From: a virus
Virus record (IMG/VR): IMGVR_UViG_3300030333_008604
Location: 32,001 to 96,000 of that record
DNA: 64,000 nucleotides
Strand: one strand, 5' to 3'
The position numbers and the translations under genes were made by a program. The notes below the pieces were generated by a model. That model had not been told where the DNA came from, did not search any database, and saw nothing but the letters and a program-made list of their open reading frames with translations. Position 1 is the stretch's first letter, and every line of letters begins with the position of its first letter. Below, piece after piece: positions 1 through 64,000 of this stretch.

Positions 1-1
1 C

Positions 2-550
2 GTCGAGCTTCGAAAAAGCCTAGTGCAAGACATGCGCGCCCAGGGCCGCGACTTAGTAGGGCACATTTTACCAGCAGTTAAAGATCATTTTAAAACTTTT
101 GAAGTTATCTCTGCAGAAGAGGAGCTTTACGAAGCCCTCGACGGCATAGATTTTAATTACAAAGGGTTTATCGATCTAGTATTGAAAACACCTGATGGCA
201 AGTATCATGTAATCGATTGGAAGACCTGTTCTTGGGGTTGGGATTCGAAAAGAAAAAACGATAGGATGACAGGCTATCAGTTAACATTTTATAAACATTT
301 TTTTGCACTCAAGCATGAGATCGACCCGGGTCAAATAGAAACTCACTTTGCCTTATTAAAAAGGACTGCAAAGAAGAACAAGGTTGAGATTTTTAAAATC
401 ACCTCTGGTCAAAAGAAAACAGAAAATGCCCTTAACTTACTAAAAAGAGCGCTGTATAATATACAAAATAAGAGATTTTTTAAGAATCGCTTGGCTTGCC
501 AAAGCCCATGGGGCATGTGCGAATTTTATAAGACTAAACATTGTAGGTAA
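2..550 (+). CDS. PD-(D/E)XK nuclease, Cas4/RecB-like (5'-truncated by window edge)
   Basis: Frame is open from base 2. Motifs GFIDLV...IDWKT and QLTFY; C-terminal Cys cluster CQSPWGMCEFYKTKHC resembles the Fe-S ligands of Cas4/AddB-type nucleases. Confidence 0.85.
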   Translation, partial: VELRKSLVQDMRAQGRDLVGHILPAVKDHFKTFEVISAEEELYEALDGIDFNYKGFIDLVLKTPDGKYHVIDWKTCSWGWDSKRKNDRMTGYQLTFYKHFFALKHEIDPGQIETHFALLKRTAKKNKVEIFKITSGQKKTENALNLLKRALYNIQNKRFFKNRLACQSPWGMCEFYKTKHCR

Positions 551-552
551 AG

Positions 553-1821
553 ATGAGCAAAAAAATTAAGGTTTTCGCAATTGCGGACCACCCCTTTTCT
601 CCATCTGGCGTAGGAACACAGACTCGCTACATGATTGAAAGTTTACTTTCAACTGGAGATTACACGTTCAGGTGCTTCGGCGGCGCGATAAAGCATAAAA
701 GCTATGAGCCAGTAAGAACGAAAGAACACGGAGAAGACTTAATTGTTTATCCTGTTGATGGGTACGGAACACCTGATGCTGTTCGCTCTGTTATAAGAAC
801 AGAACGACCGGATATTTTGTGGTTTATGACTGACCCTAGATTTTTTCCTTGGCTATGGGAAATGGAGGATGAAGTTAGATCTCTGATGCCTATGGTTTAT
901 TATCACGTTTGGGATAATTATCCATATCCAGACTTTAATGAAAAGTGGTATTCATCTACAGATGTTGTTGGGTGTATTTCTAAAGTTACTCACGACATAG
1001 TCAAGACAGTCGCTCCAAACGTAGAGAGTTTTTATTTACCACATGCTATTGACGATAAGGTTTTTAAGCCTCTCGCCGCTGACGAGATTAAAAACTTCAA
1101 GGCTCAGGCGTTTGATGATGGAGAAAAATTTACTGTCTTTTGGAATAACCGGAACGCAAGAAGAAAGCAGCCAGGTAGTTTAATTTTTTGGTTTAAAGAA
1201 TTCTTAGATATCGTTGGTCACGACAAAGCTAGATTGTTAATGCATACAGATCCAAACGACCCTAACGGACCAAATTTAGTTTCTGTTATCGAGAATCTTG
1301 AGCTTAACGATGGCCAAGTCAAGTTTTCAACTCACAAAGTTGATTTTGAGCAAATGTCGGTATTGTATAATATATCAGACGTCACCGTAAATATTTCAGA
1401 TGCTGAAGGATTTGGTCTCTCTACGCTTGAGTCGCTGTCGTGCGGCACCCCTATCATAGTTAATATGACCGGAGGCCTCCAAGAGCAAGTTACAGATGGT
1501 GAAGATTGGTTTGGCATCGGCATTGAGCCAGCATCAAAATGTGTGATTGGCTCGCAAGACATACCCTACATTTATGAAGATAGGATCTCTGGTAAAGATT
1601 TTGTTGATGCCTTGCTTAAGATTTATAATATGTCCGCGGACGAGCGCCACGAGCTTGGTTTAAAAGGTCGCAATCATGTTGAAAAGAATTATAATTTTGG
1701 CCGTTATTGCAAAAGCTGGGATGCTATTCTTAAGGACATTAACGAAAGGCATGGCTCATGGGAAACTAGAAAAAACTATGAGACGTGGCATATTAAGGAG
1801 ATAAAAAATGAACGAGACTGA
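553..1821 (+). CDS. Glycosyltransferase, GT4 family (GT-B fold)
   Basis: N-terminal PSGVGTQ loop, NRNARRK, and E-x7-E signature EGFGLSTLES, followed by GTPIIVNMTGGLQE. Confidence 0.9.
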   Translation: MSKKIKVFAIADHPFSPSGVGTQTRYMIESLLSTGDYTFRCFGGAIKHKSYEPVRTKEHGEDLIVYPVDGYGTPDAVRSVIRTERPDILWFMTDPRFFPWLWEMEDEVRSLMPMVYYHVWDNYPYPDFNEKWYSSTDVVGCISKVTHDIVKTVAPNVESFYLPHAIDDKVFKPLAADEIKNFKAQAFDDGEKFTVFWNNRNARRKQPGSLIFWFKEFLDIVGHDKARLLMHTDPNDPNGPNLVSVIENLELNDGQVKFSTHKVDFEQMSVLYNISDVTVNISDAEGFGLSTLESLSCGTPIIVNMTGGLQEQVTDGEDWFGIGIEPASKCVIGSQDIPYIYEDRISGKDFVDALLKIYNMSADERHELGLKGRNHVEKNYNFGRYCKSWDAILKDINERHGSWETRKNYETWHIKEIKNERD

Positions 1822-2110
1822 TACTCCCACTGAGGGTGTAAGAACTTTTGGCCATCTTGATTTTAGCCAAGTGCGAGTACATGATGCCATTGGACAATAT
1901 TTATCTGATCAACTCCGCAGGGATGAGGAGATGCAAGGAGACCTGAAAGACGCTATCGATTCTGATGATAGGGCAGTGTTTTTCACATTTGTATGGCACC
2001 CGGGAATAGAAGACACTTTTCTAAGGGTGTTCGTGCAGGATAAGCCTCTGACAGAGAATGACATTATACTTGAGGAAGAAAATGAAGCAAAGACAGAGAG
2101 TACTGGTTAA
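1808..2110 (+). CDS. Hypothetical acidic protein (100 aa)
   Basis: AAGGAG at 1795-1800 precedes the ATG; the ORF fills the gap between two GT genes and overlaps both; no recognisable motif. Confidence 0.65.
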   Translation: MNETDTPTEGVRTFGHLDFSQVRVHDAIGQYLSDQLRRDEEMQGDLKDAIDSDDRAVFFTFVWHPGIEDTFLRVFVQDKPLTENDIILEEENEAKTESTG

Positions 2111-4100
2111 GGCTCCTATATTAACTCAATCTGGCTACGGAGAACATGGTCGATTGGTTCTTCGAGCACTAAGATCACAAGAAAATATATTTGATATTTA
2201 CCTTCATGCGCTAGAGTGGGGACACACGTCCTGGCATTGGGAAGATACAGAAGAGCGAGCATGGATTGATGGTCTTTTACAAAAGACTATTCATTATCTT
2301 CACAACGGCGGTCAGTTCGACATGTCGTTGCAGGTCACCATTCCAGGAGAATGGGAGAAGATTGCACCTATTAATATAGGTGTCACTGCTGGCATTGAGA
2401 CGGATCTATGCTCAGCAGAATGGCTGTCTAAAACTGGTGTTGTGGACAAAATTATAACCATTTCTGAACATGCAAGAGATGTTTTTCTAAACTCGCTGCA
2501 TACTGTTTCCGACCCAGAAACTGGCATGCCAGTAGAACTTAAGTGTGAAGCTCCGGTTGATATTGTTCACTACCCAGTTCGACAATTTGATCCGGGAGAG
2601 ATAGACCTAAACTTAACTACTGATTTTAATTTTCTTTCTATTGTTCAGTGGGGCCCAAGAAAGAATATAGAAAATATGGTTTCTTGGTTTGTCGATGCAT
2701 TTAAAAATAGAGAAAATGTTGGTTTGATATTGAAAACCAATCTTGCTAAAAATTGTCTCTTAGATCGTCGTACTGTCACCAATAAGTTGCAAAATCTATT
2801 AAACAAGTTTCCGGATAGAAAATGTAAAGTATACTTGCTGCACGGTTATCTTAAAGATGAAGAAATGAGCGCTCTATACCAACACGACAAAGTGAAAGCC
2901 CTTATAAGCTTGACTCACGGCGAAGGTTTTGGTCTTCCAATGTTTGAGGCTGCATATTATGGACTTCCAATTGTTGCTACAGATTGGAGCGGGCAAAAGG
3001 ATTTTCTTTACATGCCCGTTGCAGATAAGAAAGGCAAGATCAAGAACAAGGCAATGTTTTCTAGGGTGGATTTTACTTTAGAAAAAGTGCAACAACACGC
3101 TGTCTGGGCTGGCGTTGTAGAAGCAGAGTCTAAGTGGGCATTCCCTAAAGAAACATCGTTTAAAAAGAATATAAAGCAAATCTGCGATGACCATGGCCGC
3201 CATGTCAAGCGCGCTAAAGATCTTCAGAAACATTTATGCGAAAACTTTTCTGAGGCGAAGCAATATAGCAAGTTTGTAAATTACGTCCTGGGTCGTCGCG
3301 ACATTGCTCCTGAGCCTGTCACTGGCATATCTTTCTGTATCTCAACGAATGGCGCCAAACTTGAGAAAACACAGCGGACTGTTAATTCAATACACAAGAC
3401 GATGAGTGCAGCAACTGTACCTTATGAGATTATAGTCGCGGGACCCGCAGACATACTCAAGAAGGATAAAAAAGTTACATATGTCGAGGCAAAACAGCAA
3501 GCTGATTCAGGTCAGCTAGCCTTGCTTCGCAACATGGCTGCGGAAAAGTCAAACAAAAAGAATAATGTTATTGTCTTTGCTGATGATGACTTAATTTTTG
3601 ATAAAAACTGGGCCCCTCGCTTGCAAGACTATTCAAAAAGCACTGGCTGGGAAGTTTTAGGAAATAGAATCTTATTACCTGACGGTGGTCGTTATTGGGA
3701 CCGTGCAACTGCAAAACCCCATGTTATGATTGGCTACGATGACTATGCCTTCCCAGGTCAAGCCCAATATCAGACCGGATGCTTCTGGATTATAAGATCT
3801 GATGTGTTCGCGAAAGAACAGTGGGATTCTAAAATTGAATTTTATGCTGAAAAGAATGGAGGCATAAACGAAGATGTAGAGTACTCTTTGCGTTTGCAAA
3901 GGCAAGGCGTGGCGTTGTCCTTTGATAAGGAAAACTTAGTCTGGCATGATGACGACTCCTATGTTGAGTGCTTTAAAGATAATCCTTTTGTACCCGGCTC
4001 AGCATGTCTTAAAAAAGATTATCTCGCTGAAGAGTATGAGCTTGAGTTTTTTCCGTCTGAATGTGCGGACTTCCTAAAGGCAAAAGAGGCTGCAAGATGA
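2082..4100 (+). CDS. Bifunctional glycosyltransferase: N-terminal GT4 + C-terminal GT2-like domain
   Basis: Start moved to ATG 2082 (GAGGA at 2072-2076). GT4 part has QSGYGEH, RKNI, EGFGLPMFEAA. GT-A part has ISFCIST, LRNMAAE, VFADDD (DxD) and NEDVEYSLRL. Confidence 0.88.
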   Translation: MKQRQRVLVKAPILTQSGYGEHGRLVLRALRSQENIFDIYLHALEWGHTSWHWEDTEERAWIDGLLQKTIHYLHNGGQFDMSLQVTIPGEWEKIAPINIGVTAGIETDLCSAEWLSKTGVVDKIITISEHARDVFLNSLHTVSDPETGMPVELKCEAPVDIVHYPVRQFDPGEIDLNLTTDFNFLSIVQWGPRKNIENMVSWFVDAFKNRENVGLILKTNLAKNCLLDRRTVTNKLQNLLNKFPDRKCKVYLLHGYLKDEEMSALYQHDKVKALISLTHGEGFGLPMFEAAYYGLPIVATDWSGQKDFLYMPVADKKGKIKNKAMFSRVDFTLEKVQQHAVWAGVVEAESKWAFPKETSFKKNIKQICDDHGRHVKRAKDLQKHLCENFSEAKQYSKFVNYVLGRRDIAPEPVTGISFCISTNGAKLEKTQRTVNSIHKTMSAATVPYEIIVAGPADILKKDKKVTYVEAKQQADSGQLALLRNMAAEKSNKKNNVIVFADDDLIFDKNWAPRLQDYSKSTGWEVLGNRILLPDGGRYWDRATAKPHVMIGYDDYAFPGQAQYQTGCFWIIRSDVFAKEQWDSKIEFYAEKNGGINEDVEYSLRLQRQGVALSFDKENLVWHDDDSYVECFKDNPFVPGSACLKKDYLAEEYELEFFPSECADFLKAKEAAR

Positions 4101-4849
4101 AAAATAATCATTTTAAAATTGTTACGCCAATGTACAACGTAGAAGATTGGATTGCGCTGACTATTAAAACAGTGCTGGCGCAAGATTACACCAATTATGA
4201 ATGGATTTTGGTTGACGACATGTCTACGGACAACACTGTTGAGATAGTCGAAGAACTAACAAAGGATATTTCTAATATTCGCTTGATTGTAAACAAAGAA
4301 AAGAAGTTTGCTCTTAGAAATATTTGCGATGCTACAGCTGCTTGCAATCCAAAACCTAACGATATAATCGTAAATTTAGATGGAGATGATTGGCTTCCAA
4401 ATTCCAGGGTACTGTCTTATTTAAATGAAGTTTATCAGGATGACGATGTTTGGTTGACTTATGGTAATCACGTAAACTGGCCAGATATTGAAAATCAACC
4501 TTTTCCAATTTTTCAATATCCAGAGTATGTTGTTAAAGAAAACAGCTATAGAAATTTTAGATTTTTAGCTAGCCACATGCGCGCATACAGACATGCTTTG
4601 TGGGCTAAAGTAAAACAAGAGGATCTTCTTGGAGAAGATGGTAAGCATTGGCAGACTGCATGGGATCTTGCTTACATGATACCGATGTGCGAAATGGCTG
4701 GCCCAAAAGCAAAATTTTTAAGTAAACATCTGTATGTCTACAACAACACCAACCCTCTAAACGATTATAAGATTTATACTGAATTGCAACAGAAACAAGA
4801 GATGGAAATACGAACAGGCAAGGCTTACGAGCGCATAGAGGAACTGTAA
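4097..4849 (+). CDS. Glycosyltransferase, GT2 family
   Basis: IVTPMYN, WILVDDMSTD, NLDGDDW motifs; ATGA overlap with the upstream stop supports start 4097. Confidence 0.9.
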   Translation: MKNNHFKIVTPMYNVEDWIALTIKTVLAQDYTNYEWILVDDMSTDNTVEIVEELTKDISNIRLIVNKEKKFALRNICDATAACNPKPNDIIVNLDGDDWLPNSRVLSYLNEVYQDDDVWLTYGNHVNWPDIENQPFPIFQYPEYVVKENSYRNFRFLASHMRAYRHALWAKVKQEDLLGEDGKHWQTAWDLAYMIPMCEMAGPKAKFLSKHLYVYNNTNPLNDYKIYTELQQKQEMEIRTGKAYERIEEL

Positions 4850-5715
4850 TGAGATTCATAACACAATTAAACCTAGGGCAGAACGGTCGCCTAGGAAATC
4901 AAATGTTTCAATACGCAGCAATGAAATGTCTTTCACTGCATAAGACTGTTCCTGTCCTTTTGCCGGCCGGCACACATAGGCTAAGAATTTTTAGAGTAAA
5001 TACTTACAACCTGCCGCCAAATGAGATAGTCAACATCTTTAATGAAAATCGTCCAATTGTTTACAATGAGCCACATTTTCATTATGATGAAAACTTTTTT
5101 AAGATTCCGGCGCACTTGCAGAATACAAATTTAAATGGTTTCTTCCAGTCGGAGAAATATTTTAAGGATATTGAGCACATTCTCAAGCGAGAGTTTCAAT
5201 TAGTTAACCACCGTATTGTTGATTCTGTCAAAGAAACAATAAAGAACTTAAAAGCTGATCATCCTGGAAAATCCGTTGTGGCCTACCACATTCGCCGCGG
5301 CGATAATGTTCCCGCAGAAGAAAACCAGGTCGGCGACGACGGCTCACAGTGGAGAACCAACAAACAAGATTACCACCCTCTCTTGAGTCAAGAATATATT
5401 GACCATTCATTGAATGAGTTTAAAGATGAAGTTAAGCTGGTGTTTTCTGATTCGCAAAAAGATATCGAGTGGTGCAAAGAAAACATGCAGGCAGAAAATA
5501 TTTATTTTGTTGGCGGCGCCGACGATGTTTATGATTTCGAGTTTATGAAGCAATGCGACCATAATGTTATTTCAAATAGTAGCTTTTCTTGGTGGGCAGC
5601 TTGGTTAAATGAAAACAGAGATAAGAGAGTTATCGCCCCTTCAAAATGGTTTGGAAAAGTTTATAAAGATCATGATACAAAAGACCTTCTCCCGGAGGCC
5701 TGGGAGACATTTTGA
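4849..5715 (+). CDS. GT11 alpha-1,2-fucosyltransferase-family protein (copy 1)
   Basis: GRLGNQMFQYA, GFFQSEKYF, HIRRGD, VFSD, NSSFSWWAAWL. Confidence 0.92.
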   Translation: MRFITQLNLGQNGRLGNQMFQYAAMKCLSLHKTVPVLLPAGTHRLRIFRVNTYNLPPNEIVNIFNENRPIVYNEPHFHYDENFFKIPAHLQNTNLNGFFQSEKYFKDIEHILKREFQLVNHRIVDSVKETIKNLKADHPGKSVVAYHIRRGDNVPAEENQVGDDGSQWRTNKQDYHPLLSQEYIDHSLNEFKDEVKLVFSDSQKDIEWCKENMQAENIYFVGGADDVYDFEFMKQCDHNVISNSSFSWWAAWLNENRDKRVIAPSKWFGKVYKDHDTKDLLPEAWETF

Positions 5716-6554
5716 TAACTTACTTTAGGATTGGACAAAATGGTCGCTTGGGAAATCAGATGTTTCAATATGCCACGCTGCTGTCTGTTGCCCTAAAAAA
5801 CGATTATCAGCACGTTGTTCCAGCATCTTCTGTCGATAGAACATATTCAGCGTATTATAACGCATTAACTCAAAAAAGAGAGTTGAGCGGCTTCGAATTG
5901 TTTGATTGCTTTGAGATTGAATGTGATTTGGTTAACGATATAGAGCTAGCTCGCAATATACGTTTTTCTTATCAGGAGATTGGTAACGAGTTTTCGAATC
6001 AAGTCTTTAAAATACCTGATTTTTCTAACATAGACGGTTATTTTCAGTCAGAGAAATATTTTGCTGATCATGAGCTTGAGATAAGAAAACAGTTTGTATT
6101 TAAAGAGGAGATTCTTGATCCGGCGCGCGAGTATGTAAAGGCCTTACGAGGACAACCTTTGGTCTCTTTGCATGTGCGACGTGGTGATTATTTAGCTCTT
6201 CAGGCCGCTCATCCTCTTTGTACGATGGATTATTATCAAGCCGCTATTTCGGAAATAGAAGAAATTTTAGGTAATGTTAAAGTTTTAGTTATTTCAGATG
6301 ATATTCAGTGGTGCAAGCAAAATTTTATTGGAGAAAAGTACATTTTTTCTGAAAATTGCAACGACAAGGAAGACCTAGCAAGGATGTCCTTGTGCAACCA
6401 TAATATAATTGCAAACAGTTCTTTTAGCTGGTGGGGTGCTTGGTTAAATAATCACAAAAACAAGCTTGTGTACGCTCCTAAAAACTGGTTTGGTCCTAAA
6501 TTTGCAAATCATTCTTTAAAAGATTTATTTCCAAAAACATGGAGAGTTTTATGA
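5712..6554 (+). CDS. GT11 alpha-1,2-fucosyltransferase-family protein (copy 2)
   Basis: GRLGNQMFQYA, GYFQSEKYF, HVRRGDY, ISDD, NSSFSWWGAWL; TTG start in a TTGA overlap. Confidence 0.92.
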   Translation: MITYFRIGQNGRLGNQMFQYATLLSVALKNDYQHVVPASSVDRTYSAYYNALTQKRELSGFELFDCFEIECDLVNDIELARNIRFSYQEIGNEFSNQVFKIPDFSNIDGYFQSEKYFADHELEIRKQFVFKEEILDPAREYVKALRGQPLVSLHVRRGDYLALQAAHPLCTMDYYQAAISEIEEILGNVKVLVISDDIQWCKQNFIGEKYIFSENCNDKEDLARMSLCNHNIIANSSFSWWGAWLNNHKNKLVYAPKNWFGPKFANHSLKDLFPKTWRVL

Positions 6555-7651
6555 AAAATCTATCAGTTGTGGGTATCGGACGCTTGGGTTTGTGTTTCGC
6601 ACTTACTTTGGAAAAAGCTGGATTTAACGTTGTCGGTGTCGATATTGATGAGCAATATGTAAACTTGATTAACGAAAAAATGCTAACTTCGCCTGAACCG
6701 GATGTTGAAAAATTCTTAAAAGAAAGTAGCAACTTTGTCGCGACGACAAGCTTGGTCTCAGCGCTTGATCATTCCGATTTTATATATGTTGTGGTCGCGA
6801 CGCCCTCTCTGCAAGATGGACATTATGACCATTCTCAGATAGATAATTTAGTTGAAAAAATACAGGTCCTCGGCCCTAGAAAAAATACAAAAAACCTTGT
6901 TATTTGCTGTACAACGATGCCAGAATACTGTGATCAAGTTGCAGATAAGTTGAAAAATTATGACTATACTGTTAGCTACAACCCAGAGTTTATAGCTCAA
7001 GGTACAATATTGCGAGATCAAGCGTCTCCTGATATGGTTTTGATTGGTGAGGCCAACGAAGAAGTAGGAAAAGAAATCGCAAGTCATTATATTCAGATGA
7101 CCAACAACGTACCAAAAATTTGTAGAATGAGTCGCACCGAGGCTGAAATAACCAAGATATCCTTAAACTCATTTTTGACAACAAAGATCACTTTTGCGAA
7201 CATGGTGGGTGACGTAGTGAAGCGTGCAGGCTATGAGCCTGATCGTGTCTTGGCTGCAATCGGTTCAGACAGTCGAGTTGGTAATAAATATTTGCGCCAT
7301 GGCTATGGTTATGGTGGCCCATGCTTCCCACGCGACAATCGCGCTTTTTCTGCGTATGCCAAGTCGCGATATATTTTTCCTTTGCTTCCATCGGCTGTTG
7401 ACGATTACAATAGTTTGCATCTTACGTACCAAGTTGAAGATTTTGCAGAAAAAAATTCTAAAGATGAGCCGGTAGTACTAACACAACTAGCCTATAAGCC
7501 TGGCACTACAATTCTTGAAGAGTCTCAACAATTAAGATTTGCTGTCCATTTGGCGCGCCGTGGCTATAATGTTATTATTAGAGAAGATCCGCGAGTAATA
7601 GAAAAGATCAAGAATGTGCACGGGATGCTTTTTGAATACGAGGAACGATAA
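6551..7651 (+). CDS. ugd: UDP-glucose/GDP-mannose 6-dehydrogenase family protein
   Basis: Rossmann GIGRLG, YNPEF, catalytic GYGYGGPCFPRD, LAYKPGT; short C-terminal domain; start at ATGA overlap 6551. Confidence 0.88.
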   Translation: MKNLSVVGIGRLGLCFALTLEKAGFNVVGVDIDEQYVNLINEKMLTSPEPDVEKFLKESSNFVATTSLVSALDHSDFIYVVVATPSLQDGHYDHSQIDNLVEKIQVLGPRKNTKNLVICCTTMPEYCDQVADKLKNYDYTVSYNPEFIAQGTILRDQASPDMVLIGEANEEVGKEIASHYIQMTNNVPKICRMSRTEAEITKISLNSFLTTKITFANMVGDVVKRAGYEPDRVLAAIGSDSRVGNKYLRHGYGYGGPCFPRDNRAFSAYAKSRYIFPLLPSAVDDYNSLHLTYQVEDFAEKNSKDEPVVLTQLAYKPGTTILEESQQLRFAVHLARRGYNVIIREDPRVIEKIKNVHGMLFEYEER

Positions 7652-8427
7652 TGATTAGCGAGAAAATTATCTTTATTACAGAGTGGCTAAAACAGCAAGT
7701 CAAAGGGGCGGGATGTCAAGGATTTGTTGTTGGCGTCTCGGGCGGCGTAGACTCAGCAGTGGCCTCTACTTTGGCCTCATTAACAACTTTTCCTGTAGCG
7801 GTTGTTAGTTTGCCAATAAATCAAGACTCGGCACAACTGAAGAGAGCACAAGGGCACATAGAGCATTTAAAAGAAAAATTTGTTAATGTAAAATCTTTTG
7901 AAGTTGATCTAAGCAATGTGAGTTCTGCATTCGAGGCCTCGCTGCCGTCCGCTGCAGGCTCAGACCTTGCAAAGGCTAATCTCAAGTCCAGGCTCAGAAT
8001 GTGTGCTCTATATGCCTTTGCTAATTCTAATAATTTTTTGGTTGTCGGAACAGGTAACAAAGTAGAAGACTATGGAATAGGTTTTTTTACAAAATATGGC
8101 GACGGTGGTGTGGATCTTTGTCCGATTGCAGATTTATTAAAATCAGAAGTCTATGAGCTTGCTCGAACGCTTGAAGTGAGCGAAGAAATTTTAAGAGCAG
8201 CCCCCGTCGACGGCTTATGGGGGGACAATCGCACGGACGAAAGTCAAATTGGTGCTTCCTATGAGGAACTTGAGTGGGCTATGAACTTTGTTTCTAGTGC
8301 TCAAAACCGGCAAGGCTTGACTAAAAGACAACGCGACGTCCTGGAAATCTATAAATTTAGACATGTGCGAGCTGCGCACAAATTGAAGGCACCTCCCGTG
8401 TGTCACGTACCTTCGGAGTTTTCCTAG
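7651..8427 (+). CDS. nadE: NH3-dependent NAD+ synthetase
   Basis: PP-loop SGGVDS, NLKSRLRM, GTGNKVE, GFFTKYGDGGVD, PIADLLKSEV, DGLW...TDE; no glutaminase domain. Confidence 0.93.
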   Translation: MISEKIIFITEWLKQQVKGAGCQGFVVGVSGGVDSAVASTLASLTTFPVAVVSLPINQDSAQLKRAQGHIEHLKEKFVNVKSFEVDLSNVSSAFEASLPSAAGSDLAKANLKSRLRMCALYAFANSNNFLVVGTGNKVEDYGIGFFTKYGDGGVDLCPIADLLKSEVYELARTLEVSEEILRAAPVDGLWGDNRTDESQIGASYEELEWAMNFVSSAQNRQGLTKRQRDVLEIYKFRHVRAAHKLKAPPVCHVPSEFS

Positions 8428-9113
8428 TGTCTGGCTTTCATTTTGTTACATTTGCCGATAAAAAATACAAACTTCAGCAATTTAATTTATGTCTTTACGC
8501 AAAGGAGTTGAATCAGTTTGAGACTGTTTCTGATTATTCAAAAGAGAGTGACTTGATAAAGACTAGTTTTTATAACGAAAACAAAGAAATATTTGATCAA
8601 GAGAGGGGTTGTGGATATTGGCTTTGGAAGCCATTCTATATTTTAAAAAAACTAGAAGAGATTGATGATGGCGATATAGTTTTTTATGCTGACTGTGCTG
8701 ATGTTTTTATGCCGCAGCTTATACCTTTTTTAAGGGGAGAATTCGATACTTGTGATGTAATCTTGCTTCAAGGCGCCTATAAAAATAAAGATTGGACTAA
8801 GAGGGATTGTTTTGTGATGATGGACTGCGATAGCGAAGAATACTGGGACCACAATCAACTCGAAGCTGGTATTGGTTTTTTTAAAAAGACAGCAAAAACA
8901 ATAGAAGTTGTCAATGAGTGGCTTGAGTATTGCAAAAATCCGCATATTTTAACTGATGCACCAAACCAATCCGGATATCATAATTTTCCAAGCTTTCAAG
9001 ATCATCGTCATGATCAAAGCATTTTGACAAATATCGCGATTAAGCATAATTTAAGAATAGAAAATGAACTGATAAGGCAGTTTATAAACTGTAACGTTAA
9101 CGAGGCATTATGA
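8427..9113 (+). CDS. Putative nucleotide-sugar transferase (GT-A-like, unclassified)
   Basis: RGCGYWLWKP, VFYADCAD (DxD-like), DHRHDQSIL, in a GT operon. GTG start at 8427 overlaps the nadE stop, with GGAG at 8415-8418. Confidence 0.6.
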   Translation: MSGFHFVTFADKKYKLQQFNLCLYAKELNQFETVSDYSKESDLIKTSFYNENKEIFDQERGCGYWLWKPFYILKKLEEIDDGDIVFYADCADVFMPQLIPFLRGEFDTCDVILLQGAYKNKDWTKRDCFVMMDCDSEEYWDHNQLEAGIGFFKKTAKTIEVVNEWLEYCKNPHILTDAPNQSGYHNFPSFQDHRHDQSILTNIAIKHNLRIENELIRQFINCNVNEAL

Positions 9114-9934
9114 AGAATGATATTAGTGTTGTGCTAACTGTCCACAACAAAGCTTGGCTTGTAGATAAAGTTATTGATAGTATTATTGTCAATACGGCAG
9201 CTAACTTAGAGTTAAATATTGTTATAGACGGTTGTACTGACAACTCTGAAGAAGTGATATCTGATACTTTAAAAAAATACCCTGGCACCCGAACGAATAT
9301 TTTTCACACACCCGATGTTTTTGAGACCAAGGCAAATAATGTGGGCTTAAAGGCTTCTAGTTCTGAATATGCGGTGATCATTCAAGATGACATGATCATC
9401 AATGAATTTGCATGGGACCAGAGATTAGTAAGGCCAGTTTTAGAATACTCAGATGTCTTCGCTGTGACGGCCCGCACCGCCCATAACTGGATTTACAATC
9501 CAAATTCTGTTCATGAGCATATGAAGGAAGACTTAGATGACTGTTGGTGCGATATACTAATTCACACAGAGCATGCTGAGAAGGGAAAGATCTCTAGAGA
9601 TACGTTCGCTATCAGAGACTCAGTTAATCGTGGCCCCTTGCTTATCAAGAAAGAAGTACTAGAAAAATTGAATTACTTAGACGAGATCTACGCTCCTCTT
9701 GAATTCGATGAACATGATCTTTGTCATCGCGCATATAGAGACCTCGGCCTTCTCGCCGGATGTTATTGGGTTGACATCGTGTCAGAGCCTCACTGGGGCT
9801 CATTACGCTGCAATAATGGCGGCTCACCTCCTTGGCACTTGAAGGCTCATCATAAAAATTCTAAAATTTTCTGGAATAGGCACAAAGATTTAATTATTGG
9901 GCCGAAACATAACGAAAATAGGACACTCAAATGA
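9110..9934 (+). CDS. Glycosyltransferase, GT2 family
   Basis: ISVVLTVHN, IVIDGCTDNS, ANNVGLK, IIQDD, DEHDLCHRA. Confidence 0.88.
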   Translation: MKNDISVVLTVHNKAWLVDKVIDSIIVNTAANLELNIVIDGCTDNSEEVISDTLKKYPGTRTNIFHTPDVFETKANNVGLKASSSEYAVIIQDDMIINEFAWDQRLVRPVLEYSDVFAVTARTAHNWIYNPNSVHEHMKEDLDDCWCDILIHTEHAEKGKISRDTFAIRDSVNRGPLLIKKEVLEKLNYLDEIYAPLEFDEHDLCHRAYRDLGLLAGCYWVDIVSEPHWGSLRCNNGGSPPWHLKAHHKNSKIFWNRHKDLIIGPKHNENRTLK

Positions 9935-10572
9935 GTTTTGTAGAGTTGTTTAGAAAAGAATATTATAGAAAACTTTTGTCGCCTCATGGAAGCAATCCAA
10001 TAAGAAACAGAGCAGATCCTTTTTTGAAAGTGTTCGAGCTTCTAGAAGACAGAAAACTTTCCGGACAAGATTATTTTCATATTGTGGAAACTGGCACGTC
10101 TCGCCTCGATCATGGATATATGTGTTTTGGCGATGATGGCTGTGCAACACACATTTTTGATAAATTTGTTAACTTTTATGACGGAGAAGTGCTTTCCGTT
10201 GACATTAAGCAAGAGAACTGTGACTTTTCTAATTCTATAACTTCCCCAAAAACACGTGTCACTTGTAGCGATTCAGTAAAATTTCTCTGGTCTTTGCCTG
10301 AAAATTACAAAATTGACTTTCTTTACCTTGATTCTTATGACATTGAGAGAGAAAACCCGCATCCGTCACAGTTACATCACGTAAAAGAGTTGTGCGCCGC
10401 GATGAAAAATCTAAAAAAAGACACAATTATTGTTGTTGATGACCATGATGGGTTCTTTACTGGCGGAAAAATAGGCAAAGGCACATATGTCAAGCAATTT
10501 ATGAGCGACATTGATGCAGAATTGTTGTTCGAGGGCTACCAAATAGGGTGGATCCTCGGCGAAGGTAAGTAA
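9931..10572 (+). CDS. Class I SAM-dependent methyltransferase (Methyltransf_24-like, probable sugar O-methyltransferase)
   Basis: IVETGT, VLSVDI, DSVKFL, IDFLYLDS, IIVVDD. Confidence 0.8.
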   Translation: MSFVELFRKEYYRKLLSPHGSNPIRNRADPFLKVFELLEDRKLSGQDYFHIVETGTSRLDHGYMCFGDDGCATHIFDKFVNFYDGEVLSVDIKQENCDFSNSITSPKTRVTCSDSVKFLWSLPENYKIDFLYLDSYDIERENPHPSQLHHVKELCAAMKNLKKDTIIVVDDHDGFFTGGKIGKGTYVKQFMSDIDAELLFEGYQIGWILGEGK

Positions 10573-10573
10573 A

Positions 10574-11329
10574 ATGTCCGATGATGTCATTCTAGCAGCT
10601 TATCATGGCGGCTTAGGCGACAATTTACAGTTTTCGACTCTGCCAGAAATGTTTTCTAAGGCTGGAAAGAAGGTTTATATCTGGTCCCGGGCGTATTTTA
10701 GGAATAGAGAGATATATGACTTGGTTTGGGGAGCGAATCCTTACATTCTTGGGGTCAAAGATGGCGCCTGGACCGCAGGAGACACGCCAGAGATAGGGCA
10801 CAGGGCTGTTAACACTCAGTGTATCGCTAATTGGGAGGCCTTACATGGCCTTGAGCCGACAAATGTATATCCAAAAGTTTATTATGAGCCAAATTTAATC
10901 TCCGGGCTTGAGAACACAATCTTAATCGACGTTAGTTCAATAACCCGGGCTTATGATCAAACTAAAATCAACCTTGCCATGGCTAAAATCAGAGACTTAA
11001 ACCCAAAAAAAACATTTTCTTTTGTTAAATTTGCACAAAATATCAATCCTCCGGTTGGGTTTTCTATTGCGCACAACGGAGTCCATAGAAAATATGCCGC
11101 CGATACAGAAAAAGACATTAAAATAGACAACATATTTCAATATTGTGATCTTATACGATCGTGTTGCGGGATTGTTGCCCTTCACAGCGGCGCTAGCCAT
11201 CTCAGTTCTGCCCTAAAGGCTTACAACCCGGAACTAAAAAGCTATTGCATAATAGATAAAGACGTCTATACCTATCATAAGGACAAGGCATTGTTTATAT
11301 TTGACAATGTCGAATATGTTGTTATATAA
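10574..11329 (+). CDS. GT9/heptosyltransferase-like glycosyltransferase
   Basis: N-terminal GGLGDNL and C-terminal HSGASHL resemble the GT9 GxGD and DSGxxH motifs; lies directly upstream of heptose-activation genes. Confidence 0.6.
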   Translation: MSDDVILAAYHGGLGDNLQFSTLPEMFSKAGKKVYIWSRAYFRNREIYDLVWGANPYILGVKDGAWTAGDTPEIGHRAVNTQCIANWEALHGLEPTNVYPKVYYEPNLISGLENTILIDVSSITRAYDQTKINLAMAKIRDLNPKKTFSFVKFAQNINPPVGFSIAHNGVHRKYAADTEKDIKIDNIFQYCDLIRSCCGIVALHSGASHLSSALKAYNPELKSYCIIDKDVYTYHKDKALFIFDNVEYVVI

Positions 11330-11718
11330 TGAAGAGGATCTTTACTAATGGCTGTTTCGATATTCTTCACCGTGGACATGTCGAGCTTTTAAAATACTGC
11401 AAAAGCATGGGCTACGTGATTGTTGGACTCAATGATGACTCTAGCGTGAAGGAGAATAAAGGCCTATCACGTCCGTTCAACAATCAATATGATCGAAAAT
11501 TCTTACTTGAGAGTCTAGAATGCGTCGACGAGGTGCTGTTCTTTTCTGAAAAAACTCCCTATAACTTAATAAAGAGCCTGAAACCAGATATAATTGTTAA
11601 GGGTGGAGACTATACAGCTGATGAAGTTGTTGGTCGCGACCTCGCAGAAGTAAAAATATTTAAATTTATAGATGAATACTCGACAACAAAGACAATTAAA
11701 GATCTTGCTTCTAGGTGA
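11329..11718 (+). CDS. rfaE2: D-glycero-beta-D-manno-heptose 1-phosphate adenylyltransferase (stand-alone RfaE/HldE domain II)
   Basis: FTNGCFDILHRGH, VGLNDDSSV, KGLSRP, PDIIVKGGDY, YSTT. Confidence 0.9.
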   Translation: MKRIFTNGCFDILHRGHVELLKYCKSMGYVIVGLNDDSSVKENKGLSRPFNNQYDRKFLLESLECVDEVLFFSEKTPYNLIKSLKPDIIVKGGDYTADEVVGRDLAEVKIFKFIDEYSTTKTIKDLASR

Positions 11719-12472
11719 CGCGTGCACTGACGTTTATCATTACGGCTCTTGTGAGAGAATTAGCCCCGAAGCACCGGTGCCAGTCTTTGAGCACGAATAT
11801 TCCATAGAAAAGCCTGGAATGGCGCTAAATGTAGAACAAAACTTTAAGGGTCTTGGCTGCAGCGTCGACTCTTTTTTTAATTCTCATGACCTTTTTAAAG
11901 AAAGGTTCATTGACAGCAAGAGCAAATACCAACTTTTTCGATTTGACAAGGGTGAAACCTTGATTACGTATCCGGATTTGAGCAAAATTAACAAGCTAAA
12001 TACGGAATATGACGCCATTGTTGTGTCGGATTACTGCAAGGGGTTCGTTACTGATGAGCTAGTTTCCCTTCTCAGGCAAAAATTTAAAAATTGTCTAAAG
12101 TTTGTTGATACTAAGAGGCGCGATATGTCTATTTACGATGATTTTTTTATTAAAATAAACAAACACGAGCGCGAACAAGCATATAAGTTTCCAAATTTGA
12201 ACAATTCACAATTAATAGTTACTCTTGGTGAAGAAGGTGCGTTATGGAATGAGCAAATTTTCCCCGCAGTAGAGAGAAAAGAAGTGTTTGACGTCACCGG
12301 CGCCGGCGATACATTTTTGGCAGCCGTTGTTTATGGCTATATTCTGTCAAAAGACATGGAAAAAGCTATAAAATTTGCTAATCACTGCGCATCTGTTACT
12401 GTTTCTAGGGTTGGAACACACGCTTTGGAGAAGAAAGATTATGAAAAAGTACAAAAAAGTCTATGTTTTTGA
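11672..12472 (+). CDS. rfaE1: Heptose 7-phosphate kinase (stand-alone RfaE/HldE domain I, PfkB family)
   Basis: RISPEAPVPV, PGMALNV, VVSDYCKG, VTLGEEGA, DVTGAGDTF. Confidence 0.9.
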   Translation: MNTRQQRQLKILLLGDACTDVYHYGSCERISPEAPVPVFEHEYSIEKPGMALNVEQNFKGLGCSVDSFFNSHDLFKERFIDSKSKYQLFRFDKGETLITYPDLSKINKLNTEYDAIVVSDYCKGFVTDELVSLLRQKFKNCLKFVDTKRRDMSIYDDFFIKINKHEREQAYKFPNLNNSQLIVTLGEEGALWNEQIFPAVERKEVFDVTGAGDTFLAAVVYGYILSKDMEKAIKFANHCASVTVSRVGTHALEKKDYEKVQKSLCF

Positions 12473-12776
12473 TATAGATGGGACAATTTGCACCTTGACT
12501 GACGGAGACTATGCCAAAAGTGAGCCAATACAGTCAAGAATCGATACAGTAAATCGACTTTACGCAGAAAATAACAAAATTGTATTTCAAACAGCAAGAG
12601 GAATGGGCAGAACTCAAAATAATTCTGAATTAGCTATTAAAATGTTTCATGATTTCACGTATAATCAACTTAAAAGTTGGGGTGTGAACTTTCATGAGCT
12701 TTTTTTAGGCAAGCCCGCAGGAGATATATATGTCGATGACAAATCCTTCAATGACAGAGACTTCTTTACCGATTAA
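12441..12776 (+). CDS. HAD-superfamily sugar phosphatase (capsule biosynthesis EcbF/BcbF type)
   Basis: FDIDGT, TARG, GKP...YVDDK; start at ATG 12441 after GGAG. Confidence 0.82.
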   Translation: MKKYKKVYVFDIDGTICTLTDGDYAKSEPIQSRIDTVNRLYAENNKIVFQTARGMGRTQNNSELAIKMFHDFTYNQLKSWGVNFHELFLGKPAGDIYVDDKSFNDRDFFTD

Positions 12777-13113
12777 ATTTGTTTCTAAAGGGTGGGGATT
12801 CGAAAAATGGATTGTTAATTGTGAAGAATATTGTGGAAAGCTTTTGTATTTTGCAAAAGGCAAGAAGTGTTCTTGGCACTTTCATAAGCTCAAAGATGAG
12901 GTTTTTTATATTCAATCCGGCAAAGTAAAGGTATTATATTCAGACAATGACGATATTGAGCAGGCAAATGCAGTCATCCTGGGCCCCGGAGATAATTTTC
13001 ATGTCTATAGAGGGCTTCGACATCGGGTAATTGCATTAGAAGATACTGAATTGTTTGAGTTTTCAACTCAACATTTTGATTCTGACAGCTATAGGATCAA
13101 AAAAGGAGATTAA
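12751..13113 (+). CDS. Cupin-fold sugar isomerase-like protein
   Basis: KGWGFEKWI, SWHFHKLKDEVFYIQSG and GLRH metal-binding cupin motifs; start uncertain (12730, 12736 or 12751). Confidence 0.8.
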   Translation: MTETSLPIKFVSKGWGFEKWIVNCEEYCGKLLYFAKGKKCSWHFHKLKDEVFYIQSGKVKVLYSDNDDIEQANAVILGPGDNFHVYRGLRHRVIALEDTELFEFSTQHFDSDSYRIKKGD

Positions 13114-13117
13114 AAGG

Positions 13118-14086
13118 GTGAAAAAGAGAATATTAGTTTGTGGTGCTGGCGGTTTTATCGGTGGCGCGATGGTAAAGAGGTTAAAATCAGAAGGCCACTG
13201 GGTTCGTGGCGTAGATATTAAGTATCATGAGTTTTTTGATATCATCGCGGCATGTGACGAGTTCGCTAGGGGCGATTTAAGGAACCCTGGAGTGTGTAAT
13301 AGTGTCGTAACTGAAGATATAGACGAGATTTACCAGTTTGCTGCAGACATGGGCGGCGCCGGGTACATCTTTACGGGAGAAAATGACGCAAACGTTATGC
13401 ATAATTCAGCCTTGATCAACCTTAATATAGCTGAACAGTGTGTACAAAAGGGAGTTAAGAAGATTTTCTATTCTTCTTCGGCTTGTATGTACCCAGAACA
13501 CAATCAAATGGATCCAAATAACCCCAATTGCGAAGAAAGTTCGGCATATCCAGCCGATCCAGATTCAGAATACGGCTGGGAAAAGCTTTTCAGCGAAAGA
13601 TTATACCTTGCTTTTCATAGAAACTATGGTCTTGACGTGCGAATTGCTAGATATCACAATATTTTTGGACCTGAAGGTACGTGGGATGGCGGAAAAGAAA
13701 AGGCTCCTGCTGCTTTTTGTAGAAAAGTTGCTGCTGCAACCGGCTCAACAATTGAGGTTTGGGGCGATGGCACACAGACAAGATCTTTTCTTTATATCGA
13801 CGAGTGCATTGAAGCCACCCGCCGATTGATGGACTCGGATTTTACTGGGCCGGTAAATATTGGCTCTGAGGAGATGATTTCTATCAACAAGTTTGCTCAA
13901 ATGGCCATCGACATCTCAGGAAAAGACCTAAAAATTAAAAACATTCCTGGTCCTTTGGGCGTAAAAGGCAGAAACTCTGACAATAAGCTTTATTATGAAA
14001 AAATTGGCTGGAAAGTCTCCCAGCCGCTTAGAACTGGAATGGAAAAAACGTTCGAGTGGATTAATAAGCAGGTCAACAAGGAATGA
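13118..14086 (+). CDS. gme: GDP-mannose 3,5-epimerase-like extended SDR
   Basis: GAGGFIG, AADMGG, SSACMYPE, YGWEK, HNIFGPEGTWDGGKEKAPAAFCRK, VKGRNSDN closely follow GME motifs; GTG start after AGGAG (13104-13108). Confidence 0.85.
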   Translation: MKKRILVCGAGGFIGGAMVKRLKSEGHWVRGVDIKYHEFFDIIAACDEFARGDLRNPGVCNSVVTEDIDEIYQFAADMGGAGYIFTGENDANVMHNSALINLNIAEQCVQKGVKKIFYSSSACMYPEHNQMDPNNPNCEESSAYPADPDSEYGWEKLFSERLYLAFHRNYGLDVRIARYHNIFGPEGTWDGGKEKAPAAFCRKVAAATGSTIEVWGDGTQTRSFLYIDECIEATRRLMDSDFTGPVNIGSEEMISINKFAQMAIDISGKDLKIKNIPGPLGVKGRNSDNKLYYEKIGWKVSQPLRTGMEKTFEWINKQVNKE

Positions 14087-14961
14087 GATGTTTGGTTACA
14101 GGACATCAGGGCTACATTGGATCCCATTTATACGCTAAGTTGAAAGACCTAGGTCACGAAGTGCTTGGTATTGATCTTAAAGATGGCAAAGACATCAATT
14201 CCAACAGTTATGGCCTCGAAGAAGGCGGAAAATTTCATCCTTTCTGGTTTAATTTTAAGCCAGAATACATTTTTCATCTTGCATGCTGGCCACGCGTTGC
14301 CTATAGTGTTGAAAATCCTGTCGAAACAATGAAAAATAACGTTTTGTCTACCTCTAACGTGTTAAATTTTGCGCACAAGGTTGGCTGTAGGCGTGTTATT
14401 TATTCAAGCTCTTCATCTGTTACCGGAAATAATGATGGCTTAGGCCCAACGAGTCCGTACGGGTTGCAAAAATTAATTTCAGAGCTGGAATGTAGGCTTT
14501 ATTCACAACTTTATGGCCTGGATACAGTCTCACTTCGTTATTTTAACGTCTATTCCGAAGATCAGCCAGCAGATGGCCCATACACGACTGCGATTGCTAA
14601 CTTTATGGAGTTTATCAGACAAGATAAACAGCCATTCATTACTGGTGACGGTACGCAACGTCGTGATATGATACATGTTGACGATGTAGTTTCTGCGAAT
14701 ATATTTGTAATGGAACATCCTAATGATTTTGCAGGAGCTAACTATGATGTTGGCACTGGAGAGAACATTTCTTTGAATGAAATTACAGAAATTGTCAATT
14801 ATATTTTACCAAATGTAGAATTTCAGTATGTCGAAGGCCGCACTGGCGATGTCTTTGAGACAAAAGCTGACGTATCCGCTCTAAAACAAATTGGATGGGA
14901 AAGTAAAACCAAAATAAGCAAAGGAATTGCAGACTGCTTTAAACAACTAAGGAGAAAGTAA
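14083..14961 (+). CDS. NAD-dependent nucleotide-sugar epimerase/dehydratase (extended SDR)
   Basis: TGHQGYIG, YSSSSSV, YGLQK (YxxxK), LRYFNVY, GDGTQRRD. Confidence 0.88.
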   Translation: MRCLVTGHQGYIGSHLYAKLKDLGHEVLGIDLKDGKDINSNSYGLEEGGKFHPFWFNFKPEYIFHLACWPRVAYSVENPVETMKNNVLSTSNVLNFAHKVGCRRVIYSSSSSVTGNNDGLGPTSPYGLQKLISELECRLYSQLYGLDTVSLRYFNVYSEDQPADGPYTTAIANFMEFIRQDKQPFITGDGTQRRDMIHVDDVVSANIFVMEHPNDFAGANYDVGTGENISLNEITEIVNYILPNVEFQYVEGRTGDVFETKADVSALKQIGWESKTKISKGIADCFKQLRRK

Positions 14962-15159
14962 ATGCTAAAATTGTCTGATGAAGCACTTGGAGCCTTAATG
15001 ATGGCCCTACAAAAGTCCCTACTAGAACAAACTGACATTGTTCCGGTTTTGAAGGGATTTAACTTCAAAGTGAATGAAAATAAAGAATTATTTGTTATGA
15101 ATCCGCCTATTTTTAAAGTAGGTGAGCCTGATTTTCCTACACCGGAGGCTAGTGACTAG
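14962..15159 (+). CDS. Small hypothetical protein (65 aa)
   Basis: AAGGAG upstream; abuts the previous stop codon. Confidence 0.7.
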   Translation: MLKLSDEALGALMMALQKSLLEQTDIVPVLKGFNFKVNENKELFVMNPPIFKVGEPDFPTPEASD

Positions 15160-15161
15160 TC

Positions 15162-15329
15162 ATGGATATTAATAAAGATGAATTTGAAGCTCTATATGTT
15201 CATTTAAAGAAGTATTTAAAGCATTTTGAGCAAGAGCCGATTGAACAAAAGTTTTGGAATGATACTTATAACTTAGACGTCCTCTTTGTGATTAGAGATA
15301 AGATAAAGAAAGGTCTTGAGTTTGCCTAA
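15162..15329 (+). CDS. Small hypothetical protein (55 aa, absent from the ORF track)
   Basis: Manual translation MDINKDEFEALYVHLKKYLKHFEQEPIEQKFWNDTYNLDVLFVIRDKIKKGLEFA*; exactly fills the gap; GGAGG at 15144-15148. Confidence 0.65.
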   Translation: MDINKDEFEALYVHLKKYLKHFEQEPIEQKFWNDTYNLDVLFVIRDKIKKGLEFA

Positions 15330-15588
15330 GTATACCTACAGGTGTGAAGAGTGCGAAGTGGTGTTTTGTGAACGTCATTCTGCAACAAAAAGAGTAAAAA
15401 ACTGTAAAGAATGTGGATCCGAAGACGCTCTAGTAAGACTGCCGTCTAATTTCCGCGTGCTTAAGGAAACAACAGAAAGTCCTGCACGAGCAGGATCTCT
15501 TGTTAAACAGTCAATAGAGGATTTTAAACAAGATTTAGCCTCTGAAAAGCAGAAATTAAAAGAAAGTGTGTGGGAGCCTAACTCATGA
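15322..15588 (+). CDS. FmdB-family zinc-ribbon protein
   Basis: A TTG start gives MPKYTYRCEEC...CKECGS, the typical MPxYxYxCxxC...CxxCG pattern. Confidence 0.8.
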   Translation: MPKYTYRCEECEVVFCERHSATKRVKNCKECGSEDALVRLPSNFRVLKETTESPARAGSLVKQSIEDFKQDLASEKQKLKESVWEPNS

Positions 15589-15971
15589 ACAGATATGTTA
15601 TTATAATTTCATTAATTTTAAATGCCATACTTCTTAGTTTTCTGTTTGGCTTGGTTCCATTTTTACTTTATGTGAGTATTGTGCTAAATGGGTTTTTAGT
15701 TTGGTATGCGCTTGGCGCAATTGCCTTAAATAACGAAGTTCAGGAAGATTTAAGTAAATTATCTGACGATGTGGACTATTTTTGCACCCACCTGGAAGAC
15801 ATCCACGCGTTAGAAATGTTCTATGGGGATGAAACTCTTCAAGCTTTAATAGACCATTCGCGCAACCTTGTTAATAAGACTATAGATTTTCAAGAAAAAT
15901 ATTTTGATATAGAGGTAATAGAAGCAGATGACAGTGAAGACCCCGAAGCGGCGCCGCCGACGGAAGAATGA
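15585..15971 (+). CDS. Small membrane protein
   Basis: About 45 N-terminal hydrophobic residues (probably two TM helices) followed by an acidic helical domain. Confidence 0.7.
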   Translation: MNRYVIIISLILNAILLSFLFGLVPFLLYVSIVLNGFLVWYALGAIALNNEVQEDLSKLSDDVDYFCTHLEDIHALEMFYGDETLQALIDHSRNLVNKTIDFQEKYFDIEVIEADDSEDPEAAPPTEE

Positions 15972-16629
15972 TTATTTTACAAAAGTTCACGAGGACGCGA
16001 TTATTAAATACGCCTCGACGGAAGACAAAGCCGTAAGAACTGAGTTGTATATAAAATTTATCGGACCAGCTTTTAACGAAATGGTTGATAAAATAGTGTA
16101 CACTTATAAGTTTAATACTCTGCCTAACGTTGATTGCCTTAAAGATGATTGTAAAATATGGCTAATGACAATCTTAGACAAATACGACCCCAGCAAGAAG
16201 ACCAAAGCGTTTTCTTATTTTAGTGTTATTACAAAAAACTGGTTTATACACAAAGTTAAGCAGAATTCAAAACGACTAAAACGGGATGTTCAATATGAAG
16301 ACATTAATGAACACATACAGAAAGAACAGCTAGTTGTCTATAACCAATATATACCTCATCGCGAAAGACGTGAATTTTGGACCCTCCTTTTTAAGGAAAT
16401 GAAGGATTGGGAAAAAATGAAACTGAAAGACAATGAAAAGAAAGTCCTCGACGCCGTCAATATCTTGTTTTCTAGCATAGAAGAGATTGAAATTTTTAAT
16501 AAAAAAGCTATTTATCTTTACATGAGAGAAATAACAGGCTTAAACACAAAACAGATTGTTAATAATCTGAACAGGATTCGAAGCCGCTATAGGGAATTTA
16601 AAAAAGAATGGGAAAAGGGCAACATTTAA
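15928..16629 (+). CDS. Phage RNA polymerase sigma factor (sigma70 region 2, T4 gp55-like late sigma)
   Basis: YFTKVHEDAIIKY and KYDPSKKTKAFSYFSVITKNWFI resemble the sigma region 2 / gp55 F-x-Y-F segment; C-terminal HTH-like REITGLNTKQIVNNL; sits directly upstream of the structural module. Confidence 0.7.
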   Translation: MTVKTPKRRRRRKNDYFTKVHEDAIIKYASTEDKAVRTELYIKFIGPAFNEMVDKIVYTYKFNTLPNVDCLKDDCKIWLMTILDKYDPSKKTKAFSYFSVITKNWFIHKVKQNSKRLKRDVQYEDINEHIQKEQLVVYNQYIPHRERREFWTLLFKEMKDWEKMKLKDNEKKVLDAVNILFSSIEEIEIFNKKAIYLYMREITGLNTKQIVNNLNRIRSRYREFKKEWEKGNI

Positions 16630-16907
16630 GCACAGAAAAGTTTGTAGAAGACGCTATTAGTAACATTAAGAAAGACCGAGCGCTCGCCGCCGATTTGTTG
16701 ATACACTTAACTACATATATGAAAGCCTCAGACGAGAGACATCAGTCGTGTGGTCTTGTTGCCGCCAAATATCTTGAAACGCTCCAAAGATCTAACGAAC
16801 AACTTGTTAAGTTGGCATCTTTGCTATCAAGAAAAGAGGCTAATTCTGGTTTGTCACCCATCGACAAGGAAGAAATATACAACATCATCAATGATGAAAA
16901 AAAGTGA
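16608..16907 (+). CDS. Small helical protein (possible terminase small subunit-like)
   Basis: Two amphipathic helices (ERHQSCGLVAAKYLETLQRSNEQLVKL); overlaps the sigma gene; function is speculative. Confidence 0.55.
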   Translation: MGKGQHLSTEKFVEDAISNIKKDRALAADLLIHLTTYMKASDERHQSCGLVAAKYLETLQRSNEQLVKLASLLSRKEANSGLSPIDKEEIYNIINDEKK

Positions 16908-16918
16908 GGCGCTGATGT

Positions 16919-19900
16919 ATGGCCGATGCCAAACCGAAACCAAAATTAGCAAAATCGTGGTGGTGGGCTAAAGAAGCTGATGGTGAAGACTCTTCGCCAC
17001 CTGACGTATCGCTTTATTCAGAGCATGAAGATGAGAATGCAAGCTGGGTTGCTCGCTCAAAGAAGCTTGTACAAGAAAGCTACGAAACAGATATCTTCAA
17101 AGGGTCTAAAGGACCATACCCAGCAGTTGTTTTAAAAGTTCTAGCTGGTCAGAGCGCAGGCAACGAAGCCTCAACCGGAGGCCAGGCTACTAAAGGCGCC
17201 TCAACCTCTGCTAACAGAAATTGGTGGGAACAATTTTCAGCATTGGAAGGGAAATTAAGCCCCGTTAGGGTTATTGCCAGGCCTTTGTCGATGAAAGGTA
17301 CATCTAACGGTGTAGTTTTTAATGGTGGTATTCCCGCTCCTTGGGATTTAAAAAAAGATGCTACAGATGCCGAGATTGAGCAAAACATATCCCTGCATCC
17401 TGAGTTTGTGGCGCTCAAGGCATCCCAAGACAAGGATCAAGATTTAAGCTCAATAGTTCCGGGCACGCCTATTTTCGTAGATTTTCCCCAAGGCCAAAAT
17501 CCCGCAAGAGCTAACGGGGTGATAGTTGGTGTAATAAAAGATTATACGCCAAAAGCTGCTGAAGTGAAAACTTCGCCTAAAGAAGCCCACAATCCTCAGT
17601 GTGAGTTCATTCCCGGCTCAGAACCAGAAGAAGGTTTTTATGCTGGGCACACTGTTGGCACGTTACGCTCCGGCCGCAGAGTGTCAAAAATAAGAAACAA
17701 AATAAAAACTGGAGTTTACGGAAACGGAACAGCCCAAACAAAGGCTCATTTTTTAGAGTGTCTTTTCCAGGCGAAAAATCCCTCTCCAAAGCATAAAATA
17801 AAAGGCCCATCGCCAGGACAGAACAATTGTTTTCTTTGGGTGGGTCACCTCCGCTATAATGGCTACCTCGATTCAGTAGATCGTCCTTCTGACCTGGGCC
17901 GTGAAACTATTATATATGCGCCAAAAACCTTAGATATAAGTGCGCCCATTGAGATAAAATACTATTTTCATGACGCAGGTGGGTTTGGCTATGCTTGGTT
18001 GAATGGCCCATTAACAACGACAAAGCAGGCTATAGAAAGTGCCGCTTTGCCCGGCTGCGACTTTAAAGAAAAGATAGCGCCCATGATAAAAGACTTGAAC
18101 CGTGATGGTCGAAACTACGTCTTGGTAATACCAGAAATGATGCACTCCCGGGGATATGGTACGGGTCTTTCAGATGACAATCGTTTAACAAATATAATGA
18201 ACTTAACAGCAGCGGGTCAAGGCTTGCATGGGGCCAAAGACACTATTCGAACGTATCTTGACTCATCGCCAACAAAGTCACAAGATAGAATTCGAAGTCA
18301 TCTTGGGGGGATGACAATTGCTTCTGATAAAGCAGAAAATTTGTTATCTGTGCAGCGATTGAAAAACAGATACATGAAGACATTTGATAGATCCTTTACC
18401 GGTGGCAATTTTGCAGTTTTTCACACGCAGATAAAAGGTGTGTTGTCTGAACATCTGTCGCAGGCACTCTTGACTGGCTTCGACAGCGAGGATTCTCAAA
18501 TTTCTATAGTGGCTGATAACGCCGGCGCGCTTACATTGGCTCACATCCCCACTGAAGATTTATTGTCACTAGGCTCAAAGTTGACAAGAATAGACTGGAT
18601 CAATGCTGCTGGTCTGGATTTTCATGCTAAACCATGGTCTTTATATTTTGAAAATAGTTCGGCCACGCAATACTTCGATGATAAATATTTAAAATCTTTA
18701 ACATGGCCAATTGAATTCAATTATATCGCACCAATGCCAGCACAATCAGACGTCAAGCTCTTTTTTAAAAATCAAGGCCAGGAAGCCAAACTTACAAAAT
18801 TCAAAAATCAAAAAGGTCAATGTTTTACATATCACGTTGGCAATGATTCCTCAATTGATAGAACTATAACTTATCACCAGCACACTGGTGAGAACAAGGG
18901 CGCCGAATACGCTTTTACAATGAAAAATAGCTCTACTGGTTTGCGCGCTCTTAGAAAGAGGCGAACAATTGGAGGCCCAATTAATCAAGGAATTCCAGAT
19001 CATGCTGCCTCTATTTCTCACAAAAAGAACGATTCTGCAATATTAGTATATGAAAAGCAAAGGACAGACTTAGTTTCGAAACAAATTGAGCCTTTCGAAA
19101 CGGCTCTTGGTTTGCTGGGGCAAGAAGGTACCACCGGTCTTTGTCAAAATAGTCCTCATTTTTGCAAGCCCGATGGTCTAGGCGGTTTTGATTTGTATGC
19201 AAATGCAGATTCTGCATTTGCATCTTCATATACTGCTTGGAAATCTGCGACTCAGAAATATTATGAACTAAACGAGTTAATTAATTTAGAAATTGTCATG
19301 AAAGAAGTTGTTGAGCAGAAGCGCGAACTTAAAGATGTTAAAAGCTATTACAGCAGTCTTAAAGAGGTTAATGCGAGCGCTATGCCAAACGCAAAGTCGG
19401 CTTTAAAAAACTATGAATTTTTTAGTTTGACAAACTTTCCTCCGAACAACGTAGCTTCTGTTAATAGTGCTAGAGATTTCGTTATTGCCATCATGCAGAC
19501 TCTAGGCACCAACGACGCAATCTTGAAAGCAGAAAATAGAATTCAAGAATATGAAAGATTATTGAAGGCAGGTCCGCCAACTCGTGAGCCATCACCTTGT
19601 GACGTGGGTGTTACAGCTCTGGCTAGACTTTCCGCATCACCATCACGGCGCCCAAAAGACAATTATTTAAATTTTGATTGTGATTCTGTAAAGCCAGTTC
19701 ACCTGCCTCGCAAGTTTGCAGATCTTGTAAGAATGATACCATTCTACCCAAAGAAAAGCGACTATATCGACGCAAAGCTTAATAAAATTTTAACCCCTGG
19801 AGAGGTTCCAGGTTTTGAATTAGCAGGATTTAAATATCCCGCTCGAACTTCAAATGACGTTGTAAAAATTCACGATAGTGCAAAAGATAGTGTCAGGATT

Positions 19901-20833
19901 TGGAAGTGCTTAGTGCCCCTGGTAGAGGAAGGAATGAAGGCCGCCACCGATGCATCCAAGTTCGCTCCATACAAGGTCACGCATGGCTTCCGCGCGGGCC
20001 CGCCTCCTGGCATGACAGACTCAGTCTCTCTACACAGTTATGGTTTGGCGTTAGATATCGATCCATGCTTAAACGGTTGGGACAATAAAGGCGAGTTGAC
20101 TGCAGTACAATTTACTAATGGCTATCGAGCACATAAGACGTCCGGAAAAGCCGGCTGGGGCGATAACTGGAGCTTTGCAAGCGACCACCCGGAAGATTAT
20201 AGTTTTTCTCGTGGAGAACGCGACGCGATAAGCTCTCTACTTTCTTTACGGCATGCCGGCGTTTACGCAGAATCATTAGATCAACTAATGAAAAATATTG
20301 CCTCTAACAGCACCAGCCTCGATTCACCAGAAAAGATAAAGGCATGGCTAAACTCCAGTAGCTCAACCGGCCTTGCGTTACGACAGGCACATGAATACGA
20401 TTCATCTGGCACAGTTTGGCAGCCTGGCAACGAATATGGCGGCTATTTAAAAGACATTAAGAATTCCTTAATTAACCCTTTAGGCTCAAATCCACTTTTA
20501 TGGGTTATAACATTTTGTGAATTTACCGGAATGAAGTGGGGTAACGGAACATTTCTCAAGAAAAGATATCGCGGCGGTGATGTTTTTAAATATCAAGATC
20601 TAGGCGACGCCGCGGCGGGAAGTTTTTATCATTATCTAGATGAGCTTTTTGGAATTAAAGACGTCATGCGTCGAGTTCAAGCCATCTCTTGGGATAGCGA
20701 TGTCAATGATTTTATGCACTTTCAGTGGTACGACGCACCACACACAACCATTCCCTTCACCGCCGGTGAACATGCTGGCGCCCGCCAAAAAGGAATTGCA
20801 GAAGTTGCTGCAGCAAATAATATACAATATTAA
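16919..20833 (+). CDS. Multidomain virion protein: gp5-like N-terminal OB region, alpha/beta-hydrolase-like middle, C-terminal M15 zinc peptidase
   Basis: YPAVVLKV...VRVIAR...PGTPIFVDF is OB-like; TIIYAP/KYYFHD/YVLVIPE is hydrolase-like; M15 motifs SLHSYGLALDID, GMKWG and DFMHFQW. Confidence 0.65.
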   Translation: MADAKPKPKLAKSWWWAKEADGEDSSPPDVSLYSEHEDENASWVARSKKLVQESYETDIFKGSKGPYPAVVLKVLAGQSAGNEASTGGQATKGASTSANRNWWEQFSALEGKLSPVRVIARPLSMKGTSNGVVFNGGIPAPWDLKKDATDAEIEQNISLHPEFVALKASQDKDQDLSSIVPGTPIFVDFPQGQNPARANGVIVGVIKDYTPKAAEVKTSPKEAHNPQCEFIPGSEPEEGFYAGHTVGTLRSGRRVSKIRNKIKTGVYGNGTAQTKAHFLECLFQAKNPSPKHKIKGPSPGQNNCFLWVGHLRYNGYLDSVDRPSDLGRETIIYAPKTLDISAPIEIKYYFHDAGGFGYAWLNGPLTTTKQAIESAALPGCDFKEKIAPMIKDLNRDGRNYVLVIPEMMHSRGYGTGLSDDNRLTNIMNLTAAGQGLHGAKDTIRTYLDSSPTKSQDRIRSHLGGMTIASDKAENLLSVQRLKNRYMKTFDRSFTGGNFAVFHTQIKGVLSEHLSQALLTGFDSEDSQISIVADNAGALTLAHIPTEDLLSLGSKLTRIDWINAAGLDFHAKPWSLYFENSSATQYFDDKYLKSLTWPIEFNYIAPMPAQSDVKLFFKNQGQEAKLTKFKNQKGQCFTYHVGNDSSIDRTITYHQHTGENKGAEYAFTMKNSSTGLRALRKRRTIGGPINQGIPDHAASISHKKNDSAILVYEKQRTDLVSKQIEPFETALGLLGQEGTTGLCQNSPHFCKPDGLGGFDLYANADSAFASSYTAWKSATQKYYELNELINLEIVMKEVVEQKRELKDVKSYYSSLKEVNASAMPNAKSALKNYEFFSLTNFPPNNVASVNSARDFVIAIMQTLGTNDAILKAENRIQEYERLLKAGPPTREPSPCDVGVTALARLSASPSRRPKDNYLNFDCDSVKPVHLPRKFADLVRMIPFYPKKSDYIDAKLNKILTPGEVPGFELAGFKYPARTSNDVVKIHDSAKDSVRIWKCLVPLVEEGMKAATDASKFAPYKVTHGFRAGPPPGMTDSVSLHSYGLALDIDPCLNGWDNKGELTAVQFTNGYRAHKTSGKAGWGDNWSFASDHPEDYSFSRGERDAISSLLSLRHAGVYAESLDQLMKNIASNSTSLDSPEKIKAWLNSSSSTGLALRQAHEYDSSGTVWQPGNEYGGYLKDIKNSLINPLGSNPLLWVITFCEFTGMKWGNGTFLKKRYRGGDVFKYQDLGDAAAGSFYHYLDELFGIKDVMRRVQAISWDSDVNDFMHFQWYDAPHTTIPFTAGEHAGARQKGIAEVAAANNIQY

Positions 20834-20866
20834 TAAAGTGATATATAATAAAGGGAAGGAGCGAAA

Positions 20867-22168
20867 ATGTCAGAAAAAACTATATTTGTAAACAGATATA
20901 CAAAAGCTACGCCTGAAGGACAAATACCCATGTGGGAGGTCTCTATATACGAAGGCGGCAGTCAAATTTCTAGCAAGCACACGAACAAGCAAGCTGAAGC
21001 AGAACAATTTTATCGCGATGCAGAGGAGCAATATCCTAATGCAGGGATAAAGTTACGCTCAGATCCTACTGAGTCACGCGAAGAAGCTCTCGCAGATCCT
21101 CCGCTCCCGCCGCAAAATCAATTAACAGATGAACTAGCCGACGCACAACAAGAAGAAGTACACCCTTCTTTTACTTCTCCGGCTGACGGTGTCAAGCCAC
21201 CAGGCCTGTCAAACACCCCTAATTTAAAATCACCATCGCTTGAAAAACCGGCAGTCAATAGGCAGTTTTCTCCTGGGGGGAAAGCTGTCGACGAAAGCCC
21301 AATTGAAGAACAAATTGCCCATGGAGTCAGCGGCATCGGCGGCCAGAAGCGCAAACAAGCAGTTATAAATTATAATGCTGCAGAGTGCGAGACTGTGTTT
21401 TCAAATAGTGGCAACGCAAAACTTATCCTCGGCGCTGATCGCAACGGAGACAAGCTTTCTGGCTATGGTATGGAGGGCCACACTCAGTCTGATGCGATAT
21501 ATCTTTGTGCTGGGATGGGTGGCCACCGCCCAAAACAGGTAGATGCGAAGGGTAATCGCTTCTGGACTAATCCAAATTTTTTCGTTGATGCTGCTTTTAT
21601 TTATATTTCTCAAAAAACAGACTGTGACGTGAATTTTGCAATTGGTACTGAAGAAAATCGAGAAGTAGCAAACGCAAAATCTGCAGTTGTTCTAAAGGGT
21701 GATAATATTAGAGTAGTCGGCCGAGAAACCCTCAAGCTAGTAACTAAGACAGATGTTTCAAACTCGCAAGGTGGAAAAGATATGTCCACCGGTGGCGTAG
21801 AAATAATAGCAAACAATCACGAAGACTCTTTACAGCCAATGGTCTTAGGTGATAACCTTGTAAATGCCTTGAAGAAGATTAATAATTTTATGAATAACAT
21901 GCTGAGGCTCCAAAAAATGCAGATGGACCATCAGCAAGCAATGAACAGGGCTTTGACAACGCACACGCATCGCTCCCCTCTTTTTGCTAAACCCACTCTT
22001 CCGTCAGAAGTAGTCGTCCAATCTGGCGTCGTGGAACAAATAAAAACAGTGGTAAACACTGAGCGCGCAATATTAACAGAAATGACAAATCTCGCAGGCC
22101 TAGAGAACAACTATAGCGACCCGCAAGGTCCAGAATACATATTGTCTGCATATAACAAAGTAAACTAA
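20867..22168 (+). CDS. Baseplate central spike protein (gp5/gpV-like beta-helix with HxH motif)
   Basis: Short alternating beta-strand repeats (AKLILGAD, AIYLCAG, AFIYISQ, AVVLKGDNIRVVGRE), QPMVLGDNL, THTH; upstream of gp25. Confidence 0.65.
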   Translation: MSEKTIFVNRYTKATPEGQIPMWEVSIYEGGSQISSKHTNKQAEAEQFYRDAEEQYPNAGIKLRSDPTESREEALADPPLPPQNQLTDELADAQQEEVHPSFTSPADGVKPPGLSNTPNLKSPSLEKPAVNRQFSPGGKAVDESPIEEQIAHGVSGIGGQKRKQAVINYNAAECETVFSNSGNAKLILGADRNGDKLSGYGMEGHTQSDAIYLCAGMGGHRPKQVDAKGNRFWTNPNFFVDAAFIYISQKTDCDVNFAIGTEENREVANAKSAVVLKGDNIRVVGRETLKLVTKTDVSNSQGGKDMSTGGVEIIANNHEDSLQPMVLGDNLVNALKKINNFMNNMLRLQKMQMDHQQAMNRALTTHTHRSPLFAKPTLPSEVVVQSGVVEQIKTVVNTERAILTEMTNLAGLENNYSDPQGPEYILSAYNKVN

Positions 22169-22172
22169 TTAT
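22165..22172 (+). promoter_or_regulatory. Candidate late-promoter motif CTAATTAT
   Basis: Ends 11 nt before the ATG of the 3451-aa gene; the same octamer occurs at 43454 and a variant at 59040. It overlaps the upstream stop codon. Confidence 0.35.
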
Positions 22173-22183
22173 AGAAAAGAAAA

Positions 22184-25100
22184 ATGGTTGACACAACAAA
22201 GTTTATAGATCCCCCGCCTCCCGAACAAACGCCGTATGCTAGCATTATGCCGACTGATGCATCGCTAGAGTCGGTATTCGCGCTTCCAGTACATGCAACG
22301 CATTATGTTGGCCAATTGGCTGGTCCCGCTCAATCTCAAGGTGCTCGCAAGCATCCTTATCTTCCTGTTCGTCTTGCGCCTCATAGTTATAGTCCAGCGC
22401 TTAAGCTTGGGTGGGATGACCGAGGCTATCATCTGCTGAATAATGAAGGGCAGTTGGTTACAGATCAGCACGGCAATGACGCTTCTAACGGAATTGAAGT
22501 TAACGTAGGAACCGGTGTTTTTGTTACTGAAATTGTTCAAAGCGATACAGGGCTTTGGGTGGGTTTTGTGATCGAAGATACGGACATATCGACCGAACTT
22601 ATAACAAAATGGACTAGTAATTGGACTCAAATATTGTATACGAGGCCTGAGTATCTGCGCGCGCGCACCGGCGGCCTAGTAGGAACAAACCTTATTCCTT
22701 TTTCTAACACATTTTATGGTGTGGCTCGTGGTGCTGATGCAAAAATTGCAGATGCGGCCAAAGCCATCGCACCAGGCAAAAATGACAATTGGGAAAAAAT
22801 TGAAAATAACGATGTTATAATGTCGTATTTTAATTTTACTGAATACAACAAAGAGCGACTTGGCGATAAATTAAAGATTTCCACAGGTTTAATCAAACAA
22901 GACCCTAGATTGCGCTACTCAGAAGGCTATTATTATTTTGTTGTAACCGAGGGGGTGAGAAAAAATGCTGCGCAGCTCTATACTCAAGAAATGATTGATA
23001 GTGGAGTTGTCTTATCTAGCGAGGCCCAGGCTCAATTATTGTCTGCTAAGGAAAGCGAACGATTATTGACTGAAGATAACATTAAAAAAGTTGCAGTTGA
23101 CGTGCTGTTGGAGTATCACAACAAAGATGTCAATAGGATTGAAACTCGCGCAGCACTCCAAGGGTCGGGCCTGGATCCTGGGCTTTTAGTTTCGGTTGCT
23201 AAAAAGTTAAAAGTTCAAGGCCCCAATCCAAACAACCAAAAGATTCTTTTTGCGGCCCCGGCATCTGTTATCGACGGTGCAATGGATACGAATAACCCCT
23301 ATAATGACAATTTTTCTAAATCTGAAGAAACGTCTGCATTGAATTTGCTTGATCCGTACGAAGAATTTAGAACATCGGGATCAAAAGACTATGTTTTTAC
23401 TATTAGTTTAAAAGAATTGCGCAATACTTGCAAAGAAATTGCTGCTTTGTTCGATAAATTTAAGAAACAAGTTGAAAGTTTTGAATCTTCGGGCGGAATT
23501 ATCAAAAATCCAAACCACGTTAGTTATGATGTTGATTCTCAAATAAAATCGATAGAGACATTTCCAGATGTAATCGATCGCTTTTTAAGAAAACAACCTT
23601 TTCCGTCAACTTCCGACCAAGAAAATCTTGCGATGGCTCATTTTCCTCCCGCCACTGATACTGAGCACGATCATATTCTTCAAATTGGCTTGAGAGATAA
23701 CGGAAAAGTAGGAGGCGATGTCCGTAACACTATCTCTTTCATAGTTTTCTCACCAGATCCTGAAGATTTAAAAACGTGGGAAAGTGATGAACTGTATCAA
23801 ATCGATCCGAACATCTCACAAGACGAAATTCAAGGCGAATTACCGGTTCGACGTAGCGGCTATGTCTTAAAAAAGGGGATGAATTGGCTTCGAAATCAGT
23901 TTGTTGGAATTGAGGCCTCTCGAACGCTTCATTATATAATGAGTTATAAAAATCTCTTAACTTATGGATCTGAGGCTAAAAAAGAAGGTAAAACTGACAA
24001 GTGGATAAAGTTTTTACAAGCGTATTCCGTACCTCCATTTTTAATTTGGACAACGAAAGACCCGACTCACCAGCCAGGTGAAGATGTCGACTGTGAAGAG
24101 TTAGTCAAAAAGCTCAAAGAAATGCCGGCCGTAATGAATGAAGAGCAAAAAAGATTTGAAGAAGAAGTGTTGTCCAAGTGTAGGAAATATATTGCTAGCC
24201 AGAGAAAAAACACAAGCGCCGCTGATCAAAGAGTGCAGAAGAAAAATCTACAAGATGGCTATCTCGCAGCTGAATCAGCAGCAGGAAGCGAAACAATTGA
24301 TGCTTTAAAATATCTTTACAAGATCTTCTTACATGAGCTAGATGTTCCAACCTTGATGGAATTATTGATGGCATGCATCCAGAGCAAGATAGGTATGGAC
24401 CTCACTGCTGAGGCTTTGTGTGAAGCAGCAATGATAAAAATGGTAGAACAGGTTGGCGTAGAAAAGTTTAAGGGCACTTTATTAAAATTTATGCCAGAGT
24501 TAGCTCCATATTTTTCTGGAGGAGACTCTTATGTTGATAGCGTAATCGGAGAAGATGCAGCAAAGATATTAAAAGACCTAGAAGAGAACAACGCGACTCC
24601 GTCAAATAAGGGCACGAATACTGCAGACGCTCCTTGGATGTTTACAGTCGACTCTCTTGACGAGGGCTGGAGACTCGATAGCCGTTTTGATGGCGCCCCC
24701 GTTGCGACTGGTCTTGTGCTAGGCGGTTCTGCACCACCACATGTTGTGCATGCTGTTATGTCACTAGAGAAGGGTGGAACTGGTGTTGAACTGGTGCCGG
24801 GCCCTAGGAAGCCTCATGAAGTCTTGCCTTCTGGCAACACACAGGCGTCTGAAGTTTGGGATGCGCTGCTCAAAGCCGGTTCTGAGTTTTCTCAATTAGT
24901 TGAAGGAGGGGATTTTTACAGTTGGGCTGAGATTAATGAATTACGAAAAAGCTATATATCTCAAGGACATACTCGAAAATCAGCTGACGCTCTTTTGGTA
25001 GAGCAAGGGTATCTTGTACCCAGGACAGTAGAATATGGCTCTGCAATCGACACGTTTAGTGACGCAATGGAGAAGTTCAGTGATTCAATGAATTATCACG

Positions 25101-28100
25101 GAGCAGGCGCCACGGCAGACGCGTTCAGAACAGCTGGTTCGGCTTTGGCCCAAGCGAAATACTTTGTAAAATATTTAGGAAGTATTACCGACATTCGTCA
25201 AGCTTGCGAAAACATTGTTGGACCACTCTTAGAATTACCTCAGATGCTTTTAGCGGAAAGCGATCCCTCGCAATTTGACGAGCTTTTTAGTGAGTGGGGA
25301 TCCGATTTTGTAAATCGCTTTTCAAAGCAATTTACTCCCAAGATACCAAAATTAAAATTACCGGACAGTCTTCCTGTGGGATACCCAATGGATCAATATA
25401 CAAAGATGGTCTTGAAAGCTGTAATTGCGATTCTTGCTGCTGTTTTGGGTAAACTTTTGCATCTTTTCTTGCTCGATCTCATTAATACTTGCTTTGAGGA
25501 GGATCCTTCCGAAGGCGAAGGTCCTACATTCGGCGCTCCAACTGTGCCCCCAGATGTAATTCCGTTGGCCGACTTAAGACAGCGAGCAAGGCTGGGGCCC
25601 ACCACTGCACCTTTAGAGATTGCAAGGTATTTACAAGACTTAATTTCTTCTTGCAGTCCTGCACAGCTGTGTGCGTTAATGAAAGGCACAGCATCAACAC
25701 AACTTTCTCAAAGTTTAGTTGAGCGCACAAGACAACATTGGCCAAATATATATGCTGCTGGCATTGGAGATAGTGTGCCGGATATCAATAAAATTTTTAA
25801 AGATATCGGAGAAGATTTTAATTTAGATATTTGCAACTTCCTCAATGCAAAACCAAATGTCGACGTCGATGCATGCCAAAATGCTATCTTTGATTATGAC
25901 GAAAGGTGCAATGAACTGCAACAAGCTGGCCTAACACCTGAAGAATGTCAAGAACACATCTCTCAAGAACTTGAATCGCTTAAAAACAAGATTCTTGGGC
26001 TAGCCGACTGGACCCTCCCCGGCCAACCAACAACTTTCCAACAGGCAGTACCAGAGCCCTGCGGCCCGGATGGATATTTCCAATTACCGTCAGCCACTAA
26101 AGATAGTATGGCGCGCGTTACAGACACAATTTTAGATTATACTAAAATTAATCTTTTGTCTGACTTGGACAATATGCAGTTTTTCTTAATGCCACCAAGA
26201 GCGATTCAAGCGATACAGTCTCCGGATCAACTAGACGAAGCTCATCAAATCATGGTGGATGCACTACACACAAACAAGCCCCTATCTCCTCTTGTGTTGG
26301 TGCCCGGCAATAAATATTTTGGAGGATCAACATTTTCCGGCCGCAACGAAGATCAATCAGGCTATGCTTTTGACGGAAGCGAACACCAAGGCAGGGGCTA
26401 TAATTTGTTTTATGGAAATCATAGAATGTCTGCCGGCGACTACGCCGCCGGCGGCGGACATAGTTATAATTCTTATAGGTCTCCTGAGCGATCAGGTACA
26501 GAATATTGGCAAAAAGATCCAACGTTTGGTGACACAAACAATCCGTCATTTTTAAAAATTGATTATTTGTTTGCCGGCGCTCATCTCGGCGGTTTAACAA
26601 ATTCTACTGCAGGCCAAAACCGGATAAGAGATGATATTAGAAGAATGTGGGAAAATAAAGACGAAGTTATTTATCCCACTGCGGAGGGTGCGCCTGAAAG
26701 GACGCTTGGGCAATTTCTCACTACATGGGGAATCGAAACCACTTGGGGCACCGCTATAAACGGCGGAACATGGAAAAATCCTACAAGTCCGGACCAAACG
26801 TTTTATAAAAATGATTTAACTGCAGCAAAATATCAACAAGTAGTTATTAAAAATATAAGTTTTGGTGACGGCCCGGCAGATGCTAATGGCATGCCCGTTC
26901 CGCCATCGCCCAACGCAGTTGATTTTGTTTATACGTTTGATTTGTGGAGGTTTTTTGTCAAAATGAAAGGTGAACTTTCGACGTTCACTAAAAGTGGCAA
27001 GCAAAATGGTCCTTTTGGGCTACCGGAGGCGGTCAACACCTACGGGCAGGATATTTTTACAAAAGTCTGGCCTTTGGACACAAAATTGAAAGATATATAT
27101 CCCGGGATACATCCAACCAAGATAACTCATCGTCCAAATAATGGCGTCGCGACATCTCGCTGGGCTTTGGGTTGGCATGGCATGTTCTCTCGATTTATAG
27201 GCATTGGAGGCATGAAGGGCGATACTGTTGCGGATAAGTGGGATGACGAAGACCTGACTGGCAACATTGACCTTGAACGGTTCAAGCAGGGCGCCAACGG
27301 AGCTTTCGGAATTAACCCTATTGCATACATTACAATGGAACACGATGAAGCCTCCCTCGGCGTCAGCGGCACTAATTTCGGAGACCGCAAATCTTATGAT
27401 CTGCTTGGGGTGCCTTGGAGCGAAGATCTTTTTGACGAAGGGTATGACACTCTAGACAACCGGCCGGTTGTCCACTCTAAATCAGGCGATCGTTTTTGGT
27501 CCGACGGTTTAATTTTCTTACTTGAAAAACTTAAAAGTTACCCAGTAGGCACACACCTAATGGAAGTCTTCATGGATCTAACAGTCGCAGAGGCCACAGG
27601 CTTAACACATGAAAGAATATCTAGACTTTATCCAAACTGGCCCTCAATTAATACTCTCGTCGGCGGCACCGGCGGAGTAGTTTTTGCTAATCACCACTCT
27701 TATCCAGCAGATAAGGATCATGAAAGCTGGAGACAGCTCTCCTCGGACGATGAAGCTCGCGGCGGGTTCGGCCCGTGGCATCAAGGAATTAAGCCAATGT
27801 TTATTGCGTTTGAGGTGCCATTTAGAAATTTAGATAGCCCTCTTGAAGACGCTCAAGGCGTCCTAGACACAATGACGATGGACAACCAGCCTATTAACAA
27901 GCAGTTGTATGAGTATTTAAATGTTATAAACGACGGCGATGATTTGTTTCAAAAATCTTTAGGCTTTAAGAAAAGCCCAGGTCGAACCGATATTCAGCAG
28001 GACGCCGCGCGTATTGAAAGAAATCATAACTTTAATCCAAATATATTAAGCTATCCCATGAACTATACCTCTTTCTTGGGATCTAGCACACAAAGTAAAG

Positions 28101-31100
28101 AACTCCTTGCGTCAAATGCAATTACAGAGATTTTTTCTTCTCCATCAATTTCGGGACAGCCCTCTTTTGACGCTATTGCCTCTTTGGCTGACGAGCTTTC
28201 TGCCACTCAGCTAGATAGGATGCTTATTTATCAAAATCGCCTGGTACCAAAAGAAAAGACCTACAATCAACTCTTAGGCAGTTTGCGTGACGATTCGATG
28301 CTAGTAAAAGGAAAAATTGCGCCAGACGATAGCGCCTACGGGAAAAACGAAGGTAATTCGTCTTATTCTTCATACCCAATAAGATTTTCTGAAAAAATTA
28401 GAGATTCAATTTATAATTTTGATTTACTTGGAAGCAAGCTAGATGCAGATGTTCTTGAATTGCTTGATTCGATGTCGCTCTCTAACTCAGAAATGGTGCA
28501 CGATTCTAACAAAGAGTTATATAATTCTTACTTGTACGGGGATAGCAGTTGGGCTCAACAGGGAAAACATTACGACGACATCATACCAGCCGGCATGCCG
28601 CATCACACCGCCGTCGGCCAAGGTTCAAAAATACACAAAAGTCTGTGGTGGCCCACAACTGATCCTGCTGATATAGGACTCTTCGATAGCCCCCTCTCCT
28701 ATGCCAAGGAAAATTACAATTTTAAAGCTCATATTTTTGGAAAATTTTTAACAGAAAAACTTTTTCAATTTATTGATAATCATCCTCCTATAGATGGGGA
28801 TGATCAAGACAACCCAAAATACATACGTAATCCGACTGAGATGACAGTCGGCAAAAACACTTTCAAGAACAGGATAATGTATCTTCTGTCTACCCACGGC
28901 TATTCAGCCTTACAGTACGCATATTCATCACGCGCTTTTTCAAAAGTCGCCAACTCAAGGTTACATAAAAGAAAGCACATGAAGATGTTGTGGAAAGCAA
29001 TTCTTAAAACGCCACTAAACACTAGTATTGATCCTCGTTGCACGACAAAGTTTAAGCAACTAGGAATTACCCCCGCCCCCGGCGAAGGCGAAATTGAAAC
29101 TGATTTTTGGAATATAGAGGCAGTAAAAACTTCGATTCTGGAATATTATGAAAAATCTGTATGTAGAGACATATACGATGGTCAAGCTAATGCGATTAAT
29201 GCAACGCAACGCTCGCTTCTAGAAGGCGCTCTTCAAATGCTGGTGCGAATATATGTTTTGGAAGTTTGTTTGGCCGGCGTTGTGACTTGGGAAGCGTTTG
29301 ATATTGGCGACCTGTTTAAAGAAAAAATAATGAAGCAAGTTGTTGTCGCGCACATGCAAGAAGAAATTGGCGCAGACCAGTTTGATTTCTTTGTACAGTT
29401 TTTCGACAGTGCGCTCAAGAAAAAAGAAAATATTGATGTTTTGGTAAAATATTTGAGCGATAACAATATTAGTTCTTTAGAGTATGTTATAGAAAAAGAA
29501 GCCGAGTCAATTGGTTCAATAATTTCCACTTTGTTTACAAACCCTTCGGTAAAGCCACTGTCGACAGGCATGTCGTTAAAGACTGTCAATGCTAGATCTC
29601 CAGATCTTTCTGAAACCTTGGCAGACATGTACGATCAGCCGCTCTTTCAATCATCAAATTTTAACTTTTATAACAGCAATAAAGAAAACATATTTAATAC
29701 TCTCCATGGTTCTGGCGGTGATTATGATGATGCACCATACACTCAGAGAAACGACTTTGATGAAAACTTCCTCAAGCCTGTTGAGGATGCTAACAATCGA
29801 GGCGAGTATTGGGGCGCCAAGCGCAGAGCTACTGCTTTGAAAATAGGACAAAATGCTGCAGCAGCTTCCTCAAACCCATGGAACAGCGATTACGTTGTTG
29901 ATGTTAATTTAACTAACAACATATACACTCTCTGCAACAATAATAATAATTTTTATGCGCCATACTATGATGCTTCGGATGCCGTCGCACTAGACGGAAA
30001 TATTTTTGGAAACGGCACACTTGATTTAAATCAAACAAATTATTTTCAATCCATACCGTACGGCTATTATGGAAAAGAAAGTAACGACAAATCAGGTTTG
30101 CCTTTCGGAGATTTTCGATCTTTAGGCCCATGGGACCATCAAAAGGGCAAGTATAATTTTAACCACCCAGATTTTAATCATCCCGGCGAACTCTATGCAA
30201 AAACTCTTCAACATGTTGATAAATTCCGGCTAGCCGGAAGTGAGAGTGACATAGACGGCCTAGGCGTCTCACAAGACAGACCGATTATGGAACCATATAA
30301 TCTTACGTTTGACGGCGAGGGGACATCCGGAGGTTTTTCGTGGGACGATTATTCAGATGGAGGTGATTGGCACAAAGTTAAGTCGATTCAAAAAGCGCAT
30401 CGTGCAATTAGCAGTGATCCTTTCGCTTTTGAACAGTGTCCCCACCTAACATTCCGCAATAACTTGAATGCAAAAGTAGGAAATATTCTTTTTCAAACAT
30501 ATGTTTTTATTGAAGATGCTGATGCAAGCGATAGAGAAAATATATACATTACAGTTGATGAAGAAACTGTCTCCTGTTCACCAACACCAGGCGGTACTCC
30601 TTTAACTGATATTTTAGGCTCTGATCCGTTTTTAGATTTCGCTCGCCGCGGCCGCACAAACTTACCTGGCCGCGACGGCACTGCGGAAGATCGCCAAGGC
30701 GACCGCGGCAATGCATCCCCCAAGCCAAGGACAGGTCCTCACATATTTGGATATGTTCCAATCCCGGTCTGGAGTCATTTTTATAATCATATTGTTATGC
30801 CTGTTATAAATTCTAATAGTGTCTACAAGGCTGTTTTTCAAAAATATGGCCTCAGTCCATTCTTCAGAAAAATAAAATATGGAATTAGAATGACGTATAC
30901 GTGTCACTACCCTGTGATCCCGCGCGGCAAAGGCTATTCGACTGATACTGATTATTCTTATGATCCAATTCAAGAGGTTGATTTTAAACTTGATGAAGAT
31001 GGCGAAGAGACAGCTCAATGGAATCCCGCCGTAGACCATGGCGATGTAAATTATGTTCATAATATGGCTAAACTTTGCGGCCAGGACGTATTGGAGAGAA

Positions 31101-32539
31101 CAAAGAGCATTTTACAGACAGCGCCATATGTTTTACACGCAGATGAAGATTCTGATCAACTAGATGGCACTTCGGTTATTCCGATGATGCACGAAATGCA
31201 CATTCCAATCCATCAAGTGGAGAAAGAGATTATTTTAACCCCCAATGGCGTGCACCTTGAAGACGGGCTACGCGTTCCTTATCTGAGTGTTGATGGTAAG
31301 GCTACTGCATATGGGCACATGCCGGGTGTTAAGATGTTTGGCAGCGCTCCTTTCCAATTTGTAAGCCCAATTAGCGAATTTCAAAGCTCTGCCACCAAAG
31401 GCCACCAGCAGACGCTCATAAAAACACCCGCACAGTTTTTCTATCGTTTCGTTGCGCAAGATTTACTGCAGGAAATGCAGAATTCTGCAGAATTTAAGCT
31501 GATGTTTGATTATTTATTCCCTCAACGTAGGTATATGGCGCTAGCCTTCTTATTCTCTAGTGATCTTCTAATCAAGTGGATACCGGACCAGAAAAATCTC
31601 TTGAAAAAGACAAAAAGAGGACTAATGCAATCGATTGAAGGAATTATAGCGGCCCAAGATGGCACATATCAGCCTCCTTTTAACCCAATTGCAGCAGATA
31701 TGATAGCAAATCAAACAGGTACCCGAGGCCTAGACGTTCCAGAAGAAGAAATCGACATATTAAAGATAATACTCCGCACCCCTCTTTTGATTTTAAAGGG
31801 TTTTGTAGAAATTACAGATCCTGCAATTATGATTGCTAAGCTTATAATTGATATTGCGAATGCCATCCAGCAAGCGGTAGTCATGGCTATCGAATCTGGA
31901 GTGAACATGGCCATTCAAGGCCTTGATGGTTCAATTATGGCTGCTGAGCAGGCGAAAGTAACAATGACCACTCAAATGGCCATCGGCGGATCCGCAATGC
32001 AGGGTGCTGCGGCCATGTTGCCAGAAGAAGTATCAGCCGGCGTTAAAGTTGAGACTGATTCTCCAAATGCCGCGAACTGGGTCTTTGAAGTAAATCAAGA
32101 TGAGATGGATGATGAAATTTTCCCCCTTCCAGAAGACGAGCAGGCTGCTTTAGACAACATATCTCAGTCAGCCCAAGACATGACCACGCTGGTGCAAGCA
32201 TTCAAAGATCTAGATGAAAGCCTTGATGCGCTTCGGGAACAAAAGAAAGATCTTGAAGATTACAGAGACGGAGAGCTGGCAGATGCAAAAGACGAACTAA
32301 ATAAAACTTTACAGTCTCCGTATGCTCTGCCTTCATTGTGGGCTGCAATGATGCCTTCTTGGGTGCCTTATTATGGCGGCCTACCTCCTGTCAATCCGCT
32401 CATTACAGGCTGGGGCCCTCCAGGCACCATTCCTGGTTATATATATCTTGCGCTACTACTTATGGATATATGGGAAGATAAACTTCACGATGACATTACA
32501 AACGCCAAAAACGGCCCTAATTGCGAGGAGGTATTATAA
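22184..32539 (+). CDS. Giant virion-associated protein (3451 aa), function unknown
   Basis: Uninterrupted 10.3 kb ORF between spike and gp25; long helical segments and a hydrophobic/coiled-coil C-terminus. Confidence 0.8.
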   Translation: MVDTTKFIDPPPPEQTPYASIMPTDASLESVFALPVHATHYVGQLAGPAQSQGARKHPYLPVRLAPHSYSPALKLGWDDRGYHLLNNEGQLVTDQHGNDASNGIEVNVGTGVFVTEIVQSDTGLWVGFVIEDTDISTELITKWTSNWTQILYTRPEYLRARTGGLVGTNLIPFSNTFYGVARGADAKIADAAKAIAPGKNDNWEKIENNDVIMSYFNFTEYNKERLGDKLKISTGLIKQDPRLRYSEGYYYFVVTEGVRKNAAQLYTQEMIDSGVVLSSEAQAQLLSAKESERLLTEDNIKKVAVDVLLEYHNKDVNRIETRAALQGSGLDPGLLVSVAKKLKVQGPNPNNQKILFAAPASVIDGAMDTNNPYNDNFSKSEETSALNLLDPYEEFRTSGSKDYVFTISLKELRNTCKEIAALFDKFKKQVESFESSGGIIKNPNHVSYDVDSQIKSIETFPDVIDRFLRKQPFPSTSDQENLAMAHFPPATDTEHDHILQIGLRDNGKVGGDVRNTISFIVFSPDPEDLKTWESDELYQIDPNISQDEIQGELPVRRSGYVLKKGMNWLRNQFVGIEASRTLHYIMSYKNLLTYGSEAKKEGKTDKWIKFLQAYSVPPFLIWTTKDPTHQPGEDVDCEELVKKLKEMPAVMNEEQKRFEEEVLSKCRKYIASQRKNTSAADQRVQKKNLQDGYLAAESAAGSETIDALKYLYKIFLHELDVPTLMELLMACIQSKIGMDLTAEALCEAAMIKMVEQVGVEKFKGTLLKFMPELAPYFSGGDSYVDSVIGEDAAKILKDLEENNATPSNKGTNTADAPWMFTVDSLDEGWRLDSRFDGAPVATGLVLGGSAPPHVVHAVMSLEKGGTGVELVPGPRKPHEVLPSGNTQASEVWDALLKAGSEFSQLVEGGDFYSWAEINELRKSYISQGHTRKSADALLVEQGYLVPRTVEYGSAIDTFSDAMEKFSDSMNYHGAGATADAFRTAGSALAQAKYFVKYLGSITDIRQACENIVGPLLELPQMLLAESDPSQFDELFSEWGSDFVNRFSKQFTPKIPKLKLPDSLPVGYPMDQYTKMVLKAVIAILAAVLGKLLHLFLLDLINTCFEEDPSEGEGPTFGAPTVPPDVIPLADLRQRARLGPTTAPLEIARYLQDLISSCSPAQLCALMKGTASTQLSQSLVERTRQHWPNIYAAGIGDSVPDINKIFKDIGEDFNLDICNFLNAKPNVDVDACQNAIFDYDERCNELQQAGLTPEECQEHISQELESLKNKILGLADWTLPGQPTTFQQAVPEPCGPDGYFQLPSATKDSMARVTDTILDYTKINLLSDLDNMQFFLMPPRAIQAIQSPDQLDEAHQIMVDALHTNKPLSPLVLVPGNKYFGGSTFSGRNEDQSGYAFDGSEHQGRGYNLFYGNHRMSAGDYAAGGGHSYNSYRSPERSGTEYWQKDPTFGDTNNPSFLKIDYLFAGAHLGGLTNSTAGQNRIRDDIRRMWENKDEVIYPTAEGAPERTLGQFLTTWGIETTWGTAINGGTWKNPTSPDQTFYKNDLTAAKYQQVVIKNISFGDGPADANGMPVPPSPNAVDFVYTFDLWRFFVKMKGELSTFTKSGKQNGPFGLPEAVNTYGQDIFTKVWPLDTKLKDIYPGIHPTKITHRPNNGVATSRWALGWHGMFSRFIGIGGMKGDTVADKWDDEDLTGNIDLERFKQGANGAFGINPIAYITMEHDEASLGVSGTNFGDRKSYDLLGVPWSEDLFDEGYDTLDNRPVVHSKSGDRFWSDGLIFLLEKLKSYPVGTHLMEVFMDLTVAEATGLTHERISRLYPNWPSINTLVGGTGGVVFANHHSYPADKDHESWRQLSSDDEARGGFGPWHQGIKPMFIAFEVPFRNLDSPLEDAQGVLDTMTMDNQPINKQLYEYLNVINDGDDLFQKSLGFKKSPGRTDIQQDAARIERNHNFNPNILSYPMNYTSFLGSSTQSKELLASNAITEIFSSPSISGQPSFDAIASLADELSATQLDRMLIYQNRLVPKEKTYNQLLGSLRDDSMLVKGKIAPDDSAYGKNEGNSSYSSYPIRFSEKIRDSIYNFDLLGSKLDADVLELLDSMSLSNSEMVHDSNKELYNSYLYGDSSWAQQGKHYDDIIPAGMPHHTAVGQGSKIHKSLWWPTTDPADIGLFDSPLSYAKENYNFKAHIFGKFLTEKLFQFIDNHPPIDGDDQDNPKYIRNPTEMTVGKNTFKNRIMYLLSTHGYSALQYAYSSRAFSKVANSRLHKRKHMKMLWKAILKTPLNTSIDPRCTTKFKQLGITPAPGEGEIETDFWNIEAVKTSILEYYEKSVCRDIYDGQANAINATQRSLLEGALQMLVRIYVLEVCLAGVVTWEAFDIGDLFKEKIMKQVVVAHMQEEIGADQFDFFVQFFDSALKKKENIDVLVKYLSDNNISSLEYVIEKEAESIGSIISTLFTNPSVKPLSTGMSLKTVNARSPDLSETLADMYDQPLFQSSNFNFYNSNKENIFNTLHGSGGDYDDAPYTQRNDFDENFLKPVEDANNRGEYWGAKRRATALKIGQNAAAASSNPWNSDYVVDVNLTNNIYTLCNNNNNFYAPYYDASDAVALDGNIFGNGTLDLNQTNYFQSIPYGYYGKESNDKSGLPFGDFRSLGPWDHQKGKYNFNHPDFNHPGELYAKTLQHVDKFRLAGSESDIDGLGVSQDRPIMEPYNLTFDGEGTSGGFSWDDYSDGGDWHKVKSIQKAHRAISSDPFAFEQCPHLTFRNNLNAKVGNILFQTYVFIEDADASDRENIYITVDEETVSCSPTPGGTPLTDILGSDPFLDFARRGRTNLPGRDGTAEDRQGDRGNASPKPRTGPHIFGYVPIPVWSHFYNHIVMPVINSNSVYKAVFQKYGLSPFFRKIKYGIRMTYTCHYPVIPRGKGYSTDTDYSYDPIQEVDFKLDEDGEETAQWNPAVDHGDVNYVHNMAKLCGQDVLERTKSILQTAPYVLHADEDSDQLDGTSVIPMMHEMHIPIHQVEKEIILTPNGVHLEDGLRVPYLSVDGKATAYGHMPGVKMFGSAPFQFVSPISEFQSSATKGHQQTLIKTPAQFFYRFVAQDLLQEMQNSAEFKLMFDYLFPQRRYMALAFLFSSDLLIKWIPDQKNLLKKTKRGLMQSIEGIIAAQDGTYQPPFNPIAADMIANQTGTRGLDVPEEEIDILKIILRTPLLILKGFVEITDPAIMIAKLIIDIANAIQQAVVMAIESGVNMAIQGLDGSIMAAEQAKVTMTTQMAIGGSAMQGAAAMLPEEVSAGVKVETDSPNAANWVFEVNQDEMDDEIFPLPEDEQAALDNISQSAQDMTTLVQAFKDLDESLDALREQKKDLEDYRDGELADAKDELNKTLQSPYALPSLWAAMMPSWVPYYGGLPPVNPLITGWGPPGTIPGYIYLALLLMDIWEDKLHDDITNAKNGPNCEEVL

Positions 32540-32938
32540 ATGGAGGGAATTGGAGCACGCCTACCACTAACTAGAAGCACAGAATATGGTGTTTATGACT
32601 TGGTGACCTCTTATCATGAGGAAGTAAGACAGAATTTTAAAAATCTCTTATTGACATCCCCCGGCGAACGAATTATGAACCCTTCCTTTGGTGTTGGAGT
32701 GCGAAGGTTTTTGTTTGAGCAACGAGATGAGATATTACCATCGCTTCATTCGCGCATCGAGGAGCAGGTCGAAACTTACATGCCGTATATAACCGTAAAC
32801 AACATTATTTTTGATCACGATAACCCAAATCCTAGCGAGCTTGTTGATAGGCATATCGTGTCGGTTTCCATTGAATATGAGATTCCAGATTTTAATTTAT
32901 CTTCTTCTATAACAATTACTACAAGTGGGATAACATAG
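32540..32938 (+). CDS. Baseplate wedge / sheath initiator, GPW/gp25 family
   Basis: VRQNFKNLLLTSPGERIMNPSFGVGVRRFLFE...YMPYITV signature. Confidence 0.92.
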   Translation: MEGIGARLPLTRSTEYGVYDLVTSYHEEVRQNFKNLLLTSPGERIMNPSFGVGVRRFLFEQRDEILPSLHSRIEEQVETYMPYITVNNIIFDHDNPNPSELVDRHIVSVSIEYEIPDFNLSSSITITTSGIT

Positions 32939-32939
32939 C

Positions 32940-34736
32940 ATGGCAAAGGATAGTAAAAAATTAATACGATACACAAACAGAGATTTTGATAGTATTAAAG
33001 ACGGCTTACTTCAGTATGCTAAAAGATATTATCCAAATGTCCATAAAGACTTTTCAGAGGCATCGTTTGGATCGATGATGCTGGACACCGTAGCCTATGT
33101 TGGGGATGTTCTTTCTTTTTATCTAGACTATCAAGCCAACGAATCGTTTGTCGATACTGCGATAGAATATGATAATGTATTGAGGTTAGGTCAACAGGTT
33201 GGATACAAAGAGGCCCTTCGCGCAAACGCGTTTGGTCTAGTTTCATTATATGTATTGGTGCCTTCTGATCCGGTAGGCACCGGTCCCGATTCAAACTATA
33301 TACCAATTTTAGCAAAAGACACAAAAGTATCAACTCCGGGCGGCAACATCTTTACTTTAATTGAAAATGTAGATTTTTCTAATCCTAACAATGAGGTTGT
33401 GGTCGCAACTAGCGACTCAGACGATGGCTCACCCACTTCTTTTGCGATTAAGGCTTACGGAAAAGTAATGTCTGGAGAATTAAAAGAAGAGTTTTACACA
33501 GTTGGGGATTTTGCAAGATTTTTAAATGTTCCCTTGGGAGACGCAAACATAACAGAAGTGGTGTCGGTGACAGACACCGAGGGGCACGAATATTTTGAAG
33601 TGCCGTATTTGTCTCAAGACACTGTTTTTCGAAGTGTCGTAAACAAGGATAGCAACACCAGAGAGCGCGTACCAAGCGTTCTGGTTGCAACGTCAGTCCC
33701 GCGACGATACACTGTCTTTGTCGAGTCAGGTCGCACTAATCTTAAGTTTGGATATGGCTCAGAATCTTCCTTAAAGTCTGATTTAATGACTCACCCTTCT
33801 AATGTTGTTTTAAAAATGCATGGTCGTGATTATGAAACAGACAACTCCTTTGATCCATCAAAACTACTAGAGAGCGACAAGTTTGGAATCGCTCCAGCCA
33901 ACACGACCTTAAGGATTGTTTATCGGTCTAATACAAATAAAAAAGCGAACGCCCCGGTGAAAACTTTAACGAATATCAGCAACACTTTATTGATTTTTGG
34001 CGACCAAGCAACAAACCAAACAAAAGTTAACTTTGTAAAAGATAGCCTGGAGTGTATTAACGAGGAACCAGTCGTTGGAGACGTCTCTCCCCCTTCTCTT
34101 GAAGAATTAAGGCAGCGCGTAAACGATACTTTTGCAACCCAAAACAGGGCAGTTACTGCTGACGATTATATTGCACTGGTTTATAGAATGCCCGGACAGT
34201 TTGGTAAAATTAAAAGAGCAAAATTAATCCGCGATCACGACTCTTTTAAGAAAAATTTGAATCTGTATGTTGTTTCGGAAGATTCGGAGCAAAATTTAAT
34301 TCAGAGTAGCACAATATTAAAAAACAATATCAAAACTTGGATTAACCAATATAGAATGATTAATGATACAGTGGATATTCTGGATGCTCGAATATTTAAT
34401 ATTGGTATAAATTTCACCGCGGTTGTAAATTACGACCAGGAAAAGTTTGAAGCACTGAACATCGCACTGACAACCCTGCAAGAGATGTTCGTTGAGAAGT
34501 TTGATGTTGGCCAACCAATATACATCACCAAAATATATGATGTTTTAAACCAGCTTGATGAAATAGTTGACGTTGTGGACGTTGAGATTGTCAACAAGAC
34601 CGGTGGTTTGTATTCAGATAACAGTTTGGATTTAAATCACTTTACTTCTGCTGACGGTCGCATACTTTATGCTCCCGAGAATGCTATTTATGAGTTTAAA
34701 TATCCAGATTTAGATTTTCAAGGAACCATAAGATAA
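32940..34736 (+). CDS. Baseplate wedge protein, T4 gp6 / baseplate J family
   Basis: YTNRDFDSIK, DFSEASFGSMMLD..AYVGDVLSFYLDYQANE, LKFGYG, QNRAVTADDY. Confidence 0.9.
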   Translation: MAKDSKKLIRYTNRDFDSIKDGLLQYAKRYYPNVHKDFSEASFGSMMLDTVAYVGDVLSFYLDYQANESFVDTAIEYDNVLRLGQQVGYKEALRANAFGLVSLYVLVPSDPVGTGPDSNYIPILAKDTKVSTPGGNIFTLIENVDFSNPNNEVVVATSDSDDGSPTSFAIKAYGKVMSGELKEEFYTVGDFARFLNVPLGDANITEVVSVTDTEGHEYFEVPYLSQDTVFRSVVNKDSNTRERVPSVLVATSVPRRYTVFVESGRTNLKFGYGSESSLKSDLMTHPSNVVLKMHGRDYETDNSFDPSKLLESDKFGIAPANTTLRIVYRSNTNKKANAPVKTLTNISNTLLIFGDQATNQTKVNFVKDSLECINEEPVVGDVSPPSLEELRQRVNDTFATQNRAVTADDYIALVYRMPGQFGKIKRAKLIRDHDSFKKNLNLYVVSEDSEQNLIQSSTILKNNIKTWINQYRMINDTVDILDARIFNIGINFTAVVNYDQEKFEALNIALTTLQEMFVEKFDVGQPIYITKIYDVLNQLDEIVDVVDVEIVNKTGGLYSDNSLDLNHFTSADGRILYAPENAIYEFKYPDLDFQGTIR

Positions 34737-36664
34737 TGGGTATTAAAAAATATTATGCCATACGAGACAACACGATTACAAATGCGTTTGATTTAAATCT
34801 TGCAACCCGCGGGACAGGCTCGAACATGGGCGCTGCGGATATTTTAGAAGTTTTTTCTATCTATGGGCAAAATACAACTTCATCGGCAGAGCTTTCGCGC
34901 GTTTTAATTCAGTTTCCTGTCACTTCTGCATCTGGAATCAAGGAAGACAGAGCAAGCGGCATCTTACCTGCATCTGGCAGTGTTAGTTTTTATTTAAGAA
35001 TGTTTAACGCTCGACATTCTGAGCAACTGCCCTCTAAAGCTAAATTAAACATTCTAGCAGTTTCTTCTTCTTGGCAAGAAGGCTATGGCTTAGACATGGA
35101 AGGCTACAGCGACAAGACAAAAGGAACTATTGACGGCTCAAATTGGATGCGCGCTCAACGAAACGATATTTCTGCGACTGGGAAGTTAATACTTCAAGGT
35201 GGTGCGAACAAAGCAACAATGCATAATCAAACTTTTACTTTGACTGATACTGCTGGCACAAGCCAGGAGTTTACATTTACCATTTCCAACGATACGGTTA
35301 CTGGTGGTACAATTGGCATGTCCAGCGACTCAAACACAACAGCTATCATAGATTCCATCAAGTCAGCAATCAATAACGTAACTTCTTTAAAAATAACTGC
35401 AGGAACTGCGGTACCAACAGGGGACGCAGATTCAGAAATGACGCTCCCTTTGACACAAGACGACACAGGCATAGCTGGAAACACGGCGATAGATGTAAGC
35501 AGCGTTGCACATTTAACATCAGTGCCTTTTTCTGGAGGCCATGGCCTTTGGGCCAAAGCCGGCGGCGATTATCACACATCTCGGGAAGAAGCTCACCACT
35601 CTGCAGTGATCTATTCTGCCGATTTTGAAGAAGGAACGGAAGATCTTGAGATCGATGTTTCTGAGTTGGTTGAACAGTGGATAAAAGGCCCATCATCAAC
35701 TGGAAAAGAAGATTACGGTTTTGGTATATTTTTAACATCTAGCCAAGAGGCTTATCAATCAAATGCAAGTAGTGCAGACGAGGACGAGATTCTTCACAAT
35801 CCAGGAGGCTCGACAACATCATTCTATACTAAAAGATTCTTTTCAAGATCTAGTGAGTTCTTTTTCAAAAGACCTGTTATAGAAGCGCGTTGGGATTCTA
35901 GAGTGCTCGACGATAGAAATAATTTTTATGCTAGTAGTAATTTGCTGAGTACTGCAGACAACACCTACAAGCTCTACATGTACAACTATGTGCGTGGCGT
36001 TTTGAAAGATGTGCCAAGCTATGCATCCGGCGCGATATCTGTAAGAGTATACCCCAGCTCGAACGATGTACCTCAGGAGTATGAAGATGAAAGTAAATCA
36101 AATCATTTAGCTCAATTTACAGCCACAAAAGAATCCACAGGTATATACTTTGCTGAGGTCAAGCTTGACACTACGTCTTCTGTCTTGCATGATGTCTGGT
36201 ATAAAACTGCTGACATAGCGGTGCAATACAGGACCGGCTCTTTACCAGTCAAGACTCACTCCCCTTTGGTGTCCGACGATTATTCAGAGTATGCGTCAAA
36301 AATAACTAATTTAAAACCAAAGTACACCAACAAAGAGACAGCGAGATTTAGAGTTTTCACTCGACCTAGAAATCATGACTACACGGTGTATTCTGTCGCC
36401 TCAAAAGAAATAGATGGCGTAACCATACCTTCTGCCTCTTTTCAAATATTGAGAATGGTAGATAGAGAGACGATTATTGAGCATGGAACAGGTAGTAGCG
36501 ATTATCATACTTACTTGTCTTATGACAATTCTGGTAGTTATTTTGATCTAGATATGAATATGCTTGAGAAAGGCTATATGTATGGCATCAAGCTGGCATA
36601 TTATACTTCTGCCGGCTGGCGAGACCAAGAAGAGGTGTTTAAATTTAGAGTGGAAGATAATTAA
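34736..36664 (+). CDS. Baseplate-associated structural protein (DNRLRE-like beta-sandwich with inserted domain)
   Basis: DNTITN...SRVLIQF...WQEGYG...IDVSELVEQWI...YGFGI...RPVIEARWD pattern; TAATG-coupled to gp6. Confidence 0.6.
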   Translation: MGIKKYYAIRDNTITNAFDLNLATRGTGSNMGAADILEVFSIYGQNTTSSAELSRVLIQFPVTSASGIKEDRASGILPASGSVSFYLRMFNARHSEQLPSKAKLNILAVSSSWQEGYGLDMEGYSDKTKGTIDGSNWMRAQRNDISATGKLILQGGANKATMHNQTFTLTDTAGTSQEFTFTISNDTVTGGTIGMSSDSNTTAIIDSIKSAINNVTSLKITAGTAVPTGDADSEMTLPLTQDDTGIAGNTAIDVSSVAHLTSVPFSGGHGLWAKAGGDYHTSREEAHHSAVIYSADFEEGTEDLEIDVSELVEQWIKGPSSTGKEDYGFGIFLTSSQEAYQSNASSADEDEILHNPGGSTTSFYTKRFFSRSSEFFFKRPVIEARWDSRVLDDRNNFYASSNLLSTADNTYKLYMYNYVRGVLKDVPSYASGAISVRVYPSSNDVPQEYEDESKSNHLAQFTATKESTGIYFAEVKLDTTSSVLHDVWYKTADIAVQYRTGSLPVKTHSPLVSDDYSEYASKITNLKPKYTNKETARFRVFTRPRNHDYTVYSVASKEIDGVTIPSASFQILRMVDRETIIEHGTGSSDYHTYLSYDNSGSYFDLDMNMLEKGYMYGIKLAYYTSAGWRDQEEVFKFRVEDN

Positions 36665-36686
36665 ATAAGAATGCTGGGAACATACC

Positions 36687-39600
36687 ATGAGCGTAAAAGA
36701 TTTATTTGACAAAGGCCACTCTCTAAAGTTTATCCGCAAACAAACTCACAATGACGTGCGTGATGATGTTGAGTCGAAGCGGTTTATCGAAGCATATTCT
36801 GAAAAGCGCAGAAGATTCTTTCCTAATGTTGACTTTACAACAGCTTCTAATTTCGCAAGATATGGGTCAGCGGAGCTTTATTACGATTCAGCAATTAAAC
36901 GGATATACCAGACCTATCCGTACGATGGCTCCTTGGCAGAAAAAACTGAATGGGAGAATGATAGCAATTATTTAGACGCATTTATTTTTCAAAATGAGTA
37001 TCCTCGCGTCAACGGCCATATAACACTCAACAGCGGCTCAAATACTTACACTGCTGAATCTTCTTTAAATGTATACAGCAGCTCTGCTCCGCAATATATT
37101 CTCTTTTCAGGTGGCCCTCACGCCGACCCAGCAGGAAATTTTAAAGATCCTGTTGCGAGCGGCCCAGAACAGCCTGGCGTGTCTAAAGTAAATATATATG
37201 AAGCGTCCTCTGCAAGGACAAACAACTTAGAGCTAGATCTGGCCAAGGGTATAACTTTTGAATTTTGGCTTAAAAAAGATTCTTGGGTCGACACATCAAC
37301 TGTAAAATACGAATACTTGTTTAACCTTGTCGCCTCAGGAGCCACAGGCGATCAATATGGAAACTTAAGAGTTTACTGTAATGGTGTTTCCAAGGATGAT
37401 CTTAGATTAATAATTAATTCTGGATCAACAGAACTAGAGTTCCTTCACGAGACTGGACTGTCTGGCCAAGGTATTGCTGACGGGAAGTGGCGCCATTATG
37501 CGTTTACTGCAGCGATAACTGGCTCCTCCACCATAAGTAAAATGTACTTAGACGGCGTTTTAAAATCATCTGTGATCGATTCGGATACGATTAACCCAAT
37601 TGACGGCAAGATGGTCGCCGCCATCGGCGCTCTAGCAGGACCTAAAGCGATAAATCTCGCACAAGCTGGACGCGGCTGGGGTAATGCTGTTGACGCTCAT
37701 TTTGACGAATTTAGATATTGGAAAACAGAACGCAACGCGCAAGATATTGGGAGGTTCTACCGACAACAGATCGGCGGCGGAACAAATACTGATAATATAA
37801 AATATGATAAAGTTCACAATCCAGTCGATCTTGGTGTTTATTACAAGTTCAACGAAGGAATTACTGGCCAGCCCAACACTGATTCAATCATATTGGATTA
37901 TTCTGGTCGTATTTCAAATGGCGATTTTATAAATTATGACTCCACGACTTCAAGAAACTTAAGTTCTGCTATGGTCACGGCAGGCGCCTCACCAGCAGAA
38001 TTTAAAGACCCTATTTTATATTCTTTCCACCCAGAAGTCTCTGCATATCATACAGCAAAACTAACATCTGGTTCATTCTGGGATGAAGAAAACTCGGCGA
38101 TGCTTTTAAAAAGCTTTCCGGGCTGGATTACAGAAGAAGACGAACAAAAATCTAACAATCTAAAATACATGGTTCAGATAATTTCTAGCTTTTTCGATGA
38201 CGTTTATCTGCAAATGGAATCTTTGCCTCGACTCAAAGATATAAACTATCCTTATGATAACGATCCAAAATATGAAAAGCCTCTGGCCTTCGCTGATCGA
38301 CTTCTTACTCATCGTGGCATCGAGGCACCGGAGCTTTTTGCAGATGCGTCATTGTTGGCAAAATATTTAAATCGTGACGAACAAAGACTATTTGAAAAGA
38401 AATTATACGACGTTAAAAACACAATTTATCAAAACATATATAACAACCTCACGTATTTGCAAAAAACCAAAGGCACGCTTAAGTCTTTGCGCAACTTTTT
38501 AAGGTGTTTTGGTGTTGATGAAGACCTCGTCAAACTTAACATTTATGCATCTGGCGAGACATTTGAATTAAAAGACAATTTTACTTATACTTCATTAAGA
38601 AAAAAATATATAGATTTTGATGACTTGGAGACCAGGTATGAGAAGACCGGTAAATATATAAATTCTTTTGAATCAACCGCCTATCAATACTACGATACTG
38701 GCATAACAGATTCTCTTTCTTATATACCAGGAATATCCAGGGCCCTGGCCTCGGGCAGTTCTGCCACTATGGAAGTAGAAGTGATATTCCCCAAAAGGCA
38801 CGTAGCTAATGACGATAACTATAATCTTTTTCCTGGTTATGATTCGTCGATTTTTGGTCTACATGGCGTAAAGCCCTCGAATACAGACTTGAGCTACTTA
38901 GATGGCACTGGGGCCGACGTTGGAACTGACGATATTAACTTCCACTTAAAGGTTCAGAAGTCCAAAAATGACAAAAGAGATGGAAAATTTGTTCTTTCAA
39001 CGACTGCACCATCGAACGGCGACCACGTTTTTCCGGAATTAGAAACAGCTAGTTCATATTCTAGAATTTATGATAATGAAAAGTGGAATTTTGCAGTTCG
39101 TCTGCGACCGTCCAAGAACCATGGCGGTCTCGTTACCGGCAGTTTTGAGCCTATTAGCAGTGCTTACGTTTTAGAGCTTTACGGGGTTAACTACTTATCG
39201 AATATTTTACAAGAAGAGTTCGTTCTAAGCAGTTCAATCAGTTTTGAAACTGCAATTAAGTTCTTTGAAAGGCCAAAAAGAATTTTTGCCGGCGCTCGGA
39301 GGAACAACTTTACTGGCTCCGTGGCCACACATTCAGATGTTAAAGTCGCCTCAGTAAGATATTGGCACGACTATTTGACAAATGACACGATTAAGGCGCA
39401 TGCTTTGGACTCTTTTACTTATGGCGCCGGCAATCCTTACAAGAATGACAACTTTTTCTCAAAATTTTCACACAAATCTATTCCGCAAATAGAAAAATTG
39501 GTCATGGACTGGACAGTTGAAAACGTTACTGCTTCCGGAAGGTCCGGAGAGTTTTCAATTACTGACTTTTCATCCGGCTCAAGAGGCAACTCAAGCAATA

Positions 39601-42600
39601 GATACGGTGATTATAGAACTCTACTGAATTCTCACTATCCAGCCAAGGGAGATTTCTTTGTTACCGGGTCAGATCAAGCAGTTGACGTCGAATTTGTCCC
39701 AACTGGTAAACAAAAGCTACCAGAAATCGTAAATAGCGACGACATGGTCAAAGTTTTAAATAGATTTGATGATGTTAACTTCATTCGAGACACAACTTAC
39801 GTTCAGCACCATCTTTCAGTAGAAAAAAGCATGTATCAGGTCATTTCGGAAGAAATGTTGAGATTTTTTGCTACAATTGTCGACTTTAACAACTTGATTG
39901 GTGAACCAGTTAACAGATATCGTCCAAATTATAAAAAAATAGACAAACTGCGCGATCTTTTCTTTGAAAAGGTGGAAGAAGCCCCGGATTTAGACAAATT
40001 TATTGAATATTACAAGTGGATTGACGATGCAGTTTCGTTAATGATTTTCCAACTAATTCCAGCTTCGACAAACAAGGTCGAAGTACTGCGAAATATGGTA
40101 GAGAGTCATATTCTTGAGAGAAATAAGTACTGGTCTAAGTTTCCCACCCTAGACAACAAAACTCGCGAACCATTTGACCCTATTTTGGGCATTAACGAGA
40201 TGTTGTATAACTGGAAGTTCGGACATGTAAACCCCGGAAGCACAGAAAGTGATAGTTGTCTATGGTGGAAGTCCAGAGCAGAGCGTGGGATTCTTTATGT
40301 AGATCCAGGCAGCGTCGATCCGTCAAAAACAACTCTTTCTTCTAGTGTTGTTGACGTTAATAATACAAAAAACACTCTATTGCGCAGAATAAACACAACA
40401 TCGCCTGTTGTTGGCACAAATATGCGCCCTCAAGATGACCCAACGTTTTTTACTGATGGCGGAGACAGTTATTCTGCGCCCACTTACAAAATAAGGGCAC
40501 TTTCTAGGCCGGTTCGCATAGAAAAAGACCGGGCCTTGACTTTGAAGGGCGGCCCAAACTCAAAAGTTAATAAAAAATATGATCTTTACAAAAACGCTGT
40601 AAAATGGGCTAGTGATGATGATTTTCTTTTTATGGATTTGGACAACCAGCTTCCTATAAAAGACTGCAATGACCAATATACGCCAGAAGAGTTAAACAAG
40701 AAGATAGCTTATTTCAAGTCATCAATAGAAACTGCAGGTGACTTAACAGATACAGTCCTTGGCGGCAACACAGCCCGGGCAGAATATGACGATCTTAAGA
40801 GTGAACAGCTTTTTCCATTTAGTATATACACGTCTTCTATTGAGGATGGCTATAAAAAGCCTGGATATATCAATGCGCTTGGAACAAACGCTCAATTTAG
40901 AACTGACTTTAACAACTACCACCATGATTATTACGGCCCGGACGCAGAAATACCGATGCAGGGGCCGTTTACTCGGGCAAATGTTGGAGGCATGCAACAC
41001 CGACATGCAGAAATCAATCGCTATTCTACTCTAAAGGGCAATTTTAATAATCTAGATTCTGCCCTCGACCGAGCAGAAGGTTGGGCTCTGTATAATAATC
41101 TTACTAGGCCGCGAAGTCTTGAAAGTCAATATATTTTAAACGAATATTTTCACGCTGGCACTTATGCTGGCCACCAAGACCACGTCCAGCTAAGAGGAGG
41201 TAACAGCGATACAGCGGGAGGCATGCACGGGAATGTGTATCTTGAGCCTAGTGCGTATGAAATGTGGGCCGGTGGTGTAGATTGCGGTACCTTGCACGCT
41301 TGGACATTCAAGAGAGGCACGACACCCTCGTTTGGTACTGGTCCGACCGTCAGCGCTAGTGAAAGGTTTGCTTATTGTGAAGTCCTGCCAGAATATGCGC
41401 AACAGACTTTTGGCTTGAGAACTCCTTTAATTGATTTCTTGGACTTGTCTACTGACTCCGGAGAAGTATATTTTAAATTTGACTATCACATGCATGGTGT
41501 TAATATAGGCACCTTGAAGGCTCAAGCGTCTACTGACCCAACTTTTGCTAGCGATGTGACGGATATCTTGCTTAGGTGGGATCATAGCGGCACTCCAAGT
41601 CAGGCAACCAGCCTTACTGGAGAGCAGCATGCCAGTTCAACTGACGCATTCAAATCTGCATATGCCACAGCAAACTATCCTTCATATGGCAACGGCCTTC
41701 AAGATTTTCTTGGAAAAAGATTTTATATAAGATTTCTTTACACTGCTGGTATTGGCCATCTTGGAGATTGCGCGATTGATAATGTGGCCATCTATCAGGG
41801 CGACTCTGCGAAACAAAACAAAGGTGACTCCTGGCGCTTGTTGCACCCCACACACGACAACATAAGCCAACCACACGCTATGCTTTTCCGTGAAGAAGTA
41901 GCAAAGCGCCCTGTTAATATTAGAAATATAGAAATTACCAGTTCCTCACCAACCAAAGCTGGTAACTATTTTCATAGATATCAATACTTGAATATAGGCA
42001 ACCGCGCGGCCAATGATCCGTGGTTTGTCAAGAACCATACAGAAGTCTCAAGCCGTACTTCCTCAATGGGCCCCCTTTCAATGATCGGTACCGGCTCTAG
42101 TATTACAAATATATTAAACACTAGGCTTGATCCCGTAGTTGGCGGTCGAGCACCTTCGACTGACAGCTTTGTTTTGCCGGAGCGCGAGTTCCTCAGCGGC
42201 ACAGTGCGCAACAAGACAAGATTTGTTGCTCATTTTAGCTCACCTGGAGATCATGAAAGCTTGTCTAGGGGCTACCTTGATCGCGAGCATGAGAGTTTTT
42301 CTGTCTACAATGCTATGCCATGGCGAAACAGATTTATTCGGCAACAGCATACTTCACAATTAACTGCGCATATGGGCAAATTTGGCACTAGTACACATGG
42401 CCCAACTTCTACATCAGCTAGAGTTTTTGGAGACGAGGTCGTCGGCAGCACTCGAAGCGATGATTATTCAATAAATGGAGATGCAGCTAGACACAAATAT
42501 CACTCAAACTCCGTACAAAGAATTGAACAGTCGTCTTCTTATGGAATTGCTTCAAGCAAGGGCGCATCTTTTAATGGTACAAACGATTATCTTGCTGTTG

Positions 42601-43445
42601 CGGATAACATCACTCTCCAGTTCGGCGCCACCAGCGCTGATGGCGCTTTTTCTATTAGCGCTTGGGTGCAGATGACGGATGCAACTAATTTTCCCATCAT
42701 TGAGAAAGTTAACCATGGCTCTAGCCTTTATGAATGGCGCCTTTATGTCAGCACTGACGACAAATTATACTTTAAATGCATGGATGAGACAGAATCTGTG
42801 TACGAGGCGGTAAGGTCTGACTCCGCCCTCACTTCATATCAAGGTCTTTGGACTCATATAGTTGCAACTGCCGATACAGCCGGCGAATCTAAAGGCATGA
42901 AGCTTTATATAAATGGTGCAGAAATTGCTTCAACTCGTTTCGACGCAGGATCTTACACAGCTATGCACAATACTGCCGCCGGCTTAAGCATTGGCAAATA
43001 CGACACAGGATCTCCGCTATTTGCCCGCGGCGGTATGGACGAAATAAGTATTTGGAATCGAGCATTGTCCGACGAAGATGTGTTGGAAATTTATAACGGC
43101 TGTCCTAAACAAGAGACTGCTACGTCCAATGTGAGTAAAATCATCAATCCAGGCTCTGGTGATTTGACAAACCACTCCGCCGCGCAGCATTTGCAGGCTT
43201 GGTGGCGTTTAGGTGATAGTGGCGATACTGTTGAGTCAGACTCGTCTTTAACAACTTCAATCGATAGAAAAAACAGCAACAATGCTACAGGCTACGGTAC
43301 CGGCCCTACAGTTTTTACTTTGGGCGTACCTCCTGCGATTTTTGAACAAATGGTCACCGGCTCTACCCACGACAATGGTTTTGTGTCTCATATGATACCA
43401 AGAACAGATTTTCAATATGCATGGATAACAGCTTCGATAATTTAA
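36687..43445 (+). CDS. Large baseplate/tail protein (2252 aa) with LamG domains, gp7/P2-I-like segment and MAM domain
   Basis: LamG: ITFEFWLK...WRHYAFT...YLDG...FDEFRYW and FSISAWV...WTHIVAT...LYING...MDEISIWNRAL. KTKGTLKSLRNFLRCFG is wedge-like. MAM: GTTPSFGTGP...FDYHMHG..IGTL...GDCAIDNV. Confidence 0.8.
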   Translation: MSVKDLFDKGHSLKFIRKQTHNDVRDDVESKRFIEAYSEKRRRFFPNVDFTTASNFARYGSAELYYDSAIKRIYQTYPYDGSLAEKTEWENDSNYLDAFIFQNEYPRVNGHITLNSGSNTYTAESSLNVYSSSAPQYILFSGGPHADPAGNFKDPVASGPEQPGVSKVNIYEASSARTNNLELDLAKGITFEFWLKKDSWVDTSTVKYEYLFNLVASGATGDQYGNLRVYCNGVSKDDLRLIINSGSTELEFLHETGLSGQGIADGKWRHYAFTAAITGSSTISKMYLDGVLKSSVIDSDTINPIDGKMVAAIGALAGPKAINLAQAGRGWGNAVDAHFDEFRYWKTERNAQDIGRFYRQQIGGGTNTDNIKYDKVHNPVDLGVYYKFNEGITGQPNTDSIILDYSGRISNGDFINYDSTTSRNLSSAMVTAGASPAEFKDPILYSFHPEVSAYHTAKLTSGSFWDEENSAMLLKSFPGWITEEDEQKSNNLKYMVQIISSFFDDVYLQMESLPRLKDINYPYDNDPKYEKPLAFADRLLTHRGIEAPELFADASLLAKYLNRDEQRLFEKKLYDVKNTIYQNIYNNLTYLQKTKGTLKSLRNFLRCFGVDEDLVKLNIYASGETFELKDNFTYTSLRKKYIDFDDLETRYEKTGKYINSFESTAYQYYDTGITDSLSYIPGISRALASGSSATMEVEVIFPKRHVANDDNYNLFPGYDSSIFGLHGVKPSNTDLSYLDGTGADVGTDDINFHLKVQKSKNDKRDGKFVLSTTAPSNGDHVFPELETASSYSRIYDNEKWNFAVRLRPSKNHGGLVTGSFEPISSAYVLELYGVNYLSNILQEEFVLSSSISFETAIKFFERPKRIFAGARRNNFTGSVATHSDVKVASVRYWHDYLTNDTIKAHALDSFTYGAGNPYKNDNFFSKFSHKSIPQIEKLVMDWTVENVTASGRSGEFSITDFSSGSRGNSSNRYGDYRTLLNSHYPAKGDFFVTGSDQAVDVEFVPTGKQKLPEIVNSDDMVKVLNRFDDVNFIRDTTYVQHHLSVEKSMYQVISEEMLRFFATIVDFNNLIGEPVNRYRPNYKKIDKLRDLFFEKVEEAPDLDKFIEYYKWIDDAVSLMIFQLIPASTNKVEVLRNMVESHILERNKYWSKFPTLDNKTREPFDPILGINEMLYNWKFGHVNPGSTESDSCLWWKSRAERGILYVDPGSVDPSKTTLSSSVVDVNNTKNTLLRRINTTSPVVGTNMRPQDDPTFFTDGGDSYSAPTYKIRALSRPVRIEKDRALTLKGGPNSKVNKKYDLYKNAVKWASDDDFLFMDLDNQLPIKDCNDQYTPEELNKKIAYFKSSIETAGDLTDTVLGGNTARAEYDDLKSEQLFPFSIYTSSIEDGYKKPGYINALGTNAQFRTDFNNYHHDYYGPDAEIPMQGPFTRANVGGMQHRHAEINRYSTLKGNFNNLDSALDRAEGWALYNNLTRPRSLESQYILNEYFHAGTYAGHQDHVQLRGGNSDTAGGMHGNVYLEPSAYEMWAGGVDCGTLHAWTFKRGTTPSFGTGPTVSASERFAYCEVLPEYAQQTFGLRTPLIDFLDLSTDSGEVYFKFDYHMHGVNIGTLKAQASTDPTFASDVTDILLRWDHSGTPSQATSLTGEQHASSTDAFKSAYATANYPSYGNGLQDFLGKRFYIRFLYTAGIGHLGDCAIDNVAIYQGDSAKQNKGDSWRLLHPTHDNISQPHAMLFREEVAKRPVNIRNIEITSSSPTKAGNYFHRYQYLNIGNRAANDPWFVKNHTEVSSRTSSMGPLSMIGTGSSITNILNTRLDPVVGGRAPSTDSFVLPEREFLSGTVRNKTRFVAHFSSPGDHESLSRGYLDREHESFSVYNAMPWRNRFIRQQHTSQLTAHMGKFGTSTHGPTSTSARVFGDEVVGSTRSDDYSINGDAARHKYHSNSVQRIEQSSSYGIASSKGASFNGTNDYLAVADNITLQFGATSADGAFSISAWVQMTDATNFPIIEKVNHGSSLYEWRLYVSTDDKLYFKCMDETESVYEAVRSDSALTSYQGLWTHIVATADTAGESKGMKLYINGAEIASTRFDAGSYTAMHNTAAGLSIGKYDTGSPLFARGGMDEISIWNRALSDEDVLEIYNGCPKQETATSNVSKIINPGSGDLTNHSAAQHLQAWWRLGDSGDTVESDSSLTTSIDRKNSNNATGYGTGPTVFTLGVPPAIFEQMVTGSTHDNGFVSHMIPRTDFQYAWITASII

Positions 43446-43451
43446 TGTATA

Positions 43452-43466
43452 ATCTAATTATTAGAT
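43452..43466 (+). promoter_or_regulatory. Candidate late-promoter motif inside the palindrome ATCTAAT-T-ATTAGAT
   Basis: Intergenic; contains CTAATTAT (43454-43461); TATAAT at 43448-43453; SD downstream. Confidence 0.4.
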
Positions 43467-43482
43467 GGAGTTGAGGTAAACA

Positions 43483-46400
43483 ATGGCAATAAGCGGATCA
43501 CTAAATTTTATAACCGCCAGCGAGTTTGGTAGTTATCTAAAGCCAGGCTCAGATGCGAATCGGAGATTTGGTCTCGATAAAAACGATGCACAGCTAGATG
43601 GTTCAACTAGAAATGGCTTTATACCAACTGATTTTGTGGGCTTGAACACGAATATTCACGAGCCTTTTGATTTAAATTCTAGTTTTCTTGGCTATACTTC
43701 ATCATACAGCATAATGTCTTATGTTAACGTCGGAACCGATGGCAACGACACGACGAAAGATGGCTCATCTCAAGGATATGGCGGCTTTATAAACGTCAAT
43801 TATCAGGCAGACGAGGCAGGCGACTTAGGATTTAGCACTGCTTATATTTTCAACGCTTTAATGTTGCATCGAAATGGACCCTATCAGCGCCCAATGTGGC
43901 AACAGTTTAGAGACGCGAGTCATCCAATTGCAAGATATTTAAGACTACACAACACAATGTCTATATCTAGCAAGTCTCCATGGAACATGGCCGACCCTGC
44001 GAATAAGGCTAATGCTCCCTTGCAACAACATCAGTGGGGCAAACACAACGAGCACGATCCCACAACTCCTAAGTCTAATTATGCTGATAATTTTATACTT
44101 TTCCAAACGCTAGATAAATACAGCACAACAGTTAAATTTTATGAATCGGCTGTTGTGTCAAATCACCTTCCTTTAAAATATACGGTAAATATTGGCGACT
44201 CGCCAGCCATCGTGCGCCAGACGCTTTTTAATGAATTAACTTATTTTACCAATGAAGACTTAAATAAAAAGTTGAAATTATCAGATGGCAAGCCTCCTAA
44301 TGTTTTTGATAATGTCAACGATTTTTATATTAAGCGTCCCATGGAACCGTATCGAATGTTGCAAGCCGCAAAACAAATAGATGGCATGCGTGATGTTACA
44401 CTTAAAGAGCGGATATATCCACGAGAAGTAAACACATATCGACCAACCACCAGAAAGAAAGATCTTTATGACGAGGTGGCTGGTACAGACTTTAAAGGTT
44501 ATGACCGCGTTTCTTATAGAACTTTCTGGAGAGATTCTCAAGCAAACCGTGCTCGTACGGACGACGCGTGCCTTAATTCTCAAGGTTACAATCAAAGGAT
44601 CCCTTTTCAAGATTATATTGCACGCTCAGGATCACAAGGAGACAATAGTCTCAAAAATTACATGTGCTCAAATCAATATTATATGAGCGGCTCTGTGCCA
44701 TTTGTCGCCGCCGGCGTTGTAACTTGGCAAAGAGAGTCTGAGCACGTTAAATATCCTCCTTCCGGTTCTTCAGTTTTCGGTCAACAGCGTGAAATGTATC
44801 AACCATACCAAATTGCTCTGAATAGCATGTGGCCGCTTGACGTCCGTAGTGACATATATGACAGGCCCTACTACTTGGCAGCAGTTCACAATTCAGGCAC
44901 ACATTCAGATTTTTCAGACGGTCCCAGTGTTGCAATTGGCCTCTCGCCGTTAGCTCCTGCAGCTTTAATGTCGAGCCGCTCTTTTGCTGCCGCAGTTACT
45001 TCCAGTATCACGAGATCTGCCGGCGAGCTTGTGTATAGTACAAAGCCAACAATACTTTACTGGGCCCAGCAAATAAACGCTACTTCATTTGTTCATGAGG
45101 GTCATCCAACAGTTAGTGGCAAATCTGCAGATGACACCGCGCAAGAAGTTCCTATAGCACGAGTTTCCGGAAGCCGCGCGCGCAATCGAGGATTGTCAGT
45201 TAGTGGGGACACCCACACAGGCGGGCTCACTTTGGGTTCAACCGGCGATCACCCTAGTCAATATAACGCAAACTTTTCTTTTACTGGGTCATCATACGGC
45301 TCTCTTCGCGATGGCTATCACGCAGCCACTGCGTCTTTGCAATTCTTGAGACATGCCTATCCTTATCAAACTCCGTACTGGGCGGCTCATTTGATTTCCG
45401 AACGAAATCCAATGTATGACTCATATGAAGATTTTTCACAAGATCTGTATTACATTGGCAAGGACTATTCTATCGTACCAGAGTTTAGATATTCTGAGCA
45501 CTATGATTATTATACGCCTAGATTTGGTATGTTTACTTCTCCAAATCTTAAAATGTTTGGTCTGGATACTGACAAGGGCTACAAAGCCTTTAAAAGGAAC
45601 TACAGCAAGCTAATAGAGCCTAAAGTTAATTTCTTAACTATTGACGGTGTCGATCTCCAACAAACACAGACAGATTTCTCTAGCGGCCCTCAAAACAAGT
45701 ATGAGTTCAAAACGCAGTTTTATGAATTGGATGATTTAGATTACACTTCGAATACTCTGGCTATAGTAGACACGCCGGATAAAAGCTATAAAGCTTATCC
45801 GCAAAGTGTAGAATTTCATGGCAAATATACGGAAACCGAACCCGCGACAAATTTCTCTTATTTACTCCGCCTAGGCGACAATTTTACCGATGGAGAGGAA
45901 ACAATACCCAGCAGGATTACTTTAAAGTTTATGGCAATTAAAAAACTGCTACCATATAACGGCTTTTATCCTGTTTCGCGCACTGTTCAGATCGGGACTC
46001 ACCTATCGCAAGCATTTGGCAGCTATTTGACAGGAACCAACAATGAGGATCTTTACACGAACTATCCGGGCGCCGCCTTGATACAGGCATCAGGAACTCT
46101 TCAAGCGGCGCGCCTTCAAGCCTTGTTAGAACCATTGATGGCCCCGGGGCTTCTATACAACTCTATTAAGTCAGGAATTGCTGTAAATCATCCAATTTAT
46201 AGATCTTATAAGGATGGAGCGCCAGAGCAAGAGTTCCCTATGAAGTACTTCGGGCCACGTCAGCCAAATTGGTATGGCGAAGAGCTTGGCGCCGAAGATC
46301 CTGCCGTTACAAATGTTGGCCATTCTACTAATCGTTTTGGCTTTTCCGACAAGCTTGGACAAGTCGCCCGTCATCTGTGCATCTCAAAAGCATCCTCCAC

Positions 46401-49400
46401 GTACGGCGAAGGCATCCAGCCGCACAGCAAAGCTGCAGCCACGCCTCCAGAATCAGCAACGGGCAATTATTCTCTTGAGGTGTTCACGAACAACATGGAG
46501 CTAGCTGCTAACGATTCACACGGCTTGCACTATCATGCTGACTTTGTGGGGCTGGGTCACGGCTCAATGATGGGCGTGGCTTCTGCAATGCCAACATTTT
46601 TAAAAGTATCAGCTAGCTTCAAGCTACCCTTTGAAGCACTTTACACACCCTCTCTTCTAAAGCAGGCTTTTAAATCGGATAATGATGGAGAAGTACAAAA
46701 TGCGTCTTATTTACCTTACGATTTTATTGACGAAGCCCGTGCCCGCGAATTGAGATCAACTTTTGGCGAGACGGTCACCAACGCAAAACTGAGAGGGGCA
46801 AAGGGATCAAGAACGTCAGAATCAAGCTGGACACCTTTATGGAATCCGGATGCTTCTTTTAGTTTTGGGGCGATATTGGGTGGACCGGTTCAACGCACCT
46901 CGTTAAAGAGATATCAAAGCTCCATGAGTAATTTTCTTTGTGAAACGATGGACTTTTTCCTAGAGGGTGGTGATGCAAAATTCCCAGTCATTCAAAGCAA
47001 TCCAATATATGGAGGAATTGAGCTTGAGCCCAAAACTTACACTATGGACGTTCAGCTTCACCAGGCTAAAGATCACGTCTTGTGCGAGGGTCCACGTCTA
47101 GCTTCATTAAACACTGAGTATGGCAAAAAACATGTGCGCGCACCCAATACAGGTCCTGATCGTGTGACTTCTGGGTCTGCCATGATGCGAGGCGCTCTTT
47201 TTGGACCACCGGTTCAAATAATTGAGCCTCTTAAGATAGACGAGACAAACCTAAGATATACTTATATTCCGAACATATTTAAGATTAGTAACGATTCTGG
47301 CCCTGCTAATGGCGATGAAATAAGATTTTGTGTTAATTATCACAACGCTAGATTTAATATCAATAGCGCGTGGGACGACGCCGTCAATGATACGCGCACC
47401 GGCGATGGCGACAATCCAGGCTGGGTTACGATTAGGTTTGTAACCAATCTTACGTCTGGCGACATTACTACCGACAACCTAATTGAGGTCAAGATAGGAT
47501 CCACGACTGCTGAAACAGCGCAACGAGCAGTTAATGCAATTAACGGAGTCGATCTGACCGGCGCGGACATGTCTGATTATTATAAGACTGGCGCAGATAT
47601 TTATGCTCCATATGGTTCTGGACACTCGACCTATGGTTCGCTTGGCCGGGCCAAAGCTAGAGGCTTTTCTGCAACACAAGATAGTACATATCCTGGAGTT
47701 TACATCCCACCGTTTGGTATTTTGGCTACAACAGGCTCGACCTCTACTTCTTGGATTAGCATATGGTCCACGATACCTCACCCTGTTACTCGTCTTTCTG
47801 GCAACATAGGTTCCGAAAGCAGCCATGCTACAGCGCCTTATATAGGCTTTGATCAAAAAGACGCCTCATCTAGCAATCGCATGCTTAACTCTTCCGCCTT
47901 GACGTCAACTTCTATTGGCTGGGTGTCTGGCGGCATGCCAGCTAGCTCGCTTGCTCTCGGAACTTCATATTTATATGGCGCCGCCGCAGGCGTACCATGG
48001 GAGAAGCTTGGCGAAACACAATTTGGATATTATGATAGTAGCATGAAGGCTGTAAATTCGGCGTCATCTGAATTATATTACAATCTTCAAGACCCTGCCT
48101 ATCAAGCTTATACTCCTCCTTATTTCTATGGACCTAGTTCTGCTGTTATTTCTTTTAAGGCCGAGGGGACAACAAACTACAAGTTATCTGAGATTGTCTC
48201 TAATACTAGAAGCAACTCGTATTATTTTGAAGAATATTATAAAGATTTGTGTCCAAGAATGCCCTCTACTGGCTCTTTATCAAGTGGCTCCATGAATAGA
48301 ATGAAAATCGAAGCCTCAGTCGACATTTGGGAGTCAACAAAAGGAAATGAAGGAAAAAATAACATCTTTACACTTAAGGCCCGCGAAGATGAGCCTGAGA
48401 AAGAAGGCGAAGTTTGGTGGATGGCTCCAAAATGGATGGCACCAGTGCTTGACATGTCCGAGGACAGCGTACCGTATCGCAAAACAACGCGATATCAGAA
48501 AAATGGCGATGTCCTTCAATCAGATAAGGTTACTGAAGTCGTTACATCGTCTGGTACGCAATATTATGGTCACCGAACAGGGCGATCTATTTGGATGGGT
48601 TATGGTTATGATCCGTACGATGAAGATCTCATCGAAGCCGTACATGGTGAAGGTCACGAAAAAGAAAAGGGCATATGGCTAACAGTTAAAGATGTCAATA
48701 TTGGAGTTTCAGGAGATCAGGCAACGACTCCAGGTTTTGTTACGGATATTGGAAGCAACACGGCTCTTGCAGCTACGCGTGAATCTGCTTTTGGAAACCA
48801 AGATACCGCATCTTTAGGCGATGCACTGGGCTTTCATGATGCAGGTAGTGGTATGACTTATCCTCTTGGCCGCATGAATAACGCCAAATTAGTTAGTGAG
48901 GCAGTTGTCGCAATACCTTACTTTGAAAAAGGCTTCCAGAAACGTGTGAATTTCCCAGGCGAGCATTATGATTCAACTATCTATGGGACAGTTGAGATTT
49001 TGCCGGGCAAGCACTTCTTAAGAATCTGGAACCCTTTGTTTGAGCGAATGCTGTCGCGTTTGTTAGCACAGAGAAACGCAAAAGTTAAGGCGGGGGTTTC
49101 ACTGCAGGAATTTTATCAGAAATTTAATACTAGCGAGATTGCAATAAAAGAAATTAGAAAAACTGATTTAGGCAAGATGATTGCAACTCTTATCGGCGAT
49201 GTGAATGCTTTTGATCCTGCTTCTGCTCCTGAATTTGAGGCTGTTAGTTATGTTTTACCACCTGAGATGGATTTTATTCACAACAAGGCGGTAACGCCAT
49301 TCCAGATGTTGATTGCGCCATTTTATCAGTTCTTAGATAAGCAAGATTTGACAAATATTTACCAAGGACTGATGCCTGACTGCTCAATGAGGGCTGAAAA

Positions 49401-49902
49401 AGATTTTGTAAAAATTACCACAAGTCCTGGACGAGGTTCGGCCAATATTAACGACATTTTTGATCTTTCGCTTCCGGGGGGCGGCACGGCCGATCTTTCT
49501 AGTGCCGGTTTGGCAAACTTTTTGTCTCCAATGGCGTTAAAAGGAAATTATGGTATTGATCCTGAGTATGTTGAGATGTTGGGCGACTATCCAAACTCAA
49601 GTGCTGAGTTTTATAGTCGCCTTCGGTGGATGACTTTCAAAATTAAACAGCGCGCTCATAAAAATTATGAAATGTACCGTTATAGACACATTGAGAACGC
49701 AATAATGGACAATTTAGACGCCAAGGGAGAGTCCTCTTTGATTACAAATAGTCGTTTCAACCCTGGTGATCAAGCTTCATTGTCTGGAATTAGCCTGGAA
49801 CCTACTTATTTTAGTGACGTATATGGGATGAATTGGCCATATGATTATTTTTCGCTGGTGGAGAAATTAAAAATTGAAGCTGAATTTAAGGTGGACGAAT
49901 AA
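43483..49902 (+). CDS. Large structural protein (2139 aa), function unknown
   Basis: Long ORF with SD (GAGGT) inside the tail module; Ser/Gly/Thr-rich. Confidence 0.8.
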   Translation: MAISGSLNFITASEFGSYLKPGSDANRRFGLDKNDAQLDGSTRNGFIPTDFVGLNTNIHEPFDLNSSFLGYTSSYSIMSYVNVGTDGNDTTKDGSSQGYGGFINVNYQADEAGDLGFSTAYIFNALMLHRNGPYQRPMWQQFRDASHPIARYLRLHNTMSISSKSPWNMADPANKANAPLQQHQWGKHNEHDPTTPKSNYADNFILFQTLDKYSTTVKFYESAVVSNHLPLKYTVNIGDSPAIVRQTLFNELTYFTNEDLNKKLKLSDGKPPNVFDNVNDFYIKRPMEPYRMLQAAKQIDGMRDVTLKERIYPREVNTYRPTTRKKDLYDEVAGTDFKGYDRVSYRTFWRDSQANRARTDDACLNSQGYNQRIPFQDYIARSGSQGDNSLKNYMCSNQYYMSGSVPFVAAGVVTWQRESEHVKYPPSGSSVFGQQREMYQPYQIALNSMWPLDVRSDIYDRPYYLAAVHNSGTHSDFSDGPSVAIGLSPLAPAALMSSRSFAAAVTSSITRSAGELVYSTKPTILYWAQQINATSFVHEGHPTVSGKSADDTAQEVPIARVSGSRARNRGLSVSGDTHTGGLTLGSTGDHPSQYNANFSFTGSSYGSLRDGYHAATASLQFLRHAYPYQTPYWAAHLISERNPMYDSYEDFSQDLYYIGKDYSIVPEFRYSEHYDYYTPRFGMFTSPNLKMFGLDTDKGYKAFKRNYSKLIEPKVNFLTIDGVDLQQTQTDFSSGPQNKYEFKTQFYELDDLDYTSNTLAIVDTPDKSYKAYPQSVEFHGKYTETEPATNFSYLLRLGDNFTDGEETIPSRITLKFMAIKKLLPYNGFYPVSRTVQIGTHLSQAFGSYLTGTNNEDLYTNYPGAALIQASGTLQAARLQALLEPLMAPGLLYNSIKSGIAVNHPIYRSYKDGAPEQEFPMKYFGPRQPNWYGEELGAEDPAVTNVGHSTNRFGFSDKLGQVARHLCISKASSTYGEGIQPHSKAAATPPESATGNYSLEVFTNNMELAANDSHGLHYHADFVGLGHGSMMGVASAMPTFLKVSASFKLPFEALYTPSLLKQAFKSDNDGEVQNASYLPYDFIDEARARELRSTFGETVTNAKLRGAKGSRTSESSWTPLWNPDASFSFGAILGGPVQRTSLKRYQSSMSNFLCETMDFFLEGGDAKFPVIQSNPIYGGIELEPKTYTMDVQLHQAKDHVLCEGPRLASLNTEYGKKHVRAPNTGPDRVTSGSAMMRGALFGPPVQIIEPLKIDETNLRYTYIPNIFKISNDSGPANGDEIRFCVNYHNARFNINSAWDDAVNDTRTGDGDNPGWVTIRFVTNLTSGDITTDNLIEVKIGSTTAETAQRAVNAINGVDLTGADMSDYYKTGADIYAPYGSGHSTYGSLGRAKARGFSATQDSTYPGVYIPPFGILATTGSTSTSWISIWSTIPHPVTRLSGNIGSESSHATAPYIGFDQKDASSSNRMLNSSALTSTSIGWVSGGMPASSLALGTSYLYGAAAGVPWEKLGETQFGYYDSSMKAVNSASSELYYNLQDPAYQAYTPPYFYGPSSAVISFKAEGTTNYKLSEIVSNTRSNSYYFEEYYKDLCPRMPSTGSLSSGSMNRMKIEASVDIWESTKGNEGKNNIFTLKAREDEPEKEGEVWWMAPKWMAPVLDMSEDSVPYRKTTRYQKNGDVLQSDKVTEVVTSSGTQYYGHRTGRSIWMGYGYDPYDEDLIEAVHGEGHEKEKGIWLTVKDVNIGVSGDQATTPGFVTDIGSNTALAATRESAFGNQDTASLGDALGFHDAGSGMTYPLGRMNNAKLVSEAVVAIPYFEKGFQKRVNFPGEHYDSTIYGTVEILPGKHFLRIWNPLFERMLSRLLAQRNAKVKAGVSLQEFYQKFNTSEIAIKEIRKTDLGKMIATLIGDVNAFDPASAPEFEAVSYVLPPEMDFIHNKAVTPFQMLIAPFYQFLDKQDLTNIYQGLMPDCSMRAEKDFVKITTSPGRGSANINDIFDLSLPGGGTADLSSAGLANFLSPMALKGNYGIDPEYVEMLGDYPNSSAEFYSRLRWMTFKIKQRAHKNYEMYRYRHIENAIMDNLDAKGESSLITNSRFNPGDQASLSGISLEPTYFSDVYGMNWPYDYFSLVEKLKIEAEFKVDE

Positions 49903-50888
49903 TGGAGTTTTTTAACAAAAAACAAGACGTAATTGACATACAAATAACTCCTTTTGGGCGACACTTAATGTCTAGGGGCGTTTTCAACCCAGTGTATTAT
50001 TCTTTTCACGATGATGCAGTTCTGTATAACTCTGAAAAGGGGGGCTTTTCTGAGGAACAATCAGACTCCCAGGCCAGAATTAAAGAAACGCCGCTAGTGA
50101 AAAGCGCGACGACATTTTCTTCTCTTGAGAAGAAATTTGCATATCAATATGGCCAAAAAATATTTGAGTCTAAAAAGTTTGATTCGAAAGCGATGCAGCC
50201 AACTTCAGAAAAGATGTACTCGCTCTGGACCTCGATCGGCACCAGCGACCTAAATAGTGATCCCGCGCCAGCAGTGCACCTAACTTTCCTAAAAGGCAAC
50301 ATGAGCGGGTCTTTTTCAAAAACCTGGAATTTAAAAGGCCAGGATGGTGGTATCAATACGCGGCACATTCCACAACTTAAGGCTGATATCGAAATTGAAT
50401 ATAAAAATATATCACCCAATGACGACGCGTTCTACGAGTATGAGACAGGCGTCGGATATGATTTCGCGCTAGTGACCCCACCAAACGAGGCTTATTTTTT
50501 AATAAAAGTGGGCGAAGAATTTGCTCCATATCAAAAAGAAAATTTTGACATTGAAGTTTTTGAAATAGTGGAGAACGAGGCGGGAGATTTGACGGAGCAG
50601 GTCTTGCGACAATTATCTTTTTATCCAAAAGAAACAGAAAACGAAATTTTTAGTTGGTTGGACGAACCCACGCCACAAGACGACCCAAATTACGTTAACC
50701 ATTATTTTGACCTACTTGTAGACTCAGAAATAGACGACAAGATTATATGTTCTCTTGATCCTGTTTCGAAAACAAAGGGTCATTTTGCAGACAGAAAAAC
50801 AGAATTCTGCAACGATCTTCTAGACGACGAGGTCAAAACTTATGATATATACGAAAAAGAAGTTGACGACCCAGGGGAGGTATGCTAG
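49902..50888 (+). CDS. Structural protein (328 aa), N-terminal paralogue of 59068..60216
   Basis: MEFFNKKQDVIDIQITPFGRHLMSRGVF...FHDDAVLY aligns with MAFLDNSGDIILDAVLTDTGRLRLSQGDGSF...LGDDEINY. Confidence 0.7.
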   Translation: MEFFNKKQDVIDIQITPFGRHLMSRGVFNPVYYSFHDDAVLYNSEKGGFSEEQSDSQARIKETPLVKSATTFSSLEKKFAYQYGQKIFESKKFDSKAMQPTSEKMYSLWTSIGTSDLNSDPAPAVHLTFLKGNMSGSFSKTWNLKGQDGGINTRHIPQLKADIEIEYKNISPNDDAFYEYETGVGYDFALVTPPNEAYFLIKVGEEFAPYQKENFDIEVFEIVENEAGDLTEQVLRQLSFYPKETENEIFSWLDEPTPQDDPNYVNHYFDLLVDSEIDDKIICSLDPVSKTKGHFADRKTEFCNDLLDDEVKTYDIYEKEVDDPGEVC

Positions 50889-50891
50889 ACT

Positions 50892-53800
50892 ATGTCAGAC
50901 GCTCTTGATTATTTAGTTGGCGATCTTGTACCTGCAGTTAGGATAAGGAAGATTTTTATTGAAGAATCCTCTAACGAAGATAGGCCAATTCTTGTGCGAG
51001 TCAAGCTGGGGCTTTACATTAAAAAAGATCAACTTTTGGAAAAAAGTTGGCTAGCTAATGTTCCCTTGCCAAGCCCTGACATGGACGCGTCAAATATTTT
51101 AGATGCCATGTTTTTGCGCAAAGCACGTATTTTTGGCCTCTCCAACATCAACAATTTGCGTTATTCTAATCAGGCTGCTATTGAAAATGCGCCAACAGGC
51201 GTACATCGGGCCTCAAACCGAGAAAATAGCGGCGTCTGGATGGGTCATGGCCAAAATCCTCACATTGTTCCCGACCCCAGCGCACCCGTAGGCCCCCATG
51301 ATCTTTCTGGTCATGCCTCTGGATTAAAACACGTTGAAAATCTGGAAGGTGGCCACCAAGGTACCGTCTATGGCGCCGCTGCTGCAAATCAAGTTGAAAT
51401 TGAGGACGTCTCCGTCAAAGTTGGCTCTATCGCCGGCAATCTCAACGTTTCGGCGCTTGATACTGCCGGCACGGCTCAGGATGTGCTAGGCCCACAAGTC
51501 GCCGAGGGCAAGATATTTGAAGAAGTGAAAAATGGCGTAATGTATTACGTAATTCCATTTGAAGATACATATACTCTGCGCGAAGGTTTTAACGAAAATG
51601 GAGATAAGCACCTTTCTGAAAGAATCGCTCATGAATATTTTGGCGTTGCTTATTATTGCTATCTTGATGTCAATAGTATTCTAGATCTTGGACTAGACGA
51701 GTCAGTTATACAGGGCCAGGCAACGTCTGCGATTGTCTTTAGAGACGGCCAAATACCACAGACGCGACAGGTGTTGCGCGATGAAAATGGAAAAGTGCAT
51801 CATGGCGATTGGCATTTCCATTTTCCTCCTTATGCGGCCGTCGACCAAATTGGCTTGTCCGGTCCCGCACCTGATGGATACATCGGATACATGGCAGGGA
51901 GATCACACGTAGGTTCTCGCTACCAACCAAAACTAACTCTTGTAGATTCGCCAAATTATTTAATCACGAATGCTCGAAACAGAATAAACGAAATTAAATT
52001 GGCTAGTGGTGTCTTTTCTGGTGTGCCTGGTAGCGTCTTCCAGACAAAACCATCAGCACTTACGGGAGTTTCTGTTAGTGTGTCAGATTTGCAGACAAAA
52101 GCTGGAGAAATTTCGAAAACAGCCACTGCAGCGGTCGCAGCCACTCTTGCTGAAGCCGGGGGTGTTGGAGCGTCTGCTACTCATCCTGCCGGCACAAGTG
52201 GCTTCGCCGGTCCTTTTGGCATGACACCGTGGGAAAAATCAAATAAAAGAAATATAGTAAAAGATAACGATGCCGAATTTTCTAAATTATATCTTGCAAG
52301 AAGTGTTAGAAACGAAGCCAGGGGCTTCTTTTATATAGACGTGGCCACTCTACTAAAAAACCAGTCAAAACTTTTTAAAAACTTTGGCGCTCGAATTCAA
52401 AATAATTTTGATAATAATCTCACATCGGAGGTCTGGAAACGAAGCAAGATTTTAGAACTTCGTCTATACAGAGAGCGCGTCGAATTCAAAAAAGGCACAG
52501 AAGATTTATATAAAAAGTTCTTACAATACAAACCAGAAGAAGAACCTAAAAAGCTGATTGGCACGTTAACTCAAGTTGGAATCGGGGGCCTCGGCGGCAC
52601 AGTTGAGGGGGCAACATCCTGGAGCGCCTTTGTACCCGAAAGCGTCAACGGTGACAAGTTTTACATAAACGCTACACACGTTCATGCTGAAAATCTCGCT
52701 CCAGGCGCGCGACCGCTATATGTTACTTTTCACGACCGCGAAGTAGATGGGTTTGCTTCTGGTCTTTATATGTACAGCGTCGAGGTGGACTTTCAGGACG
52801 GCACTCCACAATTTCTTCACGAGCATTTGCAAGAGTTATTACAAATCAGGCTCACGTTGAGTCAATATTTAGAATTTTCCAAGGGGTCAAAGGGCACAGT
52901 TATTGCAACTTTTGATCCTAATGGTGAAAGCATAGACAAGAGGCGAAACATACCGTGGTATAACAGGCATATTCGCGAATTTAGGCCTGATTTCCCTGCA
53001 GAGATTGAATCTATAAATAAAAATGCACCAATGTTCAGAATTAATGAACAGCCAGTATGGCAAGCAGCTGCACAAAAAATAGTCGACTTGCTCAATCTTT
53101 TTGTTGATACCGGTGTTAAAGCCGGCCTCAGCGCTCAAATGACTCAAGGTGATCTAGACGCCAGCATGTCGGATCTAGCGAATTATCTGGCAGCGATAGC
53201 GTCTCCCTACATGGAGGGCAGCCCAGAAGGTATTCAATATTTGCTAGCTATGGCTGACGAAACATACGAACGATTGTCCAAGCTTTTGCGCGCCCACGAG
53301 ACAGCAAGTGAGTCGAGCGGCGGCGGAGTCGGCACAGGAGACATCAGTACCCCTAACCAGCTTTCAGTACTGCCAGAAGATTTTTATCAAGTGGCAATAA
53401 ATCCGGCAAGGTCAATTATTTATGAAAAACACGAATTCGACGGCCCTGGAGAGTGTTTTCGCGCAGTAACAAATGAATATGCGTACGTAGACTTTCTATC
53501 TTTAGACGAAGAAATTGATATATCTCCAACGTATACCTCAATTCCAGGAATCGATGCCGGCGACGGTCTTTTGACATTGACGCCCGCGTACTATATGGCT
53601 CGATGTCGCATGGATAGCGCAAAAATGTCTATTTTTGCTGTAAAAGACATATGGTGGGAAGCAAAAGGCGACATGGGCACCAATTTTACAGGCAACATAC
53701 ACCCTTACGCTAAACAGTATTACAACGCCCAAGGTATGGGGTCTGACGACGGCGCCTTAGAGGAAGTTGGTCAAGATAATTGGGATAGTCTGTCTCGCAC

Positions 53801-55844
53801 AGGTTATTCATATTTGACTCCTTCGATAATCAACATATCAGACCCCGGATCAGGAGATAATGCTTATTCTTTTAGATATTCTGTTTTTCGCGAAAATGTA
53901 ACAGACTGGCTCCGAGGTTTTAACGAGACCTATGCCCTCAAAAACCTGGCTAAGAACATGGACAACGAAGATCTTATGCAGAACTGGGCTCTTCAGTATT
54001 TGCAATATTCCCCTTTGTGGAAACAAGATTTTTATGATTTTGGATATCAAGACGATGTGCTCCTGTCTATGATACTTTACAGCAACGACACAGCAGAACA
54101 AAATTATATAGATATGGCAAATCCTAATTTTGACATAAGCAAATGGGACGAGTTTAAAGAAGAGCCCGACATGCTCCCCGGCGCTCAAAAATATTATAAT
54201 TCAAAAGGGTTGTATAATAGCTTTTTTAGCTCTCACAATATTGTAGTTCATAGTGAGGCAGCCTATAATGATATTTTTCTCAAAGAAGCTGGAGCGACAC
54301 CGTTTCTTTCTGAATCCATGGAGACTTGGAGAAACGAACAATATGGCAAAACCGGGGCATATTTTTCAGACGCAGGCTTGGAAACGCAAGTCTTGTTTAA
54401 GAATCTTATAGCAAATCCAGACTATGGCACTGTTTTTACTAAGGTACCGCGCGGCAACCATGAGCCCTACAACACCTCTGGAATCCCCATGTACTTGACT
54501 CAAGGCGGCTGGAGTGGATACGTAGGGGAAGACCAATGGCTTGGAGGCTACGCGACAGATCAAGGCGATACTATTAAAGAATGGGGCCCCATGACCGGCT
54601 ATAATGAAATGCTTCCTAATCAGTTTAAACTTTGGTATGCTTTCAAAAAATATATGGCGAGACTTGATAATAAAAATAATCCTGGAGCATTTCTTGCCGG
54701 CATGGCCGGCTCGCAGGATGGAAGAACAATTACTCTATTGACAGACGTATACATCCAAGGCCTGGCAGTTGGCGATACCTGGGTTTCAATGCTTCCTGAC
54801 GCGTACGTCGAAGGCGCAGATGTTGTCAAACCTGATCAGCACGCAAATGGCTTTAAGTTTCTAAATTTTAATATGACAGCTAAAATCGAAGTATTTACTG
54901 GATATGGAGAAATGGAAACAATATGCTCTACAACTGGCCGGGTAATAAAAATGCACGCCGCGCAGGATGATAGATGGGCGCTGCTAACAACAGAAAGGCT
55001 CCGAGGCGCTTCAATGGGAAGCTATACCACAGCAGCGGGGGGCTCTGGTGTTGCTGATGCTGATTTTATTCACCCTCTTTTGTGTAGAATAAGCTATTTT
55101 GATCCCACTTTGGTTGGAAATGTTGAAAATATTCCGGTTTTAAACAGCTATTTCTTTATTGATAAAAGTGGTGCTCCTGTACCACCCTATGTGGAGCCTG
55201 ATTTCGGTGATTTGTACGATCAAAGTCCAGAAGAATGGTATGGCGAAAATCACGAAGAAGTTGAAGAATGGATCACCATGTTAGAAAAAGGCCAACAATC
55301 AGAAGGTCAAGCAACTGGAGAAATGGGCGCTTTTATGGACATGGGCGAAAACCAAGGTGGCGGAACTTCTCTGGGTGTTGGAATCGACATTTTTGGCGGC
55401 GGCGAGCCCGATCCCGATGCCGGCACCGGCACCGGAGTCGGGATACCCGTTATACCAACTGATGGCACGCCCGGCGGAGGTATGGGCGGTCCTGGCGGAG
55501 GCCCGTTTGGCGGCTTGATATGGCCAGTTGGCAACCCGGCTGGAGGCGGTGGAGTTGGCCCCGCTGGTAGCCCTGCTGGTCCGACAGGAATGCAAGGAAT
55601 GGATATGGGCGGCGACACCGGTGGCGGCGCTGAGGGGATTTCAACAGCACTTATCGGCGCTGGCCTTCTTATGGCAATGGGTCAAGCCAATATGGGCGTC
55701 GGAGCCGACGGTGGTGGCTTAGCAACAGAAGGCGTGGGTATGGATGCCGGAGGCACCGATTTAGACGCTGCTGGAACAGGAATGCAGGGCGCAGCAGCTA
55801 CTATGGCTGGATTTGGACAAAACAACAACGACGCTGGCTATTAG
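50892..55844 (+). CDS. Large structural protein (1650 aa) with Gly/Met-rich low-complexity C-terminus
   Basis: Long ORF with GGGGAGG SD; last ~170 aa dominated by G, M, A and P. Confidence 0.78.
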   Translation: MSDALDYLVGDLVPAVRIRKIFIEESSNEDRPILVRVKLGLYIKKDQLLEKSWLANVPLPSPDMDASNILDAMFLRKARIFGLSNINNLRYSNQAAIENAPTGVHRASNRENSGVWMGHGQNPHIVPDPSAPVGPHDLSGHASGLKHVENLEGGHQGTVYGAAAANQVEIEDVSVKVGSIAGNLNVSALDTAGTAQDVLGPQVAEGKIFEEVKNGVMYYVIPFEDTYTLREGFNENGDKHLSERIAHEYFGVAYYCYLDVNSILDLGLDESVIQGQATSAIVFRDGQIPQTRQVLRDENGKVHHGDWHFHFPPYAAVDQIGLSGPAPDGYIGYMAGRSHVGSRYQPKLTLVDSPNYLITNARNRINEIKLASGVFSGVPGSVFQTKPSALTGVSVSVSDLQTKAGEISKTATAAVAATLAEAGGVGASATHPAGTSGFAGPFGMTPWEKSNKRNIVKDNDAEFSKLYLARSVRNEARGFFYIDVATLLKNQSKLFKNFGARIQNNFDNNLTSEVWKRSKILELRLYRERVEFKKGTEDLYKKFLQYKPEEEPKKLIGTLTQVGIGGLGGTVEGATSWSAFVPESVNGDKFYINATHVHAENLAPGARPLYVTFHDREVDGFASGLYMYSVEVDFQDGTPQFLHEHLQELLQIRLTLSQYLEFSKGSKGTVIATFDPNGESIDKRRNIPWYNRHIREFRPDFPAEIESINKNAPMFRINEQPVWQAAAQKIVDLLNLFVDTGVKAGLSAQMTQGDLDASMSDLANYLAAIASPYMEGSPEGIQYLLAMADETYERLSKLLRAHETASESSGGGVGTGDISTPNQLSVLPEDFYQVAINPARSIIYEKHEFDGPGECFRAVTNEYAYVDFLSLDEEIDISPTYTSIPGIDAGDGLLTLTPAYYMARCRMDSAKMSIFAVKDIWWEAKGDMGTNFTGNIHPYAKQYYNAQGMGSDDGALEEVGQDNWDSLSRTGYSYLTPSIINISDPGSGDNAYSFRYSVFRENVTDWLRGFNETYALKNLAKNMDNEDLMQNWALQYLQYSPLWKQDFYDFGYQDDVLLSMILYSNDTAEQNYIDMANPNFDISKWDEFKEEPDMLPGAQKYYNSKGLYNSFFSSHNIVVHSEAAYNDIFLKEAGATPFLSESMETWRNEQYGKTGAYFSDAGLETQVLFKNLIANPDYGTVFTKVPRGNHEPYNTSGIPMYLTQGGWSGYVGEDQWLGGYATDQGDTIKEWGPMTGYNEMLPNQFKLWYAFKKYMARLDNKNNPGAFLAGMAGSQDGRTITLLTDVYIQGLAVGDTWVSMLPDAYVEGADVVKPDQHANGFKFLNFNMTAKIEVFTGYGEMETICSTTGRVIKMHAAQDDRWALLTTERLRGASMGSYTTAAGGSGVADADFIHPLLCRISYFDPTLVGNVENIPVLNSYFFIDKSGAPVPPYVEPDFGDLYDQSPEEWYGENHEEVEEWITMLEKGQQSEGQATGEMGAFMDMGENQGGGTSLGVGIDIFGGGEPDPDAGTGTGVGIPVIPTDGTPGGGMGGPGGGPFGGLIWPVGNPAGGGGVGPAGSPAGPTGMQGMDMGGDTGGGAEGISTALIGAGLLMAMGQANMGVGADGGGLATEGVGMDAGGTDLDAAGTGMQGAAATMAGFGQNNNDAGY

Positions 55845-55860
55845 AAGTAGGAGATGAAGA

Positions 55861-58800
55861 ATGTCTAGTGGCAACATAATCGGAAAAAACAAAATAATGG
55901 TTACAGACACCTCCTATGGCGCTCTTCCCGGCGAAGAGTGGTGGCAGCATGGTCCTGGTATTCATTTGCGCAAAAACCCTGCTACTGGTTATTCGTACGA
56001 TGACGACAACCCTGCCAAGGACCAAGCTCAAGGTTCTGATTCTGTAAATCATCTAGCTTCAAACGCCGGCTCTCCAGCGGGCTTGTTTACTCAAGACCGC
56101 TTGCGATGCGCTCTTGGAGCTAGTTGGTCTAACAGGTCATCAACGCCAAGAAGTTTGCATCATTATCCGGATGGCGAACCGCCCCTCGGGTGGAATAGCG
56201 ATCCTAATACTGAATACACTTTTGATAATTTACGAGGCGCCTGGAAAGACTCTGCTATTTTGACAAATACACCTGGCGGTTCTTATGGCGATAAATATAG
56301 GGTTTTCTATGGTAAAACTTTGGGCCTTATTTTTTGTAGCGATAAGACATCTTTAAGTGGTGCCCCTCAAGGTTTATTAGAACCCAACCCGAACGATTCA
56401 ATTTGGGAAACAACTAATGCATTTTGGCTGGAAAACAATGTCCTAACAACAAGAACAGTTGAAATAACAGCCAAAATTGAAATAAATGAAAGCGCCGCTT
56501 ATAGTTACTGGTGGCCAAGATCTGACGAATCAGAAGGCATCGAGCGATGGAAGCGTTTAATTCGAAGTGGCAAGGATATGGCTGATGGTACGTATTATCC
56601 GCCAATTATTGATGATACAAAAGTGTACAAAGATCACTATCACGAGTGTTCATACCCCTTTACAAAAAGTGAAATAAAAAACAACAACATCACCGGAAAG
56701 AGCTTGATGGCAGATGTCACAACTTATTATGACAGCGTGATGGGCTATTCCGGAGGCTCAGGTGGTGCGACACTGGTGCACCCCGATCTTCAATCTTCGG
56801 TGATACCTAGATTTTATGAAAATTCAATTGCTAAGGGCGGCACGTTTTTTAGTACTTGCTTGCCTAATATTTATGGATTTTTGAGCCTGGTGAACGGAGA
56901 GTTTGATCTTGAGAAATTTTATTCCCAAATTTCAGGAATTTCTCATGGCTCACATCCCGATGGCTACCAAACAATGGATTACGCTGACGAGTGGTACCCT
57001 TTTGTACGAGATTTTCCTTTTGAGATGTTGATTACTCTTGGTGGCCTTGTTGACAAAACAGCGATCCAGTCTGTCTTAGCGTCGAACTCCAATAATACAG
57101 CTATTGACTCATATTTTGAAGATTATTTTAATAACCTGGCTTATTGGTTTTCAACTTCGCAATCATCTCCCGACATAAAGGAAGATTTTAATTATTATAA
57201 GAAGATTTTGTTGGAGTCTAAATTTAAAAATATTATATTCAGCAGCGGCATGATGCCAACAATGAATATGGTGAACAAATATAAAAAATATTTTCCATTT
57301 TATTCAGAATTGCAGTTTTCTACTCAAACACTGACCGGCGTCGGGGATATGATGGGCAAAATGCTTCAAACAAGTCTGTTTGCTACAAAAATAGCTGAAT
57401 CAAATTCTTCTAATGTTTGCGCTCGCTGGCACCACGAAGATTCTCAAAATATAGTTATAACATTTCCTAATTCCGCCACCGTCGGCACATTTGTAAATCA
57501 CTATCAGCAGGACATATATAGTGACTTTTCTACTGCGACTCCTGTTTACAGCTCTGGCGATTTAGTAACATCAACTAACAAAGTTTATGATATTTTTAGC
57601 ATACTCGCAGGCCCCAACGGCGTAATCGAAAGTGACGATTACTATGCCGAGCCCGATATCGAAACTCAAGCAGGAAGAGATAGTATAAAAAACTTTACTG
57701 CATACTTGAGAGACGAAAAAAGCGAGGCTTCAACTCCTTCTGAACTAAATAATGCTATTCGAACTTTCTTGGGCAAGGGATTTGGAGCCTACTTGGTGAA
57801 GAAATATAAAGAAAATTATCGTGACTATGAAGACATACTTAAAGGCGTTCCAGCCTACACTGAAGATGTTTTTTATAGAATCGAGAAGTGGGAAAAATTT
57901 GTCAGCCAGTCAGATGATGAGTGGAAGCACGTTTCCAACACGATCGTACCAAATACCTCTGATTTAAATTTATTTAAATATGTCGATACGCAAGTAAAAT
58001 ACGGAGGAGACACACAACATTATGAAGGTACTGTATATCGTTATAATGTTTATGTTTATAGGCTTGTTTTTGGCGCAAAATACAAATATATGTGGCCAGG
58101 CGGCAACCCAATTGGCAAAACAGTAACAAACAGAAATGCTATAGATTATGCGACCTATCATGCCACGTGTGACGTACTCGTCGCACCCGACTTGGTAATG
58201 ATTGAGGACTTGTACTTCGCATCACCCGTTGTTTCAGTTCTGGATTCTCCTCCTCCTCCTCCGCAAGTAAACATAGTCCCGTTCAGGGCTGTTGATAACA
58301 AGCTTTTGTTTATGATGAATGGCTCCGTTGACACATATCAAGATCACCCAATTTCTATTTTGCCGGCCGACGATTCTGCTTGGCAGAAAGTAAGAGAATC
58401 TCAGCTAACATCTACGGAGATTTATGTCGATCCGCTTAGTGATGGTACTTATATTGGAGGCCCTAAAATTCAAGCGTCACAAAAGGGGAAAGTTAAATTT
58501 TCTTCAGATGATGTCGCAAGCAGCTTTCAGATTTTTAGATCTTCTACGCCTCCCAAGAGCTATAGAGATTTCGACTTGTATGTGGACAATCTAAACGAAA
58601 ATACGTTCATAGAAGAGAATATTTTTCCAAATAGAAAATATTATTACACATTTAGGTCAATTGACAGTCATGGTCACATGTCGAACCCTACAGCAATTTA
58701 TGAGGTTGAGTTAATATCTGAGCAGGGCGCTGTAAAGCCCAAGATAAGACATTATATGTTTCCCGAGCATGCTGCTGAAACCCCTGCAAAGGGTTGTCAA

Positions 58801-59016
58801 AAATATATTTATATAAAACCTTCCCTAAAGCAGATATACTCTAAGGAAAAGACAGAAGATTTAGACTATATGTTTACTGAGCCTCCGTATGGTGATGCCG
58901 ACGGAGTAGAAGACCCTAACTCAAAAAGAAGATTCAAGATTCGTCTAACATCTAAGAGCACTGGAAAGAAAATTGATTTGAACGTCGCTTTTGTGAAAAA
59001 AGCGCACTTAACTTAA
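55861..59016 (+). CDS. Large structural protein (1051 aa) with C-terminal fibronectin-III-like segments
   Basis: AGGAG SD; FYRIEK...YVDTQVKY...YRYNVY and SPPPPPQV...FQIFRS...PNRKYYYTFRSID..G..S FN3-like patterns. Confidence 0.72.
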   Translation: MSSGNIIGKNKIMVTDTSYGALPGEEWWQHGPGIHLRKNPATGYSYDDDNPAKDQAQGSDSVNHLASNAGSPAGLFTQDRLRCALGASWSNRSSTPRSLHHYPDGEPPLGWNSDPNTEYTFDNLRGAWKDSAILTNTPGGSYGDKYRVFYGKTLGLIFCSDKTSLSGAPQGLLEPNPNDSIWETTNAFWLENNVLTTRTVEITAKIEINESAAYSYWWPRSDESEGIERWKRLIRSGKDMADGTYYPPIIDDTKVYKDHYHECSYPFTKSEIKNNNITGKSLMADVTTYYDSVMGYSGGSGGATLVHPDLQSSVIPRFYENSIAKGGTFFSTCLPNIYGFLSLVNGEFDLEKFYSQISGISHGSHPDGYQTMDYADEWYPFVRDFPFEMLITLGGLVDKTAIQSVLASNSNNTAIDSYFEDYFNNLAYWFSTSQSSPDIKEDFNYYKKILLESKFKNIIFSSGMMPTMNMVNKYKKYFPFYSELQFSTQTLTGVGDMMGKMLQTSLFATKIAESNSSNVCARWHHEDSQNIVITFPNSATVGTFVNHYQQDIYSDFSTATPVYSSGDLVTSTNKVYDIFSILAGPNGVIESDDYYAEPDIETQAGRDSIKNFTAYLRDEKSEASTPSELNNAIRTFLGKGFGAYLVKKYKENYRDYEDILKGVPAYTEDVFYRIEKWEKFVSQSDDEWKHVSNTIVPNTSDLNLFKYVDTQVKYGGDTQHYEGTVYRYNVYVYRLVFGAKYKYMWPGGNPIGKTVTNRNAIDYATYHATCDVLVAPDLVMIEDLYFASPVVSVLDSPPPPPQVNIVPFRAVDNKLLFMMNGSVDTYQDHPISILPADDSAWQKVRESQLTSTEIYVDPLSDGTYIGGPKIQASQKGKVKFSSDDVASSFQIFRSSTPPKSYRDFDLYVDNLNENTFIEENIFPNRKYYYTFRSIDSHGHMSNPTAIYEVELISEQGAVKPKIRHYMFPEHAAETPAKGCQKYIYIKPSLKQIYSKEKTEDLDYMFTEPPYGDADGVEDPNSKRRFKIRLTSKSTGKKIDLNVAFVKKAHLT

Positions 59017-59039
59017 TAAAACATAAACAAAATTATTGA

Positions 59040-59047
59040 CTACTTAT
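59040..59047 (+). promoter_or_regulatory. Candidate late-promoter motif CTACTTAT
   Basis: In the largest intergenic gap (51 nt) of the structural module, just upstream of the GAGGAG SD. Confidence 0.4.
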
Positions 59048-59067
59048 TATAGTGAGGAGTAAAGAAT

Positions 59068-60216
59068 ATGGCTTTTTTGGATAATTCTGGAGATATTATT
59101 CTAGATGCTGTGCTGACAGACACAGGCAGACTTCGTCTTTCGCAAGGAGATGGAAGTTTTAAAATTACAAAGTTCGCCCTAGGCGACGATGAGATTAATT
59201 ATAGTCTCTATGATAAGAACCACGCATCAGGTAGTGCTTACTACGATTTGCAGATTTTACAAACTCCGATTTTAGAGGCTTTTACTAACAATACCTCAAA
59301 TCTGAACACCAAGCTGATGTCTATTTCGAGGACTAACCTTCTTTACATGCCAACGTTGAAGTTGGCCAAGTTTGCTAAGACAAAGTTGGCAGATAGCAAT
59401 TCGCCAGCCTTGCCTGATCTTAAGCAGTTGGCTGGCTCGCAAATGTATCTAGGACGGACTGCTGACACCGATGGCGCCAACCCATCATGGACTAATACTA
59501 GGTACGTTGTTGCTGTCGATGCAGATACTTTTAAGTACTTTACACAAAACCAATCTGATGTGACAATGGACGCTGCCGATGGTACGGTCGGGGAAGTTAT
59601 TCAAGGCTACACTCCAGCCTCTACTGGCGGAACAAACGGCCCATATGGTCAGTTTATTTTAATACACCAGGGTTTGGATACAAATGCGATCAACGCAACA
59701 GCCGGTCTCGATGGTGATCTTTATGAAAGTCAATATATTTTAGAAATGGATTATCGATTAGGTCGTCTCGCACCTACCAACGGCCACACCGAAGCGGCAG
59801 TCAATTTTATCGATGACGACAACATAGCAAGTTATTATGTAACTCAAGACACTTACGTTAGAAACAACCCCTCAACAGCAACTCTTGATGACAGTAAAAG
59901 CACTCAGCAAGGTACAGGCCCAGGCACTGATGAAGGCCATGGCGAACAGGTTTTTCAAGGCCCCCGGGGCTCAACTTTGTCGTTCCGACTTCGTGCGTCA
60001 CCTGAGCTTCAATATTCAACTTACTTATTTACGCAAATTGGTCAGTCTGAAGCTGCTGACGGGTCTTCATCTACTTTTGGATTTGACGTCACAGGTACCA
60101 AAGATACGCGCTTAAGTGGAAAAACGGTTTACTGGCTTGACACAACAGTCAGAATACACGGAGCGAACACAGGAGCGCGACTTGATATTCCTGTTCGATT
60201 CGTAAAAATACAATAA
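59068..60216 (+). CDS. Structural protein (382 aa), tail/baseplate associated
   Basis: GAGGAG SD; VLTDTGRLRLSQG...ITKFALGDD resembles the N-terminal half of tail-fibre collar domains. Confidence 0.7.
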   Translation: MAFLDNSGDIILDAVLTDTGRLRLSQGDGSFKITKFALGDDEINYSLYDKNHASGSAYYDLQILQTPILEAFTNNTSNLNTKLMSISRTNLLYMPTLKLAKFAKTKLADSNSPALPDLKQLAGSQMYLGRTADTDGANPSWTNTRYVVAVDADTFKYFTQNQSDVTMDAADGTVGEVIQGYTPASTGGTNGPYGQFILIHQGLDTNAINATAGLDGDLYESQYILEMDYRLGRLAPTNGHTEAAVNFIDDDNIASYYVTQDTYVRNNPSTATLDDSKSTQQGTGPGTDEGHGEQVFQGPRGSTLSFRLRASPELQYSTYLFTQIGQSEAADGSSSTFGFDVTGTKDTRLSGKTVYWLDTTVRIHGANTGARLDIPVRFVKIQ

Positions 60217-60227
60217 GGTAAAAAACT

Positions 60228-61433
60228 ATGGCAAGCACATTTAAAACATTGTTAAACGATGACGTGGTAAACACCAGGACGTTGTTGCATGAATCAATAC
60301 CCCTTACGGGAACGATCTGCTCTGGTACATATCAAGACATTAATATTAAGAATTTTTCTCATGGAATGTTCCAATCAGTTTACGATTATCCGTATTTAAG
60401 CTCTTCAGCGAACCATGTGTTTGACTTTACTTATGGGCATAGTTCAGATATATCTTCTTCAATTGCAACCGCTGCTAATAAGACAGGGGCCCAAATTCAA
60501 AAAAAGACCAACATGTATAATCAAATGGCGCAAATGCTCATAGGTTATGATGAAACTGGCGCAATCAGAAAATTTGACTCTGATGGCAATGGTGATAGTT
60601 CTGATGGTACCATGCATAACTGCTTTTTCTTGAATTTTTCACGATTGCTTGTTAAAGATGAGATTAAAAAGGGCAGCTTTAGGTTAGCCATGTATTTAAG
60701 CGGCAGCGAGGCTTATGTCGACCCCGGAGATGGAGTCGCTGGCAAGGGCGCCACGTCAGGAACTTACCAACATGAAGTAACTTTGGGTGATTATGACGCC
60801 TTAAACGAATACAGGTCATCACCATCTGGTGATTATGGTTTGATTTTTAAGTCTCAAGCCGATTCTACGACGAATACGAATAGCGTTGGTTTAATCTTCT
60901 ATCAGGCCGGTATTGTTGTATTGACTTCTTCAATAATTAGCGGACATTTTGTTGGCCCAGCCGGCTCGAATAACGACGGCACTGTAGCAGATAAATATCA
61001 TGCAGCTAATCATGTCATCAACGGTGGTACGCCATCCGGAGGAGGGGCGAAGCTCGAAGAAGGCGGTGGCGCCGGCGTGGGCGCAGATACGTGTGTGTCT
61101 CATGCAATTACATCGGGCACAATCGCGCAGCTAGCAGACGCATTCCGTTTTAAAGTAAGATCAATTGACTTTAACAACACTGTTGAGCTTAATTCCTCTA
61201 TCTATTTCTGTAGATTAAACCACAATGAATTCAATTATAGCGCAAACCCGACTTACGTTTCAGGCGGAAAAATTGCGGTCAAGAATAATGTTAATGATCT
61301 ACCGGTCACTTATTTGACCACAGTCGGTCTTTATTCTGCCGATAACGAATTGTTGGCTGTTGCTAAGCTTTCTGAGCCGATTAGAAAAGATCCAAATACC
61401 GAGCTTACTTTGAGGGTCCGCTTAGATTACTAA
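60228..61433 (+). CDS. Structural protein (401 aa), paralogue of 61448..62683
   Basis: IKKGSF, VGLIFYQAGIVVLT, NEFNYSANPTY, TYLTTVGLYSADNELLAVAKLSEPIRK. Confidence 0.72.
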   Translation: MASTFKTLLNDDVVNTRTLLHESIPLTGTICSGTYQDINIKNFSHGMFQSVYDYPYLSSSANHVFDFTYGHSSDISSSIATAANKTGAQIQKKTNMYNQMAQMLIGYDETGAIRKFDSDGNGDSSDGTMHNCFFLNFSRLLVKDEIKKGSFRLAMYLSGSEAYVDPGDGVAGKGATSGTYQHEVTLGDYDALNEYRSSPSGDYGLIFKSQADSTTNTNSVGLIFYQAGIVVLTSSIISGHFVGPAGSNNDGTVADKYHAANHVINGGTPSGGGAKLEEGGGAGVGADTCVSHAITSGTIAQLADAFRFKVRSIDFNNTVELNSSIYFCRLNHNEFNYSANPTYVSGGKIAVKNNVNDLPVTYLTTVGLYSADNELLAVAKLSEPIRKDPNTELTLRVRLDY

Positions 61434-61447
61434 AGGAGTAGTGATTT

Positions 61448-62683
61448 ATGCCCTCTCATGAGTCTAAAAATAGTAATTTTTTCAAATTTGGCAAAGAGGA
61501 CGTTTTTCGCAATCGGTTAAAGACGTACCCCCATTGCAGCTTTTTCATTTATACTGGATCCATTTACTATAATGATAAGACACAGAATAGTGACAATTAT
61601 CATACCCCAGATGGCTGTATAAACTTATATGAATTAAACGTGAGCAGAAATGATCACCCAACAGCTGCTGACATGGAGTTAATTTATCCTTTTGTTGAGA
61701 AAAGAGGCAGCCTCTCTAGTTTTAAAACAATTAGCGCAACGAGCTATGCACAGGACTTTGCATTCGGGGATCTTGTAACAGGCTCTTATCCTTTAACTTC
61801 CTCAATATCCATAAACAGGTATGGCAATTCGTTAACGAGTGATAAAAAAAGAGTTCTTTACGCGCTAAGAACAACTCTCGACAGATACTCTGGCTTAAAC
61901 GATCATTATGCATATTCTTCACCCACGCATGGAGAAAAGGAAAGTCAATATTTAAACCTTATCAGCATACCTTCAATTTTTTATGGATCAGGCATTAAAA
62001 AAGGTTCTGTTAGTTTAAAATATTTTATTACGGGAAGTCTTTTATCTGAAGCGTCGGATATTCATAAAGATGGTCGCTTGATTCAAACATCCGGAGCTTT
62101 TACCGGTCATACTGTTGGTGTTGTCCTCTATCATGAAGGCTTCATAATGTTAACAGGAAGCGCAGACTTAAAAACTACCACTGATCACGCCACTCATGTG
62201 GAAAATTATAACCCTGTCTCGCCATTTACAGCAAATGCAAATTGGCAAAACTGGGGTGTTCAAGACGCCGCGCACGTCAGTGCTACGCAACCTGGCGGCG
62301 CGCCCTCATCAAGCTTTTCTTTGGACTTTAAAGGTACAAACTACGTCAACACTGTAACAATGTTGGCCCATGCTGAAAGAAATGAGCTTAATTTTTCTAA
62401 TAATCCTACTTTTCTTTCTTCCGTAAGTGAGCTAGGGACTGAGCAAAACTTTAACGCGTCTTACACGTCTAGTTCTTATGCTGAGTCGCCCAATCTCAAG
62501 ATTCAGAATATAGTTTCGAGTAGTTATCAAGGTTATACAGCTAGCTTTAAACCAATCACATATATAACTAAAATAGGAATTTATGATAAAGATAAGAACC
62601 TTATTGCGATTGCTTCTTTGGCCAATCCCGTTAAAAAAACAGAAGAAACAAACTACACATTTAAATTAAAGCTTGACATATAG
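61448..62683 (+). CDS. Structural protein (411 aa), paralogue of 60228..61433
   Basis: IKKGSV, VGVVLYHEGFIMLT, NELNFSNNPTF, TYITKIGIYDKDKNLIAIASLANPVKK. Confidence 0.72.
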   Translation: MPSHESKNSNFFKFGKEDVFRNRLKTYPHCSFFIYTGSIYYNDKTQNSDNYHTPDGCINLYELNVSRNDHPTAADMELIYPFVEKRGSLSSFKTISATSYAQDFAFGDLVTGSYPLTSSISINRYGNSLTSDKKRVLYALRTTLDRYSGLNDHYAYSSPTHGEKESQYLNLISIPSIFYGSGIKKGSVSLKYFITGSLLSEASDIHKDGRLIQTSGAFTGHTVGVVLYHEGFIMLTGSADLKTTTDHATHVENYNPVSPFTANANWQNWGVQDAAHVSATQPGGAPSSSFSLDFKGTNYVNTVTMLAHAERNELNFSNNPTFLSSVSELGTEQNFNASYTSSSYAESPNLKIQNIVSSSYQGYTASFKPITYITKIGIYDKDKNLIAIASLANPVKKTEETNYTFKLKLDI

Positions 62684-62695
62684 TATTATATAAAT

Positions 62696-63214
62696 ATGAT
62701 TTTAGGTTTAGATGTTAGCACTAGTATAACTGGTGTGACTTTGTTAAATAAAGAAGGAAAGGTTATTCACAATGCCGCGTGGGATACTAGAAAATACAAG
62801 AATTTTTTTGAGAAAGCCAAGTTTGTTGAGCAAAAGCTTAAAGAGCTTCCTGTGGGGGTCAAAAAAGTCTATATTGAACAGTCTCTCCAATCTTTCAGAT
62901 CTGGATTCTCCTCGGCAAAAACTCTTTCAACTCTTGCTCGTTTTAATGGCGTTGTTTCATGGATGGTATATGGAATATTACATGTTGAGCCTGAATACAT
63001 AGCGGCCACCAGCGCTAGAAAAAAAGTTGGCATTACTGTACCGCGTGGTACAAAAGCAAAGCAATGTGTTATAAAACATGTCATTGACAATGTGCCTTCT
63101 GTTTCTATATCTTATACTAAGCATGGAAACCCAAAGCCGCAGTGTTACGACATGGCGGACAGTTGGGTTATTGCAAGAGCCGGCTGGGTAGAATGTCAAC
63201 AGAGCGAAAATTAA
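62696..63214 (+). CDS. ruvC: RuvC-like Holliday junction resolvase
   Basis: ILGLDVSTSITG, VYIEQ and DMADS supply the RNase H-fold acidic residues D, E, D, D. Confidence 0.82.
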   Translation: MILGLDVSTSITGVTLLNKEGKVIHNAAWDTRKYKNFFEKAKFVEQKLKELPVGVKKVYIEQSLQSFRSGFSSAKTLSTLARFNGVVSWMVYGILHVEPEYIAATSARKKVGITVPRGTKAKQCVIKHVIDNVPSVSISYTKHGNPKPQCYDMADSWVIARAGWVECQQSEN

Positions 63215-64000
63215 AAATCTTAAAAACAATTCTTGGAGATTTTTATAAGAACAGCTCAGAACATCTTTTTTACTGCCCTAAGTGCGAGCACCACAAACGA
63301 AAACTATCTATAAATTTAGATAAAAATGTGTTTAAGTGTTGGGTGTGTGACTGGTCTGGTGGTGATATATACCGCATTGTTAGGCGATATGGGTCATATT
63401 CAAGCAAAGAAGAATGGAAAAGCTTCTCCGACCGTACCGACATCGAAAACTTTGCCCAGAAGCTTTTTGGTGCACCAGAAGTGCAAGAGGAGCAAGTGGT
63501 GGATTTGCCTAAAGAATTTGTTTCTTTGGTAAATAAGAATCTTCCTGCAACCTCTCTTTATGCTTTGAATTATCTTCAATCGAGAGGAATCACCAAGCTC
63601 GATATAGCGCGCTGGAAAATGGGCTTTTGTTCTGAGGGCCCGTACGCAGGCCGTGTTATCGTTCCTTCATTTGGTTTGACCGGACAGGCAAACTATTTTG
63701 TTGCAAGAACTTACTCGCATGACTGGAAGAAATATCAAAATCCAGCGGCGTCCAGAGACATTGTTTTCAATCATTTATATCTTGATTTTGACGAGGACAT
63801 GGTACTGGTTGAAGGTGTTTTTGATGCTGTCATAGCCGGCCCCAATGCGGTACCGCTTCTGGGTTCAACGTTGAGAGAAGATAGTGCGTTATTTCAGGAG
63901 ATTGTAAAAAACGATACCGCGATATATCTAGCATTAGACCCAGACGCTGAAAAAAAAGCTATGGATTTGGTTAAGAAATTTTTAAAGTACGATATCGAGA
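63193..64000 (+). CDS. DnaG-type DNA primase (3'-truncated; absent from the ORF track)
   Basis: Manual translation from ATG 63193, open to the window end: zinc finger CPKCEHH...FKCWVC, YLQSRGI, GRVIVP, Toprim VLVEGVFDA, AVPLLGS, YLALDPDA. Confidence 0.9.
   Translation, partial: MSTERKLKILKTILGDFYKNSSEHLFYCPKCEHHKRKLSINLDKNVFKCWVCDWSGGDIYRIVRRYGSYSSKEEWKSFSDRTDIENFAQKLFGAPEVQEEQVVDLPKEFVSLVNKNLPATSLYALNYLQSRGITKLDIARWKMGFCSEGPYAGRVIVPSFGLTGQANYFVARTYSHDWKKYQNPAASRDIVFNHLYLDFDEDMVLVEGVFDAVIAGPNAVPLLGSTLREDSALFQEIVKNDTAIYLALDPDAEKKAMDLVKKFLKYDIE

What the first reader, a model, noticed from the sequence alone, without database searches (positions are those of the whole stretch)
34736..62683. 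[S/T]-[G/A/S]-S tripeptide enriched in five structural proteins but nearly absent from their neighbours
Approximate manual counts: ~11 in the 642-aa protein, ~24 in 2252 aa, ~19 in 2139 aa, ~10 in 411 aa (TGS four times: YTGSI, VTGSY, ITGSL, LTGSA) and ~4 plus three SGT in 401 aa. By contrast there are about 2-3 in the 3451-aa giant, about 1 in 1650 aa and roughly none in gp6/J or the 1051-aa protein. The motifs are dispersed, often follow a hydrophobic residue, and use varied codons, so this is a protein-level signal and not a DNA repeat. It behaves like a modification sequon marking exposed subunits.
Basis: partly seen in the sequence, partly recalled or inferred. Interest (0 to 1): 0.8.

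Follow-up and report, generated by a model that had tools for sequence, protein, structure and literature searches.

The report
Serine tripeptide tag on phage tail proteins
A short Ser/Thr-small-Ser motif is several times too frequent in the outer baseplate and fibre proteins of this marine phage and its many relatives, and it may be where the phage's own enzymes attach sugars, although no sugar has been seen.

Summary
[ST][GAS]S occurs 11, 25, 19, 10 and 4 times in the 642-, 2252-, 2139-, 411- and 401-aa proteins. Together that is 69 against 26.2 expected from composition (P 3e-12). The other tail-module proteins have 10 against 21.9, and non-structural proteins 27 against 22.9. In a blind scan of all 8000 tripeptides, TGS ranks first. 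The excess survives local shuffles. It recurs in every orthologue examined, including 150 of 150 cluster representatives, and is kept despite heavy positional turnover. It is absent from T4 and S-CBS4 virion proteins.

The full motif is hydrophobic-[ST]-[G>A,S]-[S>T]-hydrophobic. In the one usable model it sits where a beta-strand ends and a loop begins.

The clade shares a conserved tandem GT4 glycosyltransferase pair followed by a variable sugar-gene island. DNA of the cultured relative immuto showed no glycosylated nucleoside.

My best reading, at about 45%, is an O-glycosylation sequon. It is unproven, and a purely structural turn preference remains a serious rival.

The scan has noted the same motif on other DNA before (e1-6081958, e1-5760999, e1-6119367).

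The parts
34736..36664 (+). p642, the motif-rich protein directly after baseplate wedge gp6/J (11 motifs vs 4.3 expected).
   Evidence: Orthologues are enriched in 26 of 26 cases (330 vs 82.7). T585-G586-S587 is invariant in 18 sequences.
36687..43445 (+). p2252, a motif-rich giant fibre-like protein with C-terminal Laminin_G_3 domains (25 vs 8.5).
   Evidence: Relatives have observed above expected in 29 of 31 cases (884 vs 269.9).
43483..49902 (+). p2139, a motif-rich giant protein (19 vs 8.4).
   Evidence: Relatives are enriched in 4 of 4 cases (85 vs 34.3).
49902..50888 (+). p328. The window copy has 1 motif (0.5 expected), but the family is enriched.
   Evidence: Orthologues total 46 vs 16.8, and 25 of 31 are above expectation.
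60228..61433 (+). p401, a paralogue of p411. It has 4 motifs vs 2.0 expected plus three SGT. It is weak alone, but the family is clearly enriched.
   Evidence: Orthologues are enriched in 44 of 44 cases (354 vs 102.5). Two columns carry the motif in 39 of 39 sequences.
61448..62683 (+). p411, motif-rich (10 vs 2.6, including four TGS).
   Evidence: Orthologues are enriched in 49 of 49 cases (485 vs 118.2), and 150 of 150 cluster representatives are enriched (1482 vs 359). In the AF2 model the three confidently modelled TGS sites start right after a strand.
32940..34736 (+). gp6/J baseplate wedge, motif-poor (0 vs 1.1).
   Evidence: phrog_6 match. Orthologues total 14 vs 36.9, with 0 of 26 above expectation, and [ST]GS is 0 vs 9.9.
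22184..32539 (+). The 3451-aa giant protein, motif-poor (2 vs 6.6).
50892..59016 (+). The 1650-aa and 1051-aa proteins, motif-poor (1 vs 3.2 and 0 vs 3.5).
   Evidence: Orthologues total 10 vs 19.1 (n=6) and 41 vs 87.3 (n=40).
553..4100 (+). Tandem GT4-type glycosyltransferases (553-1821 and 2058-4100, the second fused to a GT2 domain). This is the conserved candidate writer.
   Evidence: Pfam PF00534, PF13692 and PF00535. An orthologue of the first is present in 25 of 30 related records at 53-68% identity, and in 3 of 3 records that are at least 90% complete. The same nuclease-GT-GT order occurs in phages immuto and RM378.
4061..14961 (+). Variable sugar-gene island. It holds GT2 (two copies), GT11 fucosyltransferase-like (two copies), a UDP-Glc/GDP-Man dehydrogenase, NAD synthase, a heptose-7-phosphate kinase domain and two epimerase/dehydratases.
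   Evidence: The content differs in immuto, and GT11 is found in only 1 of 5 large relatives.

Best explanation
The motif hydrophobic-[Ser/Thr]-[Gly>Ala,Ser]-[Ser>Thr]-hydrophobic is a selected surface tag on the peripheral baseplate and fibre proteins of this myovirus clade.

Most likely it is an O-glycosylation sequon. On this reading, the conserved tandem GT4 pair (553-4100) puts a first sugar on the Ser/Thr hydroxyls at strand-to-loop boundaries in the infected cell. The variable downstream sugar island (4061-14961) makes the donors and extends a lineage-specific glycan. Inner or non-target tail proteins avoid the motif.

Shown here:
- the enrichment and its three-position specificity;
- its persistence through turnover;
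- the depletion in neighbouring tail proteins;
- the conserved GT genes.

Inferred only: that any sugar is attached, which enzyme does it, and what the glycan is for (for example shielding, stability or host binding).
For: 1. Specificity (139 distinct motif-rich sequences, 112,820 aa). Before GS only S (4.8x) and T (6.4x) are enriched, and the other 18 residues are at most 1.6x. In the middle position G is 4.8-6.4x, A 2.5-2.9x and S 2.1-2.7x, while K, E, R and H are 0.18-0.44x. In the last position S is 4.8-6.4x and T 2.3x, and all others are at most 1.46x.
2. Flanks. Positions -1 and +3 are hydrophobic in 42-68% and 38-71% of sites, against a background of 31-33%. The pentapeptide occurs 20 times vs 2.5 expected in the five proteins, and 0 times vs 2.0 in six motif-poor ones.
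3. Three classes within one genome. The five proteins have 69 vs 26.2. The other tail-module proteins have 10 vs 21.9 (P 0.004). Non-structural proteins have 27 vs 22.9.
4. Family-wide persistence: p411 49/49, p401 44/44, p642 26/26, p2252-like 29/31, and 150/150 cluster representatives.
5. Density is kept while positions move. The Jaccard index of motif columns is 0.29-0.34 at 40-50% identity. The minimum numbers of gains and losses are 132, 124 and 71 on the p411, p401 and p642 trees. At fixed columns the variants interchange: TAS, SGS, TSS, TGS and SSS together cover 39 of 39 sequences at one p401 column.
6. Location. The three p411 sites with block pLDDT of at least 81 each start at the first loop residue after a strand. 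Orthologues without the motif have polar turn tripeptides there.
7. The motif is not generic to fibres. In T4, 0 of 21 virion proteins reach P<0.01 (36 vs 33.8 in total, summed by hand). In S-CBS4, 0 of 21 do.
8. Candidate writer. The GT4 pair is core to the clade and also occurs in the cultured relatives immuto, Mel-JY01 and RM378, whose post-gp6 proteins are also enriched.
9. A negative case that fits. The 595-kb phage LR756511 has a gp6-like gene but no GT4 match at E<=0.01, and none of its 17 ORFs near that gene is enriched.
10. In immuto, digested DNA gave dA, dC, dT and fdPreQ1 (PMC10516641, passages read). The GT genes there are therefore unlikely to serve DNA glycosylation.
Against: - No chemical evidence of any modification exists.
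- The co-occurrence of the GT4 pair and the motif is clade-level co-inheritance. It is not a set of independent events.
- LR756508 has a GT4 orthologue but only a weak excess after its gp6: 14 vs 7.9 over 11 ORFs (summed by hand), with none at P<0.01.
- The p401/p411 homologue in RM378 is not enriched (1 vs 1.2).
- The major head protein, the most exposed subunit, is not enriched (2 vs 1.6).
- The GT4 proteins match only generic models far below their curated cut-offs. Their acceptor could instead be a host-surface glycan or lipid.
- Hydrophobic flanks and tight hairpins could limit enzyme access.
- The dipeptide-preserving shuffle leaves only z of about 2.
- Structural mapping rests on one medium-quality model (pLDDT 68), and no coordinates or solvent accessibility were available.
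Confidence: 0.45

Rival explanations
1. The motif is a purely structural or physicochemical preference. These beta-rich peripheral proteins favour uncharged hydroxy-small-hydroxy tripeptides at strand ends and hairpin turns, for folding, trimer packing or solubility. Nothing is attached.
For: In the p411 model, TGS36 and TGS195 form the loop of tight hairpins, with T and G in the loop and S as the first strand residue. At the same columns orthologues use classical turn tripeptides such as NGN, DGK, DGN or DSK. Several sites are strongly conserved: TGS at p411 residue 236 in 35 of 37 sequences, and T585-G586-S587 invariant in p642. The five proteins are Ser/Thr-rich overall.
Against: This reading does not predict the two- to four-fold depletion in other beta-rich tail proteins. 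It does not predict the absence of the motif from T4 and S-CBS4 fibres. A Gly-dependent turn should not accept Ala and Ser at the same columns. It also leaves unexplained why at least three sequence-unrelated families keep the density through more than 300 gains and losses.
Confidence: 0.3
2. The motif is read by another trans-acting factor. This could be a different modification (for example phosphorylation or acylation) or an assembly chaperone that recognises peripheral tail proteins. The sugar island would then serve something else, such as host-surface remodelling.
For: The selected, protein-set-specific pattern requires a reader but does not identify it. The GT4 matches are generic.
Against: No kinase, acyltransferase or dedicated chaperone was found linked to the motif in the family scans of the window. 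The only clade-wide candidate enzymes seen next to the module are the glycosyltransferases.
Confidence: 0.12
3. The motif forms hydroxyl-rich patches that bind host polysaccharide. It would then be a receptor-contact feature and not a site of modification.
For: Enrichment is confined to the peripheral baseplate and fibre proteins. p2252 carries ConA-like lectin domains.
Against: Sites are dispersed along proteins of 2000-3000 aa. They also occur in the N-terminal and conserved parts of p642, not only in distal receptor-binding parts. The same motif is kept in phages of very different hosts: Flavobacterium, Microcystis and Rhodothermus.
Confidence: 0.08
4. The signal is chance, or an artefact of composition or of choosing the motif after the fact.
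For: p401 alone is not significant. The dipeptide-preserving null absorbs much of the excess.
Against: TGS ranks first of 8000 tripeptides (P 1.1e-7). The excess was replicated in every orthologue set and in 150 of 150 representatives. In T4 the composition-based expectation is well calibrated (36 vs 33.8).
Confidence: 0.01

Closest known systems
Virion O-glycosylation of mycobacteriophages by phage-encoded glycosyltransferases (Freeman et al. 2023). I know it here only from a citing passage in PMC12619734; the paper itself is not held.
   Same: A tailed phage carries its own glycosyltransferases, and virion proteins are the proposed acceptors.
   Different: In that system the glycans sit at the C-termini of the capsid and tail-tube subunits. 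Here the candidate sites are a dispersed short motif in baseplate and fibre proteins, and the major head protein is not enriched. The hosts, phage lineage and sugar genes differ. Nothing is shown chemically here.
Bacterial autotransporter heptosyltransferases (Aah/AIDA-I, TibC/TibA; PMC4358343, passages read)
   Same: A cytoplasmic enzyme hyperglycosylates many Ser residues at patterned surface sites of a beta-rich adhesin. The window also encodes a heptose-7-phosphate kinase domain.
   Different: No GT9/BAHT-like gene was detected in the 122,942 bases held (PF01075). The candidate writers are GT4-type. The acceptors are phage tail proteins with no beta-helix evidence.
GtfA/GtfB O-GlcNAc glycosylation of serine-rich repeat adhesins, and SdgA/SdgB on Ser-Asp repeats. 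The biology is recalled from memory; only the NCBIfam model names come.
   Same: There is a conserved pair of GT4-fold proteins followed by variable extending glycosyltransferases, and the acceptor serines are flanked by small residues.
   Different: Those acceptors are long low-complexity repeats. Here the sites are single tripeptides dispersed in folded proteins. No GtfA or GtfB model matched, and SdgA scored 20.3 bits against a cut-off of 800.
Virus-encoded glycosylation machinery of chloroviruses and mimiviruses
   Same: The virus carries its own sugar-nucleotide and transferase genes to decorate structural proteins.
   Different: Those are eukaryotic giant viruses with different acceptor proteins and linkages, and no sequence relationship was tested.

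Membership tests
Phage virion O-glycosylation (mycobacteriophage type) | The phage encodes glycosyltransferases. | tested here: met
   The window holds GT4 (two copies), GT2 and GT11 genes. A GT4 orthologue is present in 25 of 30 related records.
Phage virion O-glycosylation (mycobacteriophage type) | Glycan mass is demonstrated on virion proteins. | not testable with these tools
   This needs mass spectrometry or glycan staining of virions.
Phage virion O-glycosylation (mycobacteriophage type) | The acceptors are the capsid and tail-tube subunits (C-termini). | tested here: inconclusive
   The major head protein shows no motif excess (2 vs 1.6). No tail tube was identified in the incomplete record. 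Sequence alone cannot show acceptor use.
BAHT autotransporter heptosylation (Aah/TibC) | A GT9-related heptosyltransferase is present. | tested here: not met
   PF01075 gave no match at E<=0.1 in G000. The record is only 68% complete.
BAHT autotransporter heptosylation (Aah/TibC) | An ADP-heptose donor pathway is available. | tested here: inconclusive
   Only a heptose-7-phosphate kinase domain was confirmed (TIGR02198, 142.8 bits, below its cut-off of 345).
GtfA/GtfB serine-rich-repeat glycosylation | A conserved tandem pair of GT4-fold proteins is present. | tested here: met
GtfA/GtfB serine-rich-repeat glycosylation | The proteins match the GtfA/GtfB equivalog models. | tested here: not met
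   No such model appears among the NCBIfam hits at E<=0.01. All hits are far below their cut-offs.
GtfA/GtfB serine-rich-repeat glycosylation | The acceptor is a long low-complexity serine-rich repeat. | tested here: not met
   The motifs are dispersed single tripeptides, and the excess survives shuffles within 20-residue blocks.
Plain beta-turn motif | The motif sits at strand-to-loop boundaries and interchanges with Asn/Asp-Gly type turns. | tested here: met
   All 3 confidently modelled p411 sites do so. Alternative turn tripeptides occur at the same columns.
Plain beta-turn motif | The preference is shared by beta-rich structural proteins in general. | tested here: not met
   The motif is depleted in gp6, p1051, p1650 and p3451. 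It is absent from T4 and S-CBS4 fibres.

The most novel reading that the evidence does not exclude
An abundant clade of aquatic myoviruses, spanning phages of Flavobacterium, Microcystis and Rhodothermus, runs its own protein O-glycosylation system. The system has a defined five-residue sequon, hydrophobic-[ST]-[GAS]-S-hydrophobic. A conserved GT4 pair writes it, and hypervariable sugar islands elaborate it, so that the baseplate periphery and fibres carry a lineage-specific glycan coat.
Probability: 0.4. Interest if true: 0.85.

Novelty: new variant of a known kind. Interest (0 to 1): 0.66.

Why it matters
If sugars are attached at these sites, this would be the first defined sequon for phage virion glycosylation. 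It would extend that biology from mycobacteriophage heads and tail tubes to the host-recognition apparatus of a very common group of aquatic phages. The p411 family alone has 2541 cluster representatives at E<=0.001.

It would also explain why such phages carry large, rapidly changing sugar-gene islands. And it would give a sequence rule for predicting glycosylated virion proteins from metagenomes.

Three cultured relatives (immuto, Mel-JY01, RM378) make the idea directly testable. Even if nothing is attached, a selected tripeptide that separates two classes of tail proteins is an unexplained rule of phage protein evolution.

Tried and rejected
Searches and models that led nowhere:
- Pfam and PHROGs gave no family for p642, p2139, p401, p411, p1650 or p1051. 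The only signal was a weak sheath-like hit for p642 with E 7e-4.
- blastn of 32940-36664 and tblastn of p642 against the phage collection found nothing.
- The AF2 model of p642 with 18 sequences failed (mean pLDDT 43.6) and was not used for mapping.
- The p411 model (pLDDT 68) had no PDB match by Foldseek at E<=0.001.
- VIA-align gave only weak rows, best Z 4.5, with Ig-like sandwiches at Z of about 3. I make no fold assignment from this.
- BFVD returned only uncharacterised phage proteins.
- The protein atlas gave only unnamed viral clusters for p642.

Ideas tested and dropped:
- All-against-all blastp of the window's structural proteins linked only p401 with p411. A shared repeat domain therefore does not explain the signal.
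- DNA hypermodification as the purpose of the sugar genes is unlikely. No thymidylate-synthase or hydroxymethylase family gene is present in G000, and the immuto DNA analysis argues against it. Supplementary files of PMC10516641 could not be seen and may hold further nucleoside data.
- S-CBS4 was tried as an independent lineage with a distant GT4 (22.8% identity). It shows no enrichment, but its GT is too distant for any inference about the link.

Literature:
- The Freeman et al. paper is not held.
- No paper mentions Mel-JY01.
- Searches for phage virion or tail-fibre glycosylation listed no description of this motif. Those results were seen as search listings only.

Not used: complex prediction, read laying and the look-up of sequencing runs. 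None of them could show a sugar.

Rows dropped before counts: ORFs shorter than half the query length were dropped. Some counted rows are identical sequences from duplicate contigs. The distinct sequences, window copy included, number 47 for p411, 41 for p401 and 18 for p642.
Full report
WHAT THE WINDOW IS. The window is bases 32001-96000 of a 122,942-base IMG/VR virus record that is about 68% complete. All long ORFs lie on the + strand.

- Bases 2-550 encode a PD-(D/E)XK nuclease.
- Bases 553-14961 hold a sugar cluster. It contains two GT4-type glycosyltransferases (the second fused to GT2), two further GT2, two GT11, a UDP-glucose/GDP-mannose dehydrogenase, an NAD synthase, a heptose-7-phosphate kinase domain and two epimerase/dehydratases.
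- From 16919 onward comes a myovirus tail module. The gene at 32940-34736 is the baseplate wedge gp6/J (phrog_6, E 3e-20). It is followed by the 642-, 2252-, 2139-, 328-, 1650-, 1051-, 382-, 401- and 411-aa proteins, then a RuvC-like resolvase and a primase.
- Most of the large tail proteins have no Pfam or PHROG family. p2252 ends in Laminin_G_3 (ConA-like) domains.
- The nearest cultured relatives by gp6 (about 32% identity over the full length) are Flavobacterium phage vB_FspM_immuto and Microcystis phage Mel-JY01.

The three SGT in p401 are also confirmed.

- Against 2000 composition-preserving shuffles, four of the five proteins are significant (z 3.4-5.7). p401 is not (z 1.4).
- Shuffling within 50- or 20-residue blocks controls for locally Ser-rich segments and changes little.
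- A dipeptide-preserving shuffle lowers z to 0.8-2.3. This null is conservative because the motif itself generates the TG, GS and SS excess seen.
- The motif was not cherry-picked. Among all 8000 tripeptides in the five proteins pooled, TGS is the most enriched (17 vs 3.37, P 1.1e-7) and SGS is second. In the neighbouring structural proteins TGS is 0 vs 3.1.
- Over the whole record, the five proteins have 69 vs 26.2, the other ten tail-module ORFs 10 vs 21.9 (P 0.004), 54 non-structural ORFs 27 vs 22.9, and 16 head/neck ORFs 27 vs 19.7. In the head/neck group TGS alone is 10 vs 3.5.
- The major head protein has 2 vs 1.6.

THE MOTIF DEFINED WITHOUT PRIOR CHOICE. I pooled 139 distinct motif-rich sequences from the window and related contigs.

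- Position 1 accepts only S or T. SGS is 4.8x and TGS 6.4x, while every other xGS is at most 1.6x.
- Position 2 prefers G (4.8-6.4x), then A (2.5-2.9x) and S (2.1-2.7x). It disfavours K, E, R and H (0.18-0.44x).
- Position 3 prefers S, then T (2.3x). Nothing else exceeds 1.46x.
- In 110 motif-poor tail proteins TGS is 7 vs 30 (0.23x), while DGS, AGS and FGS are about 1.8x.
- The residues at -1 and +3 are hydrophobic about twice as often as background.
- The pentapeptide occurs 20 times vs 2.5 expected in the five proteins, and 0 times vs 2.0 in six motif-poor ones.

A PROPERTY OF WHOLE FAMILIES, KEPT BY SELECTION. From 50 viral loci found with p411 and 26 found with p642, every orthologue set repeats the pattern.

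| Family | Above expectation | Observed vs expected |
|---|---|---|
| p411 | 49 of 49 | 485 vs 118.2 |
| p401 | 44 of 44 | 354 vs 102.5 |
| p642 | 26 of 26 | 330 vs 82.7 |
| p2252-like | 29 of 31 | 884 vs 269.9 |
| p2139-like | 4 of 4 | 85 vs 34.3 |
| gp6 | 0 of 26 | 14 vs 36.9; [ST]GS 0 vs 9.9 |
| p1051 | 7 of 40 | 41 vs 87.3 |
| p1650 | 1 of 6 | 10 vs 19.1 |
| p382 | 14 of 44 | 50 vs 57.0 |

In one search, fragments below half the query length were dropped.

A profile search of 1.84 billion representatives found 2541 p411 relatives at E<=0.001. All 150 of the best 150, which are mutually below 50% identical, are enriched (1482 vs 359), and 133 are individually at P<0.01.

The enrichment is not inherited as a fixed set of sites.
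- In the p411 alignment, 48 columns carry the motif in at least one of 37 sequences. Nine columns are at least 50% occupied, one is at least 90% occupied, and 29 are rare.
- The overlap of motif columns between sequences at 40-50% identity is only 0.29-0.34, yet each protein keeps 5-15 sites.
- Parsimony on ML trees needs at least 132, 124 and 71 gains or losses in the p411, p401 and p642 families.
- At columns where the motif is fixed, its variants interchange. One p401 column carries TAS, SGS, TSS, TGS or SSS in 39 of 39 sequences.

WHERE THE SITES SIT. The AF2 model of p411 (37 sequences, mean pLDDT 68) is confident for residues 121-240 and a few other stretches. The three motif instances in blocks with pLDDT of at least 81 (residues 36, 195 and 236) all begin at the first loop residue after a beta-strand. 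Two of them are two-residue hairpin loops, with Ser opening the next strand. The other seven instances lie in low-confidence regions.

In orthologues that lack the motif, the same columns hold DSK, NSQ, NGN, DGK, DGN, EED, KSP or DPK. These are polar turn or loop sequences, so the sites are turns, and probably exposed. They are not buried core positions.

No coordinates were returned, so solvent exposure could not be computed. The p642 model failed (pLDDT 43.6). The five proteins share no detectable sequence similarity except p401 with p411.

CONTROLS AND RELATIVES.
- T4: 0 of 21 virion proteins reach P<0.01, including gp34, gp37, gp12 and fibritin. In total they have 36 vs 33.8, so the composition-based expectation is well calibrated.
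- Siphovirus S-CBS4: 0 of 21.
- Immuto: 4 of 13 proteins examined reach P<0.01, including a 1053-aa tail spike with 60 vs 20.4. Its gp6 has 1 vs 1.3.
- Mel-JY01: 7 of 14, with gp6 at 1 vs 1.1.
- Rhodothermus phage RM378: two proteins reach P<0.01 (8 vs 1.7 and 6 vs 1.2) and several lean the same way. Its p401/p411 homologue does not (1 vs 1.2).

THE CANDIDATE WRITER.
- The first GT4 gene has orthologues at 53-68% identity in 25 of 30 related records. It is present in all 3 records that are at least 90% complete, and the five records without it are 40-61% complete fragments.
- Two adjacent Glycos_transf_1 hits occur in 4 of 5 large relatives.
- The order nuclease, GT, GT recurs in immuto, where a different sugar island follows (aminotransferases, a methyltransferase and a mannosyltransferase), and in RM378.
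- GT2 is present in 20 of 30 records and GT11 in 1 of 5. The island is therefore variable, while the pair is core.
- In the phage collection the GT4 protein hits only immuto, Mel-JY01, LR756508, RM378 and, distantly, S-CBS4.
- In immuto, LC-UV-MS of digested DNA showed dA, dC, dT and fdPreQ1 replacing dG (PMC10516641, passages read). G000 also has no thymidylate-synthase-family gene. DNA glycosylation is therefore an unlikely purpose.
- LR756511 (595 kb) has a gp6-like gene, no GT4 match and no enrichment in 17 nearby ORFs. LR756508 (484 kb) has the GT4 orthologue but only a weak excess. One case fits the link and the other weakens it.
- All of this is clade-level co-inheritance, not independent replication.

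INTERPRETATION. The pattern has five features:
- three-position specificity;
- a small middle residue;
- placement on turns;
- maintenance of density through turnover in unrelated families;
- active avoidance in neighbouring tail proteins.

Together these are what a short recognition sequence for a trans-acting factor would produce. The only clade-wide candidate enzymes are the GT4 pair. I therefore rank an O-glycosylation sequon first, at about 0.45.

The main rival, at about 0.30, is a structural turn preference with nothing attached. It explains the location and the interchange with Asn/Asp-Gly turns. It does not explain the depletion elsewhere, the tolerance of Ala and Ser at the same columns, or the absence from other phages' fibres. 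Other readers (0.12) and polysaccharide-contact patches (0.08) remain possible.

Known precedents work similarly but are not the same family. They are mycobacteriophage virion glycosylation (known here only through the citing passage), BAHT heptosylation of beta-helical adhesins and GtfA/GtfB-type GT4 pairs (recalled from memory). The membership tests are mostly not met or not testable.

NOVELTY. My literature searches (listings only) returned no description of this motif. Earlier notes of this scan report the same motif in other marine phage genomes. These are unchecked AI notes and I do not count them as evidence. The claim is directly testable on cultured phages.

Noticed in passing
window 2-4100; L084 3965-7884; L086 8212-11893: The gene order nuclease (PD-(D/E)XK, annotated 'similar to DNA polymerase I' in RM378), then GT, then GT is conserved between this phage, Flavobacterium phage immuto and Rhodothermus phage RM378. 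The sugar genes that follow differ completely or, in RM378, are absent.
   Followed up: partly
window 34736-36664 (p642 residues about 150-285): The window's p642 carries an insertion of about 130 residues that is absent from all 17 aligned orthologues. The insertion contains none of the 11 motif instances.
   Followed up: no
window 61448-62683 and 60228-61433 (C-termini): p411 and p401 end in an almost invariant block (G377 to I386 in p411). The block recurs at the ends of several proteins in Mel-JY01, immuto, LR756508 and RM378. Pfam gave no hit.
   Followed up: partly
window 7651-8427: An NAD synthase gene (PF02540, E 3e-52) sits inside the sugar island. Immuto has a gene annotated NAD synthetase directly after its tail spike genes.
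   Followed up: no
window 10574-13113: The heptose-7-phosphate kinase domain is confirmed (11672-12472). The neighbouring 251-, 213- and 237-aa ORFs have no Pfam or NCBIfam match, and no GT9 gene was found in the record.
   Followed up: partly
G000 109877-112471 and 118096-119394 (outside the window; L080): Two head/neck-side proteins also lean towards the motif. One is an 865-aa fibre-like protein with [ST]GS 6 vs 2.3. The other is a 433-aa head-tail adaptor-like protein with 5 vs 1.1. TGS in that module is 10 vs 3.5.
   Followed up: partly
related records G002-G029: Many matches to the GT4 protein are reported with one stop codon inside the match, although the open frames are 415-457 aa. This is probably the alignment running past a gene end. 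I did not inspect it.
   Followed up: no
window 16919-20833: The 1304-aa protein at the head of the tail module has a weak Peptidase_M15_4 hit at residues 1034-1089 (E 8e-4, below the cut-off). It may be a tape-measure or tail-lysin fusion.
   Followed up: no
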